DNA from: a virus
Lineage: Duplodnaviria > Caudoviricetes
Length of the DNA: 48,124 nt
Direction: 5' to 3' (one strand)
Virus record (IMG/VR): IMGVR_UViG_3300014160_000003
Coordinates: 1-48,124 of that record
Part shown: positions 1-48,124 of the stretch, piece after piece
Numbering within the stretch: position 1 is the stretch's first letter
Layout: each line of letters begins with the position of its first letter
The notes under the pieces: model-generated
Database searches by the model: none
The model's input: only the letters and a program-made list of their open reading frames with translations
What the model was told of the DNA's origin: nothing
Made by a program: the position numbers and the translations under genes

Positions 1-77
1 GGCCCCGTGGGTCCAGTCGCGCCGGTCGCTCCGGTGGCACCTGTCGCGCCAGTTGCACCCACCGGTCCGGCCGATCC
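1..77 (-). repeat. Collagen-like Gly-X-Y tandem repeat (9-nt period)
   Basis: Encodes GSA GPV (GAT)5 GPT G. Confidence 0.9.
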
Positions 78-1097
78 CGTGCGCGTCACCTTGAGGACCA
101 GTGTGATCCTCTGGGCGGCGGTGCTGCTCTGCACGTTGAACGCGAGCACGTCGCCCGCCGCGATGCTGGTGTTCCAGCCGGCGAGCGTCGCGTCCTGGTA
201 GACCTCGGCCGTCACCAGCGTCGGCAGAGCGGACGCGCAGATCGAGTTGCCTACCAGGGGCGGGTAGCCGGAGGCGAAGTTGAGCTTCCAAATGTCGATG
301 ACTGCCGACGCCGTCTGGTCCGCGAGCAGCGTCACTTCCGTGATGGTGCATGGGAAGTCGATCGACAGGTATCCAGCCACGCCCGCGACGATGGCCACGC
401 CACCGCCGTCGATGACGAAGGTGATATCGGCGGGTCCGGGCGTCGTCGGGGCGGGATAAGATGCAGCGCTCAAGCCCGAGTCCTTGATGAGCTTGCCCGT
501 CGTCCCATCGTAGACCGCTATGTCACCGTCGACTGCCGAGGCCGGGCCGTTCACGTCGCCAGACGAGGCGGCGAGCGCGGTGCGGACGGCCTTCTCCGTG
601 GGCACGTTCGTGTCGAGGCCGGGCGTGCCGACGCTGGTGACCACGGCAGGCCCATCGACGAGCTGGCCGCTGCCGTTACTCTTGACCAGGTTGCCGGAGG
701 TTGGCACGGCGCCGCCGTTGACCTTGGCGACGGTGGGATCGGGATAGCTGCCGGAAAGATCCCCGCCCGCCGTTCCGGTCGGCGCGCCTCCGCCGCCCGC
801 TCCCCACTCGATGTCGGCGTCGGCCTCGACGTATTTGAGCACCTGGCCGTCTGTCGGCGCCGTGGCGCTCACGGGGATGCCCTGGATGCCCGCAACCTTC
901 GGCGCGTCCGCTGTGCCCGCCAGATCGCCCGCCAGCTTCAGGATTCCGCGTATGGTGGCCTGTGCAATGCGCACGAAGGCCGACACGTTCCGCGGCGTGT
1001 TCGGCGCCGTCGGGACGGCGTCCGCCTGCCATTCAATGTTCTGCGCCTCGGACGGCGCGGCCGGCGTGTCATCGTTGAGATTGATGATGGTGGCCAT
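1..1097 (-). CDS. Tail fibre/structural protein with collagen-like repeat (3' end runs off the window; absent from ORF track)
   Basis: Manual translation from ATG at 1097 (TAATG overlap with upstream stop): MATIINLNDDTPAAP... open to base 1, ending GSAGPVGATGATGATGATGATGPTG. Confidence 0.85.
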   Translation of the reverse strand, partial: MATIINLNDDTPAAPSEAQNIEWQADAVPTAPNTPRNVSAFVRIAQATIRGILKLAGDLAGTADAPKVAGIQGIPVSATAPTDGQVLKYVEADADIEWGAGGGGAPTGTAGGDLSGSYPDPTVAKVNGGAVPTSGNLVKSNGSGQLVDGPAVVTSVGTPGLDTNVPTEKAVRTALAASSGDVNGPASAVDGDIAVYDGTTGKLIKDSGLSAASYPAPTTPGPADITFVIDGGGVAIVAGVAGYLSIDFPCTITEVTLLADQTASAVIDIWKLNFASGYPPLVGNSICASALPTLVTAEVYQDATLAGWNTSIAAGDVLAFNVQSSTAAQRITLVLKVTRTGSAGPVGATGATGATGATGATGPTG

Positions 1098-4000
1098 TAC
1101 GTTCCGTTCACGGTATAGAGCGTCGGAGGCGTGCCGTCCGGATTAACCAGAATGCCGTCGAGGCCGGTCGGCGTGAACGTGTAGTCCACCACGGTGTCGT
1201 CGCTCAGCGATTGCGGGGCGCCGCCCATATTGTTAAACGCGCAAAACTTGAAGTGCAGCGTTTTGCCGACCCAGCCGGGGTCCATGGTGACTTTGAAAAT
1301 GCCCGCGCCGGTCAACTCGGCGAAGCGCGCGCCTATCGCATGATCCACGCCTTCCGGTGTGCCTGGCAACGGTGGCCAAACGGTCGCGCTGGGCGCGCCG
1401 AAGACGTCCCGCCGTAGGTGACTGCCACCCGTAGCCACGAGCGTGTAGCCGTAGCCACCTGTGGTCAAGTTGGCCAGCGCGTAACACATCAACTCGTAGG
1501 GGATGGCCGACGTCCCGCCGGCCACGTAACACGGATAAGCGAAATTGTCCTCGTCTGCGGTCTGGTAGCTCGGCAGCGTTCCGCGGCTCTCTGTCAGATC
1601 GACTTGCAGACTATTGGTTGAGTCCGGATCGGCCGCCGCCGGCCAATCTGCCGCCAGCACGCCCGTGGTGGCGTTGCCGATGATCACGCCAAGCTGGTTG
1701 TAGCTCGCCCCGCCATCGGTCGAGACGAACACGACGCAGCCGCCGTACGCCGGGTCCGAATCGCTCACAACGATCCATACCTGCTCTTCGTTCTGGTTTT
1801 GAGAGAGCGCGGGCACGGCTTCAAAAATGATCGGAGCGTTCACCGATGCCGGCGTCGTGGCCAGAGGCGGGATGTATGGAGAAACCGGTGTCACCGTGCC
1901 GGGCCCGGTTGGCGCAGAGAGGCCATAGATAAAGTCCTCGGCCTCGCAGATCATGTTATGCTTCGGATCTTCCTCGACGCTCCGGAGGCGCACTGGAAGC
2001 TTCGCGATGCCCTGCTTGCTGTCGGTAATGGTAATGAGGTCCATCGGATCTAAAAGCTTCCACCGCGCTTGGAGCTTGAATTTGTACGTGTTGAGCAGGT
2101 AGTTCAACCTGCGGACCTTCACGCCCAGGATCGCCTCGGCGACCGCCACGGAGTAGATGCAGGGCATCGTCTGCGGGGAGTCCTTGCGCGCGCCGAACAG
2201 TGCCACCGAGGCCTGGTCCGGCTGCGAGGTAACCACCTGGGCGTAGTCTCCGTCGCGGTTCGGGTGCTGGAAAGAGGCGATGTTGGGCGTGGCGATCCGC
2301 GGCTTGCGGTCGACTTCGACCGGAGGGCTGGAACTGTCGGAGACGTAATCGGCGTCGGTGATGTCGGCGACGGGTCCGGATGCGGTAGGCGAGCTGTACA
2401 CCGCTCCGTTGCCTGCCGTCGACTGCTCGCTCATGGGGATCGACTTCAACCGGAAGCCGCTCCACACCGGCGCGGCGTTGGCAGCCTGGTACAGTTCCGC
2501 CAGCCAATCTGAGGCCTTGCGCTGCGAATCCATCAGCAGCGATCCCTTCAGGCCGAACGCGGTGCATTGGAATCGCGTCTGCTGCAGCGAGTCGTAGTCG
2601 AGGATGTCGCCCAGCGGCCTGGGGTAGCTCACCGGCTGCGAGTTTTTAAACGACAGCATCACCACGCGCCAGCTCGGCGCTGGGTAGCCGGTCGGGACCG
2701 GGAACTCGACGTTGTAGGTGCCAGGAGCATGCACCACGCGGTAGTAGGAAGTCAGCGCCATGTCGCCCTGGTATGCGTTCAGCGGCGGCAGCGCCTGCCC
2801 GCACAGCGGCTTCCAGTTCGGATCGGCCATGCGCGGCTGGCTTCCGCTCGACCAGATAAAAGCAATTAGATAGCCCGGTTCGCCCAGCTTTACCGTGCTC
2901 TCCACAGCGCAGGATGGGACCGTGGGCGCGGTGCCGGTGGCCTGAGCTGTCAGGTCCAGCGTGTCCATGCCGCCGATCTCATAGATGTGCTCGCTGGCGA
3001 GTCCAGAGACGCCGCCGGCACTGAACCTGACCTGGTTCCAGACGATGGGCGATAACGAAAGCGGCGGGTTCGCCGGGCCGTTTGAAATCGCCGTCCAGAC
3101 CTGCTGCTCTGCTGTGCCGCCGGGAACCGCCGTCCAGGTATTTCCGGCGAGGTCCGATATATCGCTCGTCATGCTGCCAAAGTACGCCGCGACGAGGATG
3201 TTGCCAGCAGTGTTCACCAGGCAAAACGGCAGTGGCGCGCCGCCCTCATCGCTCGCGTATGCGTTTTTTTGGATGCAACCCGGGTAATCGCAGAGGCCGA
3301 GGCCGTTCTGGAGTTCGGACACCGCCTCCGTCGCGTCCACCGCGAGCGAGGCCTGCTGCATTCCCATGTGGAGGATGTGTTCGATGATGTCCGCAAATTC
3401 GGCGTCGCCCGTCGCGCCCATGGCACAGTCGGCAAGCAACTCGACCTGCATCTGCGGAATGGTGCCAGCCGACCCAAGATCGAGGCTCGAAGCGCCGAAG
3501 CCCGCGTAGTGCTTGTATTTGATCTGCTGGGCGGTCTCGCCGCACGACGCGAATTCTCCCTGGCTGCCCAGTTGCGCCTCCCAGGCTAAACGCATCTGCG
3601 CAAGCGGAGAATTCGAAGCCGCCAGCGCGGCGTAATAGATCGTAGCGGACTGGCCCAACTCCCCCATCAACTCGCCGCCCCACTGGAAATAGACGATGGG
3701 CGATCCCGGCTGGTTGAAATAGACCGGCCTTCCGCCCCAGGTGCCGGATATGGTCTTCAAGTGCCGCGCGTCGGTGGGGTTGCCGCCGGCCAGCGCCGCG
3801 TTCCAGCCTGGAACGTTCCACACCGTGCGGGTGCTGCCATCGTTGTACACCCACGGGGAGCCGCCATAATCGTCAAAGCTTACGCCGTCCACGCCGCCCG
3901 GCCACCACTCTGTGCCGAGCACAAACTCTACACCGACGACGCAATAGAACGCGGGGTCCGAGACGAGACAGAAGCCACCGTCCGCCCCCGTATTAACACC

Positions 4001-4306
4001 CGTGACGCTCTTGAATGTCAGCGGCAGCTTGACCTGGCCGTTGATCCACATTTGCAACGGGTAGAGGATCGGATTGTGCCCCAGCAGGAAGTCCGCGTTC
4101 TCGACGTACGTGGGCGGCCCTTTCTTCATCGACTTGAACTTCTTGCCGCTGCCTCCGCCTTGCCGCAAATTCTGGGCCCAGATCAGGTACGGCGACGAGC
4201 AGACGCGGCCGAACATCACCGGAATAACGGAGCCGTAGCACGAAGAGCTGAGCTGCGTGCCGAGCGCCGTGGGGCGCATTTGGGATTGGGCTTTGCCGCC
4301 TAGCAT
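1097..4306 (-). CDS. Tail tip / central fibre (host-specificity, GTA megatron-like) protein
   Basis: ~1070 aa; N-terminal YGSVIPVMFG motif, phage-tail-type middle domain, C-terminal GKTLHFKFCAFN; follows NlpC/P60 gene; start set at MLGGKAQ. Confidence 0.8.
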   Translation of the reverse strand: MLGGKAQSQMRPTALGTQLSSSCYGSVIPVMFGRVCSSPYLIWAQNLRQGGGSGKKFKSMKKGPPTYVENADFLLGHNPILYPLQMWINGQVKLPLTFKSVTGVNTGADGGFCLVSDPAFYCVVGVEFVLGTEWWPGGVDGVSFDDYGGSPWVYNDGSTRTVWNVPGWNAALAGGNPTDARHLKTISGTWGGRPVYFNQPGSPIVYFQWGGELMGELGQSATIYYAALAASNSPLAQMRLAWEAQLGSQGEFASCGETAQQIKYKHYAGFGASSLDLGSAGTIPQMQVELLADCAMGATGDAEFADIIEHILHMGMQQASLAVDATEAVSELQNGLGLCDYPGCIQKNAYASDEGGAPLPFCLVNTAGNILVAAYFGSMTSDISDLAGNTWTAVPGGTAEQQVWTAISNGPANPPLSLSPIVWNQVRFSAGGVSGLASEHIYEIGGMDTLDLTAQATGTAPTVPSCAVESTVKLGEPGYLIAFIWSSGSQPRMADPNWKPLCGQALPPLNAYQGDMALTSYYRVVHAPGTYNVEFPVPTGYPAPSWRVVMLSFKNSQPVSYPRPLGDILDYDSLQQTRFQCTAFGLKGSLLMDSQRKASDWLAELYQAANAAPVWSGFRLKSIPMSEQSTAGNGAVYSSPTASGPVADITDADYVSDSSSPPVEVDRKPRIATPNIASFQHPNRDGDYAQVVTSQPDQASVALFGARKDSPQTMPCIYSVAVAEAILGVKVRRLNYLLNTYKFKLQARWKLLDPMDLITITDSKQGIAKLPVRLRSVEEDPKHNMICEAEDFIYGLSAPTGPGTVTPVSPYIPPLATTPASVNAPIIFEAVPALSQNQNEEQVWIVVSDSDPAYGGCVVFVSTDGGASYNQLGVIIGNATTGVLAADWPAAADPDSTNSLQVDLTESRGTLPSYQTADEDNFAYPCYVAGGTSAIPYELMCYALANLTTGGYGYTLVATGGSHLRRDVFGAPSATVWPPLPGTPEGVDHAIGARFAELTGAGIFKVTMDPGWVGKTLHFKFCAFNNMGGAPQSLSDDTVVDYTFTPTGLDGILVNPDGTPPTLYTVNGT

Positions 4307-4764
4307 ATTGTCATCACCGCGATGCGCTGGCACGCCCACATGGGGTCGCGCGTTACGTCGAACAGTTCAACCACCGGATCTACAGCGTGGATCGCCACAG
4401 GCCACTCCAGGACGATGGCGCCGTGGTTATAGCGGCTGGATCGGACAGCTTTGACGAGCACGATGTCGCCCGGCTCTCCAGCGCACTGGCCCGGCCGCGC
4501 GAAGGTCTCGACGATGCGGCTGGCGTGTATGCGCGCCCATGCGAGATATCGTTCCTCGCTCGCGTGGCAAAACCAGTCGTCCGAGAAGACGGTCCGGTTG
4601 GCCTCATCAAATTCCTGCTCGTCGATGAGTGCACATGCATTCAAAACGCTTAAAACGAACGTAAAACAGTCTGCACCGACGCCCTTCGACGCCGCCCGCC
4701 GGCGATAGGGAGTGCCGAGCCAACTGCGCGCTTCCTCGACTACGCGGGACCGGAGATCGGACAT
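4300..4764 (-). CDS. NlpC/P60 family tail peptidase
   Basis: EARSWLGTPY...KGVGADC...PGDIVL...HGAI motifs; start set at MSDLRSR (ORF-track extension is the repeat array). Confidence 0.85.
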   Translation of the reverse strand: MSDLRSRVVEEARSWLGTPYRRRAASKGVGADCFTFVLSVLNACALIDEQEFDEANRTVFSDDWFCHASEERYLAWARIHASRIVETFARPGQCAGEPGDIVLVKAVRSSRYNHGAIVLEWPVAIHAVDPVVELFDVTRDPMWACQRIAVMTIC

Positions 4765-4779
4765 AACGTGCTGGCCAGC

Positions 4780-4955
4780 ATCGCCGTTGCCGGGCCAGAT
4801 CCGGATGTGGTAGACCATCGCCGTGGCCGGCGTTGATCGATCGCGCATCGCCGGCGGCGGCGTGCGGATCCGGTATCGCCGGAAGCGGCGTCGGGTGCCG
4901 GCGCGGCTCGCCGTTTCCGACGACGACGGCCGAACGCGCCGTTTCCGGCGAGGAC
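4780..4955. repeat. Array of six degenerate palindromes (A)TCGCC-N6-GGCG, ~30-bp period
   Basis: Units start at about 4780, 4817, 4847, 4875, 4907, 4935; similar to arrays at 36105-36295 and 34776-34856. Confidence 0.8.
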
Positions 4956-4964
4956 GCCGGCGGA

Positions 4965-5894
4965 TCAAGCCGCGCTGCCGCTCGCAGGCACGTACGGAAA
5001 CCCGACGTAGCTTCCGCCGCTCTGGTCAATCGGAAACGCTCCGGAGACGTAAAAGGTGTCGACGCCCACGGTCGGGGCGAACGGCAGCGGCGAGTAAAGC
5101 TGAATGCGGTTGTACTGCACCCCGTCGACCGTGATGGTGGAGTTGGCCGCTATGGCGCTCCAGCAGCCCTCCGCCGTGCCCCCGGTGCCGCGGTTGAAGA
5201 CGACGTAGCCTCCCACCAGCGTGCCGCCTCCGATGATCGTGGTGCCGGAGGGGTACGTCACGATCCCGATCAGGACCGTTGGCCCGCTGCCGGCGCAAAC
5301 GTTGAGCTGCGGGACGTAGGAGAAACCGGCTGGAGGCGTCGCCGCCTTGAATCCAGCCAGCGTATTCGTCGCCTCGATCACGTTATTGGGAACGCTCTGA
5401 TCCGCGGCAGACAGGAAGCTCTCGACGGTAAATTTGATCGATCCGCGCGCAATGGAGATCCGCTGAATCCACCCGCCGAACAGTTCGGCGCACCCGAAGG
5501 TGTCCGCGTCGCCCGGCGTGGGCATAAAACACGTCCATGCGCGGAATTTGGCGTTGTCGAAGAAGCCCGCGCGCGCCAGCTCGTACGGCGTGCCCGTGGT
5601 ACTGGAGATCGACGGACCGCCCGGCACAGCCTTCGGGGTCCACGTGACGTCGAGCGGCGACACCTCGAGCCCGACTTTGCTCTCCACCTGGCCGCGCGAG
5701 ATGACGGTGGGCAGAAACGTCCCCATCGCGGACCACAGGAGCGGTCCGTTGTAGTCTGTCAGCCAGAAGGAGCGCGGATCTTCCGCCTCCCCAATGAGGT
5801 AGAGCGTCGCGAGGGTAAGCTGGCGGTTGGCGTGCAGCCAGGCCACCACCGCGGCGGTGCTGTCGGTGAGGTTGCCGGCCAGGACGGTGCGCAT
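4965..5894 (-). CDS. DUF2163-like baseplate hub protein
   Basis: G.FDNA motif, C-terminal YVGFPYVP, position between DUF2460-like and NlpC/P60 genes. Confidence 0.75.
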   Translation of the reverse strand: MRTVLAGNLTDSTAAVVAWLHANRQLTLATLYLIGEAEDPRSFWLTDYNGPLLWSAMGTFLPTVISRGQVESKVGLEVSPLDVTWTPKAVPGGPSISSTTGTPYELARAGFFDNAKFRAWTCFMPTPGDADTFGCAELFGGWIQRISIARGSIKFTVESFLSAADQSVPNNVIEATNTLAGFKAATPPAGFSYVPQLNVCAGSGPTVLIGIVTYPSGTTIIGGGTLVGGYVVFNRGTGGTAEGCWSAIAANSTITVDGVQYNRIQLYSPLPFAPTVGVDTFYVSGAFPIDQSGGSYVGFPYVPASGSAA

Positions 5895-5929
5895 AAGTAC
5901 GGTCTAATTAGGGCCTAGTTGGGTACTGG

Positions 5930-6667
5930 TCAGACCAGGCCCACGCGGCTCGACATGAGCTTCAGCACGTCGGATTTCTGCGAATTCTCGCCGCCGAAGG
6001 TCCAGAGAAATGACATGAACTTTTCAAAATCCAGTTTGTCTGTTTCGAAGACCGCGCGGAAATAAAAGCCAAACTGCGCCGTGACGGGTGCCGCCGGCGC
6101 TTCGGTTCCCCACTCGATGTAGAGGCCGGAGTACGAGCCTCCCGGAACCGCCAGGCCCGGCCCGGCCACCGTGTAGCTCGTGGATGACACCAGCACACCA
6201 TTGGCGTATACCACGAGTGGCGCGACGCCGGCGTTCAGATCCGTCACGTCCTCCTGGAACATGCCGGCGAAGTTCCGCTGGATCGGCGAGTAATAGTTGC
6301 CGGCGCCGTCCGTTACCACCGCCAGCTCGCAGTCGAGGTTCGGTGTAGGCGGCGTGCCCGGCGTCATGGCCGGCCCGGAGTAGTTGTCGTCGGGATCGCA
6401 AAACAGGAAGTCGTCGAAGCGCCCCTGGCGCGCGAGGAAGAAGCCCATCATCGTCTGTAGGTCCGTGTACTTCACCGGCGGCACCAGGCGCGATGGATCG
6501 TTCCACATCCACTGGTAGAGCAGCTGCCAGTGCCATATTGGGTTTTGCGCCTGCGCCACGCGCACAGTGTGGAGCGCCGGACCAGTCTGAACGATGGAAG
6601 AGAACTCGGGTGACTTGACGCAGGAAAAGCCGAGGCCGGGGATGGAGGGGAAGACGGCGTTGCTCAT
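5930..6667 (-). CDS. DUF2460-like distal tail protein
   Basis: FP..PGL, MGFFLARQGRFDDFLF.DP and VTAQFGFYFRAVF motifs; directly after tape measure. Confidence 0.8.
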   Translation of the reverse strand: MSNAVFPSIPGLGFSCVKSPEFSSIVQTGPALHTVRVAQAQNPIWHWQLLYQWMWNDPSRLVPPVKYTDLQTMMGFFLARQGRFDDFLFCDPDDNYSGPAMTPGTPPTPNLDCELAVVTDGAGNYYSPIQRNFAGMFQEDVTDLNAGVAPLVVYANGVLVSSTSYTVAGPGLAVPGGSYSGLYIEWGTEAPAAPVTAQFGFYFRAVFETDKLDFEKFMSFLWTFGGENSQKSDVLKLMSSRVGLV

Positions 6668-9480
6668 GCCGCTTTCGGCTTCCAGCCGTACCGCATGGCG
6701 CGGTTAATCATGGCCGGCACCTCTCTGCGCACGCGCTCCATGACGGCGTCGGTGTCGGACGCGCCGTGGATGTTGATGTCACCGAACCTCACGCCGTGCG
6801 GAACGCCGCCTCCGGAGCCGCCGCCGGCCGCCCGCTGAATCCAACTGGACTCGCGAGCCGGCAGCACCATCTCCTGCTTGTGCAGGATGAATGGCGTATT
6901 ATCTTCCGCGACCAGCGCGCCCCCCGCAGCGCTCTTGTAGGAATTGCCCATTTCAATGACGGCAGTGGCAGCCGCCGGCGCCGCCACCAGGTTCGCGGGG
7001 AAGGGAACCACCTGCAGGACCTGTTCGAAGACGGTCAGCGCGGAGCCGCCAAGGTTGGCCACGGCTTTCGCCGCGCCGGCGGTCACCTGATCTGTGCCGG
7101 ATTCGCCGCCGCCTCCGGAGTCCTCGCCAGTGTCGAAGCCTGCGTCGGATTCCTCGCCACCTTCACCGCCCTCGGAGCCGCTCGACCTGGTTTTGAGCGC
7201 CTCCGTGTTGGACTGGATCGCCTGAGTAAGCTGGGTGACCGCCTGGGTATTCTGCTGTTCAACCTGCTGTTGGCTGTTCCCGCCCAGCGTTACGCCGATC
7301 GCCTTGCCAATAGTCGCGTTGAATAGCGGATTAAGAACCTTCTGCGTGAGCTGTGCTGCGGCCATCTTCTCGATGTCCCGCGTCCAGTCCATCACCATCT
7401 CGCTCCAGATCCCCTTTACCGCCGCAGCGAAGCGCTTATGCCCCTGTAGCCATTCGTTGATGCCATTGAAGAGCGCAGTGTTCATCTGCTCGATGCGCGC
7501 GCGCCAGTCTGCCACCTGCTCGTCCTCAACCTTGGCCACCGCCTGGCGGTGCTGCGCTTCGAGTTCGGCCTCTTTATCGAGCACCTGCTTACGGATTTCA
7601 AGTTCGGTCGCGCCCTGCGAGACCAGCAGCGTCTTTAGGCGCTCAAACGCAGCAACCTGCTCGGCGTAGTTTCTATCGGCCGCGGCCTTCTCGCGCGCGC
7701 CCCACTCCGCGCGGGAGATCTCGTGGTGTTTGAGCGCTTCTGCGTCGGACTGCTGCGCGGCCGAGAGTGCCCGCTTGGCCAGCGCCTGTGCGAGCGCCAG
7801 GCGCTCCTCGCCGTCCCGCACGTCCTGCTCTGCCTGTTTGCGCGCGCCTTCCTCGCCGAGGTGGTCGATCTCGCCGTTGAAGCGAATCTTCTCAGCCTCG
7901 ATCCTGGCGTCCACGTCGGCGACCGCCGCCGCCCGTTTGTTCGGGTCTGCGCCTTCGCCGGCGCGCTTTCTATCGTCCTCCATGCTGGCCAGCGTCGCGT
8001 TGTGCTTGATCGTGGCCGCTTCCTTTAGCAGGTCGGTCTCTTTGGAGATCTGGATCTTATGTGCGGCCAGAAGATCGGCAGCGGACTTCTCCTCGACCGC
8101 CGCGCGAGCGTCGTCGATGTCCTTCTGCGACGCCACCACGGAGGCGCGCTGGTCCTGCATCGCCGAGAGCCGTGCCGCGGCGTCCTTCTCCTGGATCTGC
8201 TGCACCTTAAGCTGGCTTTTCAGGTTTGCGTCGCCCTTGCTCACGTCCGGAGCGGTCTCCCCCCGCGCGCGCTTCTCCGCGCGAATCTTATTTTCCGCGT
8301 CGATGGCGTCGAGTTCTACTTTCAGCCGCGCCTGCTCGACGGCGATCTCCTCTTTAGCCTCCGCGCTCAATTCTCCGACGATCAGCGCGTTGCGGTTTTT
8401 GAGGAAGTCTGCGTAGATGGCGAGTGAGGCGAGGCCGACTGCTTTCTGCGTCTCGATCTCGTGCTGTGCGCGCGCTTCGGCCGCTGCGGTCATCTCGGCA
8501 GCGAGTTTCGCAGGGTCCTTGACCGTCGCCTCTTCCTTAAAGTCGCGCATCGACTTTGTCAGACCATCGATCTCTTTTTGCTGCTCTTCAAGTTGTTTGG
8601 TCATCCCGGTCATCTTTCCGGGATCGACAGAGGGCTGCGCGGCACTCACATGCAGGGGATCGGTTCGCAGCGCCAGCAGAGCATCGGGAATGTGCATCTT
8701 GGTGAGAAATTCCTGCTGCTCGACCAGGTCCTTCATGTGCTTCCGAGCGGCGATAAGCTCGGTATTGTAGTCCTGCATCGTCTTCACGGTGTTGGCCGTG
8801 TGCTCGCGGGTTTTCGCTGCGCCCGAAAGTCCCTCCTCGCTGGTCCTGCGCTGGTCCTCCCTGTTTTTCAGATTGTCCTTCACAAAGTCGGCGTTCTGTT
8901 TGACCGCCTCCTCGTAAGCCTTTTTCGCGGCAGAGGTGTACCCCATCCAGGCCTGCGCGGCTTCCCAAATCTTGCCGATCAATTGGCCCACGATCTCGAC
9001 CACCGCGACGACGGCAACGGCGGAAAACGCTGCAGCCATAATCGGCTGCACTCCACCCAGGCTCGACAAGTAGCTGGAGACGAAGCGGGGCATGTGTACG
9101 CCCATCTCTTCGCCGAGGCCGCGAATCGCGTGGCGCGCCTCGGTGGCCTGGCTCATGCCCCGTACAGTGGCTTCTGTGGCCACGTTAGCCGCCCCCGCGC
9201 CGGCCATCCGGGCCGCACGCAGCTCCGCCTCTGCCGCCGTGGCCGCCTGAAGCGCCGCCGCGTACTCGGTAATCGCCGCCTTGTCGCCGGCCAGCGCGGC
9301 GGCGCGCAGCGCGCTGGCTGCCTTCGACGACTGCGCGGCCTTGATTTCGGCCTCAGCCACCGCCTGGAAGCTGGCCTTCATCTGCTCGGCCGCGGAGCGA
9401 GTTACAGCGACGTTTTCCGCCATGCCGGCGCGCAGGCCGGATGTGTCGATGGTGGTCGTTACGCGAAGCGGCTCAGGCAT
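6664..9480 (-). CDS. Tail tape measure protein
   Basis: 938 aa, Ala/Glu/Lys-rich helical, C-terminal AAGG...LHKQEMVLPA motif, canonical position. Confidence 0.9.
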   Translation of the reverse strand: MPEPLRVTTTIDTSGLRAGMAENVAVTRSAAEQMKASFQAVAEAEIKAAQSSKAASALRAAALAGDKAAITEYAAALQAATAAEAELRAARMAGAGAANVATEATVRGMSQATEARHAIRGLGEEMGVHMPRFVSSYLSSLGGVQPIMAAAFSAVAVVAVVEIVGQLIGKIWEAAQAWMGYTSAAKKAYEEAVKQNADFVKDNLKNREDQRRTSEEGLSGAAKTREHTANTVKTMQDYNTELIAARKHMKDLVEQQEFLTKMHIPDALLALRTDPLHVSAAQPSVDPGKMTGMTKQLEEQQKEIDGLTKSMRDFKEEATVKDPAKLAAEMTAAAEARAQHEIETQKAVGLASLAIYADFLKNRNALIVGELSAEAKEEIAVEQARLKVELDAIDAENKIRAEKRARGETAPDVSKGDANLKSQLKVQQIQEKDAAARLSAMQDQRASVVASQKDIDDARAAVEEKSAADLLAAHKIQISKETDLLKEAATIKHNATLASMEDDRKRAGEGADPNKRAAAVADVDARIEAEKIRFNGEIDHLGEEGARKQAEQDVRDGEERLALAQALAKRALSAAQQSDAEALKHHEISRAEWGAREKAAADRNYAEQVAAFERLKTLLVSQGATELEIRKQVLDKEAELEAQHRQAVAKVEDEQVADWRARIEQMNTALFNGINEWLQGHKRFAAAVKGIWSEMVMDWTRDIEKMAAAQLTQKVLNPLFNATIGKAIGVTLGGNSQQQVEQQNTQAVTQLTQAIQSNTEALKTRSSGSEGGEGGEESDAGFDTGEDSGGGGESGTDQVTAGAAKAVANLGGSALTVFEQVLQVVPFPANLVAAPAAATAVIEMGNSYKSAAGGALVAEDNTPFILHKQEMVLPARESSWIQRAAGGGSGGGVPHGVRFGDINIHGASDTDAVMERVRREVPAMINRAMRYGWKPKAA

Positions 9481-9787
9481 ATTGTTGGCAGAGTTCTTGC
9501 ACTTGCTTGGGGAGACTGGAGAAAGGGCTGGCGGCCATGTCGGCTATGGCATGTTCTGTGGATGTCAATTTCTGGCGCTTCGCCGGCACCGCGCCGAGGC
9601 AGTGCGCGATACGGCGCAGCGAGACGTGAGCGGGTGGCGAGTCGCCCCAGGCTTCGAACGCCTCGATGGCGACGGGGAATGGAAGATCCCCGACCTGCTC
9701 GTAGCTCCAGCCGGTCGCGGTGATGATCCCCCAGCGGATCTCTGGTATGTTTAGCTCGCCGCCGGAGCCGCGGCGGCAGATTCCCCC
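9473..9787 (-). CDS. Tail assembly chaperone -1 frameshift extension (gpGT-like)
   Basis: Start-less open frame ELNIPEIRWGIITATGWSYEQVGDLPFP...QQYA*, entered by -1 slip at GGGGGAA (9787-9781). Confidence 0.75.
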   Translation of the reverse strand, partial: GGICRRGSGGELNIPEIRWGIITATGWSYEQVGDLPFPVAIEAFEAWGDSPPAHVSLRRIAHCLGAVPAKRQKLTSTEHAIADMAASPFSSLPKQVQELCQQYA

Positions 9788-10164
9788 GGCTTACCGTCCA
9801 CTGGAACGGTTTTGATCTTTAGGCCGGAAAACAGCATAAGTTCGTCGCGCAGCGTGTTGATCGACACGCTGTCCAGCTCCCCCGTGACGCGGGCGGCGTC
9901 CCACGTCTCCGCATCGCTGAGCACACCGCGTCCTGTGGCATCGACGCGCCCGGCGATGCGCGCTGCCTCGCGCGCGACGTTGTTAAAACTCCAGGCGATC
10001 GAGTCGTACATGACGAGCACAAATGGATCGTCCCGCAGCGAGTTGCCGGGCTGTTGGCCGGCCAGAGCGCCCAAGCGCTCGTTGTACTCATCCACCTGGT
10101 CAATCGTGAGCGGCGCGATGGTGAAAACCGCGCCGTCGATGGCGACTTCTTTCTTTCGAATCAT
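9751..10164 (-). CDS. Tail assembly chaperone (gpG-like)
   Basis: Between tail tube and tape measure; ends KPGESAAA over slippery site; RBS AGGA before MIRKKEV. Confidence 0.8.
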   Translation of the reverse strand: MIRKKEVAIDGAVFTIAPLTIDQVDEYNERLGALAGQQPGNSLRDDPFVLVMYDSIAWSFNNVAREAARIAGRVDATGRGVLSDAETWDAARVTGELDSVSINTLRDELMLFSGLKIKTVPVDGKPGESAAAAPAAS

Positions 10165-10172
10165 GGACAGTC

Positions 10173-10925
10173 CTACGATCGTGAGATTTGGAACCACTCG
10201 AACAGATTGTCGGAGGCGTCGGCAAACACCTCAAACTCCAGATCGGAGATGGTGTAGCCGTCGCGCTTGGCCGGCGCGCTCATTTTGCTCGCCCGGCAGG
10301 CGAACAGGTGGAGTCCGTTGGTCCCTTGGTAGGGCTGCATGAGCCACATCTCGAAGGTGGGGCCGTAACCCTGCAGGCGGTTGGTGACGGTCATCGTCGA
10401 GCCGTTGTTGCCGTCCGAGATGACGTAGGACAGTTGGACCGCCTTGTTGTTGTCGCTCGAATCGAATGTGTACTCGCCCTTGTTGTTTCCGGATTCGACG
10501 ACAGAATAGAGGCCCGGTCCCTCGTTGCCCGCACTCACCTGCTGGAGGTATCCGCTTCCGTCCGCGTACGCCACACCCAGATCGCGGTAATAGCTGGCGT
10601 TTCCGGAGGCGGTGGCTTTGTTCCCCGAAATCGTCTGCGGCTCGTTTGGCACCATGATCTTGATGCCCGCCGTGATAGTCTCCGCGAAGAACAGGGAATT
10701 GTAGATGTTGATGTCGATGCGGCCGAATCCTGCTTTACCCTTGATCGTCAGATCGCCCGGCGCGACGTCGTCTGGAGCTTTCTTTTGCCCGCGCAACTCG
10801 AGCAGCTTCTGCTCGAAGTCGATACCCACGTCCTGGATGCTCCCGAATTGCTGCGGGAAACTGGGGCTGGCGGCGTTGCCGCCGGTTGGCCGGCCCCACA
10901 TGGTCCCAACACCGAAATTGAACAT
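10173..10925 (-). CDS. Tail tube (major tail) protein
   Basis: 250 aa, MFNFGVG...FGSIQDVGIDF...KGKA; strong AGGAGG RBS; position. Confidence 0.75.
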   Translation of the reverse strand: MFNFGVGTMWGRPTGGNAASPSFPQQFGSIQDVGIDFEQKLLELRGQKKAPDDVAPGDLTIKGKAGFGRIDINIYNSLFFAETITAGIKIMVPNEPQTISGNKATASGNASYYRDLGVAYADGSGYLQQVSAGNEGPGLYSVVESGNNKGEYTFDSSDNNKAVQLSYVISDGNNGSTMTVTNRLQGYGPTFEMWLMQPYQGTNGLHLFACRASKMSAPAKRDGYTISDLEFEVFADASDNLFEWFQISRS

Positions 10926-10994
10926 AGAAATAGCCTCCTTTTGGCTGTTGAAGATCCCCGCACTTTGGGGCGATCTGTTGTGAAATTCGAAGGT

Positions 10995-11672
10995 CTATGC
11001 GATCTTCCACGCCTTGAGCGCAGCGCGCATTTCGATAAGCTTTTGCTCGCGGGAGACGGTGTACACGTGCCACAGGTACCCGTGCGTGCGGCCCAGCCCG
11101 GCGAGAATCTCCTGGACGGTCGTGAACTTCAGCCCGTAGCGGGCGATGTTGCGCGAGAGAACATAGTCGTCGATCAGATGGCCGGCGGTCACAACCTGCG
11201 AATTTTTCTCGTGCACCGCCGGGAAGATGTTGGCGACGGCCTGGTCGTAGGTGAGGTCCTCCAGCGGATGCCATAAGTCGAGGCACCAGTTGCTTGCCGC
11301 CGTGAACCAGTTGCAGGCGCCGATGTGCCGGCCGTCCCGCAAAAAAAACTCGTCGTACCGCCAGCGGTTGTCTGCCATGTCTTTGCCGTTGTGCGCGACC
11401 GTGTCCTTCCGCAGGTGGTTCGTGATGTCGCAGAAATCCGGGTGCACCAGGCAGTCCGCGTCGACGTAGACGTTCCAGTCGTACTCGCGCCCGAGCTCGT
11501 GCAGTTGGAGTTTCTCGTAGACCGGGGGCAAGTCCGGCCACCGCCGCTCGGTGATCTCGCGGAACTCCGCGCCGATCTTGGATGCGTACGCCCGCAGCAG
11601 CGGAAACGTAAGCTCTGTCAGTTCCGGCGCATAGCCGTCAACGTTCAGTGTCCAGATACATTTTTTGTCCAT
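10995..11672 (-). CDS. Putative GT-A glycosyltransferase (nucleotide-diphospho-sugar transferase-like)
   Basis: YASKIGAEF...YEKL...YDWNVYVDAD pattern with DxD motif. Confidence 0.65.
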   Translation of the reverse strand: MDKKCIWTLNVDGYAPELTELTFPLLRAYASKIGAEFREITERRWPDLPPVYEKLQLHELGREYDWNVYVDADCLVHPDFCDITNHLRKDTVAHNGKDMADNRWRYDEFFLRDGRHIGACNWFTAASNWCLDLWHPLEDLTYDQAVANIFPAVHEKNSQVVTAGHLIDDYVLSRNIARYGLKFTTVQEILAGLGRTHGYLWHVYTVSREQKLIEMRAALKAWKIA

Positions 11673-11689
11673 AGTTCAAGCCGAGGGCG

Positions 11690-11773
11690 TCAATGCTTGT
11701 GCTTGAGCGCGAGGCACAGCCCGAAGACGAGCGAAAAGAGAACGCCGAAATAGATGCAGGCAAACTCACACAC
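11690..11773 (-). CDS. Possible 27-aa membrane peptide
   Basis: GTG start overlapping upstream gene end; MCEFACIYFGVLFSLVFGLCLALKHKH fills the intergenic gap. Confidence 0.3.
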   Translation of the reverse strand: MCEFACIYFGVLFSLVFGLCLALKHKH

Positions 11774-12230
11774 CGAGGGTCACCCGGATGGGAACGTTGA
11801 TCACCGCCTGGACGTCGAGGAGGCCGGGATCGCACAGGATTTGCCCGTCGATGCAGGCGTTGAGCATCGGGTTCAGTTGTAGCGTCTGGCGCGCGCCGAC
11901 TTGCTTTGTGCTGCCGTCCGGAAATTTGGTCTGCATCACCGTGTCGAAGCCGTCCTCGATATCGTCAAGAGCGTCGTTAAAGCACGAGAGCGATCCGAAG
12001 GCGTCGCGGCGCAGGTACGCCAGCGCAACGTAATTGCGCTGCCAGTGCGTGAGGCCGAGCGCCTGGTTCTGGTCGGCCGAATCGCGCGGGCAGACCAGGA
12101 AAAGCGCGGGCTGATCCGCTGGGTCCACCTCGCTCCAGATCAGAACGCCTTTGTCCGACCGCTTCCACGCATAGACCTGCCGCAGCAGCGTGAGCAGCGC
12201 GTTCGTGATTGACTTACGCGGAATGTTCAT
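11766..12230 (-). CDS. Tail terminator-like protein
   Basis: 154 aa, WSEVDPADQPALF and DPGLLD.QAVINVPI motifs; position before tail tube. Confidence 0.6.
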   Translation of the reverse strand: MNIPRKSITNALLTLLRQVYAWKRSDKGVLIWSEVDPADQPALFLVCPRDSADQNQALGLTHWQRNYVALAYLRRDAFGSLSCFNDALDDIEDGFDTVMQTKFPDGSTKQVGARQTLQLNPMLNACIDGQILCDPGLLDVQAVINVPIRVTLGV

Positions 12231-12753
12231 CGACCGTCCGATCCATGGTGTCCTGCAGCGCCTCGATGAATTCCGGCTCGTTCTCGCGCTGGGTAGAGGC
12301 CATGAAGCTTCGCTGCGGAAATGTGATCGTGTGTGCACGCACGGGCCGTTCCTCGACGCCGAAGACTTCCTTCCGGATGGCGCCGCGCCCTGTCAGGAGT
12401 TTCACTGTCTCGCCTTTTACGTTGAAGCCCACGCGCCGCATGTGCTCGGGGACGTCGTAAACGCCCCCGTCCTCGTGCACGCGCCCGTACCAGGCCGGGC
12501 CGCCGGCGCCCTCCACCGATCCCGTGATCTGGTCGCCCGCGATGATGGCAGCAACCGTCCGGATGCTGCCGGAGAGCTTGCCGGTCCGATGGTGGAGAAC
12601 CTCGCCTTGCAGCTTCTCGGCCACGATCTTGGACTGCAGCATCGTGTCGAGCGCGTCGAGGCGGTAGACCAGCGCGCCCATCATCCGCGGCGTCGTGGCT
12701 TCCAGTTGCTCCGCGACGCGGGTGTCGGAACCATTAAACGAGAGCCGGATCAT
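12214..12753 (-). CDS. Neck / tail completion protein
   Basis: RTGKLSGSI, YGRVHEDGG and PQRSFM motifs of morphogenesis proteins; start set at MIRLSF. Confidence 0.7.
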   Translation of the reverse strand: MIRLSFNGSDTRVAEQLEATTPRMMGALVYRLDALDTMLQSKIVAEKLQGEVLHHRTGKLSGSIRTVAAIIAGDQITGSVEGAGGPAWYGRVHEDGGVYDVPEHMRRVGFNVKGETVKLLTGRGAIRKEVFGVEERPVRAHTITFPQRSFMASTQRENEPEFIEALQDTMDRTVDEHSA

Positions 12754-13466
12754 CAGCAGACCGCCACGCGCGTGTACATCTGGATCAAGTGTTCGACGTC
12801 CTTCGGAATTACCAGGCCGTCGTAGGTCACCGTGCCGGCGCCTTGTGCCATGGCCTGCGACCGCTGGCCGATCCACTGCTTTTGCTTGTAGCTCAGCGCG
12901 ACCATTTTGGTGGTTCCAAGCGCGATATCCGCCGGCGTCTGCACGTAGCCGCCGGTATACGCCACGTTCACGTTTTGGAGGCCGCGCCAGAATCTGTAAA
13001 AACCCCGCAGCACCAACGTTTTCCTGGACTGGTCGATCAGCCAGCCAGGCGCGAAGCCAACAGATGGAGGCACGGTTTTCGGCACTGGGCAGCCAAAGCC
13101 AGGCTCCCCCACCTGAACCAGCGATACCGTCTGGATGGGAGTGTTGCGCAGCCAGATCCGCTGGGCGCCGTTGCCGTCCATCCACTCGTCCCAGGTCACC
13201 GGCTGGACGAGCGGCGACTGCGATCCGGTGGTGATGTTGCCTTCGTGGTCGAAGACCAGGACCGAGTCCAGATCCAGGCGCAGCAACCAATAGAGCGATG
13301 CGGCTGTGATGCAGGCCTGAATATTGCCATCGTCAGACGTGTTGGTGGACGCCGGCGTGCCGTTGGCCGCCAGCCATGCTTTGACTGCAGCGAGCGTGGT
13401 CAGGTCGATCGGGGTTGAGACCGCAGGCAAGCTGGCCCTCGGCTCTGGAGTCTGATCGGAATCCAT
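12753..13466 (-). CDS. Head-tail connector (gp6/gp15-like)
   Basis: DLTTLAAVKAWL, NVNVAYTGGY..TPADI motifs. Confidence 0.75.
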   Translation of the reverse strand: MDSDQTPEPRASLPAVSTPIDLTTLAAVKAWLAANGTPASTNTSDDGNIQACITAASLYWLLRLDLDSVLVFDHEGNITTGSQSPLVQPVTWDEWMDGNGAQRIWLRNTPIQTVSLVQVGEPGFGCPVPKTVPPSVGFAPGWLIDQSRKTLVLRGFYRFWRGLQNVNVAYTGGYVQTPADIALGTTKMVALSYKQKQWIGQRSQAMAQGAGTVTYDGLVIPKDVEHLIQMYTRVAVC

Positions 13467-13524
13467 AGAGTTTTGTTCGTGGGGCCGGACGTCTGCCCGG
13501 CCCCGTCAATTTGCGGGTTGCTGG

Positions 13525-14004
13525 CTACGGCAGCTGCTGATACCAGGCCGTGGTGCCGAACGGCGTCGACACGATGTGCTTCTGGTAGCTCACGCCGCTG
13601 ATCGTGAGGACGTAGCCGTCCGGAGCGCTGTCCCCGGCAGGCACGGCGAAGAATCCCGCGCCCATCGGCGCGCCCAAACGCGGCGTGGGGTCGGGCGCCG
13701 GCGGCGGCTCCGGAGGCGGAGGCGGCGCGCATACCGGAATCGACGTGGTGATCAGATTCGGGCTGCCGACCGTGCCGTCCGGCTGCAGGTTCACCGCCAC
13801 AGACATAGGCGGCTGCGGTTGGGCCGGGCCGGTTTTGCCGAGCGCGATAAATACCGGCGCGTTCAGATTCCAGTTGGCCAGGTCGTTCTGGTACTGCTTC
13901 AACGCTGCGGCGTTTTCATACGCAGCGATGGCCTGGAGCTGTCCAATCCAGGTCTGGTAGACCACATTGGTCAGCGTGCTGACCGGTTGAGCAGGCGAAG
14001 ACAT
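13525..14004 (-). CDS. Hypothetical Pro-rich protein in head module
   Basis: AAGGAG RBS, 159 aa ORF co-oriented with neighbours. Confidence 0.7.
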   Translation of the reverse strand: MSSPAQPVSTLTNVVYQTWIGQLQAIAAYENAAALKQYQNDLANWNLNAPVFIALGKTGPAQPQPPMSVAVNLQPDGTVGSPNLITTSIPVCAPPPPPEPPPAPDPTPRLGAPMGAGFFAVPAGDSAPDGYVLTISGVSYQKHIVSTPFGTTAWYQQLP

Positions 14005-14043
14005 GTCGAGATCTCCTTTTTGGTTGATTTCTCGAAGTTGGAA

Positions 14044-14086
14044 CCCCGCAGCGCGCGGAGAAATCGCAAGAGAACGCGCTGCGGGG
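14044..14086 (-). terminator. Stem-loop after major capsid gene
   Basis: CCCCGCAGCGCG / CGCGCTGCGGGG 12-bp inverted repeat; no clear U-tract. Confidence 0.4.
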
Positions 14087-14118
14087 CGCCGCCCGTGCTT
14101 CTCGGGGCGACCTCGGGG

Positions 14119-15639
14119 TTAGCCGATGTTGCTGATGAGCGCCATGCCGTACGGCACGTAGACCTGGAGGCACTCGTCCCCGTAGATCCCGTTCTCGTAC
14201 TGGCGCGTGCGGATCGGCCAAATTACCTGGAAATAATCGCGCCGCGTCCGCACGCACCGCGCCTGGGCGATGTTCGCGGTCGGGTACGGATTCACTTCCA
14301 GATCGAAGAACAAATGCCCATCGGGCATGTTGGGGTGGATCTCCAGCGGAATCGGCTTGGCCCCGCCGAAGGCGAACCGGTTGACGTACTGCGCCACGGC
14401 GGTGCCGATCACGAGGTTGCCCACGCTATCGACCGCGTTCTGCAGCATGATCAAAAAGCCCGCGTTGCTCGCGCTCGATAGCGCGATCTTCACGATGCTG
14501 TCGACCACACCCGAACCGCCGTACATGCGGGTCGGCGAGATCTTGTAGGTGTCCCACATGTACTTTAGGACCGCGTTGATCTCGACGATGCCGTTGGCGC
14601 CGTCGCCCGTGAGCGGAGCGCCGTCGAGCGACTTGAAATAGCCGTTCGACGCGAGGGCCTGCGGGATGAGGCCGTCGAATGCCAGCGGGTTGAACGAATA
14701 ATCGTTCCCGCTGCCGGTGTAGTTCGCCGCCTGCTCGGTGTCCGCCGGCACTGCGGTCAGCACCGTCGTGTTCAGCGTCGTCACGCCGGCAAAAAATGCG
14801 TTGCCCGCGCCCGCGCTGGCTCCGAGGAACCAGGCATAGCCGGCCGCGCCAGGCACAGCTTCGACCGTGGCCACGATGGAACCCACGGAGTCCGCGCTCG
14901 TGACGGTGATGGCGTTCGAGGCGGCGGAGATCTGAGCAGCTCCGGCCGGAATGGTGTCCGTCGACCAGTCGGCGTTCCGGCGCACGACGGTTGGCACCAC
15001 TTTTCCGGCGGCTGTGGCCTGTACCCATCCCATGTGGCTCAACGCCACGCAGTACAGGTAATAGGTCGCAGCGCTCGCGAGCGAGCCGGTCGTGGTCGGG
15101 CTGCCTTCCGATTCCTGCTGCGTGCCGGCGGGCTTGGGAGTCTGGTGGAACTGGAGGCCGACGCCGCTAGTGCCGGAGTTGCCCCAGAGCAGCATCGGCT
15201 CTTCGGCGAGAATCAGGCTGTCGAGCGAGGTGCGCTGCGCTAGAGCCCGCAGGTCGTCGTAGCCTTCCGACGCATACTCGGCTTCCCAGGTGACGACGTT
15301 TTCGAGGCCGATGCCCTTATATGTGGAGATCTTCGGCGCCGTCGCGGGAGTCAGCGTGCCGCCGCGTTTGCCTTCCGACACCGAGGCAATCACGTTGCCG
15401 GAGTTCGGGTTGGTGACGATGTTCCAGTGGCAGGCGAGACCGCTGCCCTGTTGACCTGGCCGCAGTCCGACGCGTGCCATCCGCTTTCGGATGGGCGCGA
15501 GGACCGGGTACAGAAGCTTGGCTTCCCGTTCGAGGTCGTAATAAGTGAGACCGCTGCCGGTATTCAGACCGGCCGGAGCGTCCTTGCGAAGCGCGGCCAT
15601 GCGCTCGAGCGTTTGCGAGAGAATTTGTTGCATCCCCAT
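14119..15639 (-). CDS. Major capsid protein
   Basis: 506 aa after protease/scaffold; GLTYYDLE..AK.LYPV, IPLEIHPNMPDG, C-terminal ALISNIG; AGGAGG RBS. Confidence 0.85.
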   Translation of the reverse strand: MGMQQILSQTLERMAALRKDAPAGLNTGSGLTYYDLEREAKLLYPVLAPIRKRMARVGLRPGQQGSGLACHWNIVTNPNSGNVIASVSEGKRGGTLTPATAPKISTYKGIGLENVVTWEAEYASEGYDDLRALAQRTSLDSLILAEEPMLLWGNSGTSGVGLQFHQTPKPAGTQQESEGSPTTTGSLASAATYYLYCVALSHMGWVQATAAGKVVPTVVRRNADWSTDTIPAGAAQISAASNAITVTSADSVGSIVATVEAVPGAAGYAWFLGASAGAGNAFFAGVTTLNTTVLTAVPADTEQAANYTGSGNDYSFNPLAFDGLIPQALASNGYFKSLDGAPLTGDGANGIVEINAVLKYMWDTYKISPTRMYGGSGVVDSIVKIALSSASNAGFLIMLQNAVDSVGNLVIGTAVAQYVNRFAFGGAKPIPLEIHPNMPDGHLFFDLEVNPYPTANIAQARCVRTRRDYFQVIWPIRTRQYENGIYGDECLQVYVPYGMALISNIG

Positions 15640-15716
15640 GGTGGATGCCTCCTTGGAAAACAGATTTGCCGGTGGTTACGGTGCGCGGGCGTACACCCGC
15701 GCCCCGTAGCGCGGTC

Positions 15717-17705
15717 TTAGGACTTGCCAGAGTCGGTGGGAAACGGATTCCCGACTTTGGGCTTGAGGGTCTTGGCGGCCTTCTCGAAAGAGGCGCCGGT
15801 GCCGGATTCCATCTTCGCGACGTAGGCCGGGTTCGGCATGCCATCGGGAAGCGTGGGAGCGATGTTGTCGAGCAGGGGAACGGCAGCGGTCGCTCCGGCT
15901 GGCGGAACGATCACCCCTCCGACACCGGTGCCATCGGCGGTCTTCTCGACCGTGATGGCGGTACGAACCGGAGCGGCTTCCGCGGCCTTTTCCACGGTCT
16001 GGGTCGCGCCGCCGGCCAGCGTCTCCAGCATCTTGCAGAGGCCACCGGCCAGCTCGTCGAACTTGGCTTCGACCTGCCTGCGCATCTTCACCAGTTCGCG
16101 GTCGCGTTTGTGCAGGCGGCCGGAGGCGCTCTTTTCGGCCTCGTCCTTTTCGGTCTTCTCTTCCGCCTTTTCGCCCTGTTCTTCCTCCGCGTCCGCGGCG
16201 GCTTCGAGGGACTCTTCCGCGCCCGAGATCTCGTCGTCCATCTTGTCGTGGGTTTCGTCGAGCTTCTTCAGGTGGTCGACCGCCTTGGCGAGGCCCGCCG
16301 CGGCGAGCTTTTCGGCGTCCTTCTCGGACAGGCCGTCGATGCAGTCGCCCATCGTGTCGTGCAGCTCGCGGATCTTGTCCACGTGCTTCGCAGCCTTGGC
16401 GACGTGGTCCACGGCCTTTTTGTAGAGCACCGCGACCTTTTGCAGGTCTTCCCTGGAAGTGGCTGCCTCCAGCCTCTTCTGTAGCGTTTTGATGATTGTG
16501 GCCATTGGGCCACCTCCTTTCGGTGTGTTGTTAAGCAAACGCTCGGCGGTCGCCGCTTTGAGCAGTGGCCCAGCGGAGGCAGCCTTCGCAGCTTGCTTTT
16601 TTCCGTCTTCCTCTGCCACGAGTTCGTTTACTTCCTCGGTGGCCAGGTCGATGAAAATCTGTTTGAGTGAGAGGAGCACGTCCCCCAGTTCGCCGGGAAT
16701 GGGCGAGTCGTCGCCTTCCCAATCGGCTTCGCGCTCGAGCGACTCCTCCATGTAGGAGAGCGAGCACATCAGGTTCGCAAGCGACCCGACGTCGTACATG
16801 GACTTCTGCAGCGTCTTCCGCTTGGCCAGCGCGCGGGCGAACGTGGCCTTGACGTACTCCTCGACAAAGTTCGAAGCGTCGATCCCCGCCTTCTTCGCGG
16901 CGGCAGCCAGGCGCCGGGCAACCTTGGGCTTGTCCTTCATGCCCTCGACCTGGTTGAAGCGCGCCAGCGCGTTCTTAATGTGGCTTTTGCTCTTTTCGGC
17001 GGTCGAGAATTTGACCGGCAGGTTCCAGGTCTTCGTGTCGTCGGGATCGCCCACGCTCAGGAAGGCAGACGCCGGCAGGTCCTCGCCGTCCACCTTCTTC
17101 GTCTTCGCGGCCTTCGCCACCAACTCCTGTGCCCGCTGCAGATTCGCCTTGGCGAGTTCGCCGAGTTCGGCAATCTTCGCCAGCACCGTTTCGGGCGCGC
17201 TGCGATCGACAAACTTCCGCAGTTCGCGCGAGCCGTCCATTTTGATCGCCTCGAATGTGGCGCCTGGGATGCAGGGGTTGTCGACCAGCGACAACTCGGT
17301 TGGCGCGGCCGTGTAGCGCGTGGCGCCGGTGATATCGGGATCGTCCCACCGCTTCGCGTAGTCGCCGCCGATCGAAAAGCCGGTGTACACGCCCTCGTCG
17401 ACCTTCTTCCACTCGTTGTCGTCAACGATCTTCGTGCCGACCTCAAACTGCTTTTCCGCATCGTTCGGGTGGAATGCGATGAGTTTTCCGGCGGCGATCT
17501 TGGTGTGCATCGCGCGCAGGTTGCCGAGGCTTTTGCCCATCGATCGCAGTGCCTGATCGTGGGACCATTTTTCGAACAGCGGCTTGCTGCTGGTGTAGTC
17601 GAGGATCTCCTTCGACTTGTCGAGCTGCTCGACGGCCGCGACGCCCCAGACCTCGCGCTTCGTTGCGTCGACCTTGGTGATGGGGATGAACAGTTTCATG
17701 GACAT
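15717..17705 (-). CDS. Prohead protease (XkdF-like) fused to scaffold region
   Basis: ITKVD..KREVWG, LRAMH, YTGFSIGG, ELSLVDNP motifs then long acidic coiled coil; start set at MSMKLF. Confidence 0.8.
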   Translation of the reverse strand: MSMKLFIPITKVDATKREVWGVAAVEQLDKSKEILDYTSSKPLFEKWSHDQALRSMGKSLGNLRAMHTKIAAGKLIAFHPNDAEKQFEVGTKIVDDNEWKKVDEGVYTGFSIGGDYAKRWDDPDITGATRYTAAPTELSLVDNPCIPGATFEAIKMDGSRELRKFVDRSAPETVLAKIAELGELAKANLQRAQELVAKAAKTKKVDGEDLPASAFLSVGDPDDTKTWNLPVKFSTAEKSKSHIKNALARFNQVEGMKDKPKVARRLAAAAKKAGIDASNFVEEYVKATFARALAKRKTLQKSMYDVGSLANLMCSLSYMEESLEREADWEGDDSPIPGELGDVLLSLKQIFIDLATEEVNELVAEEDGKKQAAKAASAGPLLKAATAERLLNNTPKGGGPMATIIKTLQKRLEAATSREDLQKVAVLYKKAVDHVAKAAKHVDKIRELHDTMGDCIDGLSEKDAEKLAAAGLAKAVDHLKKLDETHDKMDDEISGAEESLEAAADAEEEQGEKAEEKTEKDEAEKSASGRLHKRDRELVKMRRQVEAKFDELAGGLCKMLETLAGGATQTVEKAAEAAPVRTAITVEKTADGTGVGGVIVPPAGATAAVPLLDNIAPTLPDGMPNPAYVAKMESGTGASFEKAAKTLKPKVGNPFPTDSGKS

Positions 17706-17848
17706 GGTGGACTCCTGGCTGGAAGATTTCGGAGCGCCGTGCGGGCGCACTTCGGCCCGAGGGCCGGTCAAGTCTTGTTGACCACGGTCGCGGCTACCGT
17801 GAATTACCGTCGATTACCGCGGTTTTCCACGGCGCGCGACCTGGTTGC

Positions 17849-17912
17849 ATCGCCTGGGACGGCGAGTGGATCCGCCCGGCGTCCGTCGCCATTTCTGTCG
17901 ACGTCGGCCGAG
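17849..17912. repeat. Two-unit copy of the palindromic array
   Basis: ATCGCCTGGGACGGCGAG-TGGATCCG...GTCGCCATTTCTGTCGACGTCGGCCGA. Confidence 0.6.
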
Positions 17913-17915
17913 CTG

Positions 17916-18206
17916 CTACGCCTGCGAGCTGCCGCCGGCGGTAGAGATCCCCATGAGCTGGCCCTTGAGCCGGGCGATCTTCGCCTGCTGGTCGCTCGCG
18001 GCCTGCTGCGCGCGCGTGTAGGCGGCCAGCGTCTGCTGCTGCGTCTGCTGGTGCAGCAGCAGCTCCTTGCGCGCCTGGTTATAGCGCGCGATGCTGTCCT
18101 GATGCTCCAGGCGGGATTTCTCTGCCTTCGCTTCGAGCGCCTTCAGCGCCTTGGCTTCTTTGGCGATTTCTCGCGTGATCTGGGTGTGCGTTTCTTGCTT
18201 GGTCAT
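17916..18206 (-). CDS. Hypothetical coiled-coil protein
   Basis: 96 aa helical ORF, AAGGT RBS. Confidence 0.7.
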   Translation of the reverse strand: MTKQETHTQITREIAKEAKALKALEAKAEKSRLEHQDSIARYNQARKELLLHQQTQQQTLAAYTRAQQAASDQQAKIARLKGQLMGISTAGGSSQA

Positions 18207-18219
18207 AAATTTCTTACCT

Positions 18220-18561
18220 TTACGCGGCTACAAAGCTGTGCTGCGCGTGAAACGACGCCGCTTTGTCGTGTCCCTGGCCCGCGCGCTGGTGCTCGTCGGA
18301 ACCGCCTTCGTCGCCAGCCTGCCAGGAGCGCGCGGATTCCTGGTAGTGGAGATTCGCGGCTTTCTCGTGGGCTTCGCCGGCGGCCTGGTGGTCTGCCGGA
18401 TCGCCACTCTCGCGCGCCGTCCGGCTCAACTCATGCGCCCGGTCGCTGGCGCCCTCAGCGTCCGTGAATCTTCCCTGGTCGTCGCGTGGCTGATCGTCCG
18501 AATACTTATAGAGGCTGCCCAACTCGCGGAGCTTTAATAGAACCGCCGGCGTGAACCTCAT
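18220..18561 (-). CDS. Hypothetical head-module protein
   Basis: YSDDQPRDDQGRF motif often seen next to MuF proteins; ATGA overlap with portal. Confidence 0.65.
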   Translation of the reverse strand: MRFTPAVLLKLRELGSLYKYSDDQPRDDQGRFTDAEGASDRAHELSRTARESGDPADHQAAGEAHEKAANLHYQESARSWQAGDEGGSDEHQRAGQGHDKAASFHAQHSFVAA

Positions 18562-20900
18562 TCGTCGTCATTTCCCCCGGCCGCGAGCACCGCGCGCGCC
18601 GTGCACCGGCAACCCGGGTGCGAGTCGTCCACTGGCATAGGCGCGTCCTCGATCGGGTACGGGCCGCCGTCGGCCAGATCCTCGCACTCCTCGCAGACGC
18701 CCTCGTCCTCGGAGTTCAGCCACTCGATCTCTTGCACCAAGCCCGTGGCTTCCCATGCATCGAGATTGCCCTGCGTCTGCGCCCTGCTGGTCTCGGTCTG
18801 TGCAATGAGCGCGGCGCGGTCATCCGAGAAGCACCCCGCCTCCTGGATCTGCTCGATCAGATCCGGCATGGGCGTTTCGGCCTTAAACGCGTCGGTTACA
18901 ATACCCCGCAACTCGCTGCGCGTCGTATCGGAGATGGCCATCTCGGCGCGCGGGTTCGCGACCAGCTCGCCATCCTTCCACTTCATGCCGACTATCTCGG
19001 CCGCGCGCTTTTCTGCCCAGTCCGCGGCGGTCTGGTTGACCGGATTGATCATGTCAGCGTCGCTGACATCGAAGTCGGCGAAACCCTTAGCGGCGCCGGC
19101 CTGGGCGGCGGTCTCCAGCGCTTGGCGCGCGTCCGGAGGCAGCCCGGCAGACTCGGCGTCGATGGCTTTCAGGAGCGCCTTCAGAAGCGCTTCCTGGCCG
19201 ATGGACGCCTTGGCCAGCTTCTCGGCGGGGGTGTATGCAACCAGCACCTTCACTGCGGCCGCGCGCTGCGCAGCGAACAGGTTCTTTAGCGCCTTCTTCA
19301 GATCCTTCTTTGCCGGGCGGCTGTCGCGCAGAAGCTTCCACGGCTGGATGGTTGGCGGCAGCAGTTTCGCGGCCTTCAGTAACGGAACCGGCGCCGGCGC
19401 CAGAAGTTTCAGCGCCTGGCGGCCATTCACCGGGCGGCGGCGGGCGAGGAGCTTGCGGAGCTTCTCCGTCTGCTCTTCGTCCGTCAAGCTGCTCGCATCG
19501 CCGTTTGCAGCGGGGGCGGCCGGCGGCGCCTTGCCGATGTCGGACAGCAGAATCGGCCCTTGTGCGGTCATCACAAACGGCGGAACGCCGAACGGCTCCT
19601 CGCCGTCGCGCTCGCGGACCTCGTCGATCCCGCGCCGGCCGATCTTGATCTCGTTGCAGTCGATGTCGCTCTGGACTTTGCGGTCCGTGTCTGCGCTCGG
19701 GTTGCAGATGCAGGTTACGCCGTCGATCCCCATGTGGTAGCGCGCGATAAAAGTGAGCTCGTCGGAGATCCAGTTCAGCAGCGGCAGCAGCCCTTCCTCC
19801 ATCGCGGAGTCGGCAAGTTGGTTGCTCGTCGCGCGGTTCATCATGTGGACGAACGGCGTGGGCGGAACCGAGAAGGCGTAGCAGACCACGCGCGCCAACC
19901 ACTCGTCCAGCTTGTCGGAGAGCACGCGGTCCTTGGTCTCGTGGATGTCGCGCGCGCTGGGGAACATGCGCACTGTGCGCCGCAGTTCCTGCTGGCCGAC
20001 CATAGTGTCCAGCCATTCCTGGAATTCCTTAATCTGCGCCGGCGTCCAGCCCTCCGGTGCGCTAACGATCATCTCGGGCACGTTGCCGTCTGTGTAGTAC
20101 TGAAGCTGCGAGAGCTGGCGGTGGATTGCCAGGTTGATCGTCATGAGAATCTGCTCGACTGGCGAATAGCCGTAGAACATGTGCACGCGAGGGTTGCGCG
20201 GCGAATAGACGAGCTGGTCCGTGGTCAGGTCCAGCGCCGGCATGCCCTTAATAATTTGCTGGTACGCGGGGTCCGGAGGCTGCGGTCGCCAGCCCTCGGT
20301 CGTGTGGAGCGGCTTGATGGTCGCCCCGTCGATGAGATTCAGCGAGACGACGTTCTTCGATCCCTTGTCGTGCACCGGCCAGATCGACAGCGCATCGATC
20401 ACAAAGACCTCTTCGAGCGCCATCCGAATCCAGTCGGCGAACTTGTGTTCCCGATCCGGACGCCTAAAGAACTCATTGAGGTAGCGCACGCGCGGGTCGG
20501 TCGCGACGCGTTCGTTGTACTTGTGCGTCTTCTCGCCTGGCTCCCGGTCTATCTGCCAGACCCATGGCATCTTGGCGATCTGGTCCTTACGCGTCTCGAT
20601 CACCAGGCGCAGGAGGTCGCAGTTGTCCGCGAACGCGCGGAGTTGGTGAAACGCGGCGCGGCCTGGCTGCTCGTCGCGCGGCTCGACCCAAAGGTTCGAG
20701 CCGAAGGGGTAATCGAACGCGCGCGGCAGCGTGTCGGCAGGCGCGACCGGCTTGAGCGGCTGGCCAGGACCGAACCACGCGCCGGGCGTGATGCTGGAGA
20801 TTACATCGAGCGCGCGGCTGCCCATTGAGATCAGTGCGGGCGACAGCGGCGTTTCGATGCCGCCTCCCGGCAGCCGGAGTTTACGAAGAAAATCGAACAT
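18558..20900 (-). CDS. Portal protein fused to MuF-like head morphogenesis domain
   Basis: Portal motifs (IDGATIKP, YGYSPVEQ, YYTDGNVP) then RAALIAQTE...C..C...HPGCRC. Confidence 0.85.
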   Translation of the reverse strand: MFDFLRKLRLPGGGIETPLSPALISMGSRALDVISSITPGAWFGPGQPLKPVAPADTLPRAFDYPFGSNLWVEPRDEQPGRAAFHQLRAFADNCDLLRLVIETRKDQIAKMPWVWQIDREPGEKTHKYNERVATDPRVRYLNEFFRRPDREHKFADWIRMALEEVFVIDALSIWPVHDKGSKNVVSLNLIDGATIKPLHTTEGWRPQPPDPAYQQIIKGMPALDLTTDQLVYSPRNPRVHMFYGYSPVEQILMTINLAIHRQLSQLQYYTDGNVPEMIVSAPEGWTPAQIKEFQEWLDTMVGQQELRRTVRMFPSARDIHETKDRVLSDKLDEWLARVVCYAFSVPPTPFVHMMNRATSNQLADSAMEEGLLPLLNWISDELTFIARYHMGIDGVTCICNPSADTDRKVQSDIDCNEIKIGRRGIDEVRERDGEEPFGVPPFVMTAQGPILLSDIGKAPPAAPAANGDASSLTDEEQTEKLRKLLARRRPVNGRQALKLLAPAPVPLLKAAKLLPPTIQPWKLLRDSRPAKKDLKKALKNLFAAQRAAAVKVLVAYTPAEKLAKASIGQEALLKALLKAIDAESAGLPPDARQALETAAQAGAAKGFADFDVSDADMINPVNQTAADWAEKRAAEIVGMKWKDGELVANPRAEMAISDTTRSELRGIVTDAFKAETPMPDLIEQIQEAGCFSDDRAALIAQTETSRAQTQGNLDAWEATGLVQEIEWLNSEDEGVCEECEDLADGGPYPIEDAPMPVDDSHPGCRCTARAVLAAGGNDDE

Positions 20901-20921
20901 TCGTTTATCGCTTTGCAGCGG

Positions 20922-21371
20922 CTACGGAACCAACTCGCCGTTTCGGAGGAAACCATGCCAGTTCGGGAGTGCAATACTGCCTGCGCCGGCGATACAGGTC
21001 AGGCCAGCCTTGTCGACCGTGATCGTCGGCGGTACCCCATGGCGAATCCAGCAGCGATGCACCTTGTCGCCGGGCAGAGCGCAATTGCTCGCGCGAGAAT
21101 CGATATCCCAGTCGCGCGTTTGCTCTGGCCCATTTGGGCAGCGGACGATCAAATGAGGCTCCGCCTTGTTATCCCAATCCCAATTAAGCGGCTGCCACAC
21201 GGCGAACCACATGGCGCCCACGCCGAAGTCGCGGTTGCGCTCGCGTTTCTCGCCGGTGTCTTTCCGTTGCCAGCCGACGATGGCGCGGTTTGGCGGCCAA
21301 TGGCGACTACCAATGTCCTCAGGCAGCGGATTGCCGAAGATCGGCTCGATAAGGAAACAGCGAATGCCCAC
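20922..21371 (-). CDS. Hypothetical protein (DUF6527-like C-terminus)
   Basis: HLIVRCPNG...WDID...C...SI...WHGFLRNGEL. Confidence 0.6.
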   Translation of the reverse strand: MGIRCFLIEPIFGNPLPEDIGSRHWPPNRAIVGWQRKDTGEKRERNRDFGVGAMWFAVWQPLNWDWDNKAEPHLIVRCPNGPEQTRDWDIDSRASNCALPGDKVHRCWIRHGVPPTITVDKAGLTCIAGAGSIALPNWHGFLRNGELVP

Positions 21372-21378
21372 AGATCCT

Positions 21379-21570
21379 TTATTTCTTTGCCGACGCGGCC
21401 GCTGTGAGCAGACTGACAACCATCGAGAACGCGCCCGCGAAACACCAGGCGCTCGCCGGCGACACCAGCGCGAGGCCGTGAGTGACAGTGGCCGCGCCGC
21501 CAAAGAAGAGAATGATCGTCAGAATCGATACGAACGGATTGGACTTTTTAGCTTGCTGCATGGGTTTCAA
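21379..21570 (-). CDS. Small two-TM membrane protein
   Basis: Two hydrophobic segments in 63 aa. Confidence 0.6.
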   Translation of the reverse strand: MKPMQQAKKSNPFVSILTIILFFGGAATVTHGLALVSPASAWCFAGAFSMVVSLLTAAASAKK

Positions 21571-21821
21571 CGTTCATCGACTACCGGGCACTCCACGGTG
21601 ATCTTCACCGGCTGCAGCTTGCGGTGGAATGTCAGCACGGTAAGCCACAGGTGGCCGCCGAACAGAACGCCGATGCGTTCGCGCCACGTCAGGCGCCAGC
21701 GTGTGATCACCGTTCCGTCCTCCAGCCGCCAGGATGGCAGCGGATTGTACTGTGGCTGGTTGGCTGCGTATGCCGTCGTCGGCAAGTCAACGCCGCGTTG
21801 TTTCGGAATAACTGGTGTCAT
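21567..21821 (-). CDS. Conserved phage hypothetical protein
   Basis: YAANQPQYNPLP...RWRLTWRER...LQP pattern; coupled start/stop overlaps. Confidence 0.7.
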   Translation of the reverse strand: MTPVIPKQRGVDLPTTAYAANQPQYNPLPSWRLEDGTVITRWRLTWRERIGVLFGGHLWLTVLTFHRKLQPVKITVECPVVDER

Positions 21822-21947
21822 GCTTCGATCTCAAACTTCTGCGCGCAGGCCTTGCAGTAATCCTTGTTGTGCGAAATGGTGCGTCCGCAGCCTCCCTGGC
21901 AGAGATACCCGCCGCGCGCTCTTCCTGGGACATCACCAGCCGGATGA

Positions 21948-22361
21948 TCATGCGTACGCGCCCAATTGCGAGAGCGTCGACCCAAGCTGCCAGCACCTCG
22001 GTCCGTAATTCTCCATGCAAAACCGCACGGTCGACTCCCAGGATCGATCCACATCGAGACGCTGGCGTTGGATCAGCGTGGCTTTCCTGATCTGGCAGCG
22101 GCGGCAGCGCCCGCAGTTGCAGACCATCCGGGCTGGCCGCCGAGGAACTGCGCTGCACAGGATCAACTCGGAAGCGATGATCCGCACCCCGAAGCAGAGT
22201 AGTGCCAGCGCGATGATGTCCGTTCTGGTGATGCTCTCTATTAGCGGGCGCCGGCCGCTCGCGGGCTTCGCAAACCGGACTTCGCGGCAGCCGCGCGCCC
22301 GCATCTCCCGTGCGCGGGCCTCGGATTTGGCACTCCAGATTTTCCGCTTGTACTCAGCCAC
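21948..22361 (-). CDS. Hypothetical Cys-rich protein
   Basis: GTG directly after terminase stop; CNCGRCRRC motif. Confidence 0.5.
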   Translation of the reverse strand: MAEYKRKIWSAKSEARAREMRARGCREVRFAKPASGRRPLIESITRTDIIALALLCFGVRIIASELILCSAVPRRPARMVCNCGRCRRCQIRKATLIQRQRLDVDRSWESTVRFCMENYGPRCWQLGSTLSQLGAYA

Positions 22362-22362
22362 G

Positions 22363-23787
22363 CTATTCCCCGCCGCGCTTCCGTTTCTCGTCGGTTTCCC
22401 TCTCCGCGCGCTTCCGGTCTTCCACGGCCTGCGCTTCCTGCCGGTAGTACTCGAAGATGCCCTGGTTCGGCATCGCCTGGAAAAGCTCCGTGGATGCCCA
22501 GACGAGCCAGTCCACCCGATCGGGAGAGCCGTTAAGCCCGTAACCCGAAGGCGTGAGCGCGCACATCTGCTCTTCGAGTTCCGCGAACGACCCCACGTGA
22601 TGGAACCGGCCCTGCTCGTAGAGTGCAGATGTCGGCTCCGCGCGCACGGCCTTGCCGCGCGACGCGCTCACCTGGATCACCCGGACATTCGGGTCGACCG
22701 TGTGCAGCGTGCTCTCGACCATCGCGCCGCCGTAGTTCGTCTCCGCGACGATCGCGTCGGCTTCCCACTTGTGGTAGAGCGCTATGGCCCGAGCGGCCCA
22801 GCCCAGCGGCTTCAGCCGGCACGAGGCGTCCTCCAGCACATAGCCGTGGCCGTCCACGCCCTTGCCCGCCGCGCCGATCCCGATCTCGTCGCCCGCGTCC
22901 GACATGCTGCCGGCGGGATCGATCGCCACGACGATGCGCTGCATTTCCGGAGGCTTCGCCGGCGGGAGGATGCGGAGCTGGTCCAGCCTGGTCAGCGTCC
23001 AGAGCGCGCCAGGTACGTCGGTCAGGACCTCGGCCAGTAGTTCCTGGCGGCCGAGGCGCGTGCCCTCGTACTTCGTGATGATCTCCGTAAAGAACGACGG
23101 CGCCAGGTTTGCCCGATTTTCGTACGTCGTTCCCCGCGTTATTTTCGTTCGCGGGTCGCGAATCAACTCCAGCGTGAGCGGCACCGGCTTCGGCGTGGTC
23201 GTAATCACCACGCGCGGGTCCTCGCCGAGCCGCAGGCCGAGCATAAACATGGCCCACGTCTCCGGCCGCTTCCACGCGCAGATCTCGTCGCACCATCCAA
23301 AGTGGTGCTGCGGGCCCCGCAGCCGGTTCGGCTCCTCGGCAGAGTAGCCGCGGATGATGGCGCCGTTCGGCAGTATAAGCTTGTGCCGGGTCGAGTTGTA
23401 GCCCTTCCGGCAGAACGCCGGAAGCGACGCCAGGATTCCCGACTCGCCTTCGAAACATACAGATTGAACGTCGTCCGACGTCGGAGCTATAACCGCGATG
23501 CGCTCGCCCGGATGCGAAATGCCATAGTCGACAACTTCCTCCGCACCCACCCGGGTCTTGCCGAATCCGCGACCGGCCAGTAGCAGCCATCGTGTCCAAT
23601 CACCCTCCGGCCGGATCTGGTTCGCCCGTGGAGGCCCCGGCCTCGCCGTGATCTCCGGGCAGCGTCTGCCCAGGTACCAATGCTCCCGGCTCTGGACCAG
23701 CTTTTCGCCCCCAGGCACGCAGCGCAGCAAGGTAGCCGGCAACGGCGGTGGTGGCGGCAGGGTCCTGCACTCTGATCGGCTCCCCAT
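22363..23787 (-). CDS. terL: Terminase large subunit (start uncertain)
   Basis: AGRGFGKT Walker A, WCDE Walker B, ITTTP, VAIDPA nuclease motif, SPDRVD. Confidence 0.95.
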   Translation of the reverse strand: MGSRSECRTLPPPPPLPATLLRCVPGGEKLVQSREHWYLGRRCPEITARPGPPRANQIRPEGDWTRWLLLAGRGFGKTRVGAEEVVDYGISHPGERIAVIAPTSDDVQSVCFEGESGILASLPAFCRKGYNSTRHKLILPNGAIIRGYSAEEPNRLRGPQHHFGWCDEICAWKRPETWAMFMLGLRLGEDPRVVITTTPKPVPLTLELIRDPRTKITRGTTYENRANLAPSFFTEIITKYEGTRLGRQELLAEVLTDVPGALWTLTRLDQLRILPPAKPPEMQRIVVAIDPAGSMSDAGDEIGIGAAGKGVDGHGYVLEDASCRLKPLGWAARAIALYHKWEADAIVAETNYGGAMVESTLHTVDPNVRVIQVSASRGKAVRAEPTSALYEQGRFHHVGSFAELEEQMCALTPSGYGLNGSPDRVDWLVWASTELFQAMPNQGIFEYYRQEAQAVEDRKRAERETDEKRKRGGE

Positions 23788-24454
23788 CCTTACCGGTCAA
23801 CTCGGCGGCGATCTTCTCGCGCCAGTCCGGGTGCTTGGCCCGGAGCGCGCCAAGCATCAGGCCATCCGAGTAGCGCAACTGATAGCCGACCACCTCGCCA
23901 TCGTGATAGACGGCCTCTACCACTCCGTCCCTGGCGCGCCGGACGGCTTCCGCCTCGAGCACGTCGGCCGCTTCGAGTTTTGCGCGCTGAAACGCCTTGG
24001 CGTAGACATTGTCTTCATCAAGCCAGCGATAGTGCAGCCGGCGGTCGATCTTGACCGCCTCCGCGGCTCCGACCACCTGGCCGGCGGTCGCGATGTAGGC
24101 TTCGAGGAACGCGGCCTTCTTCGAGACGCCGCGCTTGGCTTCGAATTTCCAGCGTGCCGGCGGCGCCGGCGGCGCGCTGTTGAGATACTGCCGGGCAAAC
24201 GAGCGAAATAGCGCCCGATTTTTGCCGCTCAGTGCGCTCTGCCGGAGTGCGACGATGCCCTTCAGCCGGCCGCGCTTGAGCGATTCCCGGATGGCCGCCG
24301 ACGACTTCTGGCGCGCGGCGAATTCGGCTTCCGTCAGGCCGAACCAGGCTGCGATCTCCGCGTCGGTCGACTGGAGCGCCGCCAGCTTCTCGAGCTCCGG
24401 CAGCGGGATCGGCGCGGCGGCCTTCGGTTTGGGCTTGGCTGAGGGCTTCCGCAT
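23600..24454 (-). CDS. terS: Terminase small subunit
   Basis: KAAFLEAY..., LEAEAVRRARDG, YSDGLM, ELTGKDGEPI motifs; extra N-terminal HTH; directly upstream of terL. Confidence 0.8.
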   Translation of the reverse strand: MRKPSAKPKPKAAAPIPLPELEKLAALQSTDAEIAAWFGLTEAEFAARQKSSAAIRESLKRGRLKGIVALRQSALSGKNRALFRSFARQYLNSAPPAPPARWKFEAKRGVSKKAAFLEAYIATAGQVVGAAEAVKIDRRLHYRWLDEDNVYAKAFQRAKLEAADVLEAEAVRRARDGVVEAVYHDGEVVGYQLRYSDGLMLGALRAKHPDWREKIAAELTGKDGEPIRVQDPAATTAVAGYLAALRAWGRKAGPEPGALVPGQTLPGDHGEAGASTGEPDPAGG

Positions 24455-24510
24455 GCACGTTAGCCTCCAGCCTGTGCGACGTCTATTTTAAATTGACGAG
24501 CACTTTTTGC

Positions 24511-24540
24511 TTGCAATCCGGGCGCACCGGAGTGATTAAT
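24511..24540 (+). promoter_or_regulatory. Probable sigma70 promoter of DUF3489 gene
   Basis: TTGCAA ... ATTAAT upstream of AAAGGAG RBS. Confidence 0.45.
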
Positions 24541-24637
24541 CGTCATGCACTAGCCACGCCGCCGGATCGCCCGCGCCCGCCCGGTCCAGGCGGGCTTGCC
24601 GGCGTGAAGTACCAAACTTTCAAAGGAGACGACCACC

Positions 24638-25288
24638 ATGTTTTTTACGATCGACGCAGACAATAACATCACCACTTACGACGCCCAGCCCGCAGCGGCC
24701 GAGGGCGACATTTCATTTGCCAGCCAGAAGGAATTCACAGCGGCCACCAAGGACTGGCCCAGCGCCCGCTTTGTAGCGGTCTGGAACACGCTGGCCGGCA
24801 CGCCTGGACCGTTCGCCAAGCTGAAGGAAGTCAAAAAGTTCATGGACCGCCAGACGGCCATCAACCGCATCTGGAACGTGATCCACATCCTCTCCGGAGA
24901 CCCGGCCAAGGACATGGAGGCGCTACAGGCACTGGCCGCTGCCAAAAAGGCCGCCAGGGACGGTTCGGAGGCCGCCGCAGCCACCAAGGTCCAACCAGAG
25001 AAGCCTGGCGCGCCCAAGGCCAAGAAAGGCGGCACGGAAGCCAAGCAAAAGAAGCCAGCCAAGCCAGCCGCAGACAAACCCGCGCAGAAGCCGGCGGAAG
25101 GCAGCAAGAAGGACGCAGTGATCGCTATGATGCGCCGCAAGGGCGGCGCGACGCTGTGCGAGATCATGGACGCGACCGGATGGCAATCCCACACGGTTCG
25201 CGGATTCGTCGCCGGCGCGCTGAAGAAGATGGGGCTGGTTGCCGAGTCCACCAAGAACGAGGCCGGCGAGCGCACTTACTCGCTGTAG
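24638..25288 (+). CDS. DUF3489 domain protein
   Basis: SKKDAVIAMMRRKGGATLCEIMDATGWQSHTVRGF...ERTYSL. Confidence 0.9.
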   Translation: MFFTIDADNNITTYDAQPAAAEGDISFASQKEFTAATKDWPSARFVAVWNTLAGTPGPFAKLKEVKKFMDRQTAINRIWNVIHILSGDPAKDMEALQALAAAKKAARDGSEAAAATKVQPEKPGAPKAKKGGTEAKQKKPAKPAADKPAQKPAEGSKKDAVIAMMRRKGGATLCEIMDATGWQSHTVRGFVAGALKKMGLVAESTKNEAGERTYSL

Positions 25289-25311
25289 GACGCCAGCCAC
25301 CGCTCCAGCCC

Positions 25312-25339
25312 AGCCGCCCGGAAACGGGCGGCTTTTTTT
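25312..25339 (+). terminator. Rho-independent terminator
   Basis: AGCCGCCCG-GAAA-CGGGCGGCT followed by T-run. Confidence 0.9.
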
Positions 25340-26150
25340 ATGCATTTGCATTCACTTTGCCCGCCCGTTTCTCTGTCAGGTCTGCGAACGTCCGGCCGTC
25401 GCCGGCCAGCACTGCGCGCTTCCCGCTAAATTCCTGCCAGCGCTTGATGACCACATCGCAGTATCTCGGGTCCAACTCCACCACGCGTGCCTGGCGGTCG
25501 TTCTTGTGACACGCGATGATCGTGGTGCCGGAGCCGCCGAATGGGTCCAGTACGGTCTCGCCCGGCTTGCTGCTGTTTTTCAGCGCGCGTTCGACGAGTT
25601 CTACCGGCTTCATGGTCGGATGCTCCAGGTTTGCCATAGGCCTCTTAATGGCCCAGACGTCGCCCTGGTCGCGGTCGCCGCACCAGAAGTGTTGCGCGCC
25701 CTCGCGCCAGCCATATAGGATCGGCTCATACATGCGCTGGTAGTCGGATCGGCCCAGCGTAAAGTGGTGCTTAGCCCAAATGACAAACGTTGACCAGTGG
25801 CCACCGGCGGCAGCGAACGCGGAGAACAGCGTGTGCAGCTCCGAACTCGACATGCAGACGTAGACCGCGCCCTTTGTGACCGTCAGGATGTTACTGCAGG
25901 CCGCCTCAAGGAACTCGCGGAACTTCTCGCCCAGGCTGTCGTTACCGATCTTCAGCTTCTTGGCCGTCTTGCCCTCGTACGCCACGTTGTACGGCGGATC
26001 GGTGAACGCCATCGCCGCCTCGCCGCCGTCCAGCACCTTCTGGACGCTCCCCAGATCCGTCGCGTCGCCGCAGAGCAGCCGGTGCTGCCCCTGGACCGGC
26101 GCGGTGAACGGCTTGTGGCACTTCGTGCACGTGTGCTTCTTCTCAGCCAC
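25338..26150 (-). CDS. DNA methyltransferase, beta class (DPPY, likely N6-adenine) with N-terminal CxxC
   Basis: HRLLCGD, FTDPPY, HPTMKP, LDPFGGSGTT, ELDPRYCDV; GTG start at MAEKKHTCTKC. Confidence 0.9.
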   Translation of the reverse strand: MAEKKHTCTKCHKPFTAPVQGQHRLLCGDATDLGSVQKVLDGGEAAMAFTDPPYNVAYEGKTAKKLKIGNDSLGEKFREFLEAACSNILTVTKGAVYVCMSSSELHTLFSAFAAAGGHWSTFVIWAKHHFTLGRSDYQRMYEPILYGWREGAQHFWCGDRDQGDVWAIKRPMANLEHPTMKPVELVERALKNSSKPGETVLDPFGGSGTTIIACHKNDRQARVVELDPRYCDVVIKRWQEFSGKRAVLAGDGRTFADLTEKRAGKVNANA

Positions 26151-27255
26151 GCGCTGCCCCCTTTCGGAGCTTCCGCGCGACCGTGGCAGCGTCGGACTTT
26201 GCGCCGCCCATATTGTGGAGCGGATTGCCCTTGGCGAAGCGATGCATGCCCTTCGGCGCCGGCGGAGCATCCGCGCTGGTGCCTCGGGCGGCCGCCACGG
26301 CTTCGAACGACTGTCCGGTCGCCTCGAGGACGGCTTTGGCTGTGCCCAGCGGGCCCATGCGCATGCGGCGCACGATGACGTCGCAGTAGCCCGGCGACAA
26401 TTTGATGCCGTAGCCGGAGCGCCCCAGGATCTGCGCGGCTGCCATCGTGGTGCCGCTTCCCATGAACGGATCATAGACCACATCACCCGGGTCGGAGAAG
26501 CCTTTGATGAAGAACTCGACCAGTGCGCGCGGAAAGGGAGCGGAGTGCGAACCTTGTGTGGACTCGGTCTTGGCATCGATCACATTCGAAGGCCTGGCCA
26601 AGCCTCCGAACCTGCCATCATTCCCCGACGCACCGGGTTTGCCGGCGGCCGGACCGCGAGCGCCACTGCCAAGCAGCCCGCTTCCGGATGTCGCCTTCGG
26701 ATTGTTCGGGCTGTAGCCGAAACAGTCCTCCGACTTGTGGCTCACCGCCTCCGGCCGGAATTTGATTTCCTGCTGGCGGCAAAAGTGAAACACCGGCTCC
26801 CAAGCGTTCTTAAAGCGATTTTGCCAGCCGCCCGGTACACCGTTGTCGGTCTTGCGCCAACAGAACTCGTCCACGAAGCGCCAGCCCCACTGGCGCTTGT
26901 GCGCCAGGACCAGGTCCTTGACGTAGAGGCTGCGCTCGCCTTCGCCCGCGTGCTCCTTGATGTTCAGAAAGTACGAGCCGTCCGGCGCCAGCACGGCTTG
27001 GATTGCCGCAGCCACCGCGCGGAACCACTCGACGTATTTCTCCTCCGGGATCGGCTTGAAGCCGCTCGAGGCGTCGTACTCCCGCTGGCTGGCATAGGGC
27101 GGGGAAGTGATCACTACGTTGGCTTTGGCTGCGCCAAACAGGCGCGCTGTGGCACCCGGGTCGCGCGAGTCGCCGCACAGTAGCCGGTGGCGGAACTGGA
27201 CCGGCCCCGTGGCCGATTTGCCACAATGCGCGCAGGTTACGGTCGCCTCAGACAT
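26143..27255 (-). CDS. DNA methyltransferase, beta class (SPPY, likely N4-cytosine) with N-terminal CxxC
   Basis: HRLLCGDS, ITSPPY, HSAPFP, YDPFMGSGTT. Confidence 0.9.
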   Translation of the reverse strand: MSEATVTCAHCGKSATGPVQFRHRLLCGDSRDPGATARLFGAAKANVVITSPPYASQREYDASSGFKPIPEEKYVEWFRAVAAAIQAVLAPDGSYFLNIKEHAGEGERSLYVKDLVLAHKRQWGWRFVDEFCWRKTDNGVPGGWQNRFKNAWEPVFHFCRQQEIKFRPEAVSHKSEDCFGYSPNNPKATSGSGLLGSGARGPAAGKPGASGNDGRFGGLARPSNVIDAKTESTQGSHSAPFPRALVEFFIKGFSDPGDVVYDPFMGSGTTMAAAQILGRSGYGIKLSPGYCDVIVRRMRMGPLGTAKAVLEATGQSFEAVAAARGTSADAPPAPKGMHRFAKGNPLHNMGGAKSDAATVARKLRKGAARG

Positions 27256-27823
27256 CGTTGTGGTGGTGGCAGCGCGGGCACTCCACGTATGCGCCCAGCA
27301 GCCAGAGATCGCCCAGCACGGTGACCGGCACCTCGGGAACCTCAGGGACGCTATCTTCGTCCGTGAGTCCCCCCCCCCCCTCGGAGAAGGCTTCTATCTC
27401 ATTCGGATCGAAGCCGGTCAGCCCCAGGTCGAAGTCCAGCGCTTTCAGATCCTCAAACTCAAGCGCCAGCACTGGAAGATCGAACTCCGCCTCCTGACTG
27501 GCCCGGTTGTCGGCGATGCGGTACGCCTTGGCCTGCGCCGGCGTGAGATCCAGTGCAACGTGGACCGGCACCTCGGGCAGACCCAGCTTCTGGGCGGCCA
27601 GCAGGCGCGTATGGCCCACAACAATGACGCCCTTCGCGTCGACCACAATCGGCTGGCGGAAGCCAAACTCCTGGATCGACGCCGCCACCTTGTCGATGGC
27701 CGACTGCGGGATCTTGCGCGGGTTGCGCGCGTACGGGATCGGCTTCGACGTGGGCCAGGCCTCACATTGCAGGCCGGGCGGAAGCGCCGGTTGCTGTGCT
27801 TGTGGCTGCGATTTCTTCTTCAT
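27248..27823 (-). CDS. ParB/sulfiredoxin N-terminal domain protein with C-terminal CxxC
   Basis: PYARNPR, SIQEFGFRQPIVVD, GHTRLLAA, YRIADNR; ends GDLWLLGAYVECPRCHHHNDV. Confidence 0.9.
   Translation of the reverse strand: MKKKSQPQAQQPALPPGLQCEAWPTSKPIPYARNPRKIPQSAIDKVAASIQEFGFRQPIVVDAKGVIVVGHTRLLAAQKLGLPEVPVHVALDLTPAQAKAYRIADNRASQEAEFDLPVLALEFEDLKALDFDLGLTGFDPNEIEAFSEGGGGLTDEDSVPEVPEVPVTVLGDLWLLGAYVECPRCHHHNDV
27369..27380 (-). repeat. G12 homopolymer in ParB-like gene
   Basis: Twelve consecutive C on the + strand. Confidence 0.95.
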
Positions 27824-28052
27824 TGATCAGCTTCCTGGCGTCCGGCCCCGTGCAAGGAGGGATAAGTCAGCGGGTTATAGGTGTGTACCCGAATAGCGGT
27901 TGTGTTCGGAGAAAACGGACGCACGGGGACGGACGACAAGCTCGTTGGAATCTGTGTGATGGCGCTCCCCGCGGCCATGTGCCGGCAGGTCCCAGGCGAT
28001 CGAGGCGCAGAAATCGTCGTCCTCGAAGCTGAATGGCCACATGGCTGCATGC

Positions 28053-28277
28053 TCAAGCGCCAGCGCGGGCCTTCACGCCGCCGCGCGTCTTGGCGGCGCA
28101 CTCCCAGAGCCGAGCGGCGGCGAATGCGGCTTCCCACGCGTTTCTGACCGCCGCGGAGAGCTGCCACCAGGTCGCGACCGGCGTGCCGTCGCAAATCGCA
28201 GTGGAGCGGCAGCCGCCGCAGAGCGCCTCGCGATAGGCATCGTACCCGACCTGGCCTGGAGTGCGATCGAAGTTCAC
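28053..28277 (-). CDS. Hypothetical phage protein
   Basis: TPGQVGYDAY...WWQLS...AWEAA; overlap with upstream stop. Confidence 0.6.
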   Translation of the reverse strand: MNFDRTPGQVGYDAYREALCGGCRSTAICDGTPVATWWQLSAAVRNAWEAAFAAARLWECAAKTRGGVKARAGA

Positions 28278-28516
28278 GCGCCGCGCCTCTGCAGGATCAA
28301 GTCGCGAAGCGTTTTAACTTCGGTCGAGACGGCATCGCCGTGCGCCCGGCACAAATCCTTATCCACGAACCGGCCTTCGATCCACGCGCGCATGTCCGCA
28401 ATCGCTTTTTGCAGCCGCACCTCGCTGCGCGCGACCAGCAGCGCGTTGATGATCTGGCAGGCCAGCACGACGACGCCAAAGATCGCACTCAGAAGAAAAT
28501 AGAGCCACTCGGTCAT
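28274..28516 (-). CDS. Small protein with N-terminal TM helix
   Basis: Hydrophobic N-terminus then coiled coil. Confidence 0.65.
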   Translation of the reverse strand: MTEWLYFLLSAIFGVVVLACQIINALLVARSEVRLQKAIADMRAWIEGRFVDKDLCRAHGDAVSTEVKTLRDLILQRRGA

Positions 28517-28519
28517 TGG

Positions 28520-28804
28520 TCATACCTCACTGAGTGATTTGATCTTCAGACCGTCGAAAATAACCCGCAGCGCGGTGATGGCCCGCGTGTGCCGCGCGTG
28601 AACGCTCGACACAGCCAAATCCAACTCCCCGGCGATCGCGCGGAAGGGCACGCCGTCCCGGTAGCGGCGCCGGACGACGAGAGCGGAGTCCGGATCGAGT
28701 TGCGCGAGGGCGCTATTGAGGAGCTGTCGCCGCTCGAGTTCGCGCAGTAGCTCTTCCGGAGAGCATTCGGGAGGTGCTTCCAGTGTCTCGCTTAGGCGGC
28801 GCAT
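28520..28804 (-). CDS. Sigma70 region-4-like HTH protein (possible late regulator)
   Basis: ALAQLD...VVRRRY..GVPFRAIAGELDLAVSSVHARHTRAITALR. Confidence 0.75.
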   Translation of the reverse strand: MRRLSETLEAPPECSPEELLRELERRQLLNSALAQLDPDSALVVRRRYRDGVPFRAIAGELDLAVSSVHARHTRAITALRVIFDGLKIKSLSEV

Positions 28805-29214
28805 CGCGCGAGCGGCGGACAGACTGGGCGCCCGCCGCCGGTCTTCGCTGCGAGCCGATCGGGATTAAACCGACGCGGATTGAAGCTTACGCGGTCGGAC
28901 CACGGAATCAGCGCCTGTGTCTCGCGGTGGACCCGCTTCAACATGGGCAGCATCGTCTCTTCCAGGTGCTCCTCGTAGCCGGGCTGGCGGCTATCGAGAT
29001 GCACGCTGCGCTTCCCCGACATGTCGTCGAACGAGAGCACGTTGATTCGCACGACCTGACCAGTCTTGTGCTTGCGCACAACCTCGGCATTTGGCGCGTG
29101 CTCGTATCGATGCACGCTGCTGTCGTCGCAAAAGTCGACGATCCGCGGGCCGCAGTGAATGGGAATCTTTCGCATGTTGGAACGTAGTGGGAGTTGCCTG
29201 GAAACGGCGGACAA
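28792..29214 (-). CDS. Hypothetical protein
   Basis: Co-oriented ORF filling operon; start uncertain. Confidence 0.55.
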   Translation of the reverse strand: MSAVSRQLPLRSNMRKIPIHCGPRIVDFCDDSSVHRYEHAPNAEVVRKHKTGQVVRINVLSFDDMSGKRSVHLDSRQPGYEEHLEETMLPMLKRVHRETQALIPWSDRVSFNPRRFNPDRLAAKTGGGRPVCPPLARCAA

Positions 29215-29265
29215 GATTTTCGACCCGCCCGAGGGTCGGTGGCCGGAGACCGGCCAGCATGAGCA

Positions 29266-29715
29266 CTACGCAGCCTTGGCGATCTGCGCGACCGCCTGGC
29301 GGCGGTGTGTCTTCACTGAACGCGGGCCTGCGCGTAACGGCGCGCTCACAATTTTCGCGAACTTCTCGGGTGCGAGCTTTGCCTCCTCAACCGCCTTGAT
29401 CGTGATGCTGGAGGCTTCCAAGTAGGCACCCTGTCCGAGGACCGCGAAGGCTGCCCGCTTGTCGACTGTGCGCACGTTGCCCATTGCGGAGACCAGCGCG
29501 GCGTACTGATAGCCCTCGTACTCATCGGCCTGCTGCGGCGGCGAGCTCGCGCTCCAGCCGATAATTTCGAGAGCTATCTCTTTCCGGCGCGCCCCTCGCG
29601 CTTCCTCCAGCGACGCAAACTGAGCCTCGATGTCGCCGAGTTCGTCGATCAGCTTCCGCCGGCGATGTGCTTCTTTCGACAGCGGCGAGATTTTCTTTGT
29701 TTTGGAGGGCTTCAT
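29266..29715 (-). CDS. Hypothetical protein
   Basis: LIDELGDIEAQ coiled coil; start set at MKPSKTK. Confidence 0.65.
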   Translation of the reverse strand: MKPSKTKKISPLSKEAHRRRKLIDELGDIEAQFASLEEARGARRKEIALEIIGWSASSPPQQADEYEGYQYAALVSAMGNVRTVDKRAAFAVLGQGAYLEASSITIKAVEEAKLAPEKFAKIVSAPLRAGPRSVKTHRRQAVAQIAKAA

Positions 29716-29882
29716 TGTTCCGACATGACTCGACTCGCTGATTGAGTATACCGGCGAGCTGGCGATTTGTTCGGTGCTCTCATCCGCCATCCACATTACG
29801 GGAAGTCGATTTGGTAAAACAGAGCGCAAAAGGTACTATTGTTTTGATGTGCTTAAGGACGCCCCCCGAGTGAGGGGCATTA

Positions 29883-30263
29883 ATGAAATTCTTTTCAGAT
29901 GGCGATTCAACTTCTGGATCTTTGTTTTTGATCCTCTCGCCTCGCGAACGCCAGGTGCTTGCGCTCGTGTCTTCCGGGTGCAGCAATAAGCAGATAGCAT
30001 ATCGGCTGTCAATAGCACTCTCCACAGTCAAGGGCTACATCGCCGCACTGGCTGAAGGCCTCGGCACAGCCAACCGCGTCGAGCTTTGCCTGTGGGCCAT
30101 CGCGCATCCCGCTGCGACCGAAGGGCGCGCGGTGAAGACCAACTCTCACGGTGGGAAGCTGCCAGGTGATTTCAATTTCGGGCCCCGATCGCCAGAGATG
30201 ACGATGGCGGATCCCCGCGTCAGAGCTGGCGAGGGGCGATCGCGAGAATTGGGAATACCATAG
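29883..30263 (+). CDS. LuxR-family HTH regulator (stand-alone)
   Basis: LSPRERQVLALVSSGCSNKQIAYRLSIALSTVKGYI...NRVEL. Confidence 0.85.
   Translation: MKFFSDGDSTSGSLFLILSPRERQVLALVSSGCSNKQIAYRLSIALSTVKGYIAALAEGLGTANRVELCLWAIAHPAATEGRAVKTNSHGGKLPGDFNFGPRSPEMTMADPRVRAGEGRSRELGIP
30188..30256. repeat. Copy of the palindromic array at end of LuxR gene
   Basis: ATCGCCAGAGATGACGAT-GGCGGATCCC-CGCGTCAGAGCTGGCGAG. Confidence 0.6.
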
Positions 30264-30420
30264 TTTTCGTCCGTGGCTGCCGGCTGGTCTGAGTGCGGTT
30301 TCGTTCTGTTTTGTTCGCGCGCTGGCCGGCGTGTGGGCGGGCAGTTGTCACGCATTTCCGTATACGGAGAATTGCCCACTCACGGCCCTCTGTCTTACTC
30401 TAACACGTATAAGGTTGCAC

Positions 30421-30477
30421 CGGCAGTTGGCTGCCGGGGGGTGCGGCAGTTGGCTGCCGGACCGGGTGCGGCAGTTG
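30421..30477. repeat. Tandem palindromic iteron/operator repeats CGGCAG-TTGG-CTGCCG
   Basis: Two full and one partial copy; same motif recurs inside initiator gene. Confidence 0.85.
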
Positions 30478-30508
30478 AGTTCACTCGAAACCGAACTGAA
30501 AAATATTC

Positions 30509-30538
30509 TTGCAAAAACGCGCCTATATAAAGTACACT
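30509..30538 (+). promoter_or_regulatory. Probable sigma70 promoter of replication operon
   Basis: TTGCAA-18 nt-TACACT in AT-rich tract. Confidence 0.55.
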
Positions 30539-30547
30539 AAAAAAAAC

Positions 30548-30739
30548 GTGGAACTTTCCGACGTCACCATCGAGCAGGCGGCCAAGATCATGGCTCGGGT
30601 CGGGCTGCAGCGCGCGCGGCAGCGTGGGAATAAAATCGGACGCCCGCGTACGATGGTCCACGACCCAACCAAGGCGTGCAGATGTTGGGAGTGCCGTCAG
30701 AAAAAGTCCGCGGCGAAGAAGCGCGCAGCGAAGGGATAA
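30548..30739 (+). CDS. Small basic protein with resolvase-arm-like GRP motif and CxCxxC
   Basis: MELSDVTIEQAAKIMARVGLQRARQRGNKIGRPRT...CRCWECR. Confidence 0.65.
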   Translation: MELSDVTIEQAAKIMARVGLQRARQRGNKIGRPRTMVHDPTKACRCWECRQKKSAAKKRAAKG

Positions 30740-30850
30740 AAATTATGGCGCGCATGCACACGGCAGAGCGCGCCAGAAAGGTGCTTCACAACTGAAACCA
30801 TCATATTGCACTTTTAGCGTTCCGCAAAGCATCGCAAGCCGGAGGCGCAG

Positions 30851-32005
30851 ATGAGCAGCCCGTCGAGGCGGCCTCCCTCCAAAATTTCCTATCCGTTCGT
30901 GCCACTCCCTGAAGACTTCGGCGAAAAGCTCGCCGGCGCCGTGCAGCCGGCCACCGTGCTGGCCGTGCTACTGATCGCACAGCGAAGTTGGCGGCAACGG
31001 TCGGGATCGCAGCCAGGCGTGTGCGCCTACCCAATCGCGCAGTTGGCCGAGACCATGCGCGTGAGCGAGCGCCAGGCCCGCTACGCCATCCAGGAAGCCG
31101 CCAAGTGCGGCCTCTGCGAGGTGGAGAGCGTAAACACGAAGGACGGAAAGGAGAATCGCTATCGCTGGGTGCAGCGTTTGCCGGACCTCGAGAAAAAGCC
31201 ACTCCGTACAGTGACGCGCGCCGCGGAGGATACCACTCCGGCAGAGCCGGAACCCGTCGCGGCAAAACTGGATTGCCCGCTCAAGATCGCGTGCCCGGTT
31301 GACACGCTGTATGAGATCGACGGGGTTCTTACCAACGATGTGCGGGAAATAAAGGACTTAGCAGGGGGTGTGCGGCAGTTGGCTGCCGGACCCCTCCCCG
31401 CTTCGAAAAATGGAGACGCCCAACAGCACCAGGTGCCTGCCAATATAACCGAAGCCGGGGCGCCGGCGCAAGGGTGTGTGGATAAAAATTCTCGATGCTG
31501 TAAATCCAACGACTTAAGCGTTGGGGTGCGGCAGCCAGTTGCCGCACCCCCCCTCGATCCGCTCCGCGATGTGCTCCGTGAGATCTTCATGGACCGCGAG
31601 CGCTATCCGCGGCTGTATATGGGCGCGCTGCCCGACGATCAGAAGCTCGGCGCGGTGGTCAGGGAACTCGGCAACGCGTCCCTGGACCAATTCGCGGCCG
31701 TCCTCATCCGGCGCGGCCAGAGAATCGTTAAGGATGGCCACTACGGCCTCCTGGTGCCGTTCGCTCAGGACGCCGCGCGCTCGGCGCCGGCGCGCAAGCC
31801 GCCCACAGAGGCGCGGCCGGAGGCGGAAACGGCAGAGGGGCTGGCGATCGACATGCAATTCGTCGCCGAGTTTCCGCAGCACGCCGACGCCGCCAGCTCT
31901 CGCGCACGCATAGATGCGGCCAAGCGCGAGGCGCCTGGCCTCTACCTGCGCGCGCAAGAGCTGACCGCCAGCCGCGCGCCGAAGGCAGCTGGAGGTGCGA
32001 AGTGA
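30851..32005 (+). CDS. Replication initiator-like HTH protein
   Basis: YPIAQLAETMRVSERQARYAIQE HTH; internal repeats; GGAGG RBS. Confidence 0.7.
   Translation: MSSPSRRPPSKISYPFVPLPEDFGEKLAGAVQPATVLAVLLIAQRSWRQRSGSQPGVCAYPIAQLAETMRVSERQARYAIQEAAKCGLCEVESVNTKDGKENRYRWVQRLPDLEKKPLRTVTRAAEDTTPAEPEPVAAKLDCPLKIACPVDTLYEIDGVLTNDVREIKDLAGGVRQLAAGPLPASKNGDAQQHQVPANITEAGAPAQGCVDKNSRCCKSNDLSVGVRQPVAAPPLDPLRDVLREIFMDRERYPRLYMGALPDDQKLGAVVRELGNASLDQFAAVLIRRGQRIVKDGHYGLLVPFAQDAARSAPARKPPTEARPEAETAEGLAIDMQFVAEFPQHADAASSRARIDAAKREAPGLYLRAQELTASRAPKAAGGAK
31363..31550. repeat. Intragenic iteron-like palindromes (candidate origin)
   Basis: GGGGTGTGCGGCAGTTGGCTGCCGGACC and GGGGTGCGGCAGCCAGTTGCCGCACCCC flanking AT-richer DNA. 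Confidence 0.7.
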
Positions 32006-32442
32006 TACCCATCCGCCACGCACTGGCCACCGTTAGACCCGACTATGCCGCCGACACCATCGAACGACGAGCTGCGCGACGCATTGCATACCGTTGCGGC
32101 GCGTGCAACAAGTTCACCTTCACTGTTCGGGATGGCACGATATTTGGAGCGTCCAAGATCCCGCTGCACAAATGGGTGTACGCGATGTATCTCCTGGTCA
32201 CCGCGCGCAAAGGTATCAGTTCTATGCAACTCGCTAAAGAGATCGGCATCACGCAAAAGTCCGCTTGGTTCATGCTGCAACGCCTTCGTGAGGCGTGCTC
32301 GACGCCTGACAACATCGACAAGCTACGCGGGATCACTGATATCGTGCTGGCTTACAAGGCCAAACCTAAGACAAAGGCTCAACGCAAAAGAGTGCGAAAG
32401 GCTAAGAAAAATGCGAAAGCGGGGTAGTAATGTATAATTCCC
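32002..32442 (+). pseudogene. IS1595-family transposase remnant
   Basis: YRCGAC..FTVRDGTIFGASKIPLHKW...KGISSMQLAKEIGITQKSAWFMLQRLREAC; DDE domain absent; ends at GGGGTAGTAATGTATAATTCCC resembling an IS1595-type end. Confidence 0.85.
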
Positions 32443-32518
32443 AAAAGTTGCCCGACTGGAAGAAGTGCAGGGTCCTGGCCGAGCGCACACACAAGCGGCA
32501 GAGGACCAATGGTGGCAC

Positions 32519-32809
32519 ATGATCGAGGAGCAAACGAGCTGCCGGTTCTCTTCGTTCGTGCTGTGGGCCCGCTATGACCGCGAGCGTCGCGTTCTTGAAA
32601 TTGATTTCAAGGCGCCAGACGGCCGCAAGCGATCGACTTACGCTTACGAGAACTTTCCACCGGACGAGTGGGAGTTCTTCCTCGCGGCCAGACGGCGCGG
32701 GGAGCACTTTGCCTACCGCATCCGCCCGAGGTTTACGGGCAAAAAGGTCTGGTTTGAAACCGAGCGCCGTGCTGCACGATCGGCGCCAGAAAGGTGTACA
32801 CATGCATAG
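32519..32809 (+). CDS. KTSC domain protein
   Basis: SS....ARYD....VLEIDFK....YAYENFP..EW..FLAA...GEHF...IR. Confidence 0.8.
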   Translation: MIEEQTSCRFSSFVLWARYDRERRVLEIDFKAPDGRKRSTYAYENFPPDEWEFFLAARRRGEHFAYRIRPRFTGKKVWFETERRAARSAPERCTHA

Positions 32810-33092
32810 CAATGATTTCACGCGCGCCGAAGCTCGCGCAGCGGTCGGCACAACGGTAGTTGCGCCAGCGGTGGGACACAACCAGGAGCGCAGCGCGTAC
32901 GGCGTGCCCTCGCGCACGACTGGCCTGATCGTTCGCGCCGAGCAATTTCCGCAGCACTCCGAACGCTACGAGCTTGTGGTGCGCTGGGAGGGAATCACCG
33001 CGACAGTGTTCGGTCGAACCCGCCCGCTCGAGCACTGGATCGATAAGCGCGACTTCAGAAAGCTTTGCCGACGGCAAGCGAGGACTGCATAA
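32802..33092 (+). CDS. Hypothetical protein
   Basis: AAGGT RBS, MHSNDFTRAEA. Confidence 0.6.
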   Translation: MHSNDFTRAEARAAVGTTVVAPAVGHNQERSAYGVPSRTTGLIVRAEQFPQHSERYELVVRWEGITATVFGRTRPLEHWIDKRDFRKLCRRQARTA

Positions 33093-33093
33093 A

Positions 33094-33576
33094 ATGCCGC
33101 ACATGGATTTTAAGCTTCTCAATCGGATGGATGAGAAGCTCGACAAACTCTTGAGCCAGCAGTCGCGGATGGACACGACGCTGGCTCTAACGCTGGCGCT
33201 ACTCAAAGCACCGGCAGCATTCGTTGTAAGAGAGGAAAGAATGGCAAGACTGAAAGCGATAGTAGATTTTCGGATGCTGGACAATGGTTCGGCAACCGCG
33301 ACACTCACGCCGGTGGACGTCGCCGGCTTACCCACAACCCTGCCCGATGGAACTCCACCACCTTCTTGGGCGTCGCGCGATCCAGCCGTAGTCGTAACTC
33401 CGGCTGCGGACGGAATGAGCGCCACGCTGGCGCCGGCCACACCGCCGGTTCTGGCGACCGGGGTGATCATCACCGCGTCGACTACACTCCCGGATGGCAC
33501 TGCCATCAGCGGCTCCGGCAACCCGATCGACGTGGTGGCTGGCGGCCCGACCGGGTTCCAGATCACCGAGCAATGA
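33094..33576 (+). CDS. Hypothetical protein with Ig-like beta-rich C-terminus
   Basis: Thr/Pro/Val-rich domain (WASRDPAVVVTPAADGMSA); second RBS/ATG at 33241. Confidence 0.6.
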   Translation: MPHMDFKLLNRMDEKLDKLLSQQSRMDTTLALTLALLKAPAAFVVREERMARLKAIVDFRMLDNGSATATLTPVDVAGLPTTLPDGTPPPSWASRDPAVVVTPAADGMSATLAPATPPVLATGVIITASTTLPDGTAISGSGNPIDVVAGGPTGFQITEQ

Positions 33577-33792
33577 AGACGGCGGGCCGGTGACAGCGGC
33601 CCGTCGCACCACACTGGAGACCTGAAGAACATGAGCAAATTCGATGACATGCGGGCAGCGTGCGCGGCCAAGCCGCACGGAACGCGGCGTCGGCTGGAAT
33701 CGCCAGGGCGAGCTGCAGGTCGCGCTGAGCGCGCTTCAGCGCTGCCAGGACAGGGTGAAGGTGTTGATTGAACTTATCGCGGAGGCCGACCT

Positions 33793-34062
33793 GTGAGCGA
33801 TCCGCAGACACCCGAGGCCTGGCAGCGTGCAGTAGACGACGCATGGGACGCGCTAATCTCCGGCAAGCCCGGTACAGACTACAAGGCCTGTGGAGAGATC
33901 CTGGATCGAGGCAGGAAGCTCGGCTACAGGCCACCGCCGGCGCGCGTGATCAAACAGGCGGCTGCGTACTTCGCCGCCGCATCGCCCAGAATCAGACAGG
34001 GATATCGTCGCGTCGTGCGCAAGCTGCGCATGGTGGCGGAGGCCAACCGTGCCAGCGGCTAA
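33793..34062 (+). CDS. Hypothetical protein
   Basis: GGAGG RBS, GTG start, coupled to neighbours. Confidence 0.6.
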   Translation: MSDPQTPEAWQRAVDDAWDALISGKPGTDYKACGEILDRGRKLGYRPPPARVIKQAAAYFAAASPRIRQGYRRVVRKLRMVAEANRASG

Positions 34063-34339
34063 CCACATCCACATCTGGCACGACGGCCACGGAGCCAAGT
34101 GGCGCAAGAGCATCGAGGTCGCGGAGATTCGCGGCGAGCTCGCGCTACTCGCGTACGGCCCGCGCGCGAGCTGCGCGATTGCCCACGTGATCGCCACATA
34201 CCTGGACCTCGACGAAGCCACGTATATCCTTAGTCGCCTCGTCAGGCACCGCTGGCCTCGCACGCGCCATGCTCGCGTTACGCGGTGCGCCAAGAAGGAC
34301 GCAGCCAGACCGCTGCTGGAGGCCGCACCGTGCTCGTAG
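34049..34339 (+). CDS. Hypothetical protein
   Basis: GGAGG RBS, GTG start. Confidence 0.55.
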   Translation: MPAANHIHIWHDGHGAKWRKSIEVAEIRGELALLAYGPRASCAIAHVIATYLDLDEATYILSRLVRHRWPRTRHARVTRCAKKDAARPLLEAAPCS

Positions 34340-34875
34340 GATTCCGCCGCCGCTTCGCGCCATACGTCGAGGAAGGGTCCAAGACGCACACCATCCGCGG
34401 GATTCGGAAGCGTCCGTTCCGCGTGGGCGATCGCTGTGATTGCTACGTCGATCCGCGCCAGAAGACCATGCGGCTGCTCGGGCGATGGCCGTGCGTGGGC
34501 GTTGGGAACGTCCGCATTCTTATCGTGCGCAATTTCTACGGCTGGTTCGGCCGCGTCTGGATCGACGGCGAGGAGCTGACGCCCGACGAGTGTAACGCGC
34601 TGGCCTGGCACGACGGCTTTCGTAGCACCACGCGGGACGAAGCCTTCGACGAGATGATCCACTATTGGATCAAGCTGCATCCGCCGCCGGCCGGGATGCG
34701 CACGCCGCGGTACGACTTCCATGGCCAGATCGTGCTCTGGCGCTACTCAGAGAAGACCGCCGGCTGCGCGGCCAGGCCGGAAGCGGCGCGTTCGGCCGAC
34801 GCCGGCGGAAACGGCGAGCCGCGTCGGCGCCCGACGCTTGATCCGGCGATGGCCGCGACGGAGGCCGCGTGCTAA
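34330..34875 (+). CDS. ASCH/PUA-like domain protein
   Basis: GF..RF.PYVEEGSKTHTIR....F.VGD...LAWHDGF; C-terminal tail encoded by repeat array. Confidence 0.7.
   Translation: MLVGFRRRFAPYVEEGSKTHTIRGIRKRPFRVGDRCDCYVDPRQKTMRLLGRWPCVGVGNVRILIVRNFYGWFGRVWIDGEELTPDECNALAWHDGFRSTTRDEAFDEMIHYWIKLHPPPAGMRTPRYDFHGQIVLWRYSEKTAGCAARPEAARSADAGGNGEPRRRPTLDPAMAATEAAC
34776..34856. repeat. Inverted three-unit copy of the palindromic array
   Basis: Reverse complement aligns by eye with 4875-4952. Confidence 0.8.
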
Positions 34876-35099
34876 TCCGCCTAACCACGTGGGAAGCCAT
34901 CCGCGAACAGTTCACGGACGACGAGAAGGACGCGCTCAACGCCGTCGCCACGGGTGAGACGATCTGCCCGCGCGGCCTGGTGATCGACGAAGACAAACTG
35001 GCGCCGGAGCTGCGCGACAAGCTGCTGCGGGCGATGATCGCGGTGACGACGGACGCCGGGCTGAGGAGGAAGCTGCCGGAGGATCAGGAGGTAAAATGA
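34869..35099 (+). CDS. Hypothetical protein
   Basis: GGAGG RBS, GTG start, 76 aa. Confidence 0.65.
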   Translation: MLIRLTTWEAIREQFTDDEKDALNAVATGETICPRGLVIDEDKLAPELRDKLLRAMIAVTTDAGLRRKLPEDQEVK

Positions 35100-35570
35100 T
35101 CCCATGAATACGCGACGATCCTGCCGCTGGGTTGCAGACGCGCCGATCGGCACGACGGACCGCGCATAGGAATCGAACTGCTCTGCCACTAGCAGGCGTT
35201 TCATACTTTGCAGTCTACTCTGTAGCCCGTCGGCCTGTCTTCCCTGCCCCACGTTGAGAAACTCCTCCAGAATGTCCGTCAGCGCCCGCTTAGCGCGCCG
35301 CATCGCTGTGCTGCAGGCGCAGCCAACGGGGCACTCCAAATGCCGCGTCGTGCGCCAGAGCACGTCGCGTGCGCTGCACACCAGATGCCAGTCAAGCTGA
35401 ACCTGCCGGGCGGCTTTCGCGCAGGTGGCGCGAATGAATAGCGCGGAAGGACGTGGCACGCGACCGACGCGCCAGGGCTTGGGAACGAAGTCGATTTGAA
35501 AGGATGAGCCGAAATAGAGGATGGGCTGGTGGTGGTCAGTAGTTTGGACTGCGAGAGTTTGATTTGACAT
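34881..35570 (-). CDS. Hypothetical protein, 3' end runs antisense into the preceding gene
   Basis: Only long ORF covering 35100-35570; follows the Dam-like MTase. Confidence 0.4.
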   Translation of the reverse strand: MSNQTLAVQTTDHHQPILYFGSSFQIDFVPKPWRVGRVPRPSALFIRATCAKAARQVQLDWHLVCSARDVLWRTTRHLECPVGCACSTAMRRAKRALTDILEEFLNVGQGRQADGLQSRLQSMKRLLVAEQFDSYARSVVPIGASATQRQDRRVFMGSFYLLILRQLPPQPGVRRHRDHRPQQLVAQLRRQFVFVDHQAARADRLTRGDGVERVLLVVRELFADGFPRG

Positions 35571-35618
35571 CCTCCCGTTGTCGCTCCGTGCCAAGGCGCG
35601 CGGCTAGGCTGTCGTTGG

Positions 35619-36455
35619 TTAACAGCGTACCTCAGCCATCGCCGCCAGCAGCGCGTGCCGCTCCAACTCCGGCATCCGCTCGAGGCGCGCGACCCAGCGC
35701 TTCTTCCTCCGATTGATTTTCTCGCGCTCCCTGAAGCCACGCCCGAGGTAGCGATAGTCGTGGAGTTCGGTGGGCCGCGGGAAGTTGAACCACAGCCACT
35801 CCGTCTTTTGCTTGCCGGCCCGCGTCATCGCGTCGTACGTGACGCTGTTCCAGCCGGCCAGCGCCTCGGCATACATCTCCGACCAGTATCCGGAGATCAT
35901 CGCGGCGCAAGGCAGATCCTGGAGCACTCGCAATAAACGCTGGTGCTCGGCGTCGGCCATCTCGCAGCGATAGAGCCGGCGGCCCGAGCGCGTGGCCATC
36001 ACGTATGGCGGATCGCAGTACACGAGCTCGTTGCCGGCGAAGGGATAACACGCCAGGAAGTCGATCCCGTTCCCGTGCACGAAGTGGAAGCGCGGGAGTA
36101 CTCCATCGCCAGTTCCGCCGCTGGAGGCCTGTATCGCCGCCCCTGGCGAGTGGTGATGACGGGCATCGCCCGAGGCGGCGTGCGGATCCGCCATCGCCGT
36201 TTCGCGCGAACGGTACGCCTCGCCGTTTTTGCCGGCGTCGGCCGAACGCGACGGATCTGGCGAGGGAACCGGCGGCATCGTCACTTTGGGCGCGCCCGGA
36301 TCTATGTCGATGCCAATATTGAGCGCCGCCGGTCGCTTCAGCCGCATGATCGCGCCGGCGCCAAGGAACGGCTCGATGTAGGTCTGGTGGGGCGGCATCA
36401 GGTTGATGATCGTGTGATAAACGCCTGGCGCGTTCTTTCCGCCTGGATACGCCAT
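35619..36455 (-). CDS. Dam-like (D12 class) N6-adenine DNA methyltransferase with repeat-encoded insert
   Basis: YPGGK, YIEPFLGAGA, GIDID, VYCDPPY, MISGY, TEWLW. Confidence 0.9.
   Translation of the reverse strand: MAYPGGKNAPGVYHTIINLMPPHQTYIEPFLGAGAIMRLKRPAALNIGIDIDPGAPKVTMPPVPSPDPSRSADAGKNGEAYRSRETAMADPHAASGDARHHHSPGAAIQASSGGTGDGVLPRFHFVHGNGIDFLACYPFAGNELVYCDPPYVMATRSGRRLYRCEMADAEHQRLLRVLQDLPCAAMISGYWSEMYAEALAGWNSVTYDAMTRAGKQKTEWLWFNFPRPTELHDYRYLGRGFREREKINRRKKRWVARLERMPELERHALLAAMAEVRC
35911..35932 (-). repeat. 22-bp inverted repeat, left copy
   Basis: TGCGAGTGCTCCAGGATCTGCC on - strand, identical to 41593-41614 on +. Confidence 0.9.
36105..36295. repeat. Seven-unit palindromic array inside the MTase gene
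   Basis: Units at about 36105, 36133, 36165, 36193, 36219, 36247, 36277. Confidence 0.85.
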
Positions 36456-36720
36456 GTCTGCAGCATCGCTGGTTTCGGCGTGGGTGTCAAGTGGCCAGCA
36501 CGACCTGGTTGCTTCGCTAGTCCTGGCGATGCGAGCTGCGAGAATGGGAGTCGGAGACTACGTACTACCACCTCCGCGCCTGCATTTTTTTTCTGGAATG
36601 GGCCTGAATGTGGACTTATGTGCCTGCCAAAGCCGTCCCGCGCGGCAATCGAGCGGACCCGCATGTCCGAATTAGCGCGTAGCGAATGGCCGTTTTATTG
36701 GGGTTTTGCGGTGATCTGGC

Positions 36721-36817
36721 GTGCATAAAACGTTCGTTCGTGCACTCTAAAAGCGCTTCAAATCTAGGTTTTGGTTGCAACACGTTTTTCGCCCTTTTTC
36801 AAGGACGTTTTGTGCAC
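36721..36817. other. Candidate res-like site at 3' end of serine recombinase
   Basis: GTGCATAAAACGT ... ACGTTTTGTGCAC inverted pair in AT-rich DNA. Confidence 0.45.
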
Positions 36818-37468
36818 ACCTTTGGCGGGGGAGCCGAGCGCCTTCCTTAACGACGATTGCGGCACGCCCATTTCCTTCTCGATCTTCCTCCAACTCATGC
36901 CGCCTTTCCTCAATTCGCGTGCGCGCTGGCGATCGAAAATTCGCGGCGGCCGGCCGCCCACGTGTCCCTGCTTTCGCGCCCGCACCAGGCCGGCCTTGGT
37001 TCGCTCGGAAATGCGAATGCGCTCTTGCTTCGCCACCCAGGCTAGGACCGCCATCAGCAGTTCGCCGGCAGGTCCGGTGGTTCGAAAGAACGGCTCGGTG
37101 TAGCTCTCGAACTGGATGCCGTAGTCGTGGAGCATCTTCACGTGCGCGAATGTGTCCAGCACGCCCTGCCTGGTAAATCGGTCGAGCGCCCATACCAACA
37201 CGACCTCGAACTTCCGCCGGCTTGAGTCCGCAAACATCAATTGCAGCGCGTCGCGGTCGGCGTGCTTGCCGGTCTCGTGGTCGATGTACTCGACGGCTGT
37301 CCAGCCCTGCGCCTTCGCGTAGCGACGCAGATCGAGGAGCTGGTTCTCCGTGTCCTGGTGCTTGGACTGCCAAGCGGCGAGCTTTTCCTTATATTTTGCG
37401 AGTGCTTCGCCGGCTTTGCGGACCGGTTTCGCCTTGGTGCTGACCCGAGCGTAGATGGCGCAGTTCAT
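36764..37468 (-). CDS. Small serine recombinase (resolvase/invertase family)
   Basis: AIYARVST, Q...L, VWALDRFTR, ISERTKAGL.RAR.QG..GGRP, C-terminal HTH; 234 aa from MNCAIY. Confidence 0.93.
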   Translation of the reverse strand: MNCAIYARVSTKAKPVRKAGEALAKYKEKLAAWQSKHQDTENQLLDLRRYAKAQGWTAVEYIDHETGKHADRDALQLMFADSSRRKFEVVLVWALDRFTRQGVLDTFAHVKMLHDYGIQFESYTEPFFRTTGPAGELLMAVLAWVAKQERIRISERTKAGLVRARKQGHVGGRPPRIFDRQRARELRKGGMSWRKIEKEMGVPQSSLRKALGSPAKGVHKTSLKKGEKRVATKT

Positions 37469-37564
37469 GAGATTGGAGTCCTCGGGCGGGCGCCCGAATC
37501 GCCGGCGGGTTCGCGGGCGAGTGGGGGAGCGCCCGCGCGTATACCAGTGTACGCCGCCGGCGTC

Positions 37565-37652
37565 CTCGCCGAGTCCGTCGCGGCTAGCTAGCCACGCTGG
37601 AAACGGCGATCGGCGCCCGGCGGCCATCGCCATTCGCGGCGTTGGGATCCGG
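37565..37652. repeat. Three-unit palindromic array upstream of recombinase
   Basis: CTCGCCGAGTCCGTCG, CACGCTGGAAACGGCGAT, ATCGCCATTCGCGGCGTTGGGATCC. Confidence 0.65.
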
Positions 37653-37820
37653 CTACGCCTTCACCGGCGCCGGCGCCGGCAGCTTGCTGTGTCCGTTGGT
37701 CGGCGCGAGCTGCTGGATGGTCGGCACCGGCTCCCGGTAGAGCCGGTATCTCCGGACGGATGGATCTGCGGATGCGCGGCGCCGTGCGACGACGCGCGTC
37801 GTCTTCTTTTTGATGTTCAT
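37653..37820 (-). CDS. Small basic hypothetical protein (55 aa)
   Basis: GAGAGG RBS; MNIKKKTTRVVARRR... Confidence 0.5.
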   Translation of the reverse strand: MNIKKKTTRVVARRRASADPSVRRYRLYREPVPTIQQLAPTNGHSKLPAPAPVKA

Positions 37821-37901
37821 CGTGTTCCTCTCTTGTTGGTAAAATACACATAGAGCCTACCACTTGCATGAGAGTGGTCATATCGTCAAGATTGGGCTTC
37901 C

Positions 37902-37947
37902 AAAAACCGATTCGGCGGGGCAGCAAAACCAAACCGAATCGGTTTTT
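37902..37947. terminator. 14-bp inverted repeat, possible bidirectional terminator or operator
   Basis: AAAAACCGATTCGG ... CCGAATCGGTTTTT. Confidence 0.55.
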
Positions 37948-37954
37948 TATTGCG

Positions 37955-38086
37955 CTAGTTCGCCCTCTTTAGCGTCTCCATTTTCGTTCGAGCCGCCATC
38001 GTCGCTGCCGCCTCGTGGCACGCCGGGCATTCGGGTTCCGAGGGTTGAACTTCGCGACCGCATTTGGGACAAAGCCAGTTGAACAT
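37955..38086 (-). CDS. 43-aa zinc-ribbon protein
   Basis: MFNWLCPKCGREVQPSEPECPACHE; AGGA RBS. Confidence 0.6.
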   Translation of the reverse strand: MFNWLCPKCGREVQPSEPECPACHEAAATMAARTKMETLKRAN

Positions 38087-38092
38087 GGGGTC

Positions 38093-38281
38093 CTACTTGG
38101 CGGCGCGCTTTCTCGCACTTGCCTGCTTGTTCCTGCCTGCCACCGGACGCTTGGCCTTATGATCCTTCCATCGCGCGCGTGCTGCCTTGCGCGCGCTGGC
38201 ACTGCGTTCTTCTGCGGAGAGGGAGGCGGCGCGCGCGTCTCCGCCCATTTTTCCGATAACTGCGGTGTCAATCATCGTCAT
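38093..38281 (-). CDS. Small basic putative DNA-binding regulator
   Basis: IGKMGGDARAASLSAEERSASARKAARARW; ATG 7 nt after a -10 box. Confidence 0.75.
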   Translation of the reverse strand: MTMIDTAVIGKMGGDARAASLSAEERSASARKAARARWKDHKAKRPVAGRNKQASARKRAAK

Positions 38282-38288
38282 GTCGAGA

Positions 38289-38318
38289 AGTATAGTGCCA
38301 AGCGGCTTGGCCTGTCAA
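38289..38318 (-). promoter_or_regulatory. Leftward sigma70 promoter with palindromic operator
   Basis: TTGACA-18-TATACT; spacer contains GCCAAGC-G-GCTTGGC. Confidence 0.8.
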
Positions 38319-38362
38319 TAGCTGCGTGTCCGCTACGGACGAAAAGCGGGCCAAAATAGTGC

Positions 38363-38391
38363 TTGACTTATGCGTAGCTACTCCGCATAAT
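38363..38391 (+). promoter_or_regulatory. Rightward sigma70 promoter with overlapping inverted repeat
   Basis: TTGACT-17-CATAAT; TTATGCG/CGCATAA inverted repeat. Confidence 0.8.
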
Positions 38392-38529
38392 ACAAATATG
38401 CCAAGCCGCTACGGCCCACGGAAGACAAGCACCCGGCCATGGCACAGCAGCGATCGCTGGCGGATCTGGCGACGATGCTGCTGGAGACGCGCAGCCTGCG
38501 GTTTTGCCCGCAGGCGTGAAAGGAGGATC

Positions 38530-38796
38530 ATGCCGCAAAATCCAAAGCAGAAATACTACGAATGCCCAAACGGCCACGTCAACCTCGACGATGATGTACT
38601 GCACTGCCGGGTTGGCGCCTGCCAGGAGCGGATCTGCCCGGACTGCGGGCCGGAGCTGGCCTGGGACCTGGAGGCCTGTCCGAAGCACATGAACGACGCG
38701 GTCTACGCGCTGCAACGCGAGCGCGACCGCTATGCCAGGCGCCTGGCCACGATCACCGGCGCGCTGAAGGAAATTCAGGAGGACTGCCATGCGTGA
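38530..38796 (+). CDS. Cys-rich (zinc-binding) hypothetical protein
   Basis: AAGGAGG RBS; ECPNGH...C...C...CPDC...CPKH. Confidence 0.7.
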   Translation: MPQNPKQKYYECPNGHVNLDDDVLHCRVGACQERICPDCGPELAWDLEACPKHMNDAVYALQRERDRYARRLATITGALKEIQEDCHA

Positions 38797-38887
38797 GGAG
38801 ATAATCTACGGATCGATCACCGCCGGCGCGCTGGGCGTGTTTGGGGCCCTGCTACTGGCCTCGCTGGTCTGGGGAACGTGCCTCTGA
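38789..38887 (+). CDS. 32-aa membrane peptide
   Basis: AGGAGG RBS; MREEIIYGSITAGALGVFGALLLASLVWGTCL. Confidence 0.5.
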   Translation: MREEIIYGSITAGALGVFGALLLASLVWGTCL

Positions 38888-38981
38888 CTTTTGCCGGTGT
38901 CAGCCGGCATGGATGAAACGCGAGAGGAGGCCGCGCGCAAACGGCCTCCCCTCCACAACCGACAACTGAGAAAGGAACCAG

Positions 38982-40148
38982 ATGTCATCTCAAAGTATAG
39001 TCTTCAGACCGGCGGTGAAGTACGACGCCAAAGGCCGCGTGGCGCTCATCGGGCCTGGCGGCAGCGGCAAGTCGCTGACCGCCCTCAAACTGGGCCGGCT
39101 GCTGGCCGGCCCGAACGGCAAGATCGCCGCCATCGACACAGAGCACGGCAGCTTGTCGAAGTACGCAGATCTGTTCAAGTTCGACGTGATCGAACTGTCC
39201 AGCTACAGCGCCGAGAATTTTCTCAACTCCCTGCACGCCGCGGAGGCCGCCGGCTACGCGGTCTTCTGCGTGGACTCGCTCAGCCACTTCTGGATGGGCA
39301 AGGACGGCGCGCTGGAGTTTGTCGACGAGAAGAAAGCGCGCGCGCGCGACCAGATGGAAGGCTGGAAGGAGTGGCGGCCGCACGAGCGCGAGATGATCGA
39401 CGCCATGATCGCATCGCCCTGCCACATCATCGCGACGATGCGGACCAAAAACGAGTACCTCAACGAGGAGTACACCGACCAGACCGGCAAAAAGAAAACC
39501 CGGCGGATCAAGGTAGGCCTGGCTCCCGTGCAGCGCGACGGCCTGGAGTACGAGTTTGACCTGGTCGGTCTGATGGACGATAACAACAGCATGATTATCG
39601 ACAAGACCCGCTGCTCGGCGTACGCCGGCAAAGTGCTAAAGAAACCCGGCGACAAAGAGTTCGCCGCGTTCGCGGACTGGCTGAAGGGCGAGGCGTTGCC
39701 CGCGCCAGTGGCACCTCCCGCGCCGGTAGCAGTAGCGCCCGCGCCGGCTGCCGGAGGAGGCGGCAGGAGCAACGGCGTCCCACACCCGCCGATCAGCATG
39801 CCGCCCCAGGCGGCGGCTGCCTCGGCCAGCGCGCCGGCGGCGGTGCAGGCGCTCTGGGCGCGCATGACGAATTGCGCGACCATCCACCAGGTCATCGTCG
39901 AGCTGCGCGACGGCCTGCTCGCCACGATCGACATGCACGGCGCCGACGAGTACGACCGCATCTTGGCGCACAATGGCGTAACCGAGCCGCGCGCCATCCG
40001 CAAGTTCGGCGTAGCGCGCGCGGTGGTACGCGAGCTTTGGGCCGCACTCCAGGATGCCAAGGCGCTGCAAGCCTTCGCGCCGGCAGACGACGACGAGATT
40101 CCGATGCAGCCGCCGGCCACGGCGGCGCAGGAAGGGAGGGCCGCGTAA
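38982..40148 (+). CDS. AAA_24 / Sak4-like recombination ATPase
   Basis: GPGGSGKS, IDTEHGS, VDSLSHFW, IIATMRTK, GLAPVQRDGLEYEFD. Confidence 0.88.
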   Translation: MSSQSIVFRPAVKYDAKGRVALIGPGGSGKSLTALKLGRLLAGPNGKIAAIDTEHGSLSKYADLFKFDVIELSSYSAENFLNSLHAAEAAGYAVFCVDSLSHFWMGKDGALEFVDEKKARARDQMEGWKEWRPHEREMIDAMIASPCHIIATMRTKNEYLNEEYTDQTGKKKTRRIKVGLAPVQRDGLEYEFDLVGLMDDNNSMIIDKTRCSAYAGKVLKKPGDKEFAAFADWLKGEALPAPVAPPAPVAVAPAPAAGGGGRSNGVPHPPISMPPQAAAASASAPAAVQALWARMTNCATIHQVIVELRDGLLATIDMHGADEYDRILAHNGVTEPRAIRKFGVARAVVRELWAALQDAKALQAFAPADDDEIPMQPPATAAQEGRAA

Positions 40149-40149
40149 C

Positions 40150-40776
40150 ATGGCAACGCTATCCCTGTACGGCGTGGTCGAGGAGCTGCAAGCGCTCCTC
40201 GACACGTACGAGATGTGCGAAACGGACCAGGCCAAAGCCGAGTGCTGGCAGCAGATCGAGCAGTACGTCCAACTCGAAATCAAGAAGGTGGACGGGATCG
40301 CCGGCTACCTCGGCCGCTGCGAGAATGAGGCCGCGTTCATGAAATCGGAGTCGCAGCGCCTGGCTGCTCTGGCCAAGGCCTGGTCCGCGCGCCAGGAGAG
40401 GCTGGAGCAATATTGCGCGCGCGTGATCGAAGGCCTCGGCCGCGACGCCAAGGGAAAGTGGAGGAAGCTGGAGGGCAAGCTGCACACGCTGGGCTTGCGG
40501 GAAGGCTCGCCCAGCGTCGAGATCACGGACGAGGCGGCGGTGCCGGCGGAGTACAAAACGCTGACCATCACGCTGCCGGCGACGGCGTGGGAGGCATTTA
40601 CGCACGCGATGGTGTATACACCCACCATGGAGGCCGTCTTCGACGATCTGAAGTTGGCCATCACGAAGAGCGATTGCCAGGTCGCCAAGTGCGAGATTAA
40701 GAAGGCGATCAAGGGCGGGGCAACGGTCGACGGCGCCGACGTAACCATCGGCGAGCCGACGTTGACGCGGCGGTGA
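40150..40776 (+). CDS. Siphovirus Gp157-like protein
   Basis: SLY.....L, KKVDGIA, E..RL, SVEITDEAAVPAEY, EIKKAIKGGATVDGA. Confidence 0.85.
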   Translation: MATLSLYGVVEELQALLDTYEMCETDQAKAECWQQIEQYVQLEIKKVDGIAGYLGRCENEAAFMKSESQRLAALAKAWSARQERLEQYCARVIEGLGRDAKGKWRKLEGKLHTLGLREGSPSVEITDEAAVPAEYKTLTITLPATAWEAFTHAMVYTPTMEAVFDDLKLAITKSDCQVAKCEIKKAIKGGATVDGADVTIGEPTLTRR

Positions 40777-41006
40777 GCAAGGACCCGACCGCGCCGCTGC
40801 TGCCACTGGCGTACGAGACCGCAGTCAGCCACCGGGGCAAGCCGCTAGTCATCGAGTTGCACGCCGGCTACATGCACATCGAGCCGAAAGGCTCGCGCCA
40901 CGGCTACGACGTGGCGTACCAGACCATCTACGAGCGCGCGGCGGCGGCCGCCGCGGAGCGGTCGCGCGCAGAACGCGCGATCGCCACTCGCCGGAGGCGG
41001 CGATGA
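40773..41006 (+). CDS. Hypothetical protein
   Basis: GTGA overlap, 77 aa. Confidence 0.65.
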   Translation: MSKDPTAPLLPLAYETAVSHRGKPLVIELHAGYMHIEPKGSRHGYDVAYQTIYERAAAAAAERSRAERAIATRRRRR

Positions 41007-41239
41007 AGGGAGATCCAAATGTCCACACTATTGGGGAGGCTTATCCTGTGGTGGTGGCGGCGCCAGCAACGCCGCCGCGACCGCCGGATCGCACGCCGGA
41101 ACGCCAGCCGCCAAACCCGCTGGTGGCGTTGCTGGTAGTCGCGCTGCTCTGGCTGCTGGCCTGGGCAGCGCAGCCGCTGTCGGACGACCAGGCGCAGGCC
41201 TGCGAGGACGATCCGGCGTGCGAGATGGTCCTGCGATGA
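41003..41239 (+). CDS. Small membrane protein
   Basis: ATGA overlap; one TM segment. Confidence 0.6.
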   Translation: MKGDPNVHTIGEAYPVVVAAPATPPRPPDRTPERQPPNPLVALLVVALLWLLAWAAQPLSDDQAQACEDDPACEMVLR

Positions 41240-41532
41240 AAGAAGCCGATCTCGCCAGCCGCGCCAACGATGAGATCGCCCGGCTTGGCGATCGCTTCGA
41301 GGTCCCGCTGACACTGGGCCTCTATGCCGCTGTTTACGTGGCGGCGGAGCTTCGGACCGCCTTGCGGCCTCCTCGCAAGGCCGGCCCGAGCGCCAAGCTG
41401 GCTGGCAAGGTAATCGATCGAATTGCGGACGCGCTGGATGCTGCGGGCTATCATGCGCACGCGGAGATGGCGCGGGCTGGCGACGTCGGCTGCCTGCGCC
41501 TGGTCCGGAAGCCCGCAGCTCCCCACGCCTAG
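41236..41532 (+). CDS. Hypothetical protein
   Basis: ATGA overlap; MKEADLASRAN. Confidence 0.6.
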   Translation: MKEADLASRANDEIARLGDRFEVPLTLGLYAAVYVAAELRTALRPPRKAGPSAKLAGKVIDRIADALDAAGYHAHAEMARAGDVGCLRLVRKPAAPHA

Positions 41533-41568
41533 CTCTCCACACCTGAAGCTGCGATGCCACCAGGTTGC

Positions 41569-41586
41569 GCGCAAGTATACTTGCGC
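41569..41586. repeat. Perfect 18-bp palindrome
   Basis: GCGCAAGTATACTTGCGC. Confidence 0.9.
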
Positions 41587-41895
41587 ACTTGCTGCGAGTG
41601 CTCCAGGATCTGCCGTGCATGGTGATTGTCTCGGGGTACTGGTCCGAGTTGTACGCCACGGAGCTGGCCGGCTGGCACACGACCACCTTTCGCGCCATGA
41701 CGCGCGGAGGCAAGCCGCGGACCGAATGGCTCTGGTATAACTTCGAGCCGCCGGCCGAGCTACACGACTATCGCTATTTGGGGAGTGGATTCCGGGAGCG
41801 CGAGCGAATCAAGCGCAAAAAGAAGCGCTGGGTGTCGCGCCTGGAGAGAATGCCGGAGTTGGAGCGCCAGGCGTTGCTGGCCGCAATCTCGACGG
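41581..41895 (+). pseudogene. 5'-truncated paralogue (C-terminal ~105 aa) of the Dam-like MTase
   Basis: LLRVLQDLPC...SGYWSE...TEWLW...ELHDYRYLG...RLERMPELERQALLAA matches 35619-35940; motif I and DPPY absent. Confidence 0.85.
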
Positions 41896-41960
41896 TCCAG
41901 CGATCGCTGGCATCGCCGTCCGATGCGAGTGGATCCAAAAACGGCGAGGGAGTACTCGGG

Positions 41961-42209
41961 CTATCCGAGCCGCGCGATGCGCGCCATTCTGCGGGCTTGG
42001 ATCTTCCGCCGAACGGCGTCTCTGGCCTCGGCCACGCCGGGCAGCGGATTGGCGCCGCACCAGCGCAGCGTGGCATACAGCCAACGGTAGCCGACGCCGG
42101 AGGTAGGCTCCGGCGCGGGCATCCCGTGGATCACGGCAGCGAACAGCCACATGGCCACCGCGCCGGCGGCGGCCGGATGGGCCTGAATGAGTTGGATGAG
42201 TTGGATCAT
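41961..42209 (-). CDS. Putative holin-like membrane protein
   Basis: Hydrophobic N-terminus, MPAP....GYRWLY motif, basic tail; last gene of lysis cluster. Confidence 0.5.
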   Translation of the reverse strand: MIQLIQLIQAHPAAAGAVAMWLFAAVIHGMPAPEPTSGVGYRWLYATLRWCGANPLPGVAEARDAVRRKIQARRMARIARLG

Positions 42210-42994
42210 AAAGCAGCACGGTCCGCGAGGAGCGCGGGTAAGTCGAAGCCAGCGGGGCATTTGCCCGTGGGACCGATCCAGTCCTGGCCGTCTTCGGGGA
42301 TGATAACGAAGCACTCGCCAGGCGCGACATAGTCGGGCAGGAATGCCGGCGTCGCGGGGTACTTCGCGCCCCATGTCGAGATGCCCAGGTTTCCTGCAGC
42401 ATCGACGGAAATGATGTCGGTCATGTGGCCGTTGTCGGGGTCCGCTGGATTGGCAGCCAGGCCGCCCGGCGGCACAGCCCAGGATGTGACGCCATCCTGG
42501 AGGACTGCACTCGGGAGTTGCCAGCCTACAAAGTGCCCGCCAAACAACCAAGCGGAGATCTTGACCTCGATCGAGTTAAAGACATTCACGTTAGCCCAGC
42601 CACCGATTTTGTGCAGCAGGCCTCCGACCGTGATCCCCGTCGTCTGCCAGTACTGCAGCGCGACGTACGGATCGCAGCCGTTGTCGGTGGATGGATCGCC
42701 GTCCACGTAGCCGCCGATCGCCGAGTAGGCGGCGATGAATTCGTCGCGCGTTGGCACCAGCTTCACACCGCGCGTAAACCATGCCCAAAGCATCACCAGA
42801 TGAAACATCGCGCTGATCACGCAGCATCCCAGGATGTCGTTCCAGAGCATGTTGGTCAGGCCGGGGAACCCGCTGTAATCGACGATCGCCGGCGCGCTCG
42901 GGAGCACGACGGCTTTGGCGTAGCGCGCGAACATGCAGCGCTTGTGCGGCGGCTCTGTGCTCTTCTTCTTTCCGGTCCTGAATGAAAACGGCAT
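42206..42994 (-). CDS. Papain-like cysteine hydrolase (lysis cluster)
   Basis: MLWNDILGCCV, DPSTDNG, GH, STWG motifs. Confidence 0.6.
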   Translation of the reverse strand: MPFSFRTGKKKSTEPPHKRCMFARYAKAVVLPSAPAIVDYSGFPGLTNMLWNDILGCCVISAMFHLVMLWAWFTRGVKLVPTRDEFIAAYSAIGGYVDGDPSTDNGCDPYVALQYWQTTGITVGGLLHKIGGWANVNVFNSIEVKISAWLFGGHFVGWQLPSAVLQDGVTSWAVPPGGLAANPADPDNGHMTDIISVDAAGNLGISTWGAKYPATPAFLPDYVAPGECFVIIPEDGQDWIGPTGKCPAGFDLPALLADRAAL

Positions 42995-43030
42995 GATTAT
43001 AATCCTCTTCTCTGGGTGATTTTGATCCGG

Positions 43031-43585
43031 CTACACGCTGTTGAAGTTGCGCGGCCTCGGGTCGCCGCGGAGGGGAATAAAGCTGTCGAAGATCCGCATC
43101 TCCAGCAGCCACTGCGGGCTGACCTGGGAGTACGGGACGCCGACCAGCAGGCCAACCGCCTCGAGGGCGGCTGCGACGAAAGCGGAGCACACCATGCGAC
43201 GATTGTTCGGCTGACCCTCGCGCAGGATCTCCGGCTCGAGGAATTCCGCCAAGCCCAGGAAGTCATAGCCTACCTTGCCGACACACGCGTCGACGAACGG
43301 CGTGAGCCGGTCCCAGGACTGGAGCCGCACCTGCGGGCTGACGGTGGCCGCCGCCACCCGGGTGCCTGCCGGATATTGGGCCATCCGCAGTGCGAGCGGG
43401 TGCCGCTGGACGCCCGAGACGCCGGCGAGCACCGTGCTCTCTGCGATCCAGACGGTGCCGCCCGGCGCCACGGACTCCACGATCTGGACGTGGGAGGGCT
43501 GCCCGCGCCCGATCAGTTCGATCAGGCGCGAGAACAGACCGCTGCCCCAGTAGAAGATGATCGTGCCCGGCGCGAGCGGCGGCAT
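43031..43585 (-). CDS. Permuted papain-like amidase (YiiX/YebB-like)
   Basis: PGTIIF, PSHV, GYD, MVCSAFVA, VSP. Confidence 0.75.
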   Translation of the reverse strand: MPPLAPGTIIFYWGSGLFSRLIELIGRGQPSHVQIVESVAPGGTVWIAESTVLAGVSGVQRHPLALRMAQYPAGTRVAAATVSPQVRLQSWDRLTPFVDACVGKVGYDFLGLAEFLEPEILREGQPNNRRMVCSAFVAAALEAVGLLVGVPYSQVSPQWLLEMRIFDSFIPLRGDPRPRNFNSV

Positions 43586-43590
43586 GGATG

Positions 43591-44127
43591 CTACTTTCTC
43601 GCGGCGCGGCGCGCGGCGATCTTGGCCAGCGTCTTTTCTGCGGTCGCTCTCGCGCTATTGAGCTTGTGCCGCTGCCACCAGCTCAGCGAGAATTTATCCG
43701 CGGTCTTGGCGTTGGCCTTCAACGCCATGTTGCCGCTGCTCACGTCGCCGATGATCTTGGTTATCGCGCTGACTGCGGCGGTGATAGCATTCGCAACGGT
43801 CCCTGGAACCTCCGGAATGTCCAGCACAGCGGTGGTTCCCCAAATCCCGCTGATCACGACGGCTTTCTGCGCCGCCACGTCGGTGGAGTTAAGCTCCGCC
43901 ACGGTCGAGACGATGTTGGTGTCAGCCTGCTGGCAGTAATTCTCGATGATCGCTTCGACCGGCGCAGGCACAAGGGCGCCCGCGAGGGGAAGTGCAACCT
44001 CGACGGCGTCGATGGCGCCGGACGCGATGTCGAGGTCCGTGACGATCTGAGACGTGCTGCAACCAACCGTCGTGAGACACGCGGCCAGCAGCAGAGTAGA
44101 GAGCGCGATCGATATCGCTGTTTTCAT
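43591..44127 (-). CDS. Putative lipoprotein
   Basis: MKTAISIALSTLLLAACLTTVGC signal peptide/lipobox; AAGGAG RBS. Confidence 0.7.
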   Translation of the reverse strand: MKTAISIALSTLLLAACLTTVGCSTSQIVTDLDIASGAIDAVEVALPLAGALVPAPVEAIIENYCQQADTNIVSTVAELNSTDVAAQKAVVISGIWGTTAVLDIPEVPGTVANAITAAVSAITKIIGDVSSGNMALKANAKTADKFSLSWWQRHKLNSARATAEKTLAKIAARRAARK

Positions 44128-44399
44128 GGGATTTCTCCTTCTCGCGCGAGTCGGCGCGCGTCCGGTTGTGGAAATACTGTGATAATTTTGCCCTTGCGAA
44201 CGAAGCCGTGCCAGCATCCGGAATTTATGCTCGGTGCCAGCGTGGTGGTGTCCGGAAACTCTCCATTACACTCCCACGCCTGGCCGGTTGCTTGCGGCTC
44301 CAGTGGCACTCGAATACGGCGTCCGCATTTGCCGCAGGGGCAGTCGAAAACCAGGACTCCGTTGGTTTTGAACGACGGATTAAGATCTGCCAGCTTCAC
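44124..44399 (-). CDS. DUF6527-like protein
   Basis: FDCPCG.C...W...TLAPSINSGCWHGFVRKGKI. Confidence 0.65.
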   Translation of the reverse strand: MKLADLNPSFKTNGVLVFDCPCGKCGRRIRVPLEPQATGQAWECNGEFPDTTTLAPSINSGCWHGFVRKGKIITVFPQPDARRLAREGEIP

Positions 44400-44923
44400 T
44401 GCGTTTCGTCCGGCTTTCCGCCGGTCGAGTCGTTTCGGGCCAGCCAGCCGGCCAGGTCCGGCTCCTTCGTAGGATCTGCCGCCACGATGGCGAGATAGTG
44501 CGCCCGCGCTGCCAGCCAGAGACCGGCCAGCGCGGTGGCGGCAGGCGTGGCGTTGGCCCGCCCTGCGGTAATGGGTCCCAGGACGCCGTCCTGCTGCGAC
44601 GCGGGCAGCCCCACGGCCTGCTGTAGCAGTTTTACGGCGGTGGTGCCGCCATTATTCACCGCCAGGTCCAACGTCTTCGTCGCTAGGCTCTGGTCCACGA
44701 TGGCGCCGATGTGATAGCGCTGCCAGAATTCCTGCTGGTAGAACGGCGTGGCCGCCGCCGGCGTCATGCTAGCGATGTCGGCGGCGGTGGCCTTCGGATC
44801 GAATGCCTGGTAGCTTTCGAGCGTTACGCCCCACTTGGAGGGTCCGCGTCCGTTGTCGTCGGCCACATAGCCCTCACCTTCGTTGGCCAGGACTATGGGG
44901 ATGGCGAGCGCAAAGTCGCTCAC
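44396..44923 (-). CDS. Endolysin, glycoside hydrolase family 108
   Basis: EGEGYVADDNGRGPSKWGVT, DLAVNNG, LLQQAVG..QDGVLGP.T, GWLAR. Confidence 0.88.
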   Translation of the reverse strand: MSDFALAIPIVLANEGEGYVADDNGRGPSKWGVTLESYQAFDPKATAADIASMTPAAATPFYQQEFWQRYHIGAIVDQSLATKTLDLAVNNGGTTAVKLLQQAVGLPASQQDGVLGPITAGRANATPAATALAGLWLAARAHYLAIVAADPTKEPDLAGWLARNDSTGGKPDETQ

Positions 44924-44926
44924 GGC

Positions 44927-45433
44927 CTAACTGCCGGCGGCGGTCAGAACCCAGCCGCTCGCGCCCCAAGCGCCGTCCGTCTGCACCCACAGGACGCCCG
45001 TGGTGAGCTGCAGGTAGAAGTTGCCGTCCGTCCCGATCACGGTAGGGTCGTCGGCGCCGCTGAGCAGCAGTCCGGCGGGAGCGGGAATCGCACCGATGGC
45101 GGTTCGCACTGCCTTCTCGCTGGGCACGTTGGTGTCAACGCCCGGCGATCCCACCGAGGTGACCAGCGCGGCGGTGGGCTTGGCGGCCAGGGCCGTCGCT
45201 ATGGCCTTCTCGCTGGGCACGTTGGTGTCAACGCCCGGCGATCCCACCGAGGTGACCAGCGCGGCGGTGGGCTTGGTGTTGAGGTTCGTGCGAACCGCTT
45301 TTTCGCTCGGCACAACTGTGTCGAGACCGGGGTCTGAGATCATAGTCACCACCGCTGCGGTGACATTGGCCGGCAGGACAGGGTCCGAGCCGAAAAGTCC
45401 ATGAGTTGCGGCGTGACGCCATAATGCAAACAT
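44927..45433 (-). CDS. Structural protein with 31-aa tandem repeats
   Basis: Three copies of VTSVGSPGVDTNVPSEKA; C-terminal DP...G.DG.FY...TG motif of fibre proteins; AGGAG RBS. Confidence 0.75.
   Translation of the reverse strand: MFALWRHAATHGLFGSDPVLPANVTAAVVTMISDPGLDTVVPSEKAVRTNLNTKPTAALVTSVGSPGVDTNVPSEKAIATALAAKPTAALVTSVGSPGVDTNVPSEKAVRTAIGAIPAPAGLLLSGADDPTVIGTDGNFYLQLTTGVLWVQTDGAWGASGWVLTAAGS
45111..45276. repeat. 93-bp-period direct repeat (73 bp identical)
   Basis: 45111-45183 equals 45204-45276. Confidence 0.9.
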
Positions 45434-45469
45434 TTGGGTGTGCTCCTTTACGAGAAAAGTTAGAACGAT

Positions 45470-46711
45470 TCAGACGCCTTGAAAATAACCCTGGCTGCGC
45501 GGACGACGCGTCCCCGCACTAGCATACGCGCTCACGTTGGCGAGGTACTGGTCGATAGGCCAATCTGAGTTGGCGATCACGACGCGCCCGATGGTGGGAT
45601 GAGCGGAATCTCCCAGCGTGTTGAGGCCGTCCACGAGGCAGACGCACTTGCCCGCCATCCAGCAGTAGATGGAGCCGGTGGAGCCGACCTTGACGACGAG
45701 GTCCACGGATACCCACTCGCCCAACGGCATCGAGACAAGGGGCATCGAGACGATGAGGTTGGCAGTGCCCGCGCCCCTGTAGATCTGGAGGCGCGAGTTC
45801 TGAGGGTCGATCCACACCATGATCTGCGTCCCCGCACCCGAAGGGCTTTGAAGGAGGAAGAACGAGTTGGCGCTGTTTGAGCCAGCCGGATACGTCGAGC
45901 GCGCCTGGAAGCGCAGGCCGTAGGTGGAGGAGTTTGTCGTGTTCCTGTAAGCACTGAACTGGCCAGCGCCGAACTCCAGGCAATCCACCGGGGACGAGCC
46001 GCCCGGCTGCGTCGCCGTCGTCACTGCACCGCCCGAGAACACCACGGTCCAGGCGCTCAGGTTGGCGAACGTCTCGGTAAACAACGCGGGCATCGAAGAC
46101 AGCGGAGATCCGGAAGGCAGCGCGAGGGGCGAGTACGCGGGGATCGACGCGGGCCGGTAGACTTGCAAAGAATCGCAACCGATACTCCAATACGCGTTCC
46201 AATAGAAGCTCACGCCGTAGACGTTGGTCGTCGAAGGATCGTTCTGGGTGTTGATGCCGGAAAGATTGATGCTTGGCGTCGAAGCGCCGTTGACCCATAC
46301 TTGCAGGACGCCCGCCGTGCTGCTGACCTCCAGGTAGATATCCAGCGTGGTCCAAACGTTCGTGGCGGTGGACACCGGCACGAACCCCAGCACCGTTGAT
46401 CCAACCATGAACTGGAGCACCCAAGTGGAACCGTTCCACGTTCCGAAAAGCGTCATCTGGGTGTTGTTGTACGTCCCCGAGTCGAACATCAGCACCGTGC
46501 TCGTTCCATACACATCGCCCGCTGGGATCAGGTCGATGTGAACTCCCATCTTGCTCGTGCGCGTCCAATAGAACCGGCGCATAGTGCCGCCCGTGTAACC
46601 AGAACGACCGCCGATGGCGCCTACTGAGCCGGAGGCCACGTAGGGCCATTGGCTGAGATCGGAGAAGCTGTCGCTGAAGTCGAGCGACATGGTGGACCAG
46701 GGTGCTGGCAT
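45470..46711 (-). CDS. Putative receptor-binding protein with tandem lectin-like domains
   Basis: Two similar halves (F.D/E.F..LS.W ... W...D ... G....W..G ... G.NT); beta-rich. Confidence 0.6.
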   Translation of the reverse strand: MPAPWSTMSLDFSDSFSDLSQWPYVASGSVGAIGGRSGYTGGTMRRFYWTRTSKMGVHIDLIPAGDVYGTSTVLMFDSGTYNNTQMTLFGTWNGSTWVLQFMVGSTVLGFVPVSTATNVWTTLDIYLEVSSTAGVLQVWVNGASTPSINLSGINTQNDPSTTNVYGVSFYWNAYWSIGCDSLQVYRPASIPAYSPLALPSGSPLSSMPALFTETFANLSAWTVVFSGGAVTTATQPGGSSPVDCLEFGAGQFSAYRNTTNSSTYGLRFQARSTYPAGSNSANSFFLLQSPSGAGTQIMVWIDPQNSRLQIYRGAGTANLIVSMPLVSMPLGEWVSVDLVVKVGSTGSIYCWMAGKCVCLVDGLNTLGDSAHPTIGRVVIANSDWPIDQYLANVSAYASAGTRRPRSQGYFQGV

Positions 46712-46712
46712 A

Positions 46713-46913
46713 TCAAAACACCAAATTGGTCTCCGAAGAGCCGCCGCCGCTGTCGATGTACATGGCGACCTGCCGCTTCCTGGTGTGATTCATCCAAGAA
46801 CTGCCCGTGGCGGCGATGACAACCGTCTTGCCGGAGGTGGCCATGGATGCGGTGCCATAGCTGGCGGTGGGGATGCCCTGCGTTGTTTGTGACCCTGATT
46901 CTACTGTGTACAT
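46713..46913 (-). CDS. Small hypothetical tail-module protein
   Basis: 66 aa filling the gap between co-oriented genes. Confidence 0.55.
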   Translation of the reverse strand: MYTVESGSQTTQGIPTASYGTASMATSGKTVVIAATGSSWMNHTRKRQVAMYIDSGGGSSETNLVF

Positions 46914-46916
46914 GGC

Positions 46917-48080
46917 TTAGCTCGTCGCCACCCAGATGCCACCCGATACGTTGCTGCCGGTGAGATTCCACCAATTGTGTCCGTTGAAAGTGTCAGTAGT
47001 GTCCACAGGGAATGAAGTGGTCATGAAGATCATGTCAAAGAACTGGCCCTTTATGGTGCCCTCATCGGTATAAAAAGCCGTTAAGCCGGTGTACAACAAA
47101 ACATCGGCGGTATTCAGATCCGCATTTGCCCATCTTGCTCCACCATTTTGTGATTGGAGAAATGAGGAAGGTAAAACTAACACTTGTGGAACACCCGGCC
47201 CTGGGTTGTTGCCATTCGAAAAATCCAGCAAAGCCGTGTTCCATATCGTCTGAGCGCCCTCACCATTCCCGGTGTTCTGCATCAGTTGATAGCTTGTTCT
47301 GAAACACGGACTACTCATGCTGGTCTGGGTGTCGCCCGGATGAGTGTTGGAGATGCAGTAGCCGACACTGGCTATACCAGTCAGAAAAGCAGGCACGTAG
47401 TACATCCCGGCCATGACAAACCCTCTGGCCTGGTTTGCCAGCGGAACAAAACATAAAAAATGGTACTGGGTCGCTATTACTCGAAGTGTAATGGGCACTG
47501 ATGTGGTGCCGGGTTGCAAACTAGCACACCCGATGTTGCTGGCGGTGGAATTGGTTCCCACAAGAGATCCACTTTGGTTTTGAAGGGAAATTTGAATGCA
47601 GTTGCCCAGATTGTCTTGCAGTAGCACACGAATTGGGTAAGTAACGTTTGTCTGCGTGGCAGATTGCAGCAACACTGACTGCGTGTTCAGCGTGATCGTG
47701 CCGCTCTGACTGCCGGTAGTCGTGATGTTTCCGCCGCCCAAACTCGTCGCCAGGTTGAACGTGGTCGTGTTGACGTACTTGACGTAGTACACCGTGTTGA
47801 CGGACAGGCCGCCGGGCAGCGCGCCACCGGAACTGACTTGCAGGATGACCTTCTCGCCGCCCAGGAAGCCGTGCGCTCCGGCGCTCCACGTCACCACGCA
47901 GGGAGCGGCAATCGTGAGCGTCACCGCGCCCACGTTGCCCGGCCCCTGGCCGGTGGCCTGGGGCACGTTCGTCCAGCCCGCGTTGATGAGTTGAGCGATA
48001 AGGTTCGCTTGTATGTCAGATTTGAAAGATGTGCTGAACGTCGTCGAGACGTAAGTACCACCGCTGAATTGTGTTGCCAT
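46917..48080 (-). CDS. Tail fibre/structural protein
   Basis: Thr/Gly/Asn-rich; HG...G.KV...GALPGGLSVNTVYYV...TTFNLATS module typical of virion proteins. Confidence 0.75.
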   Translation of the reverse strand: MATQFSGGTYVSTTFSTSFKSDIQANLIAQLINAGWTNVPQATGQGPGNVGAVTLTIAAPCVVTWSAGAHGFLGGEKVILQVSSGGALPGGLSVNTVYYVKYVNTTTFNLATSLGGGNITTTGSQSGTITLNTQSVLLQSATQTNVTYPIRVLLQDNLGNCIQISLQNQSGSLVGTNSTASNIGCASLQPGTTSVPITLRVIATQYHFLCFVPLANQARGFVMAGMYYVPAFLTGIASVGYCISNTHPGDTQTSMSSPCFRTSYQLMQNTGNGEGAQTIWNTALLDFSNGNNPGPGVPQVLVLPSSFLQSQNGGARWANADLNTADVLLYTGLTAFYTDEGTIKGQFFDMIFMTTSFPVDTTDTFNGHNWWNLTGSNVSGGIWVATS

Positions 48081-48085
48081 AGGGT

Positions 48086-48124
48086 TTAGATCCAGGTCAA
48101 AATGACGGTCCCGTTCTGCGCGCC
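48086..48124 (-). CDS. C-terminal 12 codons of a gene starting beyond the window
   Basis: GAQNGTVILTWI*, resembling ends of glycine-rich phage tail domains. Confidence 0.55.
   Translation of the reverse strand, partial: GAQNGTVILTWI

Follow-up and report, generated by a model that had tools for sequence, protein, structure and literature searches.

Dispersed palindromic arrays of a tailed phage as probable operators of an Upf31-type, Dam-fold protein predicted to methylate a base outside them

Among the methylases of restriction-modification (R-M) systems, M.SsoII/M.Ecl18kI and M.EcoRII regulate themselves while having a target-recognition domain (TRD), a separate, defined target site and a cognate nuclease. 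R-M and toxin-antitoxin modules also produce addiction, in that losing the protective gene is punished. The closest described relative of the locus analysed here is Upf31 from IncP-1β plasmids, for which autorepression, loss of repression in C-terminal point mutants and plasmid-wide changes in expression were published (Elg et al., 2025; PMC11997246). The same authors detected neither methylation by SMRT sequencing nor Dam (GATC) activity, assigned DNA binding to the N-terminal domain, and dimerisation and KorB contact to the C-terminal part, considered the family almost confined to IncP-1β, and left unexplained a 20-bp inverted repeat specific to these plasmids (PMC11997246), whose clustered inverted repeats they trace to Thorsted (1998). 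Additionally, M.CbeI, a D12 enzyme with a DPPY motif, makes m4C (PMC3425538).

The whole stretch analysed, a 48,124-nt contig (hereafter, the window), comes from a tailed phage, with terminase, portal and tail genes annotated in Pfam and PHROGs scans. It contains a gene for an Upf31-like protein and dispersed palindromic arrays; all eight array loci listed in a previous sequence-only reading were found in place. The arrays are probably operators of the Upf31-type protein, with autorepression likely and with a predicted methylation of the base five nucleotides outside the operator (+5) that would shield adjoining sites from host restriction enzymes. The relevant features are as follows, with restriction-type sites beside the units in brackets:

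35619–36455, minus strand: gene for an Upf31-like, Dam-fold amino-methyltransferase of 278 aa, predicted to have no folded TRD (PF02086, Upf31 homology, AF2 model)
36003–36014, minus strand: DPPY catalytic motif, residues 148–151 (homologue alignment)
35625–35735, minus strand: C-terminal basic helices, residues 241–277, with the predicted recognition helix, whose R242 and E245 track operator class (AF2 model, covariation)
36456–36490, minus strand: putative methylase promoter with operator 36464–36483 in its spacer (sequence, geometry common to homologues)
36512–36531, unstranded: second upstream operator
36104–36295, unstranded: array of seven units lying within the methylase gene and in its frame (linkers AGGCCT, GGATCC, CGGCCG; AGTACT adjoins the first unit)
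4779–4953, unstranded: dispersed array with five units and one half-site, flanked by two tail genes (ATCGAT/CGATCG, GGATCC, GCCGGC, CGGCCG)
17848–17903, unstranded: dispersed array of two units, preceding the head protease gene (GGATCC, CGGCCG)
30187–30234, unstranded: dispersed array of two units within the 3′ end of a LuxR-type HTH ORF (GGGCCC, GGATCC, CGATCG)
34776–34851, unstranded: more degenerate copy, in inverted orientation, of the arrays at 4.8 kb and within the gene (sequence similarity)
37564–37672, unstranded: array of four units, preceding the resolvase gene (GCTAGC twice, GGCGCC, GGATCC)
41593–41887, plus strand: 3′ fragment from a further upf31-like copy, lying in the opposite orientation to the complete gene (77 % over 295 nt); the recognition helix is kept, the SAM motif and DPPY are missing
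41911–41936, unstranded: operator with GGATCC downstream of that fragment
36764–37465, minus strand: serine resolvase, a neighbour not needed by the model (PF00239)

The arrays are real, and their clustering is decisive: the window had three clusters of at least four units against a mean of 0.07 and a maximum of one in 30 simulated sequences. Isolated matches are weak evidence, because TCGCC-N6-GGCGA with up to one mismatch occurred 26 times, compared with 10.2 ± 2.8 in 10 order-5 Markov sequences, but spacers of 0, 3, 9 and 12 were also somewhat raised (26, 15, 16 and 20 matches), as codon periodicity gives. The claimed homology of the arrays, linkers included, was borne out by 79 % identity over 101 nt between 4857–4957 and 34768–34868. 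Contigs from other public runs match three arrays without differences (34426–35416, 35679–36915 and 37449–38291), so these three are not assembly artefacts. The unit is palindromic, as proposed, with a true size of 20 bp (consensus CATCGYC-N6-GRCGATG), and roughly half of these palindromes have an adjoining 6-bp restriction-type site. Spacing between units is 26–32 bp, favouring even values, and corresponds to the operator plus a 6–12-bp linker; since it follows linker length, we rejected helical phasing, put forward earlier as three turns, as the cause of the period. The proposed placement, between genes or at their 3′ ends, fails for the array at 36105–36295, which lies within the methylase gene, and the unit at 36465 is the promoter operator of that gene; the array noted at 41888 exists, but it follows the fragment of the second methylase gene copy.

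It is hardly credible that the arrays are structured RNA or a REP-like hairpin element. Folding was better than in shuffled sequences for two of the five arrays (z −2.7 and −2.6), but the other three gave z values from −0.6 to −1.8, Rfam returned no match at gathering scores, and the loopless 6-bp palindromes and the fixed place of a unit in promoter spacers, both described below, argue for recognition of double-stranded DNA. The weak folding and the Rfam result also speak against a host REP or MITE family, one of the original suggestions; another, partition sites, found no support. No HUH or DDE transposase partner was annotated in Pfam and PHROGs scans of the window ORFs.

The window methylase is homologous to Upf31 from pBP136 over its full length, including the C-terminal domain (42 % identity, 117 of 277 residues, E 6e-69), and matches the D12 methylase family PF02086; with the Dam model TIGR00571 it scored 32.5 bits, below the cut-off of 114.85. 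Its AF2 model has a mean pLDDT of 79, with values under 50 for residues 70–115. Fold searches, which covered residues 1–227, gave EcoDam (Z 16.4, rmsd 5.3, 161 aligned) and DpnM (Z 16.2, rmsd 3.1, 154 aligned) as best matches, and further T4Dam (Z 15.5) and M.CbeI (Z 15.3). The SAM motif precedes DPPY, which is the alpha order, and both are well kept among 145 aligned homologues (E-x-(F/H)-x-G in 136, DPPY in all). The loop located where Dam has its TRD, encoded in the window by the in-gene array, is disordered in the model and varies from 17 to 130 residues in homologues; the window methylase, as modelled, has no folded TRD. A search for a cognate endonuclease gave no nuclease family match, either among the ORFs with Pfam and PHROGs or among three neighbours with PADLOC, and there are unannotated ORFs downstream.

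The methylase promoter comprises TTGACA (36490–36485), 17 nt, GATGCT (36467–36462) and, after 6 nt, the ATG, and the mRNA is probably leaderless. Operator 36464–36483 occupies the −35/−10 spacer, and a CTGCAG lies at 36458–36463 in the promoter region. Among 138 homologues from many phyla, 68 likewise have one unit in the spacer of their own promoter, with an identical offset in 63 of 67. This position, the residue-to-site covariation described below and the published autorepression of Upf31 sustain the earlier idea of protein-binding arrays tied to the methylase. The protein thus likely binds the array units and, by analogy with Upf31 and with a unit filling the spacer, very likely represses its own promoter. 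The earlier statement that no function had been described holds for the purpose of the arrays, which is not in print, but not for the repeat family or for autorepression, which are. As a search pattern, promoter plus operator was discarded: the gene was directly downstream in 10 of 120 matches, the rest being mostly chance, and in none of 14 matches to a pattern shifted by one base.

The operator type can be predicted from two residues in the C-terminal helix: R..E accompanies TCG-N10-CGA and T..Q accompanies TAG-N10-CTA. R242 is present in 52 of 52 TCG-type loci, and T242 with Q245 in 10 of 10 TAG-type loci. In a blind set of 46 new proteins, 15 T..Q loci contained 82 TAG-type and no TCG-type sites, and 23 R..E loci contained 75 TCG-type and three TAG-type sites. 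In another count, three of 13 T..Q proteins had no TAG site. On a quick tree, with the code residues cut out, the class label changed five times, at least four of them forced by starred branches. This two-residue operator code, as read from the sequences, is new here, as are the +5 rule and the palindromes over +5 described below. The covariation suggests that the C-terminal helix reads the DNA, unlike the assignment by Elg et al. A dimer would quite likely read the half-sites through this basic helix, with R242 matched to CG and T242 to AG; dimer binding is suggested by site symmetry and by those authors' own model.

The +5 base was A or C on 635 of 664 sides in the TCG class (82 loci) and 184 of 208 in the TAG class (22 loci), counts from homologues that share ancestry, and on 47 of 48 sides in the window, compared with 56 % at distant chance matches. 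Against the rule, R751 has G at +5 on seven of 40 sides, and the IS-borne homologues, with one operator each, ignore it in three of four cases. Palindromes of 6 bp cover +5 about four times more often than in controls (column shuffles, for the two classes: 372 vs. 94.8 ± 8.8 and 119 vs. 24.2 ± 4.9), and their starts pile up at offsets 0–4, the range that covers +5. Their 4-bp cores are mostly completed to 6 bp (background 21 %), and extension to 8 bp occurs only at background level (170 of 512 vs. 28 %). Within them, +5 falls on what we take to be the positions marked by the cognate methylases (CTGC[A]G in 36 of 37, GTCG[A]C in 11 of 12, TGG[C]CA in 41 of 42 and CAG[C]TG in 15 of 16). We consider it reasonably probable that a Dam-like core without TRD, held at a fixed distance, methylates the exocyclic amine (m6A or m4C) at +5, with operators 26–32 bp apart marking both strands of the linker. 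The arrays as methylase targets, also anticipated, would then survive in changed form, the predicted target being the base five nucleotides outside the unit and not the unit itself. The strain used for SMRT sequencing by Elg et al. carried the upf31 ORF alone (PMC11997246), and this negative result did not test the +5 prediction because the arrays were absent.

Conservation of +5 could instead reflect a contact made on binding, or the base might be flipped without being methylated, which is a point against our explanation. The protein would in that case be a reader and not a writer, occluding the sites or sensing host marks to tune its promoter. That SMRT sequencing and DpnI gave negative results for Upf31 agrees with this, as do the palindromes directly behind the −10 box in many promoters and the location of +5 on cognate-methylase positions, which a reader would need too. 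We regard it as unlikely: DPPY and the SAM motif are kept as described above, occlusion cannot protect incoming naked DNA, and a position that excludes G and T and accepts both A and C fits amine methylation.

A plain regulatory network, with arrays that titrate the repressor or regulate their neighbours (in IncP through KorB, according to Elg et al.) and palindromes as by-products of duplication or template switching, would be in line with the published autorepression and plasmid-wide expression changes, with the several window arrays upstream of genes, and with the IS-borne homologues, which resemble pure repressors of the transposase operon. It appears quite improbable, because palindromes are equally common on lone sides (152 of 302) and between operators (332 of 560), most of them lie off-centre (215 vs. 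141), they end at 6 bp and recur with the other operator class, and only 16 of 431 N6 spacers are palindromic. The off-centre position, the 6-bp limit and the lone sides also disfavour template switching as their source. Annotation of the 70 window ORFs scanned gave no KorB-like gene, and the sole ParB_N match belongs to the second methylase.

All six GGATCC sites of the window are in arrays, with none in the other 47 kb, where about 20 would be expected. Similarly, pAKD14 has CTGCAG, CTCGAG and TGGCCA three times each in arrays and none outside, and R751 has six CTGCAG in arrays and none outside. Over 44 loci, 54 locally avoided palindromes lie beside operators, against 1.0 expected from the local rate and 11.9 under neutrality. 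An avoided site adjoins an operator in only 23 of these loci, so avoidance elsewhere is not general, and avoided sites make up 54 of 263 operator-adjacent palindromes, about the neutral share. A provirus (G001) retains 20 CTCGAG and 38 TGGCCA outside arrays, and AGGCCT, CTGCAG and GCCGGC are common outside the arrays of the window. Thorsted's 1998 paper and older IncP papers may already note that restriction sites cluster at the repeats. A +5 mark would, with fair probability, shield its site, so that sites purged elsewhere survive there. The most speculative step, possible but open to doubt, is a selfish lock that would explain why sites exceed the neutral level: the gene would be costly, and copies losing it would make unmarked DNA, cut at the next transfer by the varied restriction enzymes of the hosts, whose nucleases the gene would thereby use as its toxin.

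Homologues are found across many phyla, in phages, in IS elements and in plasmids other than IncP-1β. Site density near their genes was 4.3 per kb upstream, 2.4 within and 2.9 downstream, compared with about 0.4 farther off; 30 of 141 loci had no TCG-type site nearby. Dispersal over the replicons was patchy. Distant clusters were not enriched in a loose scan (1.7 near homologues vs. 3.05 per 100 kb in controls); under strict criteria, they turned up in 10 of 110 loci. Of the distant clusters, 11 match the class of the resident gene and none the other class. A two-unit pattern scan of viral contigs was rejected: it gave 120 loci, 40 of them with 300-nt flanks only, and four matches to the family HMM (three convincing), and it is no test of co-occurrence since its matches were mostly codon-frame chance.

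A role for the resolvase, considered earlier, is not favoured: in the loci inspected, homologues lie beside transposases, glycosylases or unrelated phage and plasmid genes, and no resolvase relatives were found in viral contigs. More generally, arrays might be recombination or insertion hot spots or cassette scars, that is, crossover or landing sites (for the resolvase, host cuts or homologous recombination) through which the gene would move and modules would be shuffled. Array blocks copied within the genome, the partial inverted second gene copy, the varied contexts of the gene, the R751 accessory inserts adjoining arrays, and a joint of the 34.8-kb and 36.2-kb arrays present in four of four runs would fit. 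This is very improbable, because the short side of that joint has only 37 letters, which fits repeat mis-alignment, operator class follows the methylase helix rather than a recombinase, the window's arrays showed neither terminal repeats nor target duplications, and the +5 rule would be left unexplained. With operators as our preferred reading, array blocks would have spread by copying within the replicon.

If fixed-distance methylation of A or C is true, such targeting is out of the ordinary among natural methylases and offers a compact tool. We would venture, tentatively, a widespread class of reprogrammable, operator-guided methylases in which a basic helix reads a palindrome, a TRD-less core marks A or C 5 bp away, and the gene seeds polylinker-like arrays that only it protects, a toxin-less addiction through host restriction enzymes; literature searches found nothing on such an operator-guided mechanism and no phage paper under 'upf31'. 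The single-base prediction makes testable the purpose of the IncP-1β repeats, open since 1998, and the +5 model explains how the published methylation test could come out negative. A 'plasmid-specific' gene is recast as a large phage, plasmid and IS family that switched its recognition code several times, and elements that hoard sites contradict the rule that mobile DNA purges them.

Compared with the alpha-class D12 enzymes EcoDam, DpnM, T4Dam and M.CbeI, the last a precedent for m4C, the window protein shares the fold and the SAM motif before DPPY; it differs from the Dam family in the predicted lack of a folded TRD, the added C-terminal helix and a predicted target, of either base, outside the recognised sequence. 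With self-regulating R-M methylases and C proteins it has in common a palindromic operator bound over its own promoter; those methylases differ in keeping a TRD, a separate target and a cognate nuclease, and lack dispersed arrays. A shufflon or invertase-type system was also considered; there, the check yielded no resolvase relatives in viral contigs and one short-sided joint between similar arrays. If the lock operates, loss of the protective gene leads to DNA cleavage as in R-M and toxin-antitoxin addiction, but with no encoded nuclease or toxin found, host enzymes would punish the replicon at transfer. The closest likeness is to Upf31 and IncP-1β plasmids, which share the homologous protein with a resolvase gene next door, the 20-bp unit in the promoter spacer, dispersed clusters (pAKD14, pBP136, R751), the +5 rule and the adjoining sites, whereas the window holds a phage-borne variant with no annotated KorB, a probably leaderless mRNA and an array inside the gene itself.

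The window is a single virus record of 48,124 bp (63% GC). Its genes are those of a tailed phage, covering terminase, portal, protease, tail, lysin, replication and recombination functions, and among public runs it is best represented in metagenomes from wetland and peat. The repeat units described in the sequence-only reading are present at the places it named. Three of their clusters hold four or more units, where 30 order-5 Markov sequences predict 0.07. Different loci have blocks in common that include the linkers, bearing out the proposed homology of the arrays, and this feature of the window is real. The unit had been read as (A)TCGCC-N6-GGCG(A/T); the palindrome stands, but the full unit, CATCGYC-N6-GRCGATG, spans 20 bp, and its N6 spacer leans to A/T and is not palindromic. 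Two features of the window frame what follows:

35619-36455, minus strand: D12 methylase gene, with the largest array in frame inside it, in the loop where Dam has its target-recognition domain
Upstream of 35619-36455, minus strand: putative promoter TTGACA, 17 nt, GATGCT, 6 nt, ATG, which fits the family geometry

The array-bearing loop is disordered in the AlphaFold model, and its length ranges from 17 to 130 residues across homologues (50 of 120 parseable by pattern). Two similar arrays meet in an opposite-strand joint at 34837/36199 in four of four runs (short side, 37 letters), which is either repeat mis-alignment or a true inversion. At another locus (L229:60-330), five near-identical 44-bp tandem units (operator, CTGCAG and GTCGAC) inside the gene's open frame have multiplied recently through slippage or unequal exchange.

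Searches and annotated records yielded 172 full-length homologous genes, which encode 162 distinct proteins and fall into 142 clusters at 85%. In 68 of the 138 genes with enough upstream DNA, a -35 box (TTGA(C/T)N or TTGCAC) is followed, after one base, by a unit, whose offset was constant in 63 of 67 matches. The density of units in the gene and up to 300 bp around it is 6-10 times that further out; those of the TCG class (TCG-N10-CGA) are absent at 30 of 141 loci. The units are very probably operators of an Upf31-type protein, and plasmid Upf31 is described as an autorepressor that requires its C-terminus (PMC11997246; preprint 10.1101/2024.02.05.579024). At 43 loci, 40-42 nt separate the conserved Tyr codon and the -35 box, so the mRNA of these genes would be leaderless.

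Ten loci, selected by DNA, carry TAG-N10-CTA in place of the TCG type, and all ten encode T242 and Q245 in the C-terminal helix, against R242 in 52 and E245 in 51 of 52 TCG-type loci. Seven R..Q proteins lean toward TCG sites, so position 242 looks decisive for operator class; Arg-guanine and Thr-thymine are textbook contacts. The code was then tested blind on 80 further viral loci, fetched by protein (73 full genes, 15 previously seen, 46 new clusters): 15 T..Q loci held 82 TAG-type and no TCG-type sites, 23 R..E loci 75 TCG-type and three TAG-type, and eight other or unparsed loci 11 and one, respectively. A quick tree was built from a subset of 51 rows out of 191 proteins after cutting out the code residues. 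It requires five changes of the T label, at least four of them forced by starred branches; one of the five T-label lineages (L411) had no site seen. Distant strict clusters at 110 loci were of the resident gene's class in 11 cases and of the other class in none, and 1.15 Mb of control loci gave a single strict cluster, within a provirus whose upf31-like gene lies outside the fetched flank. Further operator classes were TCGGC-N6-GCCGA, with helix xRQ(D/N)LKRQ (L001, L392, L522, L531), and ACYGYC-N6-RRCRGT in P2-like enterobacterial phages (L119, L460; SEN5 has N242/Y245).

The fifth base outward from the operator edge (+5) was A or C on 635 of 664 non-promoter sides at 82 TCG-type loci and on 184 of 208 at 22 TAG-type loci, and on 56% of distant chance matches; no other flank position was as constrained. 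Among loci with at least four sides, 74 of 76 TCG-type and 18 of 22 TAG-type exceeded 70%. The window complied on 47 of 48 sides (24 hand-registered units, excluding four mis-registered candidates and two isolated sites), and on 44 of 46 with automatic clustering blind to the rule. A and C each have an exocyclic amine, the substrate of amino-methylases. DPPY is conserved in 145 of 145 homologues, and the top four fold matches of the window methylase include M.CbeI, described as a D12/DPPY enzyme producing m4C (PMC3425538). We consider it somewhat more likely than not that +5 is methylated and neighbouring sites are shielded. The negative SMRT test of Upf31, as far as its published description goes, was run in E. 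coli ER2796 on a vector carrying just the ORF, with a motif finder (PMC11997246); with no arrays in the vector, operator-directed marks could not show up. On the -35 side of the promoter operator, +5 is the C that pairs with the G of TTGACA; a methyl mark in the promoter may therefore be part of repression.

Six-bp palindromes occur in 95 of 163 linkers; letter shuffles give 44.4 +/- 5.4, and flanking DNA gives 22.9. With position-wise composition kept, they cover +5 on 372 sides versus 94.8 (TCG class) and 119 versus 24.2 (TAG class), site and operator counts being inflated by the shared ancestry of loci. Enriched are GGATCC, CGATCG, GATATC, CTCGAG, TGGCCA, CTGCAG, AGGCCT, CGGCCG, GCCGGC, CAGCTG and TGATCA, plus GGTACC in the TAG class; CGCGCG, GCGCGC, GGGCCC and GCTAGC are not. 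Template switching could generate palindromes, but these end at 6 bp and are found on lone sides and off-centre, and the spacer is asymmetric, which argues against it. In the window, all six GGATCC lie inside 983 bp of arrays; the remaining 47 kb, where about 20 would be expected, have none. CTGCAG, CTCGAG, TGGCCA, GTCGAC and GAGCTC are confined to arrays in 36.6 kb of plasmid pAKD14, and 50 kb of R751 have six CTGCAG within arrays and none outside. At 44 loci, locally avoided palindromes numbered 54 beside operators, versus 1.0 at the local rate and 11.9 under neutrality, and 26 elsewhere in the gene region over eleven times more positions; 21 of the 44 had none beside operators, and avoided sites were not preferred over other palindromes past their neutral share. 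Avoidance outside arrays was weak in G001 (a provirus) and G002. CAGCTG is depleted window-wide (3 found, about 16 expected), yet the window arrays contain no copy.

The observed architecture, covariation, +5 bias and site enrichment would fit a scheme in which an Upf31-type dimer binds the operator through its C-terminal basic helix, and the bound methylase marks +5 and so protects the adjoining restriction-type site. Shielding alone would only let sites drift to neutral levels, so the four-fold excess needs selection. According to Elg et al., upf31 is costly and quickly lost (PMC11997246). Our favoured account of the excess, held tentatively at somewhat below even chances, is a selfish lock, in which a copy that had lost the gene would, through the variety of sites in its arrays, be open to attack by the nucleases of many hosts. 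The main rival is that the protein senses host methylation; +5 is frequently the base marked by the cognate methylase of the overlapping site.

Homologues borne on insertion sequences keep a single operator, disregard the +5 rule and resemble pure repressors. Multi-copy IS701- and IS66-family elements of Alphaproteobacteria (L074-L103, e.g. L074:9587-12123, L092:9878-12138, L097:9879-13069) carry a T..Q-type upf31-like gene first in the transposase operon, with promoter and single operator, likely a captured autorepressor of transposition, for which a literature search found no paper. On two plasmids (L457:10001-11511, L458:10001-11511) the gene comes first in an operon that also encodes an '8-oxoguanine DNA glycosylase', adjoining a QueC/PfkB gene cluster.

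Elsewhere in the window, the minus strand at 25338-27823 has a ParB_N ORF and, after it, two N6_N4 methylase ORFs that overlap in different frames, which points to a split or frameshifted second methylase. A separate family of 23-28-bp repeats with a GGCAGTTGGCTGCCG core (30421-30477, 31352-31405, 31508-31561), upstream of and within the O-like replication gene, comprises candidate iterons. A 93-bp repeat occurs twice in tandem within a 168-aa ORF, and a diverged third copy lies in the tail region (45075-45260, 553-645). A divergent sigma70-like promoter pair (11/12 and 10/12 matches) at 38289-38391 is probably the early switch region.

A search with the short homologue P0106 matched 191 plasmids (139 of them across 80% or more of the query), with IncP-1beta upf31.0 on top (about 50%), and 92 phage records, eight at full length. 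Identity between the window protein and pBP136 Upf31 is 42%, and pAKD14, pBP136 and R751 bear units identical in type to those of the window. KorB is a sliding clamp. Elg et al. ascribe the plasmid cost of Upf31 to KorB binding, with three C-terminal mutants losing repression and cost together (PMC11997246). Should DNA be read by the C-terminal helix, the cost in R751 (L541) and pBP136 may stem from array-bound Upf31 blocking KorB sliding. Literature searches returned no report of the recognition code, the single-base target prediction or the restriction-site link, though older IncP papers may note the site clustering. With the same units and a homologous protein, the window carries a phage-borne member of this upf31 module, so far known only from IncP-1beta plasmids and still described as such in a later preprint (10.1101/2025.08.13.669769).

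Follow-up and report, generated by a model that had tools for sequence, protein, structure and literature searches.

A phage ParB-methyltransferase (MTase) fusion has probably been cut in two in the window, by which we mean the whole analyzed stretch of 48,124 nucleotides from a Caudoviricetes virus (IMG/VR record IMGVR_UViG_3300014160_000003), with the MTase half present twice, and one ParB likely docks either methylase. Three minus-strand open reading frames encode ParB, MT1 and MT2, in that order (Table 1). ParB ends with GDLWLLG-AYVECPRCHHHNDV and a stop codon, and the MTases begin with MSEATVTCAHCGKSATGPVQFR-HRLLCGD (MT1) and MAEKKHTCTKCHKPFTAPVQGQ-HRLLCGD (MT2). The original prediction that a ParB-MTase string is cut between GDLWLLG and HRLLCGD was confirmed with the fused family phrog_498, which is tiled without a gap by ParB plus either MTase and is broken exactly there: ParB residues 9-177 correspond to its positions 24-199, the match of MT1 starts from 200, and that of MT2 covers 199-448. 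A stop and a new start at the ParB/MT1 junction place the two domains in separate polypeptides in the window, and the cut lies outside the catalytic core of the MTases. The CxxC ends on all three products (CPRC on ParB, CAHC on MT1 and CTKC on MT2) and the short gene overlaps, 8 nt at both junctions, were also as predicted.

Table 1. Features of the split ParB-MTase locus and its neighborhood in the window.
Feature	Position	Strand	Evidence or remark
Terminase small and large subunit genes	22363..24454	-	terS 24454-23600, terL 23787-22363; Pfam/phrog matches
DUF3489 protein, convergent	24638..25288	+	Pfam PF11994
Terminator-like hairpin between DUF3489 gene and MT2	25312..25341	+	consensus match only
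MT2 (P0003), 270 aa, beta-class amino-MTase, DPPY	25338..26150	-	PF01555, 89 bits
Stop/start overlap MT1/MT2, 8 nt	26143..26150	-	sequence GTGGCTGA
MT1 (P0002), 370 aa, beta-class amino-MTase, SPPY	26143..27255	-	PF01555, 125 bits
Stop/start overlap ParB/MT1, 8 nt	27248..27255	-	sequence ATGTCTGA
ParB-N adaptor (P0001), 191 aa	27248..27823	-	PF02195, 29.3 bits (cut-off 26.3)
ParB socket, residues 168-191	27251..27322	-	GDLWLLG strand (171-177) and CPRC knuckle
G12 homopolymer in ParB, upstream of socket	27369..27380	-	missed in the original prediction

The cassette lies upstream of the terminase genes, and the terS/terL adjacency places it in a ParB-Tls locus. The fused ParB-N6/N4 MTases of such loci (phrog_498; PF02195 and PF01555) likewise have the two domains upstream of terminase; the present system differs in being made of three polypeptides, in having paired Cys knuckles where it is cut, and in using one ParB for one to three MTases. 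The covered portions of PMC6536676, PMC4738411, and bioRxiv 10.1101/2025.10.10.680097 make no mention of a split or zinc-containing form of the ParB-Tls fusions, and no description of a split ParB-MTase with Cys ends was found in the literature searched. A convergent gene similar to the DUF3489 gene was observed after the fused relative in L375 (translation judged by eye). The search for terminator-like hairpins, in which a site is a match to the consensus alone, gave 6 sites against a shuffle mean of 4.0, and no sigma-70 promoter match was found in 24300-29300. In the RNA runs the operon is partly without cover, which says nothing about its expression.

The ParB adaptor consists, in order, of a ParB_N domain with a GHTR box, an acidic Pro-rich linker, a docking strand, and a putative half zinc site, whose knuckle is encoded at 27280-27278 (C182) and 27271-27269 (C185). 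R73 and N106 are kept in at least 90% of the 60 aligned rows. The length of the G12 run differs among assemblies, and in a G13 form ParB would stop short of the socket (P0021, 157 aa). Contigs of every run break at this tract with error-like letters behind it, all runs being represented by contigs.

In both MTases (D/S)PPY precedes the FxGxG SAM motif, which is the beta-class order, and each holds a complete catalytic core. The catalytic region of MT1 has its best match among solved structures in M.PvuII (m4C), and the model of a fused relative matches CcrM (Z 24.6, rmsd 2.8, 224 aligned). The SPPY or DPPY motif alone is not decisive for the target base; judging from the sequences, MT1 probably forms m4C and MT2 m6A. 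MT2 has the start codon GTG, preceded by AAAGGGGG, and MT1 is without an obvious Shine-Dalgarno. MT1 also has Lys285 (26403-26401) in place of the usual Glu of motif II, a change that the original prediction overlooked. The acidic residue of this motif binds the SAM ribose. The motif II pattern matched 100 of 139 cores, all 100 having E or D; MT2 has Glu, and Glu is found at position 285 in four of the six MT1 cluster members and in runs X3 and X6. Because of Lys285, MT1 is probably inactive in this copy.

This Lys285, the varying G12 tract, and a few decayed relatives would be in line with gene decay or misassembly, and decayed loci do exist, one without an MTase behind ParB (L001) and one with a mere MTase fragment (L052). 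However, the ParB/MT1 junction is spanned without indels in contigs of X2, X4, and the RNA run X6, the MT1/MT2 junction is spanned in the same way in contigs of X2, X3, X4, and X5, and the junctions of L247 are identical to those of the window. A joint in X5 (26003-27290, with 81 letters between) was considered as a rearrangement but is better matched by a normal fused gene from a different organism. The contigs of other runs, together with the presence of the architecture in more than 130 distinct loci, rule out an assembly error or pseudogene and leave this explanation next to no probability; decay is refuted for the architecture itself, and the MT1 allele is the one part that may be dead. 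Since 78 distinct two-Cys tails were found, this architecture is far beyond chance.

The relatives were collected by ParB-side scans, which did not select the MTase starts, and they fall into three states: two Cys on either side as in the window (2+2), the entire ribbon on ParB (4+0), and one fused chain. Among 139 distinct tails, 78 have two Cys, 55 four, one five, and two three; two are cut off and one is fused. The claim that the locus had evolved rather than decayed was borne out by these 139 relatives. A Cys knuckle is present at 104 of 106 MTase starts behind two-Cys tails and at none of 86 behind four- or five-Cys tails, with the reservation that many relatives are close kin and the counts overstate independence; the two knuckle-less MTases are explained by 1-nt indels, and the homologues thus have CxxC on both partners, not on one. 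A search from the MTase side yielded 19 distinct hits, of which 14 have a ParB with a CxxC end; the remaining five have only 300 nt of upstream DNA. Of 100 plugs, 92 have the His at a spacing of 11 residues from the knuckle. Since a third Cys (CxCxxC) is found in 88 of 100 plugs and only CxC in four, it is uncertain which Cys serve as ligands, and for which metal. Among cultured phages, covered by 50,697 annotated phage records, nothing matched the window's ParB tail, and a 4+0 tail gave only weak matches.

The nearest relative of the window's ParB is the ParB of a fused chain (P0007), its sister with support 99 and 61% identity. This chain reads GDLWLLG-x4-CQHC-x8-CDSC-x9-HRLLCGD with the ribbon intact, and a near-copy (P0008) is found on 13 contigs. 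The cut site in the window is the position of a four-Cys insert in a natural fused relative, two Cys being left on each piece. A search of 1.84 billion representatives with the P0007 junction gave 46 matches, none of them a further fusion with a Cys insert; a comparison of the 4+0 tail with longer proteins also gave no fused ribbon form, which is weak evidence. P0009 was considered as a second fused form and was not counted, being without a ParB domain, on one short contig, and with cluster mates of the split type.

The existence of P0007, together with the lack of an obvious Shine-Dalgarno at MT1, could also mean that ParB and MT1 are made as one chain with an internal zinc ribbon, by splicing, ribosomal bypass, or programmed frameshifting, MT2 being a spare. 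The first MTase of 4+0 loci is in the +1 frame in 47 of 50 cases, which would suit this explanation, but in 2+2 loci it occurs in either frame (a 4-nt overlap in 33 of 60 and +1 in the other 27). Moreover, an entire HNH gene separates the parts in some loci, the second and third MTases (there are one to three catalytic genes per ParB) have the same plug far from ParB, and the RNA-run contig crosses the ParB/MT1 junction unchanged, though this may reflect DNA carry-over. There is no intein Pfam family in the window, and none of the MTase junctions examined has HN[CST]. Neither inteins or splicing nor one programmed frameshift is supported by the frames, the RNA contig, and the junction ends, and we regard a joined product as very improbable.

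The MTase-core tree requires 20 changes of plug type, of which at least 14-17 are forced by strong branches, and one and the same catalytic clade can be found with either type. Two loci whose ParBs are 81% and whose MT2 cores are 82% identical have opposite plugs (L244, 2+2; L016, 4+0), each internally matched; the plugs of ParB and both MTases switch in concert. An HNH gene starting with CxxC lies inside the cut in seven relatives (five of 136 classed loci and two outside that set), and none lies between the pieces in the window.

The predicted complex of the ParB tail with MT2 and Zn scored 0.89 against 0.00 for the best control, a mark attained by 116 of 157 solved pairs and 2 of 215 mismatched pairs in a calibration with no metal-containing cases and with alignments other than those used here. 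The modelled pair is ParB with MT2 only, and halves of split genes tend to pass such tests. Contact agreement between runs was at least 88%, and partner pLDDT was at least 85. Both Cys pairs (residues 182-185 of ParB and 8-11 of MT2) belong to the interface of this model, which agrees with the expected contact through the CxxC termini; the list gives residues, not Zn ligands. The top contacts are those of ParB 168-176 with MT2 23-27 and 228-247; the 25 best-scored ones all involve ParB 168-176 and include no knuckle Cys. In an AF2 model of the fused chain (mean pLDDT 87), the docking segment reached 92-93 and the ribbon was weaker at 72-79. The idea of a zinc clasp by which either MTase is plugged into ParB is supported, whereas its strongest predicted contacts are β-strands and not Cys. 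Since these contacts are made by β-hairpin strands, zinc probably serves to latch an interface of the strand-swap kind. As a Cys-free 4+0 form of the plug also exists, a shared metal need not be the sole means of joining the parts.

For the same reasons the halves might reassemble by β-strands only, with the knuckles as a tolerated relic, perhaps of the HNH invasion, or as homodimer metal sites in the style of the Rad50 hook. The hook motif is CPxC, and the ParB knuckle resembles it. This explanation deserves more weight than the other alternatives but is unlikely: knuckle totals remain complementary over repeated switches, both knuckles are found in the fused chain, C8 and C11 are kept in 90% or more of 75 MTases with synonymous TGC/TGT exchange, and the HNH N-terminus resembles the MTase plug with hhalign probabilities of only 9.4% and 8.5%.

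It may also be considered that the MTases are independent and ParB has another job, the matched ends being due to shared ancestry and gene conversion. Each MTase holds its complete core, and stand-alone ParB genes are found beside modification genes in ParB-Tls loci in the portion of PMC6536676 covered. We think this has little probability: the N-terminal plug is kept, a strict pattern recovers the C-terminal docking extension in most MTases (107 of 153), a strong complex is predicted, and plugs switch in concert.

In the preferred reading of one ParB docking either MTase, the separately made pieces would reassemble by pairing of ParB 168-176 with the HRLLC strand and C-terminal extension of the MTase, where C182 and C185 would meet C8 and C11 and the four Cys may bind one Zn as the latch. 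Among the best solved stand-alone beta-class MTases, most align only from the HRLLC strand on, and the MTases may therefore work alone. Because the catalytic core is wholly in the MTase, it is more likely that ParB targets or activates the enzyme than that it completes it; the catalytic fold would be built without ParB, whose action on the phage DNA may come late in the infection cycle, around packaging. With the split, several specificities could be carried and exchanged by a phage while the single adaptor stays the same. A wider plug-and-socket epigenetic system of phages is, with all its components taken jointly, a tentative and rather doubtful proposal: ParB would be an NTP-switch dimer with a standard socket and an inter-chain Zn latch, and m4C and m6A cassettes would be traded between phages at HRLLCGD, acquiring the local plug. 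Two different methylases could sit on one ParB dimer at once, assembly could be gated by metal or redox state, and the G12 tract could be an on/off switch of the whole system in this phage.

A precedent is 5mYOX/ParB, in which a separate phage ParB activates a DNA-modifying enzyme, a T-dioxygenase, although no stable ParB-enzyme complex could be captured (PMC13229309). As there, we find a separate ParB-N without a DNA-binding domain beside a cognate DNA-modifying partner, but the partners here are PF01555 MTases and not 2OG-Fe(II) dioxygenases; the 5mYOX/ParB pair is not presented as a fusion that was split, and "zinc" is absent from the main text of PMC13229309. As in NrdA-a/NrdA-b of phage Aeh1, cut by the HNH gene mobE, a gene in pieces has new tails for assembly; the Aeh1 tails have opposite charges and drive heterodimer dimerisation with one partner only (PMC3045599), whereas ours are Cys knuckles with several partners and no HNH in the window. 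The CD4/CD8-Lck zinc clasp and the Rad50 zinc hook, as far as PMC12198760 and PMC5093744 were covered, have two Cys per chain and one shared Zn. The same number of Cys is found on each chain here, and one Zn may be shared; there is no homology, and what resembles a zinc ribbon severed by gene fission lies within a predicted β-strand interface. M.AquI and M.EcoHK31I are also natural DNA MTases in two pieces, but are of the C5 class, cut within catalytic motifs, and have fixed 1:1 partners (excerpt of PMC3404938). Split-intein fractured genes are likewise phage DNA-metabolism genes in two parts, sometimes with a nuclease gene between (excerpt of PMC2677866), but the ends here, of 14 and 22 residues, are too short for intein halves.

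The fused ParB-MTase family is already known and is common in prophages, with 36 of 58 amino-MTases in a Paracoccus survey according to part of PMC6536676. The natural split makes it possible to assay the MTases in the presence or absence of ParB, to test Cys mutants, and to combine mismatched plugs, as a fusion does not permit. The clasp, if real, would extend the short list of studied inter-protein zinc sites by a microbial one, and the docking tag of about 40 residues would be available to protein engineers. If the proposed reading is true, gene fission makes one enzyme into a module of one adaptor and many enzymes.

The three minus-strand genes ParB (a ParB-N adaptor), MT1 (an SPPY MTase) and MT2 (a DPPY MTase) are as the original prediction described them, and two 8-nt overlaps link ParB to MT1 and MT1 to MT2 in the window sequence. 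ParB matches positions 24-199 of phrog_498, a family of one-chain ParB-MTase fusions, and MT1 and MT2 start at 200 and 199 of this family, respectively. A DUF3489 gene and then terminase genes follow downstream, and the setting is a tailed-phage genome. ParB-Tls loci were reportedly defined by Iyer et al. in 2013. The window cassette is such a locus, as described in PMC6536676 and PMC4738411. Because a near-identical locus (L247) sits in a MAG labelled Solibacteraceae, an Acidobacteriota host is suggested for the window phage. In sequencing runs X1 and X2, a 381-nt contig has the two DUF3489 flanks in exchanged order with 34 letters between them, which makes the flanks motifs common to related elements.

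Features of the ParB-MTase cassette and its surroundings in the window
Feature	Coordinates	Strand	Remarks
ParB	27823-27248	minus	ORF; Pfam ParB_N domain
MT1	27255-26143	minus	ORF with SPPY; Pfam N6_N4_Mtase
MT1 C-terminal extension	26143-26270	minus	basic; about 40 residues past the end of the phrog_498 match (residue 327 of 370)
MT2	26150-25338	minus	ORF with DPPY, GTG start; Pfam N6_N4_Mtase
DUF3489 flanks	24521-24547 and 25310-25335
Terminase small subunit	23600-24454	minus	284 aa; two small-terminase families in tandem: phrog_309 (residues 7-67), phrog_4044 (residues 103-235)
Portal protein	18558-20900	minus	780 aa; fused to Mu gpF-like head morphogenesis domain
Third, unrelated MTase	35619-36455	minus	D12-class N6-adenine; PF02086, phrog_56
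Resolvase	36764-37633		near the D12-class MTase

The ParB/MT1 junction is crossed without indels by contigs of runs X2 and X4, and also by a contig of the RNA run X6, in which DNA carry-over is possible; the MT1/MT2 junction is crossed by contigs of X2, X3, X4 and X5. Run X1, which may be the window's own source, was left out of this support. The split architecture is real and conserved. Full-text literature searches, largely outside subscription papers, turned up no account of a ParB-MTase that is split and capped with Cys; the supplements of Iyer et al. (2013) and of a 2025 ParB-fold preprint may list such architectures.

Viral, genome and metagenome contigs were scanned for relatives with ParB-side patterns blind to the downstream DNA, and one further scan was made from the MTase side. 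Since the search patterns selected for the ParB cysteines, their invariance is no evidence; MTase starts were chosen only in the MTase-side scan. The survey is a sample, not a total; from 471 loci plus the window, 256 motif matches were kept, 49 were rejected, and the kept ones were collapsed to 139 distinct tails, the window counting once (among the matches listed, 78 two-Cys, 55 four-Cys, 1 five-Cys, 2 three-Cys, 2 truncated where the contig stops and a single fused one).

Among the matches listed, 106 MTases lie behind two-Cys tails and start with CxxC (100), CxC (4) or neither (2), the last two being 1-nt indels in knuckle-bearing starts. The proposal that homologues carry CxxC on both partners was thus borne out by 104 of the 106, CxC included. 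Behind four- or five-Cys tails, a knuckle is found in none of the 86 MTases listed, which start with M-x-x-L-x-L-K-S-x-HR. Among the matches listed from the MTase side, 19 are distinct, with a CxxC-ended ParB upstream in 14 and upstream DNA too short in 5. The filter lost five genuine loci (L249, L288, L319, L342 and L394) and the MTase pattern overlooked six first MTases (L038, L051, L273, L293, L449 and L450); all of these showing an MTase obey the same matching rule. In L001 a decayed four-Cys-type tail has no MTase behind it, and in L052 the MTase is present only as a fragment. The commonest pair is SPPY followed by DPPY or DPPW (23 two-Cys and 17 four-Cys loci among the matches listed), and named hosts belong to Planctomycetota, Acidobacteriota, Armatimonadota, Lentisphaerales, Alphaproteobacteria and Clostridia. 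A third Cys is present in 88 of 100 plugs, the Cys segments at the MTase starts, and in neither window MTase; iron may be the knuckle metal instead of Zn. Locus L047 (minus strand) has gaps of about 390 nt between ParB and MT1 and 636 nt between the MTases, with small ORFs belonging to no Pfam family, and its plugs are kept.

A conserved frameshift joining ParB and the first MTase is unlikely in the loci with a knuckle on each partner (2+2), because the frame of the first MTase varies among the matches listed (-4 in 33 of 60, +1 in 27); in loci with four Cys on ParB and none on the MTase (4+0), it is in +1 in 47 of the 50 listed, a geometry compatible with frameshifting there.

The nearest relative of the window ParB is the ParB part of P0007 (support 99, 61% identity), a single chain of 458 aa from L375 reading GDLWLLG-AREV-CQHC-x8-CDSC-x9-HRLLCGD. 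An identical protein occurs in L291 and a near-copy (P0008) on 13 contigs, and the P0007 locus has a convergent neighbour gene similar to the window's. The family therefore has four states, namely no insert, an intact insert, a cut between the knuckles and a cut after them. Because the tree is unrooted and P0007 is nested among split forms, this chain may have been re-fused from split parts instead of being ancestral.

An HNH gene sits exactly in the cut, after the ParB stop and ahead of the first MTase, in 5 of 136 classed loci (L006, L008, L240, L384 and L404) and in L249 and L288, both plug types being included. These nucleases form one family with an N-terminal CxxC..F..HFN..CS..C finger. 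The MTase directly adjoins ParB in 114 of these 136 loci, so within the sample the nuclease is an occasional rather than a regular feature. By analogy with the fission of Aeh1 nrdA by mobE, described in PMC3045599, it may have caused the ParB-MTase fission, or it may have invaded the cut later; descent of the Cys knuckles from it would be conjecture, the hhalign probabilities being 9.4% and 8.5%.

In a tree built from 139 MTase catalytic cores, with plug columns removed and the window's MT1 and MT2 rows absent, plug type requires 20 changes, at least 14-17 of these being forced by strong branches, and still clusters more than shuffled labels do (mean 46.5). On the ParB tree (85 rows, several long branches), 15-18 changes are required, 7-9 of them forced. 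The ParB proteins of loci L244 and L016 are 81% identical and their MT2 cores 82%, yet L244 is of the 2+2 type in each of its three genes and L016 of the 4+0 type. Plug type tracks the locus, not the enzyme, and the joint switching speaks for selection on the fit between ParB and MTase, although gene conversion among MTase 5' ends could contribute to this switching.

The copy in the window has Lys285 in MT1. A T/C difference at 26403 among runs and assemblies gives Lys or Glu in motif II; 4 of 6 cluster members, L247 and runs X3 and X6 have Glu, and X1 and X2 have Lys. Of the 139 cores, 100 were matched by the pattern and every one of these has E or D at this position, so the window's MT1 allele is probably inactive. 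Contigs of X4 and X5 stop at 26402, which hints weakly at the presence of both alleles in these runs. A G12 run (27369-27380) within ParB precedes the socket, the C-terminal docking strand with its CPRC knuckle, and a G13 form in other assemblies (P0021) truncates ParB before it. Among the 139, a G run of at least 8 in ParB is found only in the window's lineage, and homopolymer error is as likely an explanation as a phase-variation switch.

The suggested docking was modelled by ESMFold2 with MT2, ParB 150-191 and Zn, and a ParB-MT2 contact with both CxxC pairs at the interface was indeed predicted. The score is 0.89 (best control 0.00), a mark reached by 116 of 157 solved pairs and 2 of 215 mismatched pairs; this calibration is only a rough guide here, because the ParB-MT2 run used its own alignments and a metal and halves of split genes often pass via resemblance to one-piece folds. 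Contact agreement across runs is at least 88%, partner pLDDT is at least 85, and the strongest contacts join ParB 168-176 with MT2 23-27 and 228-247; the interface list gives residues, not Zn ligands. For P0007 residues 131-458, AF2 gives a mean pLDDT of 87.1 (72-79 in the ribbon, the Cys insert) and places strands at DLWLLGA and HRLLC. The model resembles CcrM (Z 24.6, rmsd 2.8, 224 aligned) and M.BceJIV (Z 23.4). Because most top solved matches begin at model residue 63-67, the HRLLC strand, and a few (PvuII, MboIIA, type III Mod) extend back to 30-38, the models place the catalytic core within the MTase half, with the ParB tail completing an accessory subdomain.

We propose that the ParB tail strand pairs with MT2, as predicted, bringing both knuckles close together, and that ParB and MTase cysteines would share one Zn; MT1, which retains a plug and its C-terminal extension, would dock on ParB too. 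MT1 would make m4C and MT2 m6A. By analogy with the system in PMC13229309, ParB may be a targeting or activating adaptor for the MTases, and the system may act near packaging, as PMC4738411 predicts.
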